From Lingula anatina (Eukaryota; Animalia; Brachiopoda), in contig CM120645.1 of assembly GCA_051362555.1 (NCBI GenBank), forward strand, positions 8,990,001 to 9,054,000: a stretch of 64,000 nt of DNA, given 5' to 3'. Positions 1 through 64,000 of this stretch are shown in pieces. Every line of letters begins with the position of its first letter. Position 1 is the first letter of the stretch. The notes beneath the pieces are model-generated. The model worked only from the letters and a program-made list of their open reading frames with translations, was not told the origin of the DNA and did not search any database. The translations under genes and the position numbers were made by a program.

Positions 1-399
1 GTTGACATAAGCAGTGGAATGCATAAAGGGGCCCATTTCAAGTTAGGTGGTGAAATTTGACGCTATTCTGAGCCAGTCCTCGGTTATGCTGTATAGCGCG
101 GGCCAAATTCCCGCCACGAGTGTATCAGAAATACTGTCCAACTTTTTGTATGAAAATGGGCTATACACACGCGTCCTCGGTTGTGCTGTAAAGGGCGGAC
201 CAAATTCCGCGTCCTCGGTTGTGCTGTAAAGGGCAGACTAAACTGAAACTAATGTTATATCTCAGATGTCTATATATTCAGTAAGTTCATATTTTTAAAC
301 TAAAGGGCTTTTTTATCAAATTAAGCTCTCCTAGGCCGTTACGTAACTACATAACTATCATCGCACTGTACATATTACGGCACGCTTCTTTATTAGTAC

Positions 400-1438
400 T
401 ACCATGGCCCATAGGAGCCTACGCGTGCGTCTTTTAGACGCCCCTTTACATGCGAAAACGACAAGGCCTATGCCGAGTTCGTCTTTTACTACAGAGCTTC
501 GAGAGCCGAAAATGACATGGCTGTGTCTCTTTCGCCACTTACTGAACTCCACAGTTGCGAGATTGACACGACCCATGTCGCGTTCGTCTCTCAAATGACA
601 CTGTTATAAAACATGAAATAGGCATAACGTGTGATTTTCGCAGCTGAATAAGTAGACCCTTATAAACGAAGTTGACGTAACTTGAGAGTCATGTCGCTTT
701 CAACTCTTACAAACCTCCAACAAAATCTATCTCCACACAGACGCACGCGACATGTACTATTGGACATGGGTCAGTTGAAACCCTATTAACCTAAAGGGCT
801 CATGTTACTTTCTGCCAACTCTTATATGTCAAATCCAATTAATTTGAAACAGTGTTGTGCTGTCCCAAAACATTTTTTTCATTTGAATCCCATCAAAATT
901 TAGTGCTATCTAGATAACAGTGTGGCTAATTGCTTGTAATAATTATATGGCCTCATATTTTTATTTTCAAGGATTCAAATATAAAGGGTTTTAAGACGGT
1001 CCTTCTGTTTCAAATTAATTAGCTGAAAGTAACATGAGCCATTTAGGTTAATGTCGCTTTCAACTGACCCATGTCCAATAGTACATGTCGCGCGCGTCTG
1101 TGTGGAGATAGATTTTGTTGGAGGTTTGTAAAAGTTGAAAGCGACATGACTCTAAGGTCACGTCAACTTCGTTTATAAGGGTCTACTTATTCAGCTGCGA
1201 AAATCACACGTAATGCCTATTTCATGTTGTATAACAGTGTCTTTTGAGAGACAAACACGACATGGGTCGTGTTAATCTCGCATCTCTGGAGTTCAGTAAG
1301 TGGCGAAAGAGACACAGCCATGCCATTTTCGGCTCTCAAAGCTCTGTAATAAAAGACGAACTCGGCATAGGCCTTGTCGTTTTCGCATGTAAAGGGGCAT
1401 CTAAAAGACGCACGCGTAGGCTCCTATGGGCCATGGTA
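400..1438. mobile_element. Non-autonomous foldback/MITE-type DNA transposon with ~410-bp terminal inverted repeats
   Basis: 400-~815 is the near-perfect reverse complement of ~1022-1438 (TACCATGGCCCATAGGAGCC... / ...GGCTCCTATGGGCCATGGTA). ORFs 358..594(-) and 1244..1441(+) are mirror translations. AT-rich ~200-bp spacer; TA at both ends; no transposase. Confidence 0.85.
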
Positions 1439-1570
1439 TAGTACAACTGACTTGGAGTGGTTTAAATAAAGAAGAACTGTCTGAATTTGTGGCTCACTCG
1501 GTAGATCTTAGGACCGACAATCTTTTGAGGGTGCAAGAATTAAATGAAAAGGGTAAATGGATCGTCCGTA

Positions 1571-1783
1571 AACCCCCTTTACACTGGGGCGGCGTCCTTT
1601 GTGCGACCAAGAAACTGGCATCACTGTGGTCGTAGAAAGGAGGTACAAGCATTGCTTTGGTTGAAAAAAATGAATATTTGGTGATTGGCCAGTTGTCAGA
1701 AAGTTAAGTATTATAATTTTGTACTCTCAAATGGATCTGTACTACAGGACGCAGAAAGGACGCCGTCCAGTGTAAAGGGCCCC
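1571..1783. mobile_element. MITE family 1 (PIF/Harbinger-Tourist-like), copy 1
   Basis: Termini CCC(C)TTTACACTGG..GGCGTCCTTT / AAAGGACGCCGTCCAGTGTAAAGGG, flanked by TAA/TTA. A homologous copy in opposite orientation lies at 59611-59833. Confidence 0.75.
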
Positions 1784-2269
1784 TTAGCTAACTATGAATT
1801 AATCTACCCCTGACAGTTTGAAGAAGGCTATGACATTATGAAACATTTATTATTACATAATGGCTCTGCGAACTACAGTCACTTCTTTTCACCTGTAGAT
1901 CTGACCTGTTTGTTATACACCTGGCTGCTAGAATAAATACTAAATCTAACAACTGAAGTGAAATTATATTTTGAATGGGCCCCTGTCGGTCCATGTCGCT
2001 AACACAGAGCACACATATTCATAAACACCGCATTTGCAAGAACCGCTGTGAAATAAAAAAAGAAAAAAAAAGACGCCCCGACAATTACGCGTCCTGATAT
2101 ATAGGCCTACAGTTTGGATATGCACACGGCAAAAACGATTAAGGGACCGTTCCCAGATCCTATCGTACTAACTATGGATCGATCTCTCCCAGAAGGAATG
2201 CTATATAAATTGCAATCAACGTAATCAGTGTGATCTGGCCAATTTTACAAAGTTGCTGTTTTTCCCTTT

Positions 2270-4330
2270 TCTCAGCATAATATTATATGCGATGCAACAT
2301 TTTAAAGAGAACCGATAGGTCTATTTTCATGAAACTCACAGAACTAATGAATATTAGTTAAACGCAGGTCAAGTTTGAAAATCTTCATAATGGGCTGCTT
2401 TTTTTTTCAGAAAATTTGCTGTTGTTTTTGCTTTTTTCAGCATACATGCAACACTGTAAACACAGTTCAAGGAGAAGCAATAGGTCTATTGTCATGAAAC
2501 TCACAGAACTGATGATTATTAGTAAAAGGGTTGTCAAGATCAAAAATCGGCATATCCGGGCCATTTTTTGTCAAAAGTTATGCTGTTTTTTTTCTGCCAT
2601 TTTCAGCATTTAAGTAACACTGTAAGCACATTTCAGGGAGAACCGATAGGCCTGTTGTCATTAAACTCACAGGAGTGATCAATGTTACCAATATACAAAT
2701 CAAGTTTGAAAATAGGATTGATTGGTTGAGTTTTGTGGAAGTTGAGCCTTGTTTTGATATATATAAGTGGTTTTCCTCAGATTTGATTGTCAGGCATGTT
2801 GACAGTTTCGTTATTGAACTAACTAGATATGTAAATATGTTAGTGTTTCTCTGAAATTTTCTGCATCTTTACAACATTGCTAGTTGATTATATAAATATG
2901 ACAGTAAACATGTTATCATGTACTGTGTAATACAGTGTCTCAAAATGGAGGAAATGGGGTGATTATTTTCAAAAGTTTTGCATTTTTTTCTCCTTTTTTC
3001 AGTGTACATGCAACACTGTTAACATATTTCAAGGAGAACCAATAAGCCTGTTTTCATGAAACTCACAGAACTGATGATTATTAGTAAAAGAATGGTCAAG
3101 ATTGAAAATCAGCAAGACCAGGCCCTTTTCTTTCAAATGTTATGCTGTTTTTTTTGTTTTTTGTTTTTTTTGTTTGTTTTTTTGTTTTTTTGTTTTTTTT
3201 TTTTTCAGCATATATGTAACACTGTAAGCACATTTCAGGGAGAACCAATAACTTAAAGCCTGTTTTCATGAAACTCACAGAACTGATGATTATTATTAAA
3301 AGCATATTAGTAACACTGTAAGCACATTTCAGGGAGAACCGATAGGCCTGTTGTCATTAAACTCACAAGAGTGATCAATGTTATCTATATACAAATCAAA
3401 TTTAAAAATAAGATTGATTGGTTGAGTTTTGAGGGACTTCAGCTTTTATTTGTATATAAGTGGTTTTCCTCAGATTTGATTGTCAGGCATGTTGACAGTT
3501 TCGTTATTGAACTAACTAGATATGTAAATATGTTAGTGTTTGTATGAAATTTTCTGCATCTTTACAACATTGCTAGTTGATTATATAAATATGACGGTAA
3601 ACATGTTATCATGTACTGTGTAATACAGTGTCTCAAAATGGAGGAAATGGGGTGATTATTTTCAAAAGTTTTGCATTTTTTTTCTCCTTTTTTCAGTGTA
3701 CATGCAACACTGTAAACACACTTCAAGGAGAACCAATAGGCCTGTTTTCATGATACTCACAGAACTGATGATTATTAGTAAAAGAATGGTCAAGATTGAA
3801 AATCAGCATGACCAGGCCCTTTTCTTTCAAATGTTATGCTGTTTTTTTTTAAGCATATAAGTAACACTGTAAGCACATTTCAGAAAGAAACCAATAACTT
3901 AAAGCCTGTTTTCATGAAACTCACAGAACTGATTATTATGAGTAAAAGAATGGTCAAGATTGAAAATCAGCATGACCAGGCCCTTTTCTTTCAAATTTTA
4001 TGCTGTTTTTTTTTTTTTTCAGCATATAAGTAACACTGTAAGCACATTTCAGGGAGAACCGATAGGCCTGTTGTCATTAAACTCACAAGAGTGATCAATG
4101 TTATCTATATACAAATCAAATTTAAAAATAAGATTGATTGGTTGAGTTTTGAGGGACTTCAGCTTTTATTTGTATATAAGTGGTTTTCCTCAGATTTGAT
4201 TGTCAGGCATGTAAACAGTCTCATTATTGAATTTACTAGATATGTAAAATGGGTTGTTTGACAATTTCTGCGTCTTGACAATATTGCTAGTTGATTATAT
4301 AAAAATGGTGGTAAACCTGTTATCTTGTAT
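2270..4330. repeat. Complex tandem repeat: ~0.7-kb higher-order unit built from shorter related subunits
   Basis: GTAACACTGTAAGCACATTTCAGGGAGAACCGATAGGCCTGTTGTCATTAAACTCAC recurs at ~2614, ~3310 and ~4030. The subunit ...TTTTCATGAAACTCACAGAACTGATGATTATTAGTAAAAG... recurs many times with variable poly-T tracts. Confidence 0.85.
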
Positions 4331-7300
4331 TGTGTAAAAAAAGTGCCAAAATGGAAATGAACTCGTATCATTGTAGTTTGTCAGATTCAATCATTCACAA
4401 TGTTCGGAATGGAGGAAATTGGACATTTAAACTTGTTATATTGATATTTTTGCCATCTCAACAATTTTCTTAGTTGATCATGTGAAATGGCAGTAAACTG
4501 TATTATTTTATGTAAAAAAAGTTAAAAATGGAAAGAAACCCATTTCAGTACAGTGCTCTCTTGTATACATTTAGCATTTTCAAAGTATGACTTTGGAGTT
4601 CTATGAACCTGAAAACCTTTGCTAGTCACATTTTCTGAATATTCATGATGCTAATATTTTATTATAAAAAATTGATGATCATTATGCTGTTAAGCATTAT
4701 ATAATATTGCATCAAATTGGAAGAAAGCACAATTTTGGGTGCTGCTGGCATGATGTCCTCAATTGTAAAATTGTGTACTGTGCAAGTCTGTATCCAATGG
4801 ACGACACTTTGTGTTATCAAAATATAAAATTCATGATAATAAAAGAGTGCTAAATAGAAAATAAGCATTATGAAAATAAAATGTTTGAAAACGAATTTCT
4901 TTGGTCTTTTATTTTATTTCATCAGTATCCTTTCTTTTCCTAAATTAATTGATGTTTTATCTCATAATCTTCAATTCTAAAAAAGTGGCAAAGCCCAGCA
5001 TTAAATATTGTATAACTGTTCATTTAATCATCACCTCTGGTGTTATTTTGGAATTTACCTTAAATATGAAAGAATTTCATAAAAATGTGAATTGCTGCAA
5101 AGTAACGCTATATAAAATTTGCTTTGCATTAAAAGTACAATCATTATTACATGTAGATGCATGCATGTCCTCGGTTGTAATGTGTAGTGTCTGTCCGTGT
5201 GTGTGTCCGTGTGTGTCCTCGGTTAGAATGTAAAATTCTTGTCAGCAAAAAATTAGTTTTTATAAAAAATTAATTTATAACATTCATACTCGAATAGATT
5301 TTACCCTAAATTGAATGTTTTTATTTTGATTTAACCAAGGAATAAGATGTCCTCGGTTGTATGGTGTTGTGCTGATGTCCTCGGTTGGTACACATAGACA
5401 AGTATGTGTGTGTGTGTGTGTGTGTACAAGGGTCAAATATGATTTTATTGTGAACATTTACGTGATCGATCTTACTTTAAATGAAGCACATGTTTGAGCT
5501 ATTTGTGTTTTCATGCTCTTTTTATTTATTTTTGTCTTTGCTCTTCTACAAGTGAACATTGATGTCACGGTATGGGTACACTGTTTCAAATCCATTCATT
5601 AAATTAAAAGATATATTCATTCATTAGTTAAAAAAGATAGATAGATAGATCTGCTCTAAATGGTTTTGATTTTTGGAATTAAGTAATTTTAAAAATGTTA
5701 CTTTAAAAAAAAGTCATACTCACAAAATCAAGGTCACTTAATTACCCTGGAAAATATTTACCAAATATATGTGCCAGATAAATCAATGTGTCAAAGTACT
5801 GAGGACGGTCCTGCTCCACACCCCAGTGTGAAGTGGCTTGTGACCAACACATTTACATATCGGGGGTCAACCGGGTACAAATCTCAATAAAAGAACAATA
5901 AGGATTTCCCAAGTATGATTGTGTATGATTTTGAAATATTAAAAATGCTACTTTTTTGCAATTTTTAAAAGACCAAAATTGTACTTATCACTATGATTAA
6001 TATAAGTAATTTTTATCAATTTAGTATACATACGGGGTAGGTGTTTGTAGCATTTTTATAAACCCCCTCTTTTCAGCTCATCTCAATCTATTTTAATAGA
6101 CCTCTTTTTACTTTCATTTATGTTTTTAAATTAATCTTAACTAATCTTATTTCCATACACTCATGTATTTATATATTTATTTATCTATTTATTTATTTTG
6201 TAAAGCACCAAGATGCCAGTGTCTAATACATAAACCTGGGATATAATACTGGAGTTGATATATATAAGAAAAGGAGGTTGACAGTTAACAAAGGAAGAAC
6301 ATTGTTATAGAATCATCTTTCCTCTATCAAAATGAACAATTACTTCACATCTGGTACACACATAAAACACAAATTTAAAATGTTCTGACCTACTTAAAGA
6401 TTTATGCATTACATGGATAACCAAATAATATATATTATGGGATACGGAAGAGCGACCAAATTGCTACAGACCAAATAAGGCGTCAACTGTACATCTTACT
6501 AACAAAGAAAAGCGTAATTTATCACCATTAGCAAAAATTCAAATAAGCATATTTCATCACGTAGCCATATTTTCATTCATGTATTCTTTACCTCGGTATT
6601 ATCGACACGTTGTGCTGATTTGAATATGAAACTGTGAGTAATGCCATGTTACCAGTAATTGGAAATTTGTTTCCGTGAGAGTTCAGGACATAATAACAAT
6701 GGCAGCAAATCAGTGGCTTATCTGGGGAAGGCAGGCGGGTGAGGGGGGGGGGGGGGGGGGGGTGAGAAGGGCAGCAGGCGCGTGACTGTCCCTTAGCACC
6801 CTCTTTAAACTAATAACTACTGTAGCGAAACGAGATAGAAAATATAACTTATTTTCCATCCTACATATCCTTCATAAAACGTTGTCCTTGACTAATGTTC
6901 TATGTTTTTAATAGTATAATCCACCCACCCTCCCCGTCCTATTAGCAAAAGCCGCCTATGAACATTGCTGAGTTATGTGACTATAATTGAACTTATAGCC
7001 TGACAGTACTGTGTCTACCTAAGTTATCTCTGCAGTGATTCGTTCTTTTTGGAAAAAGTGCACAACGGAAAAATATTTTTAAAAAACGTGGTTTTCCTTC
7101 TTTTGTGACATTGGTGGATGTATATATGCTGCCTGAAATTAAATAAAATTGTGCAAGGTGTTCAAAAAGGGAACCATTATTCTCAAATAGATTTAACATT
7201 TTTTTTTTCAGTATTTCATAGGATCAAGTCTGCATGGTAACATATTTAGTTTGTCAATTGATATAGTTACCTTTTATTTTCTAATTTTTAATTTTTCCAA

Positions 7301-10300
7301 CTACTTATATGTAGTCAAAACGAAAAAATTAAAAAATTAAAAATTAAACTGTTTACTGTCGGTATGGGATTTAGTTAAGACCAAAAATATATCACATTTA
7401 AATGTTTTACTACTTGATATCTTTTTAAAAGAATATTAAGCAGATAATTGTTTAGAGCACCACAAAAAGAAAAGCACTCTTGACAAATAAATAGATTAGT
7501 AAAAATGGCAAAACAATCAGGTGATCATTCATAATTTAATGTCTACAGGACAGCGTTTTTACAAGTAACATCCGGTTAAAATCAACACATAACTCCTTCT
7601 TTTCAGTTTGCGCTAAATGCATCGCACATAAATCAGGGACGTGTCATTGTCTTTACATCCCTGTATACATTTGAATATCGTTAAGACGTGACACACGGAG
7701 AGGTCTCTTTATAGGCTGAGAAGTTCTTCCCTTAGATCATGTAGCTACAGAATTCTTACATGTTGAAAGATAGGTTTTTATTCTTAAGAAAAGTATAAGC
7801 GTACCCGAACATTGGGCCTATACTTATAGTTTATATCAGGAAGATTGAATTGATCATTTTTTATGATGTATTAATTTATTTTTTTCTAATCCTAAGAAAG
7901 CTCTGAAAACAAGGTTATCACATGTTTCAAAATCTCAAAATTATATAAAAAACGTTCAACTAGGAAAAAAAACCCATAAATTTTGTAGCAAAAGATTATG
8001 TTTCCTTTTTAGGGAGCTCGGCATGCATTCCTATTTGTGAAAATGATAAACCTTTATAAATGCCCACATGAATAAATATTTTCTCGGATTTTATCTTTTC
8101 ATTTTCTTGTTCAGAAGTCTTCTTTCTTACTTTGCAGCTTTGTTACTTTGATTGATTTCATATTTTAATTTATTACGTAATTGTTAGACCAAAACAAATT
8201 CTCCTCAAACTACATATATACTGTCCCGCCCAGCGCCTTTTTTTTACAATTACAATATTTTCAGACCGACGAATAATCAATCGGACTTTAATAATTTTCA
8301 TACTGAGCAATATCACCTAAAACAAATCACAATTTCAAATCTCAACATTGTGTACAACATTGTGTAGGAATACAAAAAAGTTCCCGCCTAATTTTGAAAC
8401 CTATTTCATCAAGCAACCCTCTTTGTGAGCCAAATATTACCCATGCAGACCCATAATGTAACTATAATAAGTCAACTGCTCATATCTGCAATATGGCATT
8501 AATCAGCTAATGCCCTTCCAATTGTTAGCAACACCGCCACAACGAACGTATAAATCAAATATTAATTCTTGCACCCCGGTATTATCCTATGTTTTATAGG
8601 CGACCAGCCCATTAAACGCACTGGTTTGTACTCGATTGACACAGCGCTGAGAATTCCGGGCTAAACCACGTGTAACGCGCCGTATAAAGGGTGCATACAA
8701 ATCGAATTAGTTCAGATGACGGGTCACTGTTAAAGACTGCACCAAGCTACAGTGCATACTTCACTTGTTTCGGCGTTGGCGGGGGAGAAGGACGTGGCTG
8801 AGCCGGACCTTGAGTGGTGAAGGAGAGAGGGACGCGTCATGTATGAGAGAGGGGGAGATGGAGGATTTAGGGACTATTCACTTGACTGTTTTTAACTACG
8901 TGACCTTCAATCAGCTTCGTCAGCTATCAATGAATGGCGCAATCTTGATGACTGACTTAATAAAATAAACGCGTAAGGGACTAAGTCCTTAATATTGTCA
9001 CAGTGGTGAGAGTCGTTTTCTTTCACAAAACAGAAGAGTCTCCTCGAAGGATGGTACTAGGTTAGTGACCCATCTTGGAAAGATGCCACCTTTACCAGCT
9101 GGGGACATTGACTAGTTAAGGAATCGTCAGAAATACAGTGAAGTCTTTATTTGACATCAGCACCACGTGAAAGGACGACACCGGAGATAACAACCAGTGA
9201 TTGGTTAACTCTCGCCGACCGCTCACGCTGAACGGACTTGACCTTCGCCCCGTCGCTAGGTGCAGGAGAGCGACGTCTCTGTCCCTGGTGTCGTCATTAC
9301 GTTGTCCAGGCCAGGAAGTTACGTCATCAGTCCTGCCATCACTCAGCGTGAGTAGTTATGGCGAAAAAGGATAGAAACTACAGCCGACGCTATGGGGTGT
9401 ACGAAATCTTCACAATATCCCTTGAAATTACATGGTTACGTGACGGATGCATCTTTCTTCATGTGATTGCTAAACAAATGGAACAGTAAGTCATTCGTGA
9501 TTCAATTAAAGAAATAGCAGAGAAACACTATCTTTTAATTCATAAAAAAACTAAGTCTGTCTATGCGTCTGCACCCAATACCCCCTTTAATTGATAATAG
9601 CTGTCAGAGGGAATAACTTCCAATTTAATCCTTTAACATCTCAAATTATCCGTAGAATAAATTCGCGTGCGTTTCAAATGGCCTTTTCTGAAAGACTTAA
9701 GTGCTCAAATATGAAGTGCTGGGAATAAGGACATCGTTTTATAAGATGTATCTACATACTAACTCGGTTAAATTGGTTCTGTACCTATTCATGTCTTTCA
9801 TTTACACTCCGTGACTTACATTTATCAAGCGCGACGGTTGTACACTTCGTGAGTGAAAAACAAAGTTTCTGTACTGTGTGCGACAATCATAATCAGTCGT
9901 AAAAATATGCATGTCAGTAGAACGGCAAAATAACGCAGTTAAAATTGATTTTTTTTTCGGTATACATATACTTGATTCAGAAACATAAGAAAACAGCCAT
10001 TCCTCTTGGGATGGTTTGGTCCATATAATAACGTGACAGAATATCCCATGTGAAACAAAGCAATTCAATGCAAAACTGTAAGAATTTTGATACACGTGTC
10101 TATAGATAGAGGCCTAAGCGCCAGCCAGGGTCCAATTTTAAAGAGAGCTGTTAAAGCATCATGTTTTGATGAGTGCATATTGCTAATATAGACGACGGTT
10201 TAATTTGTGGTAATCTCTGTTAATTCTACGCCATTCATGCTTTTATAACTGATATGCGTGTGGACGCCGTCAGCTGAGAGATCTGTCAGAATAGTCACTC

Positions 10301-12393
10301 ACGCACATGTTAATGCCAGTGACAAGCTATTCATCCCACCATTCTGGTCAGCCGAGAGTGATCCTTGACCATTTTATCGATTGGTTTGACCAAAGTTCAT
10401 CGATAAACAATCAGCATCACGCGCAGATTAATTATATTACGCTAGATACTGCCCCTGTCAACACGTGTTGCTGACCCTCCGCTCCAAAACCTCGTTATTG
10501 ACAGGCGCTCTCCATAATTTTCCGCACTTAGCTTTACTGAAAGTGAGACCACACTGAAGATCTGGGGCGCGAAATGAATTATCATATTCGCTTATCATTG
10601 CGTATTTATCACCAGCATTTGTACAGATTGAACATTTGTATGTATATATGAATATCAGTGTAATGCAGTGTGCCAATATGACGCTTTTATATGAAGACAG
10701 GACGCAAGTGAGCTATAGGTGGCGAAATTCACGACTGCTTGCAATTTACATGTACTAATAGACGTCCACAGGTTCGTCGCAGCCCAAACAAGGTCCAGTG
10801 CAACAAGCCACTCATTCTGGCAAGTGGTACTGTCTTGTATTGTTCACAGATTACCAATCAGTGGTGAAGAGACTGTTGAAAAATACCAGGTTGTTGGTGT
10901 GTAGGTAAGTAGTAGAAATGTGTCATATAGGGGCCTGCATATGCCGCCCTGCTGCGGATGGGGGAGGGGGGTAGACAGACTGATGTTTGAGTGGAAGTAT
11001 TTGTCGGTTTAGTTCTCTGATTTTACAGAAAGCAGGCTGTGGCTATTTTCTTGTCTTAGGTAAGGGTCTTCATGACTCGTGTAGGATGTAATATAAGCAC
11101 CAACGTAAGTAAGGTTAAGACCCGTCATGCGGTTTCTTTCTATATCTGTCGCTTGGAAATCCAAGTACTCAGTAGCACCTACACGTACTAGTAATAGCGC
11201 AGTTGTGCCCATTTGGTACGTCATAAGATGCTATTACCTGGGCATTTAATAAACCTGTGAGTCCCTTTTTCTATTTTGGTTTTGACTTCATGAGGTTGAA
11301 GAAAAATACCCTTTTTGTGGTGGGAGATATTACATTTCATAAAATACCGGTATATTCTGCTGAGTCGCATGCATTTAAGTATATTGTATACTGCAATGTA
11401 GGTTAATTATTAGAGCACCAAGTTAAGGTGAGGCAGATAAAGTGATGTCGTGTCAATATTTGCTCGTATTGGCAACCGTGGAATGAAAACCAAACTACTC
11501 TCTTTTCTATAGCATCGATAAGGACCCGTGGAGTGGTCGCATCCAGTGGTTTTCGGGTTTACTTCTGTAGATAAAACTTTGACATCAACATCGCGGTGTA
11601 AGTTCAAGTGCACGTGGGTGGATGGGTCTCCTAAATAAACACTATGGCTATACTGACGTAGAACTGTAGAAGGTACCCATGCAGATTTCAAACGTGGTCT
11701 CTCTGATCTCAGCAGTGGGCCATCCATTCTCCAGGTACATGTAGCAGGTTTTGTCTTTAAGTCTCAGATGTACGGTTTTTCTTTTCTTCTTCTTTTTTGT
11801 GGACCAGTAAGGTGTGGTCACGTGTCAGATAACCAAATTACCCCGCAGGTGAATTCTTACTTGGAATGCACCAACTGCGGAAAAAAAAAACGTACCGCTA
11901 TGCGCCTTTCATTTCAACCTGTACAAGCAAATATGCCTTTTTAAATTTGTTCCAACTTGCGATAGGTAAGCTAGAAAAACGTGTCATTGTTGAAATAAAC
12001 AGCTATTTCAGGACTCACGTAGATCCGAATTTCAAACAGTTTGAACCATCCATAGCGGTTATATAATTCACGTGTAACGAGACTCACAGGCGGAACTTTA
12101 TTTTTGAAAACGATAAACAAACATTCAGTGTGACAGAAATACATTTCATAACGTCAGTCGGCTCCCGTGACACGTGATCTTCGTTGTTTGAGGTTTGAAC
12201 CTGCGTCACGTGAGGCCGCGGGATCCTCGACGACTAACTTACAGTGGCAAATCTTATACACACGCTTCTTCCATCTCTTTTTCAGTGTGTTACGTATTGT
12301 AAAAACGTGTGCATGTATGTTTGTTCTGTGCTGAGAAACGTGATCGCGCGCCCTGCATGTTTATATAAATATTCTTTGTGCACTTTGGGTTGC

Positions 12394-12425
12394 TATAAAT
12401 ACGGGAAGAAAAGTGTAGGATCAGT
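12394..12425 (+). promoter_or_regulatory. TATA box plus initiator of a putative pri-miR-315/host transcript
   Basis: TATAAAT at 12394 and TCAGT (Inr) at 12421, giving canonical ~29-nt spacing. Followed by a donor-like AAG|GTAAAC at 12518/12519. Five CACGTG E-boxes lie in 11611-12212. Confidence 0.55.
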
Positions 12426-15400
12426 ATTCTTTGCCAGAACCATCAACAGAAAGGAGACTACTGCAGAGCATTAACATCTCTGCAGTACAAAGATGTGTTC
12501 AGACGAACCAGATACAAGGTAAACAGTTAGATGATGGTATACTTTTGGTGCTTTTTTTCCCTTGAAGTACTGTATATAGACATGTAAACCTCAGTGCAAA
12601 GTATTTTAATACGGCTTATTCGACTGTACAAGTTACTAAAGGGTACATCAGTGGTTGTTGTATATATATATATATATACTGGTGCATATATTGCATTTCA
12701 TAATTCTTTTTTTTTTTTTTATTGTTGTTATTGCTGTTGCCATTCATTTTTTTTTTTTTTGATTGGTTGAAAAGAAAACCCGTGTGCAAGTTCGCTTATG
12801 TCTGTGATTTAATGCAAAACATCAACCGGTGATGTACAAAATTTGCAATTTCTATCGGAGTAATTTTTACATGGAGGAAAAAACCAAAGCTTGTATGAAT
12901 TTCCATCGGAGTTATACTGTTATTGTCAGGGTAGTCACGCAGTGAGGGTGAAATATGCGAATCTATTAACCAGTTGTCCAAATTGCTGACTAAACTCCCA
13001 GCATTTAATAGTAATGAAAAGACAAAACCGAGGCATAGACTCGAAGGAGACAAGTTTACGAGTTCGTCAAGGTATTTTACATTATGCATTAAGTGGGTTG
13101 CATTGAAAATCTAAAACCAGCATAAAAGCGTTTTTTTTTTTTTTTTTGTGCAATATATGATGTTTATGAATGATGTTATCAGCGCCCTTATCTTTGAGTC
13201 TTCGGCTTCGGGAACAGCTGATGTAAAGTTTTCACCATGTCACCAGCGTCAAGGACCTCTGTCGTGGGTGCCTAGAAACCACCATCTCCTCATATTTTGA
13301 TTGTTGCTCAGAATGTCGTGATATTTAATGGCATTTGGGCACCAATCAGAGCCTGAAGGAGACACCAGATCGTCATGAAGCACCCCGGCGACGCGTGGCT
13401 GGAACGTACCGTGATTAGTCCGTTGTTCTTAGCTAGCTCTGTGGATCATTGGGTGAGCAAAGTGTTTTTTTTCCAAGGTGGGTCTATATAAACTGAGCAT
13501 AAACACAAACCGCCCCCATTAAACGCGTTACTTTTAAATTTTTTATCAGCATTATGGGTTACTGTATAAATATATCAAATTATACAAGGTGAATGTTGTT
13601 GTTCAATGTGTTACTGATTACTGTCCATGCTGTCAGTATACCTACAGCTTGCTGTCCGGAGCCCATTACATTGCATAAATAATTCACATGGGGATTTATA
13701 TATTTGCTCAGTGTAGAACAAGATTGTTTTGGGATAAATAATATTTTTGGAGTCGGATAAGTTGCTGATTTTGCTTAAGATGCCGTAAAAGAAAAAAATA
13801 CAAGGAATATGGATTTTATTGAAGAAAAACGAAGACGGTCGCTCTGAAACCGTACACACCGCTTTATTTCAGATAGTTTCCGGGTTTTGATATTTTGTCG
13901 AAAAGGAAAGCAATGTCACATCGTGTTCTTCTAAGAAGTGCCAATGTACAGTAAAGGTTGCGTGTGGTTTGGCAAAAAAAAAAACTGTCTTGTCCCAGAT
14001 TTTAACTTAAAAGATAATGTGACTTGTGATGAATGAGTAGTAAAAAGTATAGCTGTCAGGTCAGCGACAATCCAATCAATTGCAACAGTACGATGTTAAT
14101 ATATCTTATTTGATCTCATATCTAAGTTTTAAGATTTAACGAGACTTATTTGCATTTTCAGTTTGTCCGTATTATTGCCATCATCAAAAACGTGTAAAAA
14201 TCTGAAGTAGGAAGGTAGAGGCATTAATTCGATACAAGCCATGCAATGTAAAAAATACGTTCTTGTTATAGTCGTGCAATTTGACAATGACTCTCATGCA
14301 ATACCAGCTACTTTAAATCGATACTTGGCCTGTGGTTTGACACTGCTGCGCATACGTATATTTTGTTGTGATCACTGGATCTTATGACAAACAATAAGGC
14401 AAAATCGCATAACAATTAAATATAACCGCTGACAGTTATGATAATAAAAATTCCTAAAAACACGGTGATAACAGTTCAACCATTTTGTTTAAAGCATGCC
14501 TACCGAGCCATCACTCAACAGTTTTGCATCATGTGACTGATTGCGTGGGCAACGTGCCGCAGGACAGGGTGTTAATTGAAATCCACTTTGGTCAACACGT
14601 CTAAATCAACTCTACTATATCATACACATTTTACAGATGTACGCCATAGTGGTAGAAAAAGTGGACGGTGAATCAATAACAGTGAAATATTATCCTTGCG
14701 TATTTCTTTCGGAGAACGTTGACTGTATACCCATGCTAATATATTCGCGGAGTCCTCGTAGACGTAAGATTACGGGATATTAACCGTTCGATCATTGACA
14801 TCAGTAGAGAATCTGCGGTCTTGTGTTCACCGTTAGTTGCAATTCTTTTCTAAATTTTGATAATGTCTCAATTTTTCGCCCCTAGAACAAAAATGAAAGA
14901 ATTAGGGGGGGTAAATATTTCTTTATTTTTCTGTTTTTTTTCTGTTCATGATAGGATGTGCAGTGCGCTGGGAATTAAGATCATGCGATATTCATTCTGA
15001 CTGTTAGATCAATGACACCACTCGGAAATCATTGACACCAGTACAATGGAATCTTGGTTTTACCGTTGTTTGCTACGCTTGTTTGTTCTGTGAGAGTATA
15101 CATGTACTAGTACAGTCAAACACAGCGACGAAAGGGGGATTTCTTATTTCTTTTTGGATTTAGTGATGTTCTATTTTTCATTGTCCTATTTGTTTTATAA
15201 GAAATCCATTTCAAATATTCAACTTAATATTTTTTATGGTGAAATAGGTTTTTCACCAGCTCTCAATCGCGTAAAAATAGTGACATTGTAAACCATTTCA
15301 ACTGAGACGAAGCGTTTTTATTTCCAAAACGTCATATCACCTAAGTCAAAGCACTTTCTAGCTCTTTCCAAACGATTAATTTTTACCATAAAATTTTAAC

Positions 15401-16284
15401 ATTTCTTGTTATTTAATGTGCTTAATATCTAAGTGGGAATTGCTCCACAAAATTCACCGTGCAATGACTTATTAAGCAGAAATCTTTAGTGACAAATACC
15501 TTAACACATAAGCTATGTTATCATGGACGTAACATCTAACAGCCTCAACTAAATAAGCGGCACATGCGTTGTATGACAAAGTTTGCACTGTATTTTCTAT
15601 CACGTCTCCAGTCTTCGTATCAATACTCACTCGTTGATGTTTCTGGGTTATGACATGGTACACTAACCTTTCAAAATATCAAAATATTTGTCATAATAAG
15701 GTACCCTTATTTATAACCAATGTCAAACAAACCGAAACGCTGTGTTTAACATTTTCACTCACGGGCCCTTTTCATGGGGGTTATTCCATTAAATCCCCCC
15801 ACAGTAATATGAAATGTTCATTCAGAACGCTGCGACCGTGTTTATTTTGCGGCAACTTACGTTCAAAGTTAGAAGCAAGCGGTTGTTATTGTTTCTTTGT
15901 GCGCATTGTAATACAAGGAAAATCGTGTTGGTGAAATGCAAACAACGGCGCTACTCAGCTCAAACAAGCAGCAACATTGTCCGTTTTTGATTAAGGCAGG
16001 CATGGTTATGCCTCTACCGTTTTGGACGTATCATTACCATGGCGCAATATACGGTGACTGAAAATATGTACAGACAGATGAATAGAGAGGTCTCATTTGC
16101 TCCCAACAAAGCGATTATAATAGGAGGTATTCAGGTGCGTCAAAACCTACGACCCTTTCACGAAACGAGCCTGCTGCCCATTCGGAAAATTTATGAGTGG
16201 ATATACCTAATGTGCTGTTTCTGTGTTAGATTTTTCATCCTAATTTATTGCTGGTTGTGCGTGATATTTTATAGCTTAAATAAA
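12423..16284 (+). other. Putative spliced non-coding/small-ORF host transcript of miR-315
   Basis: Candidate exon 12423-12518, intron containing the miRNA hairpin, acceptor TTTTACAG| at 14636, AATAAA at ~16279. Further exon-like segments upstream (donor at ~9348; 10850-10904 bounded by CAG| and |GTAAGT). No long ORF. Boundaries are inferred. Confidence 0.35.
13285..13362 (+). ncRNA. mir-315: microRNA miR-315 precursor hairpin (mature 5p ~13295-13317)
   Basis: 13295 TTTTGATTGTTGCTCAGAATGTC: the first 19 nt equal canonical miR-315 (UUUUGAUUGUUGCUCAGAAAGC, recalled from memory). It pairs with 13330-13351 GGCATTTGGGCACCAATCAGAG (one mismatch, one bulge, several G:U). Lower stem TCTCCTCA/TGAAGGAGA; ~12-nt loop. 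Confidence 0.92.
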
Positions 16285-16747
16285 ATGTAGTTATTATTGA
16301 AATTAATGTGTGGGGATAATGAAATTAATGCGTCGCATTGAGGTTAGATGATGCACTTTCAATTCAAATTTGATTTGAAGAAGAAAAAGGAGATTTGAAG
16401 TATGTGTAATTTATTGTAATGGGAAACATCATCGAGTTTCTATTTCTTACTTACAAATGGTAATGTCTAGACCTAATGGCAAACGAAGCTTATGGTATCA
16501 TACGGGGATTACTTTTTAAACTTATTAAAGTAAAACCATGTTAAATTAAATGTTATGAAAAAATAGGCCAAAATTATGATTTGAACTAGATATTTAGATT
16601 GCAGAGAAGCAGAAAAGTCATACCAAATTGCAAAGAGATAAAGTAAATGTAAAAACTAGTTTACCTAGAGGTTTACGCAGTGCACAAAATGTAATAAAAA
16701 TAACTGGTCCAATCAAAAATTGCGTGTGTTCTTTGTTTTGATGCATG

Positions 16748-18420
16748 GTTCTTTGCACACCGAAAATGCATTAGATTTCCAAAATATTCTAAAAGCCGAC
16801 ATTAGAGATTTATATTGCCCAATAAGATAATAGGGATTTTTGACTTATAGTTATTATCTGTCCTCAAAGAAAAAAAGACCTTTATCACTAAATTTAATAA
16901 CACAATTCTGTAGCCTTTCTACCATTTTACGTAAGACATCGATAAACACGCTTCCCAGGTAACGCTTTAGTTTTTCTTACACGTCACAGACACGTAACAT
17001 TTCGGTGCAGCGTTAGGACCCGTTATTTTGATATCCAATATTGAAACTCTAAGAAAGGCCGCCACCAGTACCACCTTTGACCCGACGCGCAAATATTTCA
17101 ATCATCTTTTGTTGCTGTCCGATTATTTTTAGAAGAATGATAGTGAGGTCATTGCATAATCATATACAGCAAAAACCTTTACATACTCCGAGGTTATGTA
17201 TCACCCTTTACTTTCATGTGTATTTTCTTTTTATAGATACCCTTCCAAGCGTGTGCAAGGCTATAAAAGAGAGAAAGTGCCATTTTATATCAAAGAGAAC
17301 CACCAAACGCTTTCCACACGGTTAACTGTTTATTTAACGACCCACGAGTCCTTGGTTAGGGAGCGCCAACTTTTCACCCTTTGTGCTTGACCAAGGCGGC
17401 GAGGGGAGTTGCCTTGTTTTGTTTTGTTCTGGCATCGAGACCCCTCCAGCCGGCCAAACGCTATGTCCAGCCCTGCTCCAAGCCACCTGGGCCAAGAGCG
17501 TTTTTATTTCTTTGCACTTAAGTGACCTGAGATGTTAGAAGCATTTGTACTTATTGCCACATTAAGCATTATACAATCAGGCAACACCTTACAGGGTAGA
17601 AGAGAGAATCTCAGCGCATGTTATCTCCCCGACGAAAACAAGACCAAAACACAATACATTAACACCTTTACGTGCTCGAACTGCTTAAAGGATCACCTAA
17701 GCTCTTTTTCTGCTCGAACAAATAAAAAGCAAAATTTCAATAGTTGATATGAAACTCCTCATTCATGAAAATGACGAAGTTTAAGGTAATGATAATGGTT
17801 AACGCACGATAAGAATAAAAGGTAAACAGATACACGTACATGTAGCTTACTGTACATTCGAGGCATTTCATTGATAATATCTGACCTATCAATTGTGTGG
17901 GTCGACCCAACTACCACATTCACAGTGTCCGCTTGTAGTCTGTTACAGAATCATATATATATATATATATACCTTAATTGTGTATACTGTTTTAGAGGGT
18001 CCTGATATCAGGGGTTATCTTATATTTAAAAAATAGTTGTTGCCTCACATGCAAACACGTCACTATTAGCAATGGCATTTTCTTATGCCGATTCTTTCTT
18101 GATATCTCTGCGCTTACTAAGAAGATGCTGTACTTTAAAAGTATCTCCCGTTTTATTTTAATTTTTATTTCTTTATTTCTTTATTTCTTTATTTGCCTGT
18201 AATACGTTTAATTTAAGTGATCTTATTTCTGAAGGGTTCTTTTCTCTAAGATTTTTGTGGACTTTTTTTAATCCTCTTTTTCTTTGCGCACCGAAAATGC
18301 AGTAGATGTCCAAAATTGTTCTAGCCTAAAACCTGACAATAGAAATGTATATTTCCAAATAAGATAGTAGGGATTTTTGACTTATTGTCTGTCCCCAAAG
18401 AAAGAAAAAGACCGTCATCA
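16748..18420 (+). repeat. Two dispersed copies of a ~140-bp degenerate repeat (~16748-16890 and ~18281-18420)
   Basis: Shared TCTTTGC(A/G)CACCGAAAATGCA.TAGAT.TCCAAAAT...AATAAGATA.TAGGGATTTTTGACTTAT...AAAGACC. Confidence 0.65.
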
Positions 18421-20184
18421 CCATACTAGTACACTGTACGTGCGGAGACAGGTCTGATTCTATATAATGGCTTCTATAGCACACACATACAATCTATTAT
18501 AATGCCTACGCTTACCTGGTATGTCTTTTAAGAGTAAAATGTAATGAGATGTCATGAGCTCAAAATATTGAAAAAACTGTTATAAGATAAATTACCTGTC
18601 GGTGTGTTCGTGCGCACGCGCGTTTGTGCGTCCCTAACTTTTCACCCCCCCCCCCCACACACACACACACCAGCCTCTTTTATATCTTCCTTCTACCTGT
18701 GACAAAACAGCATAATTACTGCAGCTATAATTGTATTAAAGCACATCAACACACACAAAGCATATAATATTTTATTTTCTTAGGATGCTTATTACAGTGC
18801 AGCCTCGTGTATTGGTGGCTCCCTACTACCATTATAGCAGGTTGGAAATACTGTATTACAGCAAAATCTACTTATTATCTTAACATATGGATCACATTCG
18901 TTTATATACGCCTTTTGCAATTGCCTAAAATATGACCGTTATACCAATTAAACTAGCGCTACAAGCGTATCATAAGCACACCAGCTCGAGAATCTGCCTT
19001 ATGTCTATCTGATGCGAACCCATACATTCAATTGCATTGATTAAGTAAGTAACAAAGTCAGTAGTGTCGATGAAAACCTAAAGCACTTTATGGTACAGGT
19101 GCTGTTGCCATTGCTTGATTGCTTGCATGTATCTCAACAAACGCAATGGGGGATAGGCAGTAGAACATCAGTACTCCCTACTATGTGATTTGTGCTGAGG
19201 GAGAAACAAAACTAATACGCTCTACATGTATATGCCTAGGAACAATGTATTAAAAGGGATAACAACTGTTCGTTTTGGCCCCAAAATTGATTTTCTGGGG
19301 TAAACAACAATTTTCCCATATTCACCAATGGCTAATGAATCAATTCCGACATTCAAAATTAGTCCATTATTTTTTCCTAAAAAGTTTGTATTTTTTGTAA
19401 TAATATCTAAAGAGAATATTACGGAGGTATAACCTCCTATGAAGGTCCACGTGGTCTGATGGCAACAACTTATTAAAGAATCACTGCGATACCCGCTTCT
19501 ATGAGATGTTTACTATGCCTCTACATGAATCTCATACGAGCAGTTGCTATCTCTTTAACTATGTGATTATTTCTCTGTTCTCCGTTGTAATTTCCTATAA
19601 AAATAAAAATAAAATAAAATAAAATAAAATAAAATAATAATAATAATAATTGTTGCTGTAGCAGTGTACAATAACGTTAAAAAAGGCTAAGTTTCAACGG
19701 TACAGGTGCGTGTACGAGTATTTGGTAGTGACAATGCTTTCCAAGAAGAAGGCTGCGATGGCAAAGTTCACATGTAGGTTCACTGTACATGTATGTGTCT
19801 ACTTATCAATTTTTACAACAAACTAAACAAAATATTTGCATTTACAATTCGTGTGTTTACGTACGTTATTTACATTTAAGTAGTAAAAATCAGAGGTTAT
19901 ATACATGGACAAGGTAGCACCCATAAAACGCTTCAGTATCAAATGGATTAAATGTGCTGCGACGCACGCTGCACATGTTGAATTTTTGATTTATATATCC
20001 AAAACAGTTGTACACTCTTCCCCACCCCTTCCACAAATCAGTAATAATATGAAATGTTTGTCATTGAATTATTTACAAATAAATCACCAGGCTCAATTGT
20101 TATCTTGGTATCTTTTTGTCTGAGTAACATATAAAAGTACAAAAACAAGAAAGTTTCAGCTCCATCACTGGGGTATTAGTCTAA

Positions 20185-20401
20185 GAGGGCATTCCCAGAG
20201 ATTTAGATCGATCTTACTAGATCGACCTAACTCCCTGGGGGTTCACGCTAAATTGCAGTCAGCCGACCAGGCACGGAAGTTTTAATTACCCCCTTACACC
20301 TTGTAGTAGGCGGGACGGACATTTAAGCCGGATTATCTGACAGTAATCTAGTGAGACTCCCCACAGGGATAGATCGATCTAAAATCTATGGGAATGCGCC
20401 C
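20185..20401. mobile_element. MITE family 2 (Harbinger-like), copy 1
   Basis: Termini G.G.GCATTCCCAGAGATTTAGATCGATC / GATCGATCTAAAATCTATGGGAATGCGCCC with TAA on both sides. Homologous copy at 54290-54496. Confidence 0.8.
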
Positions 20402-20674
20402 TAAATCATATATGTACACATGTGCCGGTGTAGGGAGACAGAGAGTCCAACCATGATAGAGATTGTTCGCTTCCCATTATTTGCACCTGTAAGATGAATC
20501 TATAAGATTTTGATTTCGCCCTAGATTTTGACCCACTTAGGTCAGACTAACCCTCACCACTGTAATTACAGTATATGAAGGGCAGACTTTCTGTTACGCG
20601 GACCCTCAGTTTCGTAACACCGGTACATGTACTCATACAACACTATGAAGGTTATATACAAAATGAACATTAAC

Positions 20675-20943
20675 TTAGAACAGACCAAAAACGCTGATGA
20701 AAAACGCTAGAATGGTGACCTTAGTGTGGAGGACAGAGCCTCGATTACATAGGCTAGTATCGCAGTAACATTCGTGATTCTCGGTCCCCGAGATCCAAGG
20801 CATGGCGCCTGTGTTTGGTCCACTCCGGGATCCGCTAAACGCAGTGCTGCCACTTTTGTATTTATATAAGCAGCCGTTTATGTATGACCATCTTCCTGAA
20901 GTATCACAGCCACGTTCGATATATGTTGATCCTGAAAGTGAAT

Positions 20944-21004
<61 letters not shown>

Positions 21005-21902
21005 AATGGCTTCAGACGTTTGGAAGTTCAGAGATAGCTGTTGAAAGGCATGAGCCAACAGATCCTATATGACTTTTTCGTAAGAGCAAGCACTACATGT
21101 ACGACCAATCTTAACCTGTAATGATCATATGGGACCTTCAACTTCCATTCCTAGGACTACCATTCCTGCCACACCGGCACCAGCGAAAGACAACCGCAGA
21201 CGCCCAAGACGTACATGTGCTTGGATATGCAACGCCAGGCAATTGGCAGGAAACTGCAAACAACTGTGCAGACAAATCACGTGACAGAAGGATACGTCGT
21301 TCCCAGTCTGTCAAATTAGACTGTTAGAAATCCAATAACACCATCTTATAAACCGTACAAACCCCATTCTCTCGATATATCGACAATCGTGAAACCAACG
21401 AAAACATATCTACTGTGATCTATTCTCTATATGGACTCCTTACCATCTTGTAATCGTTTCCACTTCTTACATCGGACACAGGTCATGGTCGTGGTCAGGT
21501 TAAGTCCACTGAAAGGGTCATCCCCACAGTCTGGGTGGTCACGGCTGTTGCAATGATAGCACAGTACCGCAAACGCTGTAAAGAGACCATTTTATGTGAT
21601 TAAGTATTTCACAGGCAGACAGATAGATAAAAATGTGGACAGATTAACAGACAGACAAGAGGTCAGAAGATATTGGATGGGCGAATCAAAAGCATGAAAG
21701 GGGATAAAAAGAAAGCAAAATTTGACCCACTAATTTTCTAGGCTTCAAGTACACGCAACTAAGCAAAATGAAGAGTCTATTAACATACTCAAAATGTGTG
21801 AATTCGAAAATCGATTCCAATTTGAATTAAATTGAAATGCTACTTACCAACGTTTATGATGGTGAGAAACAACAATATTGACAAAACCTGTCTGGCTGAC
21901 AT
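20675..21902 (-). CDS. Ly6/uPAR (three-finger) family protein, quiver/sleepless-like, predicted signal peptide and GPI anchor (147 aa)
   Basis: Exons 21902-21848, 21575-21444, 20931-20675, all GT-AG and phase-consistent. Protein: MSARQVLSILLFLTIINVAFAVLCYHCNSRDHPDCGDDPFSGLNLTTTMTCVRCKKWKRLQDGSTYIERGCDTSGRWSYINGCLYKYKSGSTAFSGSRSGPNTGAMPWISGTENHECYCDTSLCNRGSVLHTKVTILAFFISVFGLF. Ten Cys, LCYxC start, terminal CN motif, hydrophobic C-terminus. Confidence 0.88.
20948..21000. repeat. (AT)n microsatellite just inside the intron preceding the last Ly6 exon
   Basis: ~26 AT units; it creates the IYIYIY ORFs in the track. Confidence 0.95.
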
Positions 21903-22269
21903 TGTTCAAATTTCTTTGGATACCTAAAATCAGCAACATATAATGTTCTTAGATAATCTGAAATAAAATATGTTAATTTTTTTTTTTTTTTTTTTTTTGT
22001 AATTCTACAAAGATGGCAGTCTTCGATGAAAACATCGCCGAACCAGTTTTTTATTTATTCATTTATTTATCGCACTTTTGACAGTTTATAGGTGAATACG
22101 TCTAATAACATTGGAATGCGGAACAATCTTTTAATAAGTATTACGCCTACTTGTATACGCGAGGATGAGCCACCACACATTAATACGAATCTGAATTTAA
22201 CATTGGTTTTTGCTTTTTAAAGCAATTTTACTGAAAATAATAAATCTTAATAAAATGAGTACATAACAT

Positions 22270-22270
<1 letters not shown>

Positions 22271-22300
<30 letters not shown>
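22271..22300. repeat. (CT)n microsatellite
   Basis: 15 CT units. Confidence 0.95.
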
Positions 22301-22302
<2 letters not shown>

Positions 22303-22841
22303 ACCTGATATTAAGCCTATGATCATTTCCAATACATCAAACTGTGCAAACACCCTCCCCGCGATTCCCTGTAACAGCCAGTACACTACATGTAGATACA
22401 TGAAGATAGCAGTTTCTAAGAGATATTGGTACAAAAGATCCTACAGTTTAACAACTGAATGCAGGCATATTACATTCCCAACAGGCGAGAAGCAAAAAAA
22501 CCCAACGGACGAGCAACAAGAACAACCCTTGTCAAAACGCCGCACGCTGTCTACCTGTATTGACAGTGATCTATATAATCCACAAGCTGGCATATTCTTA
22601 TCTCTTAAAGGTCGCGGAGAATACAGTATGTGATTGATCAGCTTTCTGTATTTGATCACGATATATGACAATAACTTTTCGTAATGTGTTTAAGACGTTG
22701 ACAGGTACGACACGTACATCAAATATACGCGTATGACTACCAGTATTTGTGTCAGCAAAGATTACTAGCACAGTGCAGCTTGGCGCGATAACTATTATGC
22801 TGTTGCGTGTACAGATACATTAAATTATAAAATATACTCAC

Positions 22842-22960
22842 CTTAGAACCACAAGGCAAAAACAGTCCAGTAAAGACCAATGATTTCTCTAACTGCGCAA
22901 AAGTTGTAATGACACAGCGTCAATATATCCGGACTCTATTGACACACGGTGTATTTATGG
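22842..22960 (-). promoter_or_regulatory. Probable non-coding first exon and TATA-like box of the Ly6 gene
   Basis: Minus-strand donor AAG|GTGAGTA at 22842/22841, CATAAATA at ~22959-22952, and acceptor TTTTAG| just upstream of the ATG exon (~21923). Confidence 0.5.
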
Positions 22961-23559
22961 AATGTAGGTCACATCACGTCGAAAAGGTTGACCTAGTTAA
23001 GATGTCACAGGTACACTAAAACTTAAGGTGAGGGTCACGGTCACGTACACTGTAATACCGTAAACATGCCCTTGTCTCAAAAACAAGTCCGGTCTGAATG
23101 TTTGTGTTAATTGTTCATGCATGTTGACATATTAAAGTGTGCGTCACTTAAACATGTACCTGTAGTGTATAATGAAACTATATATAGAAAATAAAATTTA
23201 ATATATTGTATGGGTACATGTATAATGAATAACTGCTTTCAAACTATTCTATCACCAAATTTTATCAACTTGTACCTTGAAAAAATATTCAGAAAAGTCA
23301 AAGATATGAAAGGTGAGAATATAGGAGGAAGCAACATAAACTACACGTGGCATATGTTGAAACTAAACAAAGGAAAATAAAATACGCTCAGGAAAATGTA
23401 AACGTGCCCCATGTGAATTATTTATGCCACATTTAATGGGCTATGGACAGCAGTCACAAAAATCACTTTGTTTGATTTGATATATATATTTCCCATAACC
23501 CTGATGACATTTTTAATTATTTCGCGTGGCGTTAAGATAAATACCGGTATTTTTGTCCC

Positions 23560-24010
23560 GTGTATTTTGTACATGCATAATGAACAACGCTGGAACCACG
23601 GCGTGGTTTCCACTGCTGAGGTCGGATGCGATCTGTACCAACGATATGGTCGAATTGGAGATCGCTGACCTCCTGGAGAGGCCTGGTACGAAGCATTTGC
23701 CAGCCTATAGAGATTAAAGACGTTGGAATCGAGGATCTGTTTTAGTTCCAAAGTCACGTTGGAGCCAATACCACTGACAACTCCACAGGCAGTCATCGAA
23801 GGAAAAATGAACCACACCAAATGCCGGAATATTCTGGAAACCTCCTGCCTCCCATTTGCTGGAGGACACCACAGGAACGATTTTATTCTACAAGATGACA
23901 ATGCCAGTCCACACAGAGTTGTGATTGCAGATTACTTGTAGAACCAAATAAGGAACTGAGCGGCTACCGGGGGTATTAAGATCGCCAGGTATGCACCCGT
24001 ATAGAAACTG
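23560..24010 (+). mobile_element. Degenerate Tc1/mariner transposase remnant
   Basis: ORF 23723..23941 contains VIEGKMNHTKCRNILETSCLPFA...FILQDDNASPHR, the Tc1 'QDNA.PH' second-Asp motif. Flanks are decayed and boundaries approximate. Confidence 0.7.
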
Positions 24011-24499
24011 TGACCATGAATCAACGGTATACTGGTCCTAGGCAATTCTGAACCAGCTATATTCCGGTCGAATATTTTCCCGCCCAAACACTGGGAAACC
24101 TGTTTGAAGGAATGCCTCGCCGTGTTTTGGGAAATTAGTCCAATGAAAATGTTCACACTGTATTTTAGAATAATTTCACAGAAATAAATGTAAACATTGA
24201 AAGTTATGCCCAAATAATAATAAGCTTCGATTCTGAAATAAAAACACAAATAAAAATATATATCAATTATCAGTACCTACGTATTTGATAAAGTATGAAA
24301 AATGTTCAACTATTATGAGAAATAAGATGAGCCCTCTAAGCAAAAACAAGTCATGTTAGATGCATAATCGCGCTGCCATGGCTCCTGACCACCCCCGACA
24401 ACGTGCGAGGCACTATGACTTGGTAATGGAAGAATATACCAATACTATGCTATAGTACAGGTACAAGCATCATTGCAACAGATGAGATTAGTCCACGTG

Positions 24500-24760
24500 G
24501 TCCATTTACAAAGAATGACAAATGACAGCTGTTCAAGACTTTACGACAGCTGAGATTGTAACAGGTGAGATTGTCCTAATTGACAACTGATCCACACACA
24601 AATGACTGTTGGAGGCTTCACCGCAACTAAAATTGCAACGGGTGAGATTGACACAACCAACAACAGATCGACATGGGTCATTTACAAAAGTTGACAAATG
24701 ACTGCTTGAGACTTTACCACGGCTGAGATTGCAACGGATGAGATTGTCACAATCGAGGAT
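24500..24760. repeat. Degenerate short tandem repeat (~80-bp unit, ~3 copies)
   Basis: Recurrent ACAAATGAC...ACTTTAC..C.GCTGAGATTG(C/T)AAC.G.TGAGATTG. Confidence 0.6.
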
Positions 24761-24785
24761 ATATCTAAATGGTCAATTAACAACG

Positions 24786-24933
24786 CAGGCCCGTAGCCAG
24801 GGGGGTTCGCCCCTTTAGCTGGGAAAAGGTCCACTCTGGGTAAAATTTGATCTAGGTACATAATTTTTTATGGGAAAAGGTCCACTTTTTCAGAAAAAGA
24901 ACCCCCCTTTTGAAATTGCTGGCTACGGGCCTG
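24786..24933. mobile_element. Small MITE with 15-bp TIR and 5-bp target duplication
   Basis: CAGGCCCGTAGCCAG...CTGGCTACGGGCCTG flanked by CAACG on both sides (24781-85, 24934-38). Confidence 0.8.
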
Positions 24934-27642
24934 CAACGCATACCTCGGCATTAGTTACATTTGTCGTCAGCGCCATAATGGAAGAGCACTCATCATCCTT
25001 GGTAGTTGTTAAAAAAAGGAAACAAAAACAAAAAAAGGATTTGATAATAAATTTGAAAATCTCTGAAATAGGGCACAGAAAATAAGATAGGATTTGAGTA
25101 TGTGGACTGTGCTCATTTACAGTTTAGAAGCTCATACGTCGACGTAAGATTTGAATCGTCCAAAAATAATTGAGGCCTATAAATAAAAGCTACCAGAACA
25201 TCCGTTATAAACGGGTACTTAGTACATGTACGTCCCTTGAACTAGGGTATATAATAAACAGTTGCTGGCCTGTTGACAGGTTGACATTACCTGGTGTTTC
25301 CCCTCGCGCTCCATGTCACCCTCGGGTGCAGGACAACAAATAATAAGATTAAATCAGAGGGTTTACATATTGGGGTGGCGAGAAGAGTCTTTTCATATTA
25401 GAAGCGTGGGAAAGTTAAATGAAGGTCTTATTCATAACTCATGAGTATATTTTCGATATTAACATTAGCAGTATGATCCGGTTTGATGTCAAAATCATTT
25501 CCATTTGCAATATTGCATGCTCAAATCTTTAATTCATTTCAAGTTTTTTTTCAGATTCCTGTTAAACGACTTTTGACAAAGGATTTTTGACGCAAATCTT
25601 GTCTTCTGCTAGATCAAAATTGCACTGTATATACCAATTGTTATTTCACGCCTAGTAGGCCATACATTATGAAAAAAAGAAGAAATTGCACTCCCAATTA
25701 TTTGCAGTTACCTTGCATATCCTATTGTGTTTTGACCTTGACATATATCACCTATTTCGACAGGACAATTGAAACCAGTTCCAACAAATTGCCTTTACGT
25801 AAAAGCAGTGGCCTAGAACAAGTCCAGCTGGTGTCACACATATCTACCGGTAAGTTGTTTTCATGAAGATGTGTAGAAATAATGAATCGCTGAAAGTAAG
25901 ATCACTCGATGCAGGGTGTTAACAAAAAGTATGAACTTGTTCTAGAGTTTCCAAACTCTTTTACAGATATCATTTTGCTAATAGAGTCGTCAAGAGACGT
26001 TGGTGATCATTATGGTACTACGTCTAAGTTTTGGTTTTCAATAATAATCTAAATTTCCAAAATAAAAAAAAAAACTGACGTTGATTCAAAATTGATTCAA
26101 TCGTTATGTGTCCGCTGAGACGTTTCTCTTTATTACCACTGGTCACGTGATGTATCGAGCAGTGGGTGTGGCTGGGGGTGGGGGGGGGGGTGGGGAGGGC
26201 ACGGCTGCCCTTTTTGTCTTATATATTTTTAGAGCCAAATCAAATCTGACTGCATGCCTGCAATAAATTAACATGCTAAAATGGGCCCATCTAATTCGCG
26301 GCGTGTAAATATATTTTCTATTTTATTAATATTGAAAAATCACTGTTTCTTGCCTTTCCCAATTTAACCAATTATGACGTTTAATCGTGCTGGTATGTGA
26401 CACATAGTTTATATTTACCAAACAAATGAGGACAATATTTCTCAGCCGGTGAAAGTATGTATAACCTGATCACTCTAACTGACACGAAATAGTAATTTGA
26501 TTGACATACACAGTTGCATAAATTCGCTAAAAAAGAAAAATAAAAATTGGATGTAGGAATTGGATGTAGGAATAAAAATTGAATAGGAAATTGGATGTAG
26601 GTTAATGAATTTCTTTAATCTTTATGTGTCCGCTGATTTTTTGCTGTTCATGCAGTGTAGAAGTAGGGCAGAGGGGTCGAATTTCTTGTCGAGGTTGCAC
26701 CTATCAGAGTTTGGGCTGGAATAACAAATAGAGAACTTTTATGTACAAGCAGTGGCCCATAACTGGTTCAACTGGGGTGGGGCAAAAATGTATAGAAATA
26801 ATAAATCCTTAGAAGTAAGATCACTCAAGGTGTAAGGTTGCATTTAAGGTTAATCCATCAGAGTTTGGACTGAAATAGAATAAATAAGATTACTTCGTGC
26901 AAGGTGGTAGTGAAACGTATAAACTTGTTCTAGAGCTTCCAAACTTTTTCTACTAACAACATTGTGCTGAAAGATTCACGAAGGAAGATGGTGAACATAA
27001 TTATACTACTTTCTGGTTTTCTTTAAGAATCTAAATAAAAAAATTGTATGCTGATTCAACTTAGTGTCCTCTTAGCTTTCTCTTTTCGCCGTCACTGCCC
27101 CCCGTACGTACCCTGGAGTTGACGTGAAGAGTTTCCGACTTCAATTTGAAGAGCCTAACCACTTCTGACTGCACACCTGCATTATCATTGCACGTGACGT
27201 GGTTAAGGACAGTTAACTTGTAAGGTGACTTCATTGGGGAAAAGTATAATAAGAAAAGACAGGTGATTTAAAAACCCAGTGCAGGGGAACGGGGTCAAAT
27301 TTTCTCACAGGCGCAAGAGGTGACAACAGGATTTTACAATAGTAATCAGGGGCTTTTTTGCCCAAAAAATCGATACAGTCTACTTCATTTTTTATCAATA
27401 TGTATCAGTGACCCAAGTTGTATGTACAATTTGTGTGTTAGAAGGACAATATCTATTTACTAATAACGCATAAGCAAAGTTCGTTGAATCATAAATGATT
27501 AATTTTAAGTAGGATACAAATAAAATAGAATTCTCTTTTACGGTTCGTTGCGCCCATCGAAATATAAAAGACGGGAAAAGGGGTTGTTGCCACCCAGTCC
27601 ACTTTTAAAACAGCGTTATACGAACATACCGAGTTTCTCAAG

Positions 27643-28410
27643 ATGAACAACAACAAGTTGGTCGCAATCTTCTTGGTGGTATTACTGGTGGTCAGTTTGT
27701 CCACGGATTCGGAAGGTAAGTTGAAATGAAATACCATGCCATCCAAACGAGAGTGAAAGAATATGACTTTTTTAAAAAAATTTTACGAGCACATGTTATG
27801 ATTACCGTTGTACATGTGGCCTATTGGATGGCTTTCCAATATTAAACAACAGACAGTGGATCGCATTTGCAATGTAATAAGTAGACGGACAGTTAGATAA
27901 AATGATAAAGAGGAAAGCAATTTTTTATTGATATTTTGTATTTCTTTTTTAACACTTAATGTTTAGGAAGAAGAAGACGACGATATGGTAAAATTCGCCC
28001 AATTGAATCTGACTCGGTGCGTATGAACTAAATAATTAATCAATTAAGCAATTTGATTTTACTAACAGATTTATGCGTATCTAGATTTCACAGACTAATA
28101 TTTGCATCACTTAAAACTGAAACAATTTAATATCAGACCGTTTTGATAAAACGTGGGTACAAGCTATCATGTTTCTCATCAGATTATCTATCAGATTACT
28201 CTTTAGAAACCTGCGATATTCTGTATTCTCTGCGATAAAGTAAAGGTGTCTTCCCTAAATTAAATATAGTTATATGTATAACACGTACAATGACATACAG
28301 CACATTGAATTTTTGTGTAGATTGGCAATGAAAACTTGAAGAGGATCATGAAGAGGGCTGTAGAGGAATCAGATGAACAGGATAAAGAACTTGGTATCGA
28401 CGGAGAGTGA
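27643..28410 (+). CDS. Secreted Arg-rich peptide precursor, array copy A (70 aa)
   Basis: Exons 27643-27715, 27967-28016, 28321-28410: MNNNKLVAIFLVVLLVVSLSTDSE-GRRRRRYGKIRPIESDS-IGNENLKRIMKRAVEESDEQDKELGIDGE*. TATAAAA at 27563, AATAAA at 28519; splice sites conserved across paralogs. Confidence 0.85.
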
Positions 28411-29473
28411 TTTACAAACACCTGCTACCATACAAACCGCTCGAGACGAACCCAACGACACCTTCGCTGATCTAACAGTCGTGCCAGCAATTTATGCCAG
28501 AAATGTAGTACGTAACTTAATAAATACTATCAATTAGGCTTCAATGCACAAACACTAACACTGAAACTTTTACATTTAGAAACTTAGCTTTTTCCTTCTG
28601 GAAATATACGTAAGCCTTGGCCACGACAAACTAGCCAGCAATCCTGAACTTTAGTCGCCATCGGGAGATTTATACTTGAAGTGCTTATTCAAGTAAGTGC
28701 TGCTTATCTGATAATGATATTGATCAATTATCGGAAGAAAAAGATTGGTTTATCTTCTCATAATAATTGGAAGAGACTAAACCCTGTTCCGTGTAGAATT
28801 CATGGCACTGTGCGCTGATTGGTTACTTGTTTCCGCTCACTCTGGACATGTATGTGAGGCAAATATGACAATACAAGTGGTACTGTGCTTTAAAGGAAAT
28901 AACTTGTGCTTTCTTAAGTATAATAAATAGATAACTTGCTTGTACTTGTGTCTTTGAGAATTGAGAATCCTTTTTTATTTTATACCCACTGTCTTGGTGT
29001 TATCCGCGGTATGAGGACATGCATCCAGACTCGTAATTGTTGGTTAGAAAAATATTGAGTTAGAAAGATACAGATTAAAGATACCAAAGATTATTGGGAT
29101 ACACCAAGAAAAAACAAAAGCATAGCCTTTTTAACTTCGCTGTTGCCATATCTTACATTTTTAACGTACACCTTGTGTTTATTTCTTTCAAATATGAGTG
29201 CCACTCTTCTGTGAAATGCCATACTAATCGTAACTATATACAATCACGAAATTCAATGTAAAACAGAAATAAATCTTAGATATCGCATATTGCAGTCAAT
29301 ATATATATAATTTTGAGTGATTTTCAAGAAAATAAACTGCACTCCTACAACATCTACTTAAACGCCAATGAACTGCAGAGGGTATGGGAATGGTAACAGG
29401 CAATTATTGCAAATTGTTTAAAGGCTAATGGAAGTTGGAAGAAATAAATATTAAAATGTAGCCTGTGCACTAA

Positions 29474-29661
29474 GAGCGCATTTAGAACAGCGGACTAACG
29501 GATCCTCGGATCAAATATGGCCGACCAACTTGAATGCTTTCTGTGTAATCCCCGCGGAGAATCTATTTTTATAAAAGTGTCTCATCAGTAATAGGCAAGT
29601 TTTTAAATCGGTTACCATAGTTGATCCGCAGATTTGTTAGTCCGCTGTTCTGAATGCGTTC
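29474..29661. mobile_element. MITE family 3 (TAA target duplication), copy 1
   Basis: GAGCGCATTTAGAACAGCGGACTAAC...GTTAGTCCGCTGTTCTGAATGCGTTC between TAA/TAA. The same insertion occupies the paralogous site 49214-49401. Confidence 0.8.
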
Positions 29662-30162
29662 TAATTCCACCCAGTATTATGGTGGTAATGGAGGACACCA
29701 GGTTACCTCTGGAATGTCGTTAATGAATGTAATATAACACAAGGTGTCACATGAAATGATGTGTCTTTACAAGCGTATCCATGCAAAACGTGTTTCAGCT
29801 TCAGGGGATTAGGAGATAAAAACAACACACAAATATCAGAAAACTATATACCAGCATTATTTACAGCAGCAGGGAATTATGAAAAAAAGACTTGCAGTGT
29901 CAGATTATTTAACACGCTTCACATCAGAAACGAAGCCTGTGACTAACATACAATACGAAGTAAAAATATTGTGATTATAACGGTGACAGCTGCAGGCCTC
30001 AAGGTTACATCTGGCATGTCATTAACAAACAAAATGCATGACACAAGGTGTTTTACGAATTTTACAGGTCACGTCATAAGAAACAGCATTTCAACTTCGG
30101 GGGATAAGGAAAAAATCAAATTATTATACGTGAAAAAATAATTTATAATCTACATGCAGTAG

Positions 30163-33100
30163 TAGTCTAGTGGGATATCCACAAAAGATGAATAGTAGGG
30201 GCATTTTGGGGTAAAAGTTGGGAACCAGGCTTATTAGCATAATTTTGGGATGCTGAATCCGATTTACCCGGTTCCCAAGCGAAATTTTGTGTTTTTAACG
30301 GTCTAATTTGCAAAAAAGCAAAATGGCCGCCAGATTTCCTATTTTCTGCAATATCTCTGGGACTAGACAGGTGAACATGACAAATGAAGTGTCTTTACCC
30401 ATATTTTCAGGGTCGAGGAACATTATTAAGATGTTTCTGTTAGAATTAGATTTACGCAATTTTCCTAAATATGCAAATTAGGATCGCCATTACTGAAAAA
30501 CTGTTTTACTTCTGTATCTCTGTAACTAGGCAAGCAAAAATGACAAATGAAGTGTCTACACCTATGTTCTCAGGGTCAGGGAATGTGATAAATCAGATGT
30601 CTTGTCTTATGGGTAGCACTGACTTTGTGAATCGTGTCCGAGTAGCATCTTTTATTGTTTCTGCTGATAGTTAGAATCTGCCTTCAGAACTGCTTTTACG
30701 TTAACTAGGCAAGCAAACATGACATATGAAGTGCCCACACCCATGTTTTCAGCGGGAAAGTGATTAAGACATTTTCACTATAATCAAATCAGCAATGAGT
30801 GCTACACTGTCACACTGTAGCAATTATTCGAATCTGAATTGAATTTTGCAATTAAATACTGCGCTGCCATTGGGATGTAAACATATTGGATCACAAAATG
30901 GCCCCTTTTACCTAGATTTAAAAAAGATTACCGTATTAATGCAATGGAGGGATTTGCTGAATCAAGTAATTCATGTGATGCAATGTACAGACTTCACATT
31001 TAAAATGGATTTTTTTCAAACATATTTTCTTTGAATTTTTCCCATATATTAGTAATGGATGAAAAAACACTTGTTATCTTGTTCGATATGGCTTTAATAA
31101 ATCAACCCGTGTGAATACATCATCAAAAATTTAATTTAAATAATAATTTAATATTCAAATCAGCGTTATAAACAGCGCATGGATAATTTTAAAGCTGATA
31201 ACGAGGTATTACATTCTTATGAACTCGATATTATCAAGAATATCAGTTGGTAAGGATTTTCTCTGACACAAAAGAATCATCAATACAAATGTGAAAAATG
31301 GAAACTGATAACAATGCGTGCAGCCTCTTCTAGCTGCAACCAGATCCCTCATTCCATGCAGAGAGGTTTCTGAGAGTATGATCCAGTATTGTGTTACACG
31401 CATTAGCCAGAGCTTGCCTAAGCTTGTGCCGATTTGTAGGGTGGACGGGTAAGCTCTTGATTCTGCAAGCGATTTATGCCCACAGGTTTTCTATAGAATT
31501 CATGTCAGGGGAATTTCGTCGGCCAAGGCAACTGGTTTACCTCTTGGTTTTGCAGAAAAGCAGTTATTGCATGGGCATGGTGTGGTCGGGCAGTGTCATC
31601 TTGCAGGATGAAGTTGTCCTGGAAGTACCTTCTTGCAAATTGCAATCAAGTATTCTCTAAAATGTCCCTGTATTTTATCTGGTTGAGGTTTCCGTCAATT
31701 GCCACCAATAGTGTTTTGGCTCCAGAGTGGAAACCGGCCCATACACAGATACTGCCACGGCCACAAGTCACTGTAGTGTGACACAATCTTCGTGCAGTAA
31801 CTCGTCTGGAAACCTACTGACTCTGATTCAGCCATCGCGGTGGTGGAACTCAAACCCTGCCTCATCTGTAAAAATCTACATGAGCCCAGTGCTGTGCCTG
31901 GAAACGCAAATGGCGTCTATCCCACCATGTTGCTCTGTTCATAGAGTTAACCAGCTAAAAGTAGCCTTGCATTCACTAGAGTTCTAGAAACATGCTTTTG
32001 AATGGTAATTTGCCACTCATTTTGTACAGCAAGAGTTGTCTTTGTCCGGTTGTTGCGACATAACCGCAGAAGCAAGCGGTCTTCCCTTCAGGTGGTTACT
32101 TTAGGACATCCTGGCCGTGGTCTCTGTGTTAATGCACCAGTCTGGGCGTGTTTCTGTAAGACGTTAGAAACTGCTCCCTGGGACACATTCAGCTGTCTGG
32201 CAAGCAGTTTGCTTCTGTCCATTCTGGCATAATGCAACAATAGTGTGGCATGTTGCTGCCGTTAGTTCACATACCGTAAGGTCAGCTAAGAGTCTGCAAA
32301 ATATCAAACTCTTCTGACTGGACGTTGTCGAAATATAGAGACTTATTCTGCAGAACTGCTGCCCTTTTATACGCATTCTGTAACCAGCCGAAGAGGACTG
32401 CTCAGAGAAACTGCCACATATTACGTAAGGCGGGCCCTGACCCCCCCCCCCCCCTTCGAATTCTGGTCCCCCCTTGAAATTATAATTTTGACTAGCTGAA
32501 TCATAGTTGTAAACCATACCAAATGGCACCGTTCGCCCTCTTAAATACCAAAATTTTGTGTGGCCCTTCAACAGGCCCCTAACCCGTTGCCAAGTGGGGG
32601 GGGGGGGGGGGGGGGGGGGGGGGCTTTGCATCCGCGGACTCCCCCTTCAAATAAACCTGGATCCGCCTCTGCTCACCTTGCCTTATAATTGATGGGCAAG
32701 CACTGACAATTTCACTGGGAAAGCCTGACAATGCAGGCTGACACGTACGTAAGAGCAGTTCTGAAGGCAGGTTCTAACTATCAGCAGATTGACTTGTGTT
32801 TGACAGATACAGGGAAGAAACAATAAAAGGTGATACTTGGACACGATTCACAAAGTCAGTGCTACCCATAATACAAGACATCTGATTTATCACATTCCCT
32901 GACCCTGAGAACATAGGTGTAGACACTTCATTTGTCATGTTTGCTTGCCTAGTTACAGAGATACAGAAGTAAAACAGTTTTTCAGTAATGGCGATCCTAA
33001 TTTGCATATTTAGGAAAATTGCGTAAATCTAGTTCTAACAGAAACATCTTAATAATGTTCCTCGACCCTGAAAATATAGGTTAAGACACTTCGTTTGTCA

Positions 33101-33324
33101 TATTTGCCTGTCTAGTTCCAGAGGTATTGCAGAAAATAGGAAATCTGGCGGCCATTTTGTTTTTTTGCAAATTAGACCGTTAAAAACGCAAAATTTCGCT
33201 TGGGAACCGGGTAAATCGGATTCAGCATCCCAAAATTGTGCTAATAAGCCTGGTTCCCAACTTTTACCCCAAAATGCCCCTTGTCTCTTATGCAGAGCCT
33301 TTTTTCAAAAATCTCACTAGACTA
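30163..33324. mobile_element. 3.2-kb non-autonomous DNA transposon, Academ-like (TAG...CTA termini, 3-bp TSD, ~500-bp subterminal inverted arms)
   Basis: Termini TAGTCTAGTGGGAT / ATCTCACTAGACTA; TAG duplicated at 30160-62 and 33325-27; empty site CATGCAG-TAG-GAGATAAC in the paralogous spacer at ~49876. Arms ~30198-30700 and ~32748-33280 are reverse complements (mirror ORFs 30471+ and 32774-). The superfamily call rests on termini and TSD only. Confidence 0.8.
31280..32240 (-). mobile_element. Decayed Tc1-like transposase inside the Academ-like element
   Basis: Minus-strand fragments read RPGCPKVTT.REDR (HTH linker), FTDE, ILQDD, LPWP..NSPDMNSIENLW, with stops and frameshifts. Confidence 0.75.
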
Positions 33325-33924
33325 TAGGAGATAACATTAAAATTGCACTATTTCAAAACACCATTGGCAAAGGGTTGGCATAAAGATAAATAACTAATGC
33401 TTTGTAATATCGATTGTAAGTTTAATTGTCCTTTCGTACTGGCGTATTATTGGCGTGTCTTTGCAAGGGTGCACGTGATCGGGGCCAAGAACAGCTAACC
33501 TGTGAGGTGACACTTTTGGAAAAATTGGTGCAGTAAATATGATGCAGACGACTTTACAGTTCAAGTGCATAGCAAGGGATCGGGCTCGAATTTCCTCAAT
33601 GACTCATTGACGATTTTACCCCAGTGATCAAACTTTTTATTCTATTCTATTCTATTCTTTTTTATACTAATATATTTATATGAATAATACAAGTAATATG
33701 CAATATTTACACGTCCAATATTTATTCTAATGACGCATAAGCAAAATTTTGCATCACAAATTTTGTTTCACAGTTTATCATCACTTTTAGGAAAAGATAA
33801 ATGAAATCATATTTTGTCTTTACGGTATGTTTCGCCAAACTCAATATACAAGACGGGGAGAGGGACCGTTGTCACCCACTTTACTTTTAAAACTGCGTTA
33901 TACGAATATACCAAGCACCTCAAG

Positions 33925-34545
33925 ATGAACAACACCAAGTTGGTTGCTCTTAGTGGTACTACTGGCGGTCTGTTTGTCCACTGACTCGGAAAGTAAGCTA
34001 AAATGAAACACCATGTCATCCAAAACGAGAGTGAAAGAAACACAATACGGTGTTGATATACCTGGTAATGTTTTAGAACCTTTTTCTTTTTGGCGAAACA
34101 CTTTTGTAATATAACAAGCTGACAGACAGATGGACTAAATGAAAAGCAGGAAACATATTTAATTGTGAAATAATGTTTTGCGGTTTTTCCTTAAATCCGT
34201 GGCTGCAAGAAGAATAAGACTTATTGGTAAAATTCGCCAAATGCAATATGACTCGATGCGTATGGAATATGATGCACATCTATCACTCAAAATTGAAATA
34301 TTTCTGACTTTTTCGGGAGAAAAAACGTGGTTATTTGCCGGAATGTTTTCTATCAGATTATCCAGCAGAACACTTTTTAGGAATTTGTGAAACTGTTGTC
34401 TCTGTCATGAAGTAAAAAAGACAGTATGATTGATTCAAAAAAATGAAATTTATGCACTGTATAACGTGTACTAGGGCGTATTACACGATTTGTTTTTTTT
34501 TAAGATTAGAAAAGAAGATGTGAAGAGAACTATAGAGAGCAGTTG
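33925..34545 (+). pseudogene. Peptide-precursor array copy B, pseudogene (closest to copy G)
   Basis: 5-nt deletion (AATCC) in exon 1 gives TGA at 33982; exon-2 acceptor AG>GG (~34201); exon-2 donor GT>AT (~34256); exon 3 truncated at ~34545; TATA reads TATACAA. Relic exon 2 reads AARRIRLIGKIRQMQYDS. Confidence 0.85.
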
Positions 34546-34810
34546 TGTCCTCTTAGCTTTTTCTTTTCACCGTCACTGCCCCCCCCTACCTACCGTGGAG
34601 TGGACGTGGCTAGGCAGAGACAGGACAATGGTGTTTCAGTTTAAAGAGCCACACTACGTTTGACAGCATACCTGCAGTGAAAAGAAGCACTTGAATGGGT
34701 CCATATACATCTTTCCTTTTTTAAAAGTTATGAAACTTAAACTGATGCCATCCTTTGCCGTTTTCACCAGTTATGGCGTTTTGCCGTGCTGATATGACAA
34801 ATGGTTTATA

Positions 34811-36204
34811 CACACACTGGACAATAGAAGTGTCACCCCTACTGAACCAATACTTTGGGGGAGATAAATGACTGTGGAATAATATGCTCCTGGTATCATT
34901 TTATTAACATCAAATTTCACAAAAAAAAAAAAAAAAAAAAAAAAAAGCAAAATGAGAACAAAATATACATTCTACCAAGATATGCAGTTTCAAGTCCAAA
35001 ATTAGTACTTAGTGGCATAGCCACGTGACCTAATAATAGCTGCCAGTCTGCGAAGCAAGGATTCATATAATTGTCTGTTGCGTTCAGGGCTTATGCTGGC
35101 CCAAGCATGAAACATTGAATCTAACAGAGTTTGTCTGCTGGTTGGACGGGCATTTGTCAAAAGTTTTGACTTATCATTCAACACATTTTCTATTATGTTT
35201 GCATCCGGACTCTGGGCAGGCCACATCACCCTGCGAATTTCCTGTTGGTCGAACCAATAATCAACTGCTCTGGGTCTGTGACAAGGAGCATTGTCATCCT
35301 GGTGAACAAATGGCTAATTCCTGTCACCAAACATGTTAGTAATAGATGGTAGCAAGTTTGACTCCAAAACATCGATATATTTCAAGTAATTGATGTTTCC
35401 ATCAACCACTACCAAGTCACCAACGGCATGGATGCTGATGTTGCCCCACACCATGATGAATATGCTTCTCCGGGTTCGAAAATTCAGTGTATGTGGTTCA
35501 AATACTTTACTACCAGCAGTTCGCCAGCATCGGACCCTTCTGTCCATAGAGGTCAGATCAAAGCGACACTCATCAGAAAAACTATATAGGACCAATTGTC
35601 ATGGACTGTCCAGTTCCAGATCCTGTTGGCCCTAGTTCACTCTACCTTGCCTGTTTTGTAATGATATAAGAGGTTTCAGTCTGGCTACCCTGCTGTACAC
35701 TCTCTGAGCATGTAACCGACGCCTAGCAGTTTTCACAGACAGATTCTTATTTGTGAAATCGTTCCACTGACAAGCAATGTCGAACCTTGACAACCTGGAC
35801 ATAAAAATCAGTCGTCGGTCTTCACGGTCAGCATTTTTTCTTGGACGACCTATCAGTGGCGATTTGTCTCTTGATCCAGTGTTTCTATACTGAGACCAGA
35901 CCCTCTGCACGGTTCTGACTGAACAAACCAACTGCATCGATAGTCTGACATTGCTTATATTCCGCCTCTACGGATTAATAACTTGACGTCTATAATCGTT
36001 AGAAAATTGCCTGTATCTTGTCAATAGGAGGAAGACATCAATAACATTTGCTGTAAATGTACAAGACCAACAATACGATTCCATGGTACAGGGGTTCTTA
36101 CTCATTAGTCACATTATAAGTAAACCAGGCATTATAACTACCCAAGATCTGCCTTCTTTCAGTTCTCTGATTGAGGGGGTCACACTTCTTTTGTCCAGTG
36201 TGTG
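34811..36204 (-). mobile_element. Full-length, inactivated Tc1-family element (1.39 kb)
   Basis: 30-bp TIRs CACACACTGGACAA(T/A)AGAAGTGT(C/G)ACCCCT; TA duplicated; empty site GGTTTA-TA-TTTACC at paralogous spacers (~39540, ~43225, ~46320). Broken transposase: GRPRK..DR (35632-35937), FSDECRF/MVWG (35314-35595), HQDDNAPCH, WPAQSPDANIIEN...RGYATKY (35002-35229). Confidence 0.93.
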
Positions 36205-37209
36205 TATTTACCAGACAAATGTGGACAATATTTACTAGCCAGTCCAATATCATGCTCATGCACTCTTACTAGCACGTAATAGGTATTTCGATGCTATTTG
36301 ACAATCAGTTCCATGATACATATAATGAAATAGATCTCCTCCTCGGAATGTTGTATTATTAGACAACATATCTGTATAGTTTTGATCCGAAATATGTAAA
36401 TTCACTTATAACAAGTAAAAGAATCCATCGTCACTTGAAATGTTCATTGATTAAGTGTCAATTGGTGACGGAATATTCTTGAATAACTACCTGTCCTTAT
36501 ACCTGCTACAAACTTTTTGTTCTTGTGAATATGCCTGCATGGCTGCTTAACACCAGATTCAGGGATTATCACTACAATACAGAAAACGAAATATAAGAAA
36601 AATATCGAAATCATTCCTGTGTAATCCAAGTTATTGTAATAGCACCAAGTGGAAAAAAAACACAAATAAAAGAGCAGGCTCAGCTTATGCATGATGGAAG
36701 CATTTTAAGTTCAAGCGTTTCAAGAGTTTTACTCTTGATTATTGCACGTGAAACATGTCAAGGACAGTGTACTTGTAAGGTGACTTTATTGGGGAAAATT
36801 ATAATCAGAAAAGACAGCTGATTTAAAATGAGAAAAGGTATGTCACTTAAAAACCCAGCACAGGGGAACGGGGTCAAATTTTCTCACAGGCGCAAGAGGT
36901 GACAACAGGATTTTACAGTAGTAATCAGGGGCTTTTTTCTTAAATCACTCTACTTCAGTTTGTATTAACATGTATCACTGACCCAAGTTGTATGTACAAT
37001 TTGTGTGTTAGGACAATATCTATTTGCTAATAACGCATAAGCAAAGTTCGTTCAATCATAAATGATTAATTTTAAGTAGGATACAAATAAAATAGAATTC
37101 TCTTTAACGATTCGTTGCGCCCATCAGAATATAAAAGACGGGAAAAGGGGTTGTTGCCACCCAGTCCACTTTTAAAACAGCGTTATACGAACATACCGAG
37201 TTCCTCAAG

Positions 37210-37986
37210 ATGAACAACAACAAGTTGGTCGCAATCCTCTTGGTGGTATTACTGGTGGTCAGTTTGTCCACGGATTCGGAAGGTAAGCTGAAATGAAATA
37301 CCATGTCATCCAAACGAGAGTGAAAGAATATGACATACTTTTTTTAAAAATTGTACGAGCGCACTTTATTAATACATGTGGCCTATTGGATGGCTTTCCA
37401 ATATTAAACAACAGACAGTGGATCGTATACCGTCGTGGATTTGCAATGTAATAAGTACATGTAAATGGACAGATAGATAAAATGATAAAGAGGAAAGCAA
37501 TTTTTTAATGATATTTTGTATTTCTTTTTTAACCCTTAATGTTTAGGAAGAAGAAGACGACGATATGGTAAAATTCGCCCAATTGAATCTGACTCGGTGC
37601 GCATGAACTAAATAATTAATTAATTAAGCAATTTGATTTTACTAACAGATTTATGCGTATCTAGATTTCACAGACTAATATTTGCATCACTCAAAACTGA
37701 AACAATTTAATATCAGACCACTTTGATAAAACGCGGGTATAAGCTCTCATGTTTTTCATCAGATTAACAGATTACTCTTTAAAAACCTGCAGTAATCTGT
37801 ATTCTCTGTGATGAAGTAAAGATGTCTTCCCAAAATCAAATATAGTGATCTGTATAACACGTACAAGGGCATATAGCACGTTGAATCATTTTGTAGATTG
37901 ACAATGAAGATTTGAAGAGGATCTTGAAGAGGGCTGCGGAGGGATCAGACGAACATGATAAAGAACTTGGTATCGACGGGGAGTGA
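37210..37986 (+). CDS. Secreted Arg-rich peptide precursor, array copy C (70 aa)
   Basis: Exons 37210-37282, 37547-37596, 37897-37986: MNNNKLVAILLVVLLVVSLSTDSE-GRRRRRYGKIRPIESDS-IDNEDLKRILKRAAEGSDEHDKELGIDGE*. TATAAAA at 37130. Confidence 0.85.
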
Positions 37987-40557
37987 TTTACAAACACCTT
38001 CTACCGTACAAACCGCTCAAGACGAACCCAACGACACCTTCGCTGATCTATTAATCGTGCCAGCAATTAATGCCAGAGATGTAGTAGGCAACTTAATAAA
38101 TAATATCAGTTGGGTTGCAATACACAAACACTAACATTGAAACTTTAACATTTAGAAACTTAGCTTTTACCTTCAGTCATATACTGGAAATATACGTAAG
38201 CCTTGGCTACGACAAACTAGCCAGCAATCCTGAACTTTAATCGCCACCTGGAGATTTATACTTGTAGTTATTATTGAAGTAAATGCTGCTTATCTAATAA
38301 TGTTATCGATCAATTAACGGAAGAAAAAGATCGGTTTGATTTCATATAATAATTGAAAGAGACTAAACTTCGTTCCTTTTAGAACCGCAAGGCACTGTGC
38401 GCTATTTGGTAACTTGCTGCCGCTCAGCCCGGACATGTATGTGAGGCAAATATAACAATATACGTGCCTCTGTGCTTTAATGGAAATAACACGTGTTTTC
38501 TTAAGGAAAATAAACAGATAACATGCTTGTACATGTGTCTATAAGAATTGACACTCTTCTGTGCTTAATACCCACTCTATTGGTGTTATACGCGGCGTCT
38601 GTATCCCGACTGGTGGTTGTTGGTCAGCAAAATATTGAGTTGGAAAGATGCAGATAAGAGATATCAAAGATTGGTCGGATACACCAAGAAAAGACAAAAA
38701 CAAAGCCTTTTTAACCACGTGGTTGCCATATCTTACATTTTAACGCCCACCTTGTTTTTATTTCTTTCAAATATGAGCACCCCTCTTCTGTGTAATGTCA
38801 TACTAACCGCAACTTTTTTTAATCTTTATGTGTCCGCTGATTTTTTTGCCGTTAATGCAGTGCAACTGGTCACGTGATGTACCCAGCAGTGGGCGTGACC
38901 TGTAGAGGCAGGACAGAGGGGTCGAATTTCTCGTCGAGGTTGCACCTATCAGAGGCTGGCATAACAAATAGAGAACTTCTATGTACAAGCAGTGGCCCAT
39001 AACTGGTTCAACTGGGGTGGGACAAATGTGTATAGATAAATCCCTAGAGGTAGGATTATTCAAGGTGCAAGGCTGCATTTTAGTGTCGAGGTTACAGCCA
39101 TCAGAGTTTGGACTGAAATAAAATAAATAAGATCACTCCGTGCAAGGTGGTAGCAAAAACTATTAACTTGTTCTAGAGTTTCCAAATATTTTTTTTTTAC
39201 AAACAACATTGTGCTAAAAGATTCGCGAAGGGCGTTGGTAAACAAAATCATACTAATTTCTGGTTTTCTTTAAGAATCTAAATTTCGAAAAAAATGATGT
39301 TGATTCAATATTAATTAAGACAATATGTGTCCTCGTAGCTTTTTCTTTTCACTGTCACTGTCCCAGTTTGACTGCATACCTGCAGTGAAAAGAAGAACTT
39401 GAATGGGTCCATAGACATCCCCGGTGTGAACACAGTTATATCTTTTCTCTTTTTATCAGTTATGAAACTTAAACTGATTCCTTCCTTCCCATATTCACAA
39501 ATCATGGTGTTTTGCCGTGCTGATATGACAAATGGTTTATATTTACCTTACAAATGTGGACAATATTTACTAGCCAGTCTAATAGGTATCACATGATCTT
39601 GCAATCTTTCTGGCACGTGATAACTATTTCGCTGCTATACAACCAGTTCTAAAACAACTGACCTCGACGATGATACATATGAAATAAATCTCCTCCTCGG
39701 AATATTGTATTATTAGCCAACATAGCTGTATAGTTTTGATCCGAAATATGTAAATTCACTTAGAACAAGTAAAAGAATCCATCGTCACTTTAAATGATCA
39801 CTGATTAAGTGTCAATTGGTGACGGAATATTCTTGAATAACTATATTAATGTACTTATACCTGTTACAAACTTTATGTTCTTGTGGATATGCCTGCATGG
39901 CTGCTTAACACCAGATTCAGGGATTATCACTATACATGTAATACAGAAAAGGAAATATGAGAAAAATATCGAAACCATTTCCTGTGTAATACAAGTTATT
40001 GTAATAGCACCAAGTGGAAAAACACAAATAACGGGGCAGGCTCAGCTAATGCATGTTGGAAGCAGCTCAAGTCCAAGCGTTCCAAGCGTTTTACTCTTGT
40101 TTATTGCACTTGAACTTGGTCAAGGACAGTGTACTTGTAAGATGACATTTTTGGGGAAAATTATAATAAGAAAAGGCAGGTGATTTAAAAACCCAGCGCA
40201 GGGGAACGGGGTCAAATTTTCTCACGGGCGCAAGAGGTGAAAACGCGATTTTACAGTAGTTATCAGAGGCCTTTTTTTCGCAAAAACTCAATACAATCTA
40301 CTTCAGTTTTTTTAACATGTATCAGTGACCCAAGTTGTATGTGCAACTTGTGTATTAAAAGGACAATATTTTTTACTAGTAACGCATAGACAAAGTTCGC
40401 TGCATCATAAATGATTAATTTTAAGTAGGATACAAATAAAACCAAAGTCTCTTTTACGGTACGTTGCATCCATAGAAATATAAAAGACGGGGAAAGGGGG
40501 TGTTGTCTACCAGTCCACTTTAAAACGACGCTATACGTACATACCGACCTTCTCAAG

Positions 40558-41332
40558 ATGAACAACACCAAGTTGGTTGCAATCCTCTTAGTGGTGCTAC
40601 TGGTGGTCTGTTTGTCCACGAATTCGGAAGCCGGTAAGCTAAAATGAAACAGAGTGTCATCAAAAACGAGAGTAAAAGAATATAACACAGTTGTTTTAAA
40701 ATTTTACAAGCACATGTTATGATTATTCGTGACCCATTGGATGGCTTTCCAATATGAAATAACAGAAAATGGGCCGCATTTGCAAAGTAACAAGCAGACG
40801 AACAGCTAGACGAAATGATAAACAGGAAAACAGATTTTCTTTTAAAATGATAATTTGTATTTTTTCTTTTAACCCATAAGCTTTTGTAAAAAGAAGGAGA
40901 GCAACTGCCAAAATTCGCCCAATTGAAGATGATTCGGTGCGTATGAACTAAGTTAAGCATCTTACATGTATTTTTTATTATTACCCGCATGCCTATATAC
41001 ATTTTATACTTTAGAAATCACTTAAAAAATCACTCTAAACTGAAACAATTTAATATCAGACCATTTTGATAAAAAGGGGTATAAGCTCTCATGTTTTTCA
41101 TCAGGGTATCCGGCAGGTCACTCTTTAGAAATGTGTGATATTCTGTATTCTCTGTGATAAAGTAGAGGTGTCTTCCCAAAATTAAATATATTGATCTGTA
41201 TAACAGGTTCAAGGGCATATAGCACGTTGAATCTTTTTGTAGATTGGCAATGAAGATTTGAAGAGAATCGTTAAGAGGGCTGCGGAGGAATCAGATGAAC
41301 AGGATAAAGAACTTGGTATCGACTGGGAGTGA
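40558..41332 (+). CDS. Secreted Arg-rich peptide precursor, array copy D (73 aa)
   Basis: Exons 40558-40633, 40881-40936, 41243-41332: MNNTKLVAILLVVLLVVCLSTNSEA-AFVKRRRATAKIRPIEDDS-IGNEDLKRIVKRAAEESDEQDKELGIDWE*. TATAAAA at 40479. Confidence 0.87.
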
Positions 41333-44236
41333 TTTACAAACACCTGAAACGTACAAACCGCTGCAGACGAACCCAACGACACCTTCGCTGATCTATTAAT
41401 CGTGTCAGCAATTAATGCCAGAGATGTAGTAGGCAACTTAATAAATAATATCAATTGGGCTTCAATGCACAAATACTAACATTGAAACTTTAACATTTAG
41501 AAACTTAGCTTTCACCTTCAGTCATATACTGGAAATATACGTAAGCCTTGGCTACGACAAACTAGCCAGCAATCCTGAACTTTAGTCGCCATCGCGAGAT
41601 TTATACTTGTAATGATTATTAAAGAAAGTGCTACTTATCTGATAATGTTATTGATCAATTAACAGAAGAAAAAGATGAGTTTGATTTCAAATAATAATTG
41701 AAAGAGACTAAACCCTGTTCCGTGTAGAACAGCATGGCACTGTGCGCTGATTGGTTACTTGCTGTCAGTCAGCCTGGACATGTATGTGAGGCCAAAATAA
41801 CAATATACGTGCCTCTGTGCTTTAATGGAAATAACACGTGTTTTCTTAAGGAAAATAAACAGATAACATGCTTATACATGTGTCTATAAGAATTGCGACT
41901 CTTCTGTGCTTTATACCCACTCTATTGGTGTTATACGCGGCGTCTGTATCCCGACTGATGGTTGTTGGTCAGCAAAATATTGAGTTAGAAAGATGCAGAT
42001 AGGATATATCAAAAATTGGTCGGATACACCAAGAAAAGACAAAAACAAAGCTTTTTTTAACCACGTGGTTGCCATATATACATCTTTACGCCCACCTTGT
42101 TTTTATTTCTTTCAAATATGAGCACCCCTCTTCTGTGTAATGTCATACTAACCGCAACTTTTTTTAATCTTTATGTGTCCGCTGATTTTTTGCCGTTAAT
42201 GCAGTGCAACTGGTCACGTGATGTACCCAGCAGTGGGCGTGACCTGTAGAGGCAGGACAGAGGGGTCGAATTTCTCGTCGAGGTTGCACCTATCAGAGGC
42301 TGGCATAACAAATAGAGAACTTCTATGTACAAGCAGTGGCCCATAACTGGTTCAACTGGGGTGGGACAAATGTGTATAAATAAATCCCTAGAGGTAGGAT
42401 TATTCAAGGTGCAAGGCTGCATTATAGTGTCGAGGTTACAGCCATCAGAGTTTGGACTGAAATAAAATAAATAAGATCACTCCGTGCAAGGTGGTAGCAA
42501 AAACTATTAACTTGTTCTAGAGTTTCCAAATATTTTTTTTTTACAAACAACATTGTGCTAAAAGATTCGCGAAGGGCGTTGGTAAACAAAATCATACTAA
42601 TTTCTGGTTTTCTTTAAGAATCTAAATTTCGAAAAAAATGATGTTGATTCAATATTAATTAAGACAATATGTGTCCTCGTAGCTTTTTCTTTTCACTGTC
42701 ACTGTCCCAGTTTGACTGCATACCTGCAGTGAAAAGAAGAACTTGAATGGGTCCATAGACATCCCCGGTGTGAACACAGTTATATCTTTTCTCTTTTTAT
42801 CAGTTATGAAACATTGTGCTAAAAGATTCACGAAGGGAGATGGTGAACAAAATTATTCTACTTTCTGGTTTTCTTTAAGAATCTAAATTTTAAAAAAATG
42901 TATGCTGATTCAACTTATTAAGACATTTAGTGTCCTCTTAGCTTTGTCTTTTCGCCGTCACTGCCCCCTTACGTACCCTGGAGTTGACGTGAAGAGCAGA
43001 GACAGGACAAATGTGTTTCAGTTTCAATTTGAAGAGCCTAACCACTTCTGACTGCACACCTGCACTGAAAAAATCAATTGAGTCGCTCCATATACATGTA
43101 CATCCCCGGTGTGAACACAGTTTTATCTTTTCTCTTTTCTGTCAGTTATTAAACTTAAACTGATTCCATCCTTTTCCATATTCACCAATTATGGTGTTTT
43201 GCCGTGCAGATATGACAAATGGTTTATATTTACCATACAAATGTGGACAATATTTACTAGCCAGTCTAATAGGTATCACATGATCATTCAGTCTTACTAG
43301 CACGTAATAGCTATTTCTCTGCTATTTAGCAACCAATTTGATGATACATATAATGAAATAAATCTCCTCCTCAGAATGTTGTATTATTAGACAACATATC
43401 TGTATTGTTTTGATCCGAAATATGTAAATTCACTTAGAACAAGTAAAAGAATCCATTGTCACTTTAAATGTTCACTGATTAAGTGTCAATTGGTGACGGA
43501 ATATTTTTGAATAACTACATAAATGTCCTTATACCTGTTACAGACTTTATGTACCGTTGGATGTGCCTGCATGGGCTGCTTAACACCAGCATCAGGGATT
43601 ATCACTACACATGTAATACAGAAAAGGAAATATGAGAAAAATATCGAAACCATTTCCTGTGTAATACAAGTTATTGTAATAGCACCAAGTGGAAAAACAC
43701 AAATAACGGGGCAGGCTCAGCTAATGCATGTTGGAAGCAGCTCAAGCCCAAGCGTTCCAAGCGTTTTACTCTTGTTTATTGCACTTGAACTTGGTCAAGG
43801 ACAGTGTACTTGTAAGATGACATTTATGGGGAAAATTATAATAAGAAAAGGCAGGTGATTTAAAAACCCAGCGCAGGGGAACGGGGTCAAATTTTCTCAC
43901 AGGCGCAAGAGGTGACAACAGGATTTTACAGTAGTAATCAGGAGCTTTTTTTGCGCAAAAAATCGATACAATCTACTTCATTTTTTTATCAATATGTATC
44001 AGTGACTCAAGTTGTATGTACAATTTGTGTGTTAGAAGGACAATATCTATTTACTAATAACGCATAAGCAAAGTTCGTTGAATCATAAATGATTAATTTT
44101 AAGTAGGATACAAATAAAATATAATTCTCTTTTACGATTCGTTGCGCCCATCGAAATATAAAAGACGGGAAAAGGGGTTGTTGCGACCCAGTCCACTTTT
44201 AAAACAGCGTTATACGAACATAGCGAGTTCCTCAAG

Positions 44237-45013
44237 ATGAACAACAACAAGTTGGTCGCAATCCTCTTGGTGGTATTACTGGTGGTCAGTTTGTCCACGG
44301 ATTCAGAAGGTAAGCTGAAATGAAATACCATGTCATCCAAACGAGAGTGAAAGAATATGACATACTTTTTTAAAAAATTGTACGAGCGCACGTTATTAAT
44401 ACATGTGGCCTATTGGATGGCTTTCCAATATTAAACAACAGACAGTGGCTCGTATACCGTCGTGGATTTGCAATGTAATAAGTACATGTAGATGGACAGA
44501 TAGATAAAATGATAAAGAGGAAAGCAATTTTTTAATGATATTTTGTATTTCTTTTTTAACCCTTAATGTTTAGGAAGAAGAAGACGACGATATGGTAAAA
44601 TTCGCCCAATTGAATCTGACTCGGTGCGTATGAACAAAATAATTAATCAATTAAGCAATTTGATTTTACTAACAGATTTATGCGTATCTAGATTTCACAG
44701 ACTAATATTTGCATCACTCAAAACTGAAACAATTTAATATCAGACCATTTTGATAAAACGCGGGTATAAGCTCTCATGTTTTTCATCAGATTAACAGATT
44801 ATTCTTTAAAAACCTGCAATAATCTGTATTCTCTGTGATGAAGTAAAGATGTCTTCCCAAAATCAAATATAGTGATCTGTATAACACGTACAAGGGCATA
44901 TAGCACGTTGAATCATTTTGTAGATTGGCAATGAAGATTTGAAGAGGATCTTGAAGAGGGCTGCGGAGGGATCAGACGAACAGGATAAAGAACTTGGTAT
45001 CGACGGGGAGTGA
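44237..45013 (+). CDS. Secreted Arg-rich peptide precursor, array copy E (70 aa)
   Basis: Exons 44237-44309, 44574-44623, 44924-45013: MNNNKLVAILLVVLLVVSLSTDSE-GRRRRRYGKIRPIESDS-IGNEDLKRILKRAAEGSDEQDKELGIDGE*. TATAAAA at 44157. Confidence 0.85.
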
Positions 45014-47323
45014 TTTACAAACACCTGCTACCGTACAAACCGCTCAAGACGAACCCAACGACACCTTCTCTGATCTATTAATCGTGCCAGCAATTAATGC
45101 CAGAGATGTAGTAGGCAACTTAATAAATAATATCAGTTGGGTTGCAATACACAAACACTAACATTGAAACTTTAACATTTAGAAACTTAGCTTTTACCTT
45201 CAGTCATATACTGGAAATATACGTAAGCCTTGGCTACGACAAACTAGCCAGCAATCCTGAACTTTAGTCGCCATCGCGAGATTTATACTTGTAGTTATTA
45301 TTGAAGTAAATGCTGCTTATCTAATAATGTTATTGATCAATTAAAAGAAGAAAAAGATGAGTTTGATTTCAAATAATAATTGAAAGAGACTAAACCCTGT
45401 TCCGTGTAGAACAGCATGGCACTGTGCGCTGATTGGTTACTTGCTGTCAGTCAGCCTGGACATGTATGTAAGGCCAAAATAACAATATACGTGCCTCTGT
45501 GCTTTAATGGAAATAACACGTGTTTTCTTAAGGAAAATAAACAGATAACATGCTTATACATGTGTCTATAAGAATTGAGACTCTTCTGTGCTTTATACCC
45601 ACTCTATTGGTGTTATACGCGGCGTCTGTATCCGCAGTGCAACTGGTCACGTGATGTACCCAGCAGTGGGCGTGACCTGTAGAGGCAGGACAGAGGGGTC
45701 GAATTTCTCGTCGAGGTTGCACCTATCAGAGGCTGGCATAACAAATAGAGAACTTCTATGTACAAGCAGTGGCCCATAACTGGTTCAACTGGGGTGGGAC
45801 AAATGTGTATAGAAATAATAAATCCCTAGAGGTAGGATTATTCAAGGTGCAAGGCTGCATTTTAGTGTCGAGGTTACAGCCATCAGAGTTTGGACTGAAA
45901 TAAAATAAATAAGATCACTCCGTGCAAGGTGGTAGCAAAAATTATTAGCTTGTTCTAGAGTTTCCAAATAATTTTTTTACAAACAACATTGTGCTAAAAG
46001 ATTCGCGAAGGGCGTTGGTAAACAAAATCATGCTAATTTCTGGTTTTCTTTAAGAATCTAAATTTCGAAAAAAATGATGTTGATTCAATATTTATTAAGA
46101 CAATATGTGTCCTCTTAGCTTTTTCTTTTCACCGTCACTGTCCCAGTTTGACTGCATACCTACAGTGAAAAGAAGCACTTGAATGGGTCCATAGACATCC
46201 CCGGTGTGAAGACAGCTATATCTTTTCTCTTTTTATTAGTTATGAAACTTAAACTGATTCCATCCTTTCCCATTTTCACCAATAAAGGTGTTTTACCGTG
46301 CTGATATGACAAACGGTTTATATTTACCAGACAAATGTGGACAATATTTACTAGCCAGTCTAATAGGTATCACATGATCTTGCAGTCTTTGTGGCCGTGA
46401 TAGCTATTTCGCTGCTATTAAACAACCAGTTCTAAAACAACTGACCTTGAAGATGATACATATAATGAAATAAATCTCCTCCTCGGATTATTGTATTATT
46501 AGACAACATAGCTGTATAGTTTTGATCCGAAATATGTAAATTCACTTAGAACAAGTAAAAGAATCCATCGTCACTTGAAATGTTCACTGATAAAGTGTCA
46601 ATTGGTGACGGAATATTCTTGAATAGCTACATCAATGTCCTTATACCTGTTACAAACTTTATGTTCTTGTGGCTATGCCTATGGATATGGATATGCCAGT
46701 GTCAGGGGTTATCACTATAATACAGAAAAAGAAATTTGAGAAAAATATCGAAATCGTTCCTGTGTAATCCAAGTTATTTTAATTGCACCAAGTGGAAAGA
46801 CACAAATAAAGGAGCAAGCTCAGCTAATGCATGATGGAAGCATTTTAAGTTCTGTTTCAAGCGTTTTACTCTTGATTATTGCACGTGAACGCGGTCAAGG
46901 ACAGTTTACATGTAAGGTGACATTATTGGGGGAAATTATAATAAGAAAAGGCAGGTGATTTAAAAACCCAGCGCAGGGGAACGGGGTCATCTTTCTCACG
47001 GGCGCAAGAGATGACAACAGGATTTTACAGTAGTAATAAGAGGCGTTTTGCCCAAAAATTCAATACAATCTACTTCTGTTTTTACTAACATGCATCAGTG
47101 TCTGTAGGGCAATATGTGTTTGTAGGACAATATCTTTTTACTAATAATGCATAGGCAAAGTTCGTTGAATCATAAATGATTAATTTTAAGTAGGATACAA
47201 ATAAAATCGAAGTCTCTTTTACGGTACGTTGCGTCCATCGCAATATAACAGACGGGGAAAGGCGGGTGTTACCACCCAGTACACTTTAAAACAGCGTTAT
47301 ACGTACATACCGACCTTCTCAAG

Positions 47324-48128
47324 ATGAACAACAAAGCGTTGGTCGCAATCCTCTTAGTGGTACTACTGGTAGTCAGTTTGTCCACGGATTCGGAAGCCCG
47401 TAAGTTACACATGTATTTAACCATCATGCCATGGAAAACGGGTGTGAAAGCATATAACATAGTTGTTTTAGAATTTTACAAGCACATATTATGATTACAT
47501 TTATGGAACATTGGATGGCTTTTCAATATTAAACAACAGACAGTGCATTTGCAATGTAATAAGTAGACAGACAGATAGACAAAATGATAAACAGAGAAGC
47601 ATATTTTCTTTTGAAATGATACTTTGTGTTTCTTTTTTAATCTCAAAGTTTCAAAATTAAGAAGAAGAGCAAATGGTAAAATTCACCCAATTCAATATGA
47701 CTCGGTGCGTATGAACTAGGTTAAGCAACTTACTTTAACTAACAGAATTATGCTTATTTACATTTCACAGCTTAAGATATTCATCAAAACTGAAACAATT
47801 TAATATCAGAACATTTTGATAATAATGATGATTTTGATAATGATGGACATTACCTCGAATGCTTTCATCAGATAATGTGGCACATAACATTTTGGAAATA
47901 TTTAACATTCCGTATTCTCTGTCGTGAAGTAAAGATTGCTTCCAAATATTGAATATATTGTTCTATACGACATATGAACAAGGGCGAATAGCACATTGAA
48001 TTTTTGTGTTGAATTCAATTTTTGATTTTGTGTAGATTGACGATGACAACGATTTGAAGAGAATCATGAAGAGGGCTGCGGAGGAATCAGATGAACAGGA
48101 TAAAGAACTTGGTATCGACGGGGAGTGA
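47324..48128 (+). CDS. Secreted Arg-rich peptide precursor, array copy F (74 aa)
   Basis: Exons 47324-47399, 47649-47704, 48036-48128: MNNKALVAILLVVLLVVSLSTDSEA-LSKLRRRANGKIHPIQYDS-IDDDNDLKRIMKRAAEESDEQDKELGIDGE*. Confidence 0.85.
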
Positions 48129-49213
48129 TTTACAAACACCTGCTACCGTACATACCGCTCGAGACGAATGCAACAACACCTATCAACCGTGCCCGCAATT
48201 TGTGCCGGAAATGTAGTAGGCAACTTAATATATAATATCTATTAGGCTTCAGTGCACAAACACTAACATTTTATATTAAGAAACTTAGCGTTTACCTTCA
48301 GTCATATATTGAAAATATACGTAAACGTTGGCTACGACAAACTAGCCACCAATCCTGAACTTTAGTCGCCATCGGGAGATTTATACTTGAAGTGATTATT
48401 AAAGTAAATGCTGCTTATCTGATAATGTAAAAACTGATCAATTCGAGGAAGAAAAAGGTGGGGTTGATTCTAAATAATCAGTTGAAGAGACTAAACCCTG
48501 TTCCGTGTAGAACCGCATGGCACTGTGCGCTGTTTGGTTACTTGCTGTCGCTCAGTCTGGACATGTATATGAGGCAAATATGACAATACAAGTGGTACTG
48601 TGCTTTAAAGGAAATAACTTGTGCTTTCTTAGGTATAATAAATAGACAACTTGCTTGTACTTGTGTCTTTGAGAATTGAGAGTCCTTTTTTATTTTATAC
48701 CCACTGTCTTGGTGTTATCCGCGGTATGAGGACATGCATCCCGACTCGTAATTGTTGGTTAGAAAAATACTGGGTTAGAAAGATACAGATTAAAGATACC
48801 AAAGATTATTGGGATACACCAAGAAAAGACAAAAGCATAGCCTTTTTAACCACGCTGTTGCCATATCTTACATTTTTAACGCCCACCTCGTTTTTATTTC
48901 TTTCAAATATGAGTGCCACTCTTCTGTGTAATGTCATACTAACCGTAACTATACACAATCACGAAATTCAATGTAAAACAGAAATAAATCTTAGATATCG
49001 CATATTGCAGTCAATATATATAATTTTGAGTGATTTTCAAGAAAATAAACTGCACTCCTACAACATCTACTTAAACACCAATAAACTGCAGAGGGTATGG
49101 GAATGGTAACAGGCAATTATTGCAAATTGTTTTAAGGCTAATGGAAGTTGGAAGAAATAAATATTAAAATGTAGCCTGTGCCAAAGACAATAACAACATA
49201 TTAAGTCCACTAA

Positions 49214-49401
49214 GAGCGCATTTAGAACAGCGGACTAAAGGATCCTCGGATCAAATATGGCCGACCAACTTAAATGCTCGCTGTGTAATCCCCGCGGGGA
49301 ATTTATTTTTATAAACGTGTCTAATCAGTAAGCGGCAAGCTTTTAAACCGGTCGCCATAGTTGATCCGCGGATCTGTTAGTCCGCTGTTCTGAATGCGTT
49401 C
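49214..49401. mobile_element. MITE family 3, copy 2 (co-duplicated with the array spacer)
   Basis: Same TIRs, TAA duplication and flanking sequence as 29474-29661. Confidence 0.8.
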
Positions 49402-50457
49402 TAATTCCACCCAGTATTATGGTGGTAATGGAGGACACCAGGTTACCTCTGGAATGTCGTTAATGAATGTAATATGACACAAGGTGTCTTTACAAGCGTA
49501 TCCATGCAAAACGTTTCTTTTGCTTCAGGGGATTAGGAGGTAAAAGCAACACAAAAAAATCAGAAAAATTGATGCCAGCATTATAAACGTCAGCAGGGAA
49601 TTGTGAAAAAATTGCAGTGTCAGATTATTTAACACGCTTCACATCAGAAACGAAGCCGGTGACAATGCATACAATACGAAGTAAAATATGGTGATTATAA
49701 CGGAGACAGCTGCAGGCCACAAGGTTACATCTGGCATGTCTTTAACAACCATAATGCATGACACAAGGTGTTGTACGAACTTAACAGCTGAAGTCATCCA
49801 AAACATCATTTCAACGTCAGGGGATGAAGGCGAAAAAACAAAATTTACAGATGTGAGAAAATTATATATAGCCCACATGCAGTAGGAGATAACAATTAAA
49901 ATAGCACTTTTTAAAATTTCACTGGCATTTTAGGGTTGGCATAAAGATAACTAACTCAATACTCTGTAACGAGGCGTTTGGTTGTCGTTTCGTACTGGTG
50001 TATTTGCGTGTACTTGCACGGGTGCACGTGATCGGGGCCAAGGACAGTTAACCTGTGAGGTGACTTTTGGAAAAATTGGTACAGTTAATATAATGCAGAG
50101 GGTTTCTAATTCAAACGTAGCGCGATGGATCGGGCTTAAATTACCCCAATGGCGATTGCGTATAAGATAACATTGACGATTTTACCCCAGTGACCAGACT
50201 TTTTGCGCGACAAACAAATTATTCTATTCTTTGTTTTATACTAATATACTTATATGAATAACACAAGATACACATACAATATTTATTCTAATATTTATTT
50301 ATTCTAAAATTTTGCATCACAGTTCATCATCACTTTTAGGAAAATATAAAGGAAATCGTTTTTCGCCTTTACGGTATGTTGCGCCAAACTCAATATAAAA
50401 GACCAGGAAAGGGACCGTTGTCACCCAGTTTACTTTTAAAGCAGCGTTATCCTCAAG

Positions 50458-50988
50458 ATGAAGAACACCAGGTTGGTAGCAATCTTCTTAGTGGTAATAC
50501 TGATGGTCTGTTTGTCCACGGATTCGGAAGGTAAGTTGAAATGAAACACCATGTCATCCAGTGAAAGAAACCCAATATATACGGTGTTGTAGAAACTTTT
50601 GTTTTAGTGAAACTCATTTGTAATGTAACAAGCAGACAGACAGATGGACTAAATGACAAACAGGAAATATATATTTAATTGTGAAATGATGTTTTGCGTT
50701 TTTTCCTTAAATCCGTAGCTGCAAGAAATAGAGGACATACTGGTAAAATTCGCCAAATCAAATATGACTCGGTGCGTATGGAATATTATGCATATCTTTC
50801 ACTCAAAATTGAAATATTTCAGACTTTTTCGAAAAAAAACGGGGTTATTTGCTGGAATGTTTTCTATCAGATTGTCTAGTGAAACACATTTGTAATGCAT
50901 ACTTTTTAGAAATTTGTGAAACTCTGCATTCTCTGTCGTGAAGTAAAAGACAGCATGATCGAACATATACTAGGGCGTATTACACGAT

Positions 50989-51036
<48 letters not shown>

Positions 51037-51141
51037 GGAAATGAAGATGAGAAAAGAACTATGAAGAGAGCAGTGGTGGCATCAAATGAACAAGACATCG
51101 AATGGTATCGACGACGAGTGATTCAAAGAATAACTGCATAA
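50458..51141 (+). CDS. Secreted peptide precursor, array copy G (77 aa, frameshifted cationic tail)
   Basis: Exons 50458-50530, 50719-50771, 51034-51141: MKNTRLVAIFLVVILMVCLSTDSE-AARNRGHTGKIRQIKYDS-IGNEDEKRTMKRAVVASNEQDIEWYRRRVIQRITA*. TATAAAA at 50394; ~41-nt poly-T before the exon-3 acceptor. Confidence 0.78.
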
Positions 51142-54100
51142 TGCTAGAAACGAACGCAGCGACACCTTCGTTTATCTATCAAGTATGGCAACAGTGTATT
51201 CCAGAAATACACTAGGCAACGAAATGGTTTATATCATCTTGTCGGCAACACTTAAAATGTAAAAGTAAACACTGGGACATTTATAAACTGTGCCTTTTCC
51301 TACATTGAGACACGTACTGGGTAATATACCCAAGCCTTGCCCAATACAAACAGTAATTCATTACGTTAGTCGACACCGAGAGGAATTTGACTGGTAATGA
51401 TGGTTTAAGTACTCATTGCTTACCTTCTAGTATTTCGTCAATTAAATTTATATAAAGTGTTAGAGTGATTTTGAATAATACTTGATGCGACTAAGCCCGG
51501 GCCCGTTCTTTGCAGACCTGCACTGTGCACCGATTGATGACATGCCGCTGCCCAGGACATGAATGCGAGGCAAATATAACGATAGAAGTTTGCTATTTAA
51601 GACATAATACATTCTGCTTTCACTTGAAACTTAAACAGACAACTGCTCGTACATGTATCCAAGAGAATTGGCAATCTGACAATGACAATTCTATGTTTTA
51701 TTCCTATTTACTTTGTGTGGGTCTATATTCCGAATCTTGATTGTTGGTTACAAAAATATTGAGTAAGAAAGATGAAAATCAGAGATATCAACAATTGCTG
51801 GAATACACCAAGACAAAAACGTAGGACCTTTATACCGGGTGTATGCACCATTTTGCATTTAACATCCACCCTAGTTTTTTTTTTCAAATATGAGTGCCCC
51901 CTCTTCCGCTTAAAACTTATTGTAACTTTACATGTATGCACAATCACAGATTCAAATGTAAAACAGCAATAAACCTGAAAATCAAAGTCAACTGTTTTGT
52001 GTATGCAATATGGTTGATTATTAAGAAAATAAACTGGCCTATCCCAGATTCTCGACTAAACCAAGAGTTATCACCGCGCTCAGCAAAAAGGCCGATGCAA
52101 GTAAGGCCGAAACCAAGTGCTGATCAGGGCCTGGGAGTGGTTACAGGGTATATAGCCAGTTATGCTGTCACCTTGAAATTGTTAATTGTCAAATCTCCAA
52201 TGAACAAGTCACTGCATCGTTGATTTTATAAGATTTTTTATGATATTAGAATAACAGAAGTAATTATATGACATATAACAAAACTTATCAACTGGAACTG
52301 TGTAAGTTCCATTGCAATTATTTGTTGAAAAGCCAAGGGAAACACATAGGAGTAGCGGTTTTTTTTTTATCAAGCAGCGCAACAGCGCTTTAGAATGTAG
52401 ACATACACAGTAAAACCTGACCTATCCAGTCGAGTGGTGGAAATGCATGACATAACTTTGCGTGTGTCACATGGACCGCTGTGCCTTTACAAAGGTATTC
52501 ATGCAAAACGTTCCGAAGGGATAAAGGGATAAAAGCAACACATATCAGAACATTATATACCAGCATTATACGCGACGGCGAGGAATTATGTAAAAAAAAG
52601 AGTTGCGGTGTCAGATTATTTTTAATTTATCACTCTTCACAGCAAAAAAACGAAGCCTGGTACAATTCGTACAGTAAAAAAATCATTATGGTGACAACTG
52701 CAGGTGAGAACGCTTTTTCGGGCATGATATAAGACATGGAACAAGGTGATGCATGAATTTTATTTCGTTTAACGCATTTAAATGTGTCTTTACAGGTTCA
52801 GTCAAAGGAAATACCTACATTCAACGCCCGGTGTTAAGGAGAAAAAATATATACATGAGTCAGAAAACTATATATCATAATGCATACAGTAGCAGGGAAT
52901 TCTGAAAATCACAACATTATCTACACTATGGAATTTTAAGGTTTGGGCCATAAACATGATGGAAGAAGGAACTAGCAATTCATGTTCTGCAAGCTATTGT
53001 CGTTTTAAACTGAAATTGGCATTTCTTTGCGGGGGTTCAGCGATTAAAATTTTTGTTTCATTTAATCGTGTCCAAAGTTCAAGATATCTTTTATATTTTG
53101 CAGACAGAAATGAGACTAAAATATTTACAAGTATCACTTTTCTTTTGAATTATTTCTAATTTTAAAATCCTCAGCCATTTAAAAAAAATGATAGGATGCA
53201 AGCACGACACGAAAATACAAAAATATTTATAAGGAAAATCAAACAAAGAAAAAAGAAAAATATGTCCCACACAAGCTTTTTACAAATACCTAATGTCCAA
53301 AACTAAACGTTTGAATCATTCACTCTGGCGCATGCGCACATCTACACCAGTTTTTCAAAAAACTTCAGATCCTACAGTGGGTCTTCGCTTTTACTGTTCA
53401 TCTGTTTGTCCGTCGATAATTGCGACTGTACTTCTGTTGGCCTGTTTATCTCTCTGTCTGTGTGTCTGCCTGTCTGACTCAGGGTTGTGCATATACCATG
53501 ATAACTTTATATTTTTTAAATTAAAAAGGTTATGCATGGAATTCATATACCATAAATTTTGTCTTCTCCGAGTTCGATTATTTGTAATTTTACGCCTCGT
53601 AGGCCATAATTATGAAAAAGAAAAAAATCTTTGCTACTACCTTGCATATCCTATTTTTTTAAAACCCTCACAAATAATACATCGCGGCAAGACAACCCGT
53701 AACAAGTTAAAACACAGTACTTTTGTGGAAAAGCAGTGGCCCAAAACAGGTTCAGCTGGTGTTACCCATACCTAAGATGTTTTCAGTAAAAAAAAAAACA
53801 AAATGCAAATAATACTTAGTGCATGGCGCGGTCACAAAAGCAGTGAATGCTCTAGAGCTCCAAACACCTTTTACGAACATCATTGAACTAAAACATACCT
53901 CAAGAGGCTTCGGTTAAGATAATTGCACCAATTAAATTCTGGTTTTTCTTTAAGAATCTAAATTTCCAAAAAATGGATGTTGGTTCAACATTTATTCAGT
54001 CGTTATGTGTCCTTCTCCGAGCTTTGTCTGTTCACCGTCACTGTCCCCTTGACGTATCAAGGAGTGGGATAGACAAGGAGAGACAAGCCAGAGGTGCTGC

Positions 54101-54289
54101 GGTTTTTCGTCTTGTATTTATGTCTCCTTCATCTAAACCAACTTAATATGGCATACCTATCAAAAGAATAGGACAAATTCAAATATGATGCTCGAAATCG
54201 TATAATCCCTGATGTGAAAGCAGTTTCCTGGTATATATTTTTACAATCTTGAAAATTCACTGTGTCCATCATTTCCCTCTTCAGTCTTA

Positions 54290-54496
54290 GGGTGCGTTCC
54301 CAGAGATTTAGATTTAGATCGACCTAACTCCCTGGGGGTTCACGCTAAATTGCAGTCAGCCGAGCGCGCACCATAGCTAATTACCTCCTTACAGCTTTTA
54401 GTAGGCAGGACAGACGCTTAAGCCGGCTAAGCTGACAATAATCTAGTGAGACTCCCCACAGGGATAGATCGATCTAAAGTCTATGGGAATGGGGTC
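54290..54496. mobile_element. MITE family 2, copy 2
   Basis: Homologous along its length to 20185-20401; flanked by TTA/TAA. Confidence 0.8.
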
Positions 54497-55057
54497 TAAG
54501 CCAAGCTATTATAACTACACGCGATGGAAAAAAACAAATTAAATTAAAGGAACGGGGTCAGTCAATGTATAGCGGGGGCAGTTAAAGCTCAAAGGTTCCA
54601 AACGTTTGACTGTGGACCAGTGCACGTGATGGTGGTCAAGGACAGTTTACTTTTAATGTGACACTGCTGAGGAACATTACAATACAGACAAGGCATGTGT
54701 CCGTGGTGTTTAATTTTTTTGTTGACAAGGAGGTCTTAGTAGTGGTCAGAGGAAATTTGTACAAAAAATACAAAATAAAATATATGAAATATTACTTGAT
54801 TTTTACAAACATACATGTATATTGAAGATACTGTATATGTAGAACATGTGTGTTTAAGGGTAACATATGTTCCCATTACGCATAGGCAAAGTTCGTTGCA
54901 CCATAATTGATTAAATTTAAGTAGGACACAAATGAAATCGAATTCTCTTTTACGGTACGTTGCGTCCATCGAAACATAAAAGACGGAGAAAGGGAGTGTT
55001 GCCACACAGTTCATTTTTAAAACAGCGTTATAATACAAACATTCCTAGCTCCTCAAG

Positions 55058-55809
55058 ATGAACAACACCAAGTTGGTCGCAATCCTCTTAGTGGTAATAC
55101 TGATGGTCTGTTTATCCACGGATTCGGAAGCCGGTAAGTTGTAAGGAAACATGGCGAGTGATAGAATACAATAAAGTTGGTTTTTATGTTTTAGAAGCAC
55201 ATATTAATTATAATTACGCGTAGTCTATGGGATGTCATTCTAATATAAAACAAAACAGAGAACCGCATCTACACTGTAACAAGAAAGACTCGAGGACAAA
55301 CAAGAAAATAATTTATTTTGAGATGACATGTTTTGCTTTATTCTTTTTTAATGCTAAAGCGGTCCGTCTCAGAAGAAGAAGATCGGTGCGTATATGAACA
55401 GTGAATGAACAACGCACTTTAAGCAATTTATATTTATCAGCAGATTTATGCTTATTAATATTAAACACCTAAAGATATCACTCATATTTGAAACAATTTT
55501 ATAGCAGATTCTTTTGCGTATTTGCTCGATTTTTTATCATGGAAGTATGTAGCAAGATAGTTAATATAACAGGAAAATATAACAATTAACTTTTATTAGC
55601 AGATGTGCTACAATATATGTCACAGCTGAAGATGTCACTTGTTAGAAATGTTTGTAACTCTGTGTATGTTTTTTGTAAAAAATGAAGATAATGTGTGGGC
55701 GTCGATTTTTTTATAGATTGTTAATGCAGAAGATTTGAAGACGATCTTGAAGAAGGCTGCGATGGAATCAGGTGAACAGGACATAGAACTTGGTATCGAC
55801 AGCGAGTGA
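55058..55809 (+). CDS. Secreted Arg-rich peptide precursor, array copy H (64 aa, 26-nt micro-exon 2)
   Basis: Exons 55058-55133, 55360-55385, 55717-55809: MNNTKLVAILLVVILMVCLSTDSEA-AVRLRRRRS-IVNAEDLKTILKKAAMESGEQDIELGIDSE*. Confidence 0.82.
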
Positions 55810-57606
55810 TTTTCAGAAACATGCTACATACTGAAACGAACCCAACGACACTGATATAATGATACATATATCAAGTGCGACAGCAATTTATTCCAAAAAT
55901 AAAAGGCAACGTAACGATTTATATCAATAACGCCGCATGACAAAAAATCTAACAGTGCACAATTGGACATTTAGAAGCTTTTCTTTTACTAACAGTGAGA
56001 TACTTGGCTACGCAAAAGAAGCAAATAATATTTATCGTACGGCATTCCTTGTTTACTTAATATTATTACCAATTAAAGGAATGGTTTTAATTTTAGTTAT
56101 AAACAGAAGCTATGCTTAAACTCAATTCATGTAGATCCGAATGTTTGCCGCTGGTTACCAGTCTGGACATGTATGCGAGGCAAATATGACAAAAAGGAGT
56201 GTTAGTTTGCTATTAAAGAAATAATACATTCTGTTTTCTATAGGCTACTGAATAGACAACTTGCTTGTTCATATATCTAAAATAAAAGTAATGTAAACTT
56301 AACTGTGTAATTTATGTAAGTCTGCTTGCCCAGAGAATTGACTGTCTTCTACATTTTTACATACACTGTATTGGTGTTGACTGTCTAATCTGTATCCCAA
56401 AATGCCATAGCGTGTTTATCAAAATATAATTCGGTTTGGAAAAATCGTAGAGATTAAAAACTGTCGGTATACACCAAATAATACAAAAATGTGATCTCTC
56501 TTTATAAAACCTTAAGTTACATTTTTCGTAGTTCTCGTAAAAATGAGTTGGCGGCCTTCTTCCCCGAGGAAGGACAAACCAGTATAAGGCATACTGTTTG
56601 TAACACCGCAATAGCAATATCAACTATAAAATCTTTGTTTGATGGGCTCAAATTGGCGAAATGGGAAGAATGGCGCTTTGGCAACGATTGTGCACAAAAT
56701 TGTGGTCATCCGTGGGGGAAAATTGTAAACTTAAAGGAACAGGGTCAGCTATGCATGACGTACGCAGTTAAAGTTGAAGCGTTTAACTGTGGACGACTGC
56801 ACGTGATGATGGTCAAGGACAGTTTACATGAAAGGCGACACTATTGAGAAAATTACAGTAAAGAAAGGGCAGGTGATTTTTAACCCAATGCAAGGTATCG
56901 GTGTACAGTTTTCTCAAGGGCGAATGAGGTGACAAGATTTTACAGTAGTGTTCAGAGGCTTTTGAAAAAAAAAACACATTAAATTAAGTCTTTCGCTTGT
57001 TTTTACTTACATATATAAATGTCACAAGATAAGTGTTTATAGCACAATGGATGTCTTCTAATAACGAATAGACAAAATCCGCTGCATCATAAATTATTTA
57101 TTTTAAATAAGATACAAATAAATCGAATTTTCTTTTACGGTGTGTTGAGTCCAACAAAATATGAAAGACAGGTAATGGGAATATTGCCAAGGTCAGTTTA
57201 CATGAAAGGCGACACTATTGAGAAAATTACAGTTAAAAAAGGACAGGTGATATTATAACCCAGTGCAAGGGATGGGTGTCTAATTTTCTCAGGGGTGAAT
57301 GAGGTGACAAGATTTTACAGTAGTGATCAGAAGCTTTTTGGAAAAAAATACAATATAGTCCTTTACCTTTTTTCTCACATACATAAATGTCACAGGATAT
57401 TTGCACAACGTGTTTATAGCACAGAGTATGTATTCTAAAAACGCACAGGCAAAGTTCGTACTGAATTTTCTTGTACGGTACGTTGAGTTCATTATTTTTC
57501 GCCTTTACGGCATGTTGCACCCAGAGCATAATAAAAGACGGGAAATGGGATTGTGACGCACTTCACATTTAAAACAGCGTTATACGAACATACCGAGCTC
57601 CTCAAG

Positions 57607-58411
57607 ATGAACAACACAAAGTTGGTTGCAATCCTCTTAGTGGTACTACTGGTGGTATGTTTGTCCACAGACTCGGAAGCCGGTAAGTTGTAAAAAAACA
57701 CTATGTCATCTAAACGAGAGTGAAAGAAAAATACATGTAATGCGGTTTTGATATACAGTGTACGTATCTTACAATAAATATTTGTTTGAGAGTTTTTAGA
57801 AGGTCATGCATTGTCATGTCATGTAGTCCGATAACATAATTTTAATATAAATACAGACAGCGAAGCACATACATGTACCACTACGTAATGTAACAAGCAC
57901 ACGGACAGATAGACCAAATGACAAACAAGAAAACAGATATTATTTTGATATGATGTTTTGCGTTTCTTTTGAAATCCATAGGTAAAGGAAGAAGGAGGAC
58001 ACAATTCGTAAATATTCTTCCAAATGAACATGACTCGGTGCGTATGCATTAAGTTGAGCAATTATTGCATTTATGAGCAGATTTATGCTGTCCTAATCTT
58101 TATTAAAGCTAATAATCAAAATTGAAACGATTTAATAACACTTAGATTAAACACTGGTATCTGCTTAATTGTTCTCAATCAGATTGTGTAATGTACTGCT
58201 TATTAGAAATATGTGGAACACTGAAGTCACTGTATTCTGTGTCGTGAAATAAATACGGCATGATCGCTTCTTAGATATTGAAAATCATGCACTCTATAAT
58301 GTGTATAAGAGCGTTTAAATCTTTTTTGTATAGTTTGGTTATGAAGATTTGGGGAGAAATATGAAGAGAGATGTCACGAAACTCGATGAACAAGACGACC
58401 AAAAAAGGTAG
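57607..58411 (+). CDS. Secreted Arg-rich peptide precursor, array copy I (69 aa, most divergent)
   Basis: Exons 57607-57682, 57982-58037, 58334-58411: MNNTKLVAILLVVLLVVCLSTDSEA-GKGRRRTQFVNILPNEHDS-FGYEDLGRNMKRDVTKLDEQDDQKR*. Confidence 0.8.
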
Positions 58412-59610
58412 CGACGCCGAGTGAAGCAAAGAAACATGCCACATACCGCTTGAAACGAAGGCAACTTCAACTTCGCTGATCTATCAAGTAATTTATAACA
58501 GAAATAGAATGAACGACGATTTATGCCAGTTAGGCAGCAATGCACGAAATCTAACAGTGAACTTTAGTGCATCTGGAAACTTTGCTCTTGCCTACAGTGA
58601 TATACTGGAAATATATGTACTTAAGCCATGGAAACGCCAAACAGACCAATAATCCTAAAAGTTAGTCGACACCGCCCAAAAATGTAATGGTAGTGATAGT
58701 TATTAAGTACTTATTGTTTATCTGCCACCATTATTAATCAGTAAAGGGTACAGTTAGATTAAGGATTGCTTTGATTTTAAATATTATATAGTGGAAGCGA
58801 CTAGCACTCAATCCATGTAGATCTGCAGTGTATACGCCGACTGTTGCAGTTTTGTCCGGACATACGCGTAAGGCAAATATGGGGAGACAATTGGTATTAT
58901 ACTATCAAAGATATAGTACATTCTGCTTTAAGTAGGATGATAACCAGATGATCTGCTTGTGAATCTATCTATGTTTTAAGCCCACTGTATTGCTGTATCC
59001 CGACTCGCGATTGTTGGTTACAAAAATGCACTGTGAATTAGAAAGATCAGAGACACCCAAGACTATTAGAATATACCGAAAACCCCACAAACGAAATTTG
59101 TGCAATATTGTTTGTAAATAAAAACTTTTGCTGACTCATTGCATCATAATTTTTAGGATGATGAGTCGTATGGAATATTTGATATATAACTTTTATCCCT
59201 TAGGCCATAACATTTATAACATTCAACAATTTGTTACATTGTTAGTATAGTGGGGTTATATAATAAATGCGGCCTCGTTTGGCCAAATATCGAACAACCA
59301 ATATTCTTTGTTCCCTTCTTTCTTGTTGTGAATGGAACTTAAAAGTTTGTGGTGCACTAGGAAGGAGGAGGAGACATAAGACATTTGCCCCCATTTATAC
59401 CACGTTTAGTCATATTGATAAAATGCCACAGCTAACCAATTGGAATTGTACGCGTTCCAGTGCAATAATTCATTTGAAAATAAACGAGAGTTTATTGTAT
59501 CGCATTGCAACAGAATTTTGAGATGTAGTCTGTGACAATACAAAGTAAAGTAAAATTGTAGACCTTTATATTATAGTGACAATTTCAGGTCACAAAGTAA
59601 CGCTTGGTAA

Positions 59611-59833
59611 GGGCCCCTTTACACTGGACGGCGTCCTTTCTGCGTCCAGCAGTACGGCCCCATTTGAGAGTTAAAAAATTATAATACTTTACGTGCCGAC
59701 AACTGGCCGATCATTGAGCATTCATTCTGATACAAAATCAATGCTTGTGCCTCCTTGTTAAGACCACAGCGATGCCAAATTTCATGGTCGCAGAAAGGAC
59801 GCAAAAAGGTCGCCGTCCAGTGTAAAGGGGGTT
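59611..59833. mobile_element. MITE family 1, copy 2
   Basis: TAA-GGGCCCCTTTACACTGGACGGCG...CGCCGTCCAGTGTAAAGGGGGTT-TAA; reverse-complement homolog of 1571-1783. Confidence 0.8.
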
Positions 59834-60728
59834 TAAATGAATATAATAGGACACAAGGTGTGGCATGAAGTGTCTCTTCAAGCGTATCCTTGGAAAGTGT
59901 TCCCTCACCTTCAGGGGATTAAAAGATAAAAACAATACATACAAATGTTTTAGATATTTTACCACGCTTCCCAGCAAACTTTTAAAATGCACTAGTGATC
60001 TGAGACAGTACAAAGCAGACTTATTTTAGTGGCGGCAATTTTATGGCAAGATCTGACATGCAGGTAAAAGAACTACTGTAACACAAGGTGCCACATGAAC
60101 TGACGTGTCTTTACAAACTTTCCCATGCAAAAACGCCCACTTCACGGGTTAGCCCCAGTGGATTAAGCGATGAATCAACCTATACATACAGAAGCTTATA
60201 TATCACACACCATTTATTGTATTAATGAAAAACAACGTTAAATATCCTGCGGTATTTCGGGATTGGCATAAACATATATTGAAATAGAGTGGTGGAGTGA
60301 CTGAAGCTGCATCTTGCAGGGTAACGTCTTGCGTGTTTTTACAAGGGTAACGTTCAAAAACACTGCCTAACTAAACTGAATGTGTCCAATACAAGTTTCT
60401 AGTTATTTTGGCGTTATGCAGATAACTCGAATGTGTCTTATTAATACCCCCCCCTTGCCCCCTCGACCCCACCTTTTCTGAACTGGCTGTGTTTCACGAT
60501 AACTTTCAATTTTACAATTTGTTTGAGTTTTAAGTTTTAGAAATCTTAATGCAGACAACATCAAGCTTTCAAAATCCCCATTCATTTCACATTTTAAATA
60601 TCCTTTTTGTGATTGACCGATCCTAGTCTGTCGGAGTTCGCATTTGATTGGTCGCACCATTCCTACAATACTCTTCTGGAATGCGATGCTTCTCTAACAC
60701 AATTTATGAAGAGACGGGGTGAGCTCTC

Positions 60729-60729
<1 letters not shown>

Positions 60730-60801
<72 letters not shown>
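60730..60801. repeat. Poly-T followed by (TG)n microsatellite
   Basis: ~35 T followed by ~19 TG units. Confidence 0.95.
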
Positions 60802-60805
<4 letters not shown>

Positions 60806-61511
60806 AAATGCATAAAAGCTGCTTTCGCCCAACATCAGTTAGAAGTTAAGCAAGTTTAAGATAGATTTTAGTTTATAATGTCAAAATGTCTCACAAGAGA
60901 ACAAGCAGAAAACTAATAAAGTAAGTGCAATGACACATTACTGCGTAGAAAACCTTATTTTCGAAATAATAAAATAATCCACATTATATTCAATATTTAT
61001 CACAGTATTTTATTGTTGATAGTCGTTATCTCACACATCTAACAATAATGGGCTCCATCGTGGCAATCTACCAACGTCTAGACACTCACTTACTTTGCTA
61101 ATTTTCATTAATTAACTGCATGCATTTTATAAGAAAAATATGTATTTATACATACAATTCTATTACATATCATGTATGAAATAGATATAACAAGGTCAAA
61201 ATGAATATTTAATGCAGCTGCATCTGATCTATAGAGTCACTACGTACTTTTAAAAAACTCCGTTTAAGCAAATACCAGATACTTCAATATAGAGCAACAC
61301 TCTGAGTCCGTTACTTTGCTAGCGTCTCTTACTAGATTATATTTGATAGGGCATATCAAATAAGCCAAACAAAACATCAGTTTTTTACCCTCTACAATAG
61401 AGCAGTGGCGACACTTGTAAGCTAATATCATGTAATAACTGGCGATAATTGGCAAAGGGCTGTTGTCCTTCCGGTGGTGCTTCCGGTGGTGCTTCCGGAT
61501 TTTGCTCCAGT

Positions 61512-63609
61512 TCACAGGTATGCTGGGAACTCGGCGCACTTCGGCGGCCCGTCATTAGGCACAATAAGAGCCACGCCGTTCTTGTTGTCATCTTCAACCA
61601 AGTCTATGAACGCAGCAGCCACTTCCGCTGGTCTATGAAGAAGACAAATGTTAAAAGTTTGTGTTGTTAATTTTCAGATCTGTTGATATAAGTAAAAACC
61701 TTTAAGATAAACAAAATGTTAGGGCAAAACACATGCCTGTTTATCAAACGAATAAAGAAAACTACCACCACCCCTTATTATTATGGAGTTGGAACAAACT
61801 TGCGAGTGAATTTTGAAATATATGTACAAATCGCTTACTCACTTAAGTTTCTCTTGCATCCCGTAATCCTGAAGAGGTTTGAGGGACAATATTTTCCCTT
61901 GTTTCACTCCGTCCTCGGTCCAACATTTGACAATATCAGTGTCAACCAAACACGGACACAGACAGTTCATCCGTACTTTGTGCACTTCCATATCAGGGCT
62001 TGCCTGAAAGATGTGGTTGGATCGTGTATGAGAAAAGTAAGATACTGTACAAATGAACGTGTGACACATCAGAACCAAGCCCTGTTCTTGACTGACCTTG
62101 GTCACACCAGAATACTGATTAGGATTGTATAATATTTCATTAAAAACAGTCCAGATTAGAATCCTTAAAACATTATGAGCATCTTCGAGGGATTTAAACC
62201 ATAATCATGCATTGCCGCAAACACAAGTGCACTTTTTATCACGAACACTTGCTGCCGAAATTATCATAATTGTCATATATTTATATCCAGTAATGTATCA
62301 AATATAAACAATGGAAAATGTGAAAGGTGGGTACCGTGAGTGTGAGAAAAAAGAATGGAAGAAAGGAAACGGAGCTGCTTACAGCACAAGATCTTGTAAA
62401 TCCAACAACACCGTGTTTTGATGCACAGTATGCAGGAAAACTAGGGAAATGAAGAAGACCTGAAATTATAAGAATGCAACTATTACAACTATACTCATCG
62501 TATTCACGAAATAAATAATTTATTGCACTTTACTTGTATCTTGTGTAATGAATATAAAAGTGCAAAACGACCAGCTATATATTTTGGCTTATGTGGCATA
62601 AAGTGGTGAGCCTTCATTCATCAAAGGGCCCTGGTCACACGAAGAAATCATATCTTCAAGAAAAGTGTGACTTTTTTATCATTGGACAGAAATAAAATCT
62701 AGTATTCATGTTTGGCTGAATAAAATAATGAGTTAGCTGTGACAATTTTTGCTTTTTATCAACCTGAATGAATTCTTTACTTTCAACTCGATCCGCTTTG
62801 TTTGGCTTTATATCTTCTGAATTGATAAAAATAGGTAGTAAAATTGCAATCCAAATAAAGACAATTTACCAGCAATGGACGCAGTGTTAACGATGATCCC
62901 ACCGCTGCCACCATTATCTGCTCTCATACAGTCCATGGCTGCCGAGGCCAAGCGAAAGACACCTATCTGGAAAAAAATACCTTTTAAAAAAGGAATACGT
63001 TGGTGATCGTCGGTTTGAAAAAGAGCTCGTACAACAGTACAAACGATTAACTCGTCAACCTCAATGATTATGATACTAAAGACAACTCACCAAGTTCACT
63101 TCAATGGTTTTCTGTGGGATGCTTTCATCTAAGATCCCTGCGTTGTTACCTATGATATCGGGTGTTCCATAGACTTCCTTCACTGTTTTAATTGCTCCTG
63201 CAAAAAGTACATGTTAACACATTAAATGATGTGACTTTCCCCATCCTTAGTATACATGTTAACACAGGGTGAAGGCAGCATATATCGGGTATATCCCACA
63301 CCTCACATAAACCTGTTAGTCAATTGCAATTTTATATTACAGGTAAAACTTAAGATATGGACACGAATACATTTATTAGCGATAAGAAAATAACCACACA
63401 GTCGGTTTTTGTTTTATTTTACTTTATCAGGTTATTTTCTTTTCCTTGTATAGAACACAAAAGAATGTGGTCTTGACCTTAAACTTACGTTCAACGCTCT
63501 CGTCTTTTGTGACGTCACACTCCGTAAAGATCACTTTCCCTGCATACTGCTCTGCCAGTTCTGCTGCCGTCAACTTTCCTTGTGTTGCATTGATATCGGC
63601 AATAACTAC
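61512..63609 (-). CDS. HPGD-like: 15-hydroxyprostaglandin dehydrogenase-like classical short-chain dehydrogenase/reductase, exons 2-7 (5' end outside window)
   Basis: Exons 63609-63489 (VVIADIN...CDVTK), 63197-63091 (DIIGNNAGI...IEVNL), 62966-62870 (NGGSGGIIVNTASIA), 62459-62383 (PAYCASKHGVVGFTRS, YxxxK), 62003-61843 (VRMNCLCPCLVDT), 61632-61512 (PAEVAAAFIDLVEDDNKNG...*). All GT-AG with consistent phases; sizes 121/107/97/77/161 mirror the vertebrate HPGD exon layout as I recall it. Confidence 0.92.
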
Positions 63610-64000
63610 CTACAATTAAAACAAACAACCAAAGCTGAAAGATGCTTCAAGATTTTTACAAAATCGGGTTACGGAACCGCGTGAATGTTTTAATTAAAAT
63701 TGATCATATTTTTTATATACCTGAAGTAACTTACATGTGGTTTGGCATACATGAAATTTTTATTTAATTAAAATTCAAATAGATATGCTTATTTTCCCAA
63801 TCTTGAATTACATATCAAAAAATATCTCATTTTGTAGATATAAAGTGTTTCAACAGCACACTGACTTTATCTGTATAGTTTCCTCATATTTCTTGCGATA
63901 TGATTGAAAATGTCATCTCATATCCCATAGCCTACTGAAGTAAACTCCTGTCCATGTAGACACAGGTCAGTTGTATATTTATATTAAACTAAAAAATGCA

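Follow-up and report, generated by a model that had tools for sequence, protein, structure and literature searches.

Does a run of very small exons on the + strand of the Lingula anatina window (the whole stretch of 64,000 nucleotides analysed here) form a genuine family of secreted-peptide genes and, if so, what would the peptides do? A sequence-only reading had proposed nine precursor genes, each with a signal-like exon, an Arg-rich exon and an acidic-tailed exon, and had regarded them as an antimicrobial, toxin or neuropeptide-like system.

Organization of the gene array

The array of nine three-exon units spans 27.6-58.4 kb of the window (Table 1). All units lie on the + strand, and their measured spacing of 2549-6277 nt confirms the ~2.5-6.3 kb claimed for them. 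A blastn search with unit A revealed no tenth copy within the window. A neighbouring 15-PGDH exon matches a protein of Lingula anatina with 100% identity over 53 aa.

Table 1. Units of the array and a related partial duplicate (positions in the window)
Feature	Span	Strand	Status and product	TATA	Exon 1 (first position = ATG)	Exon 2	Exon 3	AATAAA
Copy A	27563..28524	+	open, 70 aa	27563	27643-27715	27967-28016	28321-28410	28519
Copy B	33925..34545	+	pseudogene		33925-33992 (5 nt short; frameshift and stop)
Copy C	37130..38100	+	open, 70 aa		37210-37282	37547-37596	37897-37986	38095
Copy D	40479..41445	+	open, 73 aa		40558-40633	40881-40936	41243-41332	41440
Copy E	44157..45127	+	open, 70 aa		44237-44309	44574-44623	44924-45013	45122
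Copy F	47244..48128	+	open, 74 aa	variant	47324-47399	47649-47704	48036-48128
Copy G	50394..51141	+	77 aa		50458-50530	50719-50771	51034-51141
Copy H	54975..55903	+	open, 64 aa		55058-55133	55360-55385	55717-55809	55898
Partial duplicate of promoter/upstream region (blastn of unit A)	56798..57189	+	exons absent
Copy I	57529..58411	+	69 aa		57607-57682	57982-58037	58334-58411

The proposed CAAG-ATG start context holds throughout, TCAAG preceding the ATG in 9/9 units. The TATA(-like) box, about 80 nt upstream of the ATG, is the canonical TATAAAA in five of the nine (A, C, D, E, G) and a variant in B, F, H and I. Exon 1 has the expected 73 or 76 nt in eight copies, copy B having 68 nt; exon 2 measures 26-56 nt, as had been reported, and exon 3, described as ~90 nt, ranges from 78 to 108 nt with the stop included. 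The predicted in-frame splicing of eight copies, with phases 1 and 0, was borne out at the sequence level by GT-AG introns in 8/9 units and predicted products of 64-77 aa. The combined length of exons 1 and 2 falls into four classes (102, 123, 126 and 132 nt), all of them multiples of 3. In a frame-blind score, the used exon-2 acceptor ranks first in 8/8 copies and the used exon-3 acceptor in 4/8, with ranks of 4, 3, 3 and 2 in A, C, D and E, respectively.

The tandem array is shown to have been shaped by birth-and-death. The exon-2 splice sites of copy B are broken (acceptor TGG at 34200-34202, donor AT at 34256-34257), and its exon 3, which starts at 34505, is interrupted near 34545 by sequence resembling the upstream flank of the units. 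In copy G a late exon-3 frameshift swaps the acidic end for a cationic one, the final codons of the family being readable in another frame. Copy I has lost the first KR and carries an A-run frameshift near 58400, leading to a premature stop, which may be a sequencing error. Copy H has the shortest exon 2 of the family and KK as its second dibasic pair. The introns of copies C and E are 98% identical, and F, G and I lack an AATAAA at the corresponding site.

Coding status and selection

The coding status of the family is supported by simulation of neutral substitution along the unit tree, in which 2/3000 runs left all 7 other tips free of stops over codons 1-54 (P about 0.0007). For exon 2, the probability of staying open under neutrality is 0.028, and the Arg residues of this exon are encoded by five different codons. 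Gap lengths give no coding support, since 2/5 gaps in exons are multiples of 3 vs 33/110 outside them in the DNA alignment. A chance repeat or transposon is ruled out by the constraint on reading frame and splice sites.

The mean pairwise DNA distance is 0.10 (CI 0.06-0.15) in exon 1, 0.32 (CI 0.26-0.38) in exon 2, 0.21 (CI 0.17-0.26) in exon 3, and 0.26 and 0.33 in the two introns. The rate of exon 1 is ~3x below the unit average. Pooled dN/dS values for exons 1, 2 and 3 are 0.31, 0.89 and 0.39, while a purpose-written maximum likelihood (ML) codon model yielded omega values of 0.44 for exon 1 (p=0.033), 0.58 for exons 1 and 3 together (p=0.029) and 0.68 for exon 3 alone (p=0.25). Purifying selection thus acts on exon 1. 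Positive selection on exon 2 was looked for with pooled dN/dS and the ML codon model and none was found (omega 0.69, p=0.30). Given that exons 1 and 3 are conserved and that exon 2 is intron-like in its divergence, the family follows the pattern usual among defence peptides.

Predicted precursors and their processing

The spliced proteins begin with a signal-like N-terminus composed of a basic N-region, a hydrophobic core (11-residue hydropathy 3.65-3.89) and S-E-G/A, so that exon 1 is predicted to encode a signal peptide, probably cut after S-E-G/A. They contain no Cys after the signal, as claimed, and the last 17 aa of copy A (8 D/E vs 1 K) do carry the acidic tail ascribed to it, with a net charge of -7. 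The motif L-KR-I-x-KR, attributed to every copy, is exact in 5/9 (A, C, D, E, F) and not in the remaining ones; its second dibasic pair is kept in 8/8 open copies and its first in 6/8. A long acidic tail likewise is found in 6/8 copies, that of G being frameshifted and cationic and that of I frameshifted and short, and beyond the second dibasic site there are 17 residues in 6/8 copies, while G has 23 and I has 13. Net charge is +2 to +5 for exon 2 and, in 6/8 copies, -4 to -7 for exon 3. The order of signal, Arg-rich segment and acidic tail is common to many non-defence precursors.

Convertases disfavour Ile or Thr after a dibasic pair. One or the other follows the first pair, while the second, kept in all eight, is followed by Ala in 7/8; the second is therefore the favoured site at which a convertase would cleave. 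Trimming back to the acidic residues that end exon 2 could then release a peptide of 12-17 aa with a net charge of +4 to +7, and exon 3 would serve as a propiece that neutralises the positive charge and bears a short amphipathic segment around K-R-x-x-K-R. A peptide released at the KR sites would be less cationic than the earlier reading implied: a cut at the first dibasic site gives a net charge of 0 to +4, and a cut at the second followed by trimming gives +1 to +6. With a cut solely at the second site, pI exceeds 11 in 3/8 copies, while the segment ahead of the first acidic residue has a net charge of +4 to +7 and a pI of at least 11.7 in 8/8. Arg makes up at least 13% of the candidate mature peptide in 8/8 copies.

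Because the cationic segment is of low hydrophobicity and lacks Trp, the trimmed peptide would be more likely to bind anionic surfaces or enter cells, as oligo-arginine peptides do, than to form a classic lytic helix. A re-implemented cationic-amphipathic filter (18-residue windows with a hydrophobicity of 0-0.6, a moment of 0.1-1.0 and a charge of +3 to +10; thresholds from PMC7387483) was passed by 4/8 copies, with hydrophobicity values of 0.01-0.14 near the lower bound, and an anionic window follows the cationic part in 7/8. Compared with shuffled sequences, the copies do not stand out clearly in amphipathic moment (p 0.04-0.09 for six of them, 0.56-0.67 for G and H). The Arg run of A, C, E and H is a possible furin site, and a cut there would destroy the cationic peptide, which counts against a defence role.

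The likeliest role, to which we give about an even chance, would be that of a convergent family of linear cationic host-defence precursors in which an Arg-rich peptide is freed from an acidic tail. The layout and the variable middle fit the defence side of what had been inferred earlier, and the neuropeptide side is weakened by the absence of a Gly-dibasic site and of a precursor match. The family would provide six distinct short peptides, A, C and E sharing one, all inexpensive to synthesise.

Transcripts and sequence searches

In an RNA-seq check of the predicted junctions, which covered 6-25% of each of four runs out of nine (tissue unstated, without a housekeeping control), no splice joint was listed and reads were at trace level. 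About one read pair covers copy E in run X1, a few short pieces in run X7 match the family, and runs X2 and X4 gave none. For comparison, myticalin expression in gill averages about 3400 TPM (PMC12294457).

The earlier statement that no homolog could be recognised stands, as exon profile searches able to recover the family gave no real match. In the controls, all 8 proteins scored E 3e-8 to 4e-15 and 6e-8 to 8e-12, and 6/8 passed E 0.001 when left out of the profile, so that distant relatives may be missed. Of 7982 candidates scored with the exon-1 profile, two matched, at E 1.5 and E 2.4, and are attributed to chance; the sole exon-3 match, P0002, is a tandem-repeat protein unrelated to the family, its score spanning six repeats. 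A single PDB sequence match (E 0.24) was discarded. Pfam gave no match for 8/8 exon-3 peptides or for exon 1 of copy A, the ESM Atlas gave no usable match to a query of one 30-aa exon, and a full-text motif search of the literature matched two papers, both unrelated. Since profile searches capable of finding the family came back empty, it seems to be unannotated and without close relatives. Gene models and empty searches together support what appears to be a real, lineage-restricted multigene family of small exons missed by annotation, as had been suspected. No linear cationic defence peptide from a brachiopod was found in the literature searched, which did not cover the main Lingula immunity study, where the family may be described; a 2023 review on marine invertebrate antimicrobial peptides leaves brachiopods unmentioned.

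Alternative functions

It is conceivable, though improbable, that the precursors yield secreted phosphopeptides regulating calcium-phosphate or matrix deposition in shell, chaetae or pedicle in the manner of statherin and other SCPPs, in which case function would reside in the acidic exon 3 while the basic portion binds phosphate or polyanions. Exon 3 is the conserved portion of the secreted region, and S-x-E, the Fam20C phosphorylation site, is retained in 7/8 copies though x varies; there is, however, a single S-x-E per peptide. The usual pattern of SCPP genes is one of phase-0 introns throughout, contrary to the phase-1 first intron found here, and the variable basic exon and pseudogene turnover suit defence better. 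The Lingula shell is of calcium phosphate and SCPP orthologues are reported to be absent (PMC4595640), but, according to a Lingula shell proteome paper, secreted acidic proteins are absent as well. Shell proteomics could overlook short genes that lack annotation, and Lingula shell studies may have missed this cluster in that way. No family motif was matched in the shell-study supplements, files that may contain no sequences.

Also unlikely is a lineage-specific neuropeptide, hormone or pheromone precursor, in which convertases would cut the Arg run and KR and the middle or acidic peptide would be the receptor ligand. The signal-like N-terminus and several basic sites agree with such a precursor, and very low RNA abundance in the four runs would fit few expressing cells. 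However, Gly precedes the conserved dibasic site in 0/8 copies, leaving no Gly-KR amidation signature, repeated paracopies are absent, and the middle is the least conserved part. Nor did a motif search of the PMC8557429 supplement, which mentions Lingula 430 times, find the family motifs in any Lingula precursor; what it matched was a myomodulin and PDF/cerebrin signals of nemerteans.

We attach an equally small probability to a secreted polycation with no immune role, acting in mucus, adhesion or gamete recognition. The weakly hydrophobic, Trp-free cationic segment would suit such a product, and rapid change of the secreted peptide fits reproductive proteins, which are typically fast-changing, yet the repeats, Tyr-richness and size typical of glue proteins are lacking.

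Slightly less probable still is a family that was functional in the past but is by now mostly silenced and in decay, with some of the near-identical copies perhaps being alleles assembled in tandem: the four lesions of copy B, the tail frameshifts of G and I, the missing AATAAA signals, the trace RNA, and the ~2% distance between C and E, near the reported species heterozygosity of 1.6%, are outweighed by frames, splice sites and start context kept across up to 30% divergence at the P value given above, by the slow rate of exon 1, and by at least 5 copies that the tree shows to be too divergent for alleles.

Comparison with known peptide systems

Statherin and histatin, from the vertebrate SCPP cluster, are short, secreted, charged peptides with S-x-E whose tiny multi-exon genes lie in tandem. 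The Lingula family has in common with them the tandem tiny genes, the S-x-E motif and a calcium-phosphate-using host, but differs in its phase-1 first intron, basic-then-acidic order and dibasic sites, and has no recognised homology to them. It can be speculated, at long odds, that the cluster is an independently evolved invertebrate counterpart of statherin/histatin controlling calcium-phosphate deposition, possibly doubling as defence and overlooked by shell studies.

The ascidian Ci-MAM, Ci-PAP, styelins and clavanins share with the Lingula family the signal-cationic-anionic order, a precursor of 50-100 aa and a conserved signal, and Ci-MAM-D/E have RRRRR runs resembling the Lingula Arg cluster (PMC7387483). 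For ascidian precursors of such layout, cleavage before acidic residues has been reported (PMC7387483). Their mature helices are clearly hydrophobic and amphipathic, without basic processing motifs, whereas the Lingula cationic exon is barely hydrophobic and the conserved dibasic helix would lie in the propiece. No ascidian peptide sequence matched the family.

Myticalins of Mytilus and modiocalins of Modiolus, myticalin C above all, share with the Lingula family a Cys-free tripartite precursor with a dibasic site, a conserved signal and tail, and a variable Arg-rich middle. Myticalins also occur, as the Lingula genes do, in tandem clusters that include pseudogenes, the ends being conserved and the middle variable (PMC5577615; PMC12294457), and myticalin C peptides start with (G)RRRR(R)Y (PMC5577615 Table 1), as Lingula A, C and E likewise do. 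Against the myticalin criterion of a mature pI > 11 and Arg > 10%, the Lingula peptides have sufficient Arg and exceed the pI in 3/8 or 8/8 depending on the cut site. Myticalins and modiocalins are, however, confined to mytiloid bivalves (PMC5577615), Lingula belonging to a different phylum. A myticalin gene has a 5'UTR-only exon, a single exon for signal, mature peptide and KR, and a single phase-1 tail intron (PMC5577615), while the Lingula genes have a TATA box about 80 nt ahead of the ATG and three coding exons, a phase-1 intron interrupting the signal junction and one of phase 0 closing the variable part. Only the hydrophobic core and terminal E-G of the signal are shared, by eye, with the myticalin consensus (PMC5577615), the exon profile searches returned no myticalin, the anionic extension is 35-75 aa in myticalins vs 17 aa in most Lingula copies, and the Lingula peptides lack an amidation Gly and have a weaker net charge. 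As taxon, intron positions, signal and tail all differ, the family is not a myticalin, and its layout is read as convergent on, rather than homologous to, those of myticalins and the ascidian linear peptides.

The layout is a familiar one with several origins, and no new kind of mechanism is revealed by it. If active, the Lingula peptides would mean that the signal-cationic-anionic precursor arose independently once more, here with the variable peptide and the conserved parts on separate exons, and the family shows how microexon peptide genes evade annotation in a reference genome.

Array organization and gene models

The tandem array constitutes a real, apparently unannotated, lineage-restricted set of predicted secreted peptide precursors. 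A repeat finder located a 118-nt exon-1 block nine times within the window, at spacings of 2549-6277 nt, in agreement with the nine same-strand units of the sequence-only reading (here copies A to I, in 5' to 3' order); no tenth copy was found within the window. Spliced by coordinates, eight copies read through in frame to give 64-77 aa; their introns are GT-AG and interrupt the frame in phases 1 and 0, the phases that had been claimed. Copy B is a pseudogene with four lesions, namely an exon-1 frameshift plus stop, loss of the exon-2 acceptor, loss of the exon-2 donor and truncation of exon 3. Copies G and I stay open past their dibasic sites and then have frameshifted tails; the shift in copy I falls within a stretch of A residues and could reflect an error of sequencing. 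At 51106-51141 the frameshift of copy G replaces the acidic end with a second cationic segment (Trp, Tyr and three Arg), a change that may be decay or may have produced a new peptide.

Units C, D and E (36.5-46.8 kb) are mosaics. Copies D and E are 98% alike in the upstream flank and 99% alike downstream, and the exons of D differ by 7-26%, a pattern that points to unequal crossover or gene conversion. A duplicate confined to the promoter lies at 56798-57189. In most copies a CACGTG box with an AAGGACA element behind it recurs some 390-450 nt ahead of the ATG (27191-27215, for instance); the box is present in 5/8 aligned copies within flanks that have otherwise diverged, and the pair is a possible candidate for a shared enhancer. 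The paralogous units retain, at 39528, 43215 and 46309, the empty site of the Tc1/mariner element that lies between copies B and C.

Genes and repeated elements within and around the array
Feature	Position	Strand	Evidence
15-Hydroxyprostaglandin dehydrogenase gene, multi-exon	61500-63640	minus	53-aa exon with 100% identity to Lingula anatina XP_013422206.1
Likely Ly6/uPAR (quiver-like) last exon	20675-21064	minus	hydrophobic C-terminus; weak Pfam QVR, E 0.02
Tc1/mariner element, between copies B and C	34811-36204		terminal inverted repeats, TA target duplication; decayed transposase frames match Pfam DDE_3 and HTH_Tnp_Tc3_2
3.1-kb insertion, between copies A and B	30197-33281		466-nt terminal inverted repeats, 96% complementary; no Pfam match in two internal frames examined
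Short inverted-repeat element, two copies	49198-49417 and 29465-29677		diverged relatives of the element common in 4/4 mapped RNA runs, within other transcripts
381-nt inverted repeat pair and imperfect tandem array (period ~165 nt)	400-1438 and 2297-4175		

Coding status and selection

The open copies represent protein-coding genes, and purifying selection acts on exon 1 at the least. Under neutral substitution along the unit tree, 2 of 3000 simulations kept codons 1-54 stop-free; for exon 2 considered by itself the count was 85 of 3000. A frame-blind score placed the exon-2 acceptor in use ahead of every other AG (13-22 candidates) in 8/8 copies and the exon-3 acceptor first in 4/8, the other copies being placed by homology. 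All counts in this section excluded copy B, and copies G and I entered them with their frameshifted tails masked. Exon 1 (DNA distance 0.10) is much more conserved than the introns (0.26 and 0.33), a similarity to which gene conversion could contribute; conservation is less clear in exon 3 (0.21, with an interval that overlaps those of the 3' flank and intron 1). Exon 2 (0.32) shows no conservation beyond that of the introns. Pooled dN/dS for exons 1, 2 and 3 was 0.31, 0.89 and 0.39, and maximum-likelihood omega was 0.44 (p=0.033), 0.69 (p=0.30) and 0.68 (p=0.25), respectively, with 0.58 (p=0.029) for exons 1 and 3 jointly. Positive selection is not shown.

Precursor anatomy and proposed processing

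The first 25 residues combine a basic N-terminus with a hydrophobic core and an S-E-G/A motif, and are predicted to form a signal peptide. Exon 2 encodes between three and six Arg; its last residues are acidic ones plus Ser, save in copy H, where the acidic ones are missing. Exon 3 encodes an acidic triplet, followed by K-R-x-x-K-R on a weakly amphipathic stretch and 17 residues of net charge -6 to -7. The proposed layout of signal, Arg-rich part and acidic tail is supported in outline, apart from the tails of copies G and I, which are frameshifted. Variable sequence gives way to conserved sequence at the exon 2/3 junction rather than at the KR.

Every step of processing and function described here is inferred. 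Convertases disfavour Ile or Thr directly after the site, and one of these two always follows the first dibasic pair, which is kept in 6/8 copies. The second pair is kept in 8/8 copies and is therefore the more probable point of convertase cleavage; a cut there would release 20-30 aa of net charge +1 to +6. If the product were trimmed further, up to the first acidic residue, in the manner reported for styelins and clavanins (PMC7387483), 12-17 aa of net charge +4 to +7 would remain. Hydrophobicity is low, with 4/8 products marginally passing a published filter, and the exon-2 peptide would accordingly be expected to bind polyanions or enter cells rather than lyse them. Activity in defence-peptide families usually resides in the variable part, which favours the exon-2 peptide as the active one; alternatively, the Arg run could be a furin site. 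A defence role is the likeliest for the family, at roughly even odds, and its readings as neuropeptides or as mineral peptides each keep a low probability, the same for both.

Transcript evidence

Nine 2026 runs bear the same species label, four of which (X1, X2, X4 and X7) were mapped at 90% likeness to 43900-50950, comprising copy E, copy F and exons 1-2 of copy G. The predicted junctions, proposed earlier for checking by RNA-seq, gave no splice joint above the listing threshold in these runs and this region. Mean X1 depths over the four bins with copy E exons were 0.33, 0.17, 0.07 and 0.58, equivalent to about 270 nt or one read pair; the minus-strand orientation of its first mate is what most stranded libraries would give for a plus-strand transcript. 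The depth of 0.07 matches the 16 nt of copy E exon 2 within that bin; the bins are nevertheless adjacent, so the pair may be unspliced. X7 contributed short fragments to three exon bins and to one bin outside the exons, X2 and X4 contributed none, and a short repeat (49230-49400) took nearly all mapped reads. Near-silence of the E/F type in these four libraries, of tissue not given and without a housekeeping control, is all that the data show.

Homologues and comparison with known precursors

The failure to recognise a homologue from the sequence alone was borne out in both profile searches. With the exon-1 profile, 5.8 billion proteins of 17-95 aa, of which 7982 were scored as candidates, gave nothing better than E 1.5 (control E 6e-8 or better). 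The exon-3 profile found one match only among 1.84 billion representatives, a search in which members of the family would be expected at E 3e-8 or lower; this match, an unrelated repeat protein, was rejected as a homologue. Leave-one-out tests recovered 6/8 copies at E 0.001, so distant relatives may still exist in other taxa. Pfam, PDB and ESM Atlas were blank or uninformative for the family. The protein collection contains the neighbouring dehydrogenase and the family peptides were not found in it; they therefore appear unannotated, consistent with the suggestion that automated annotation could easily miss them.

Literature searches, with subscription journals and bioRxiv supplements outside their reach, brought up no description of the family, and none was found in the passages compared (PMC5577615, including section 2.1 and Table 1, PMC12294457, PMC7387483, PMC10608444, PMC7203481 and PMC4595640) or, by motif, in the supplements of PMC4595640, PMC13425148 and PMC8557429. 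There is a modest but real chance that the Lingula immune-system study by the myticalin group (Gerdol et al., 2018) already describes these peptides. By the description in PMC5577615, the family falls outside the myticalins of Mytilus on taxon, intron positions, signal and tail length, and the peptides of copies A, C and E open in the same way as myticalin C. The family resembles the precursors of both myticalins and the ascidian linear peptides in its layout and its pattern of evolution.
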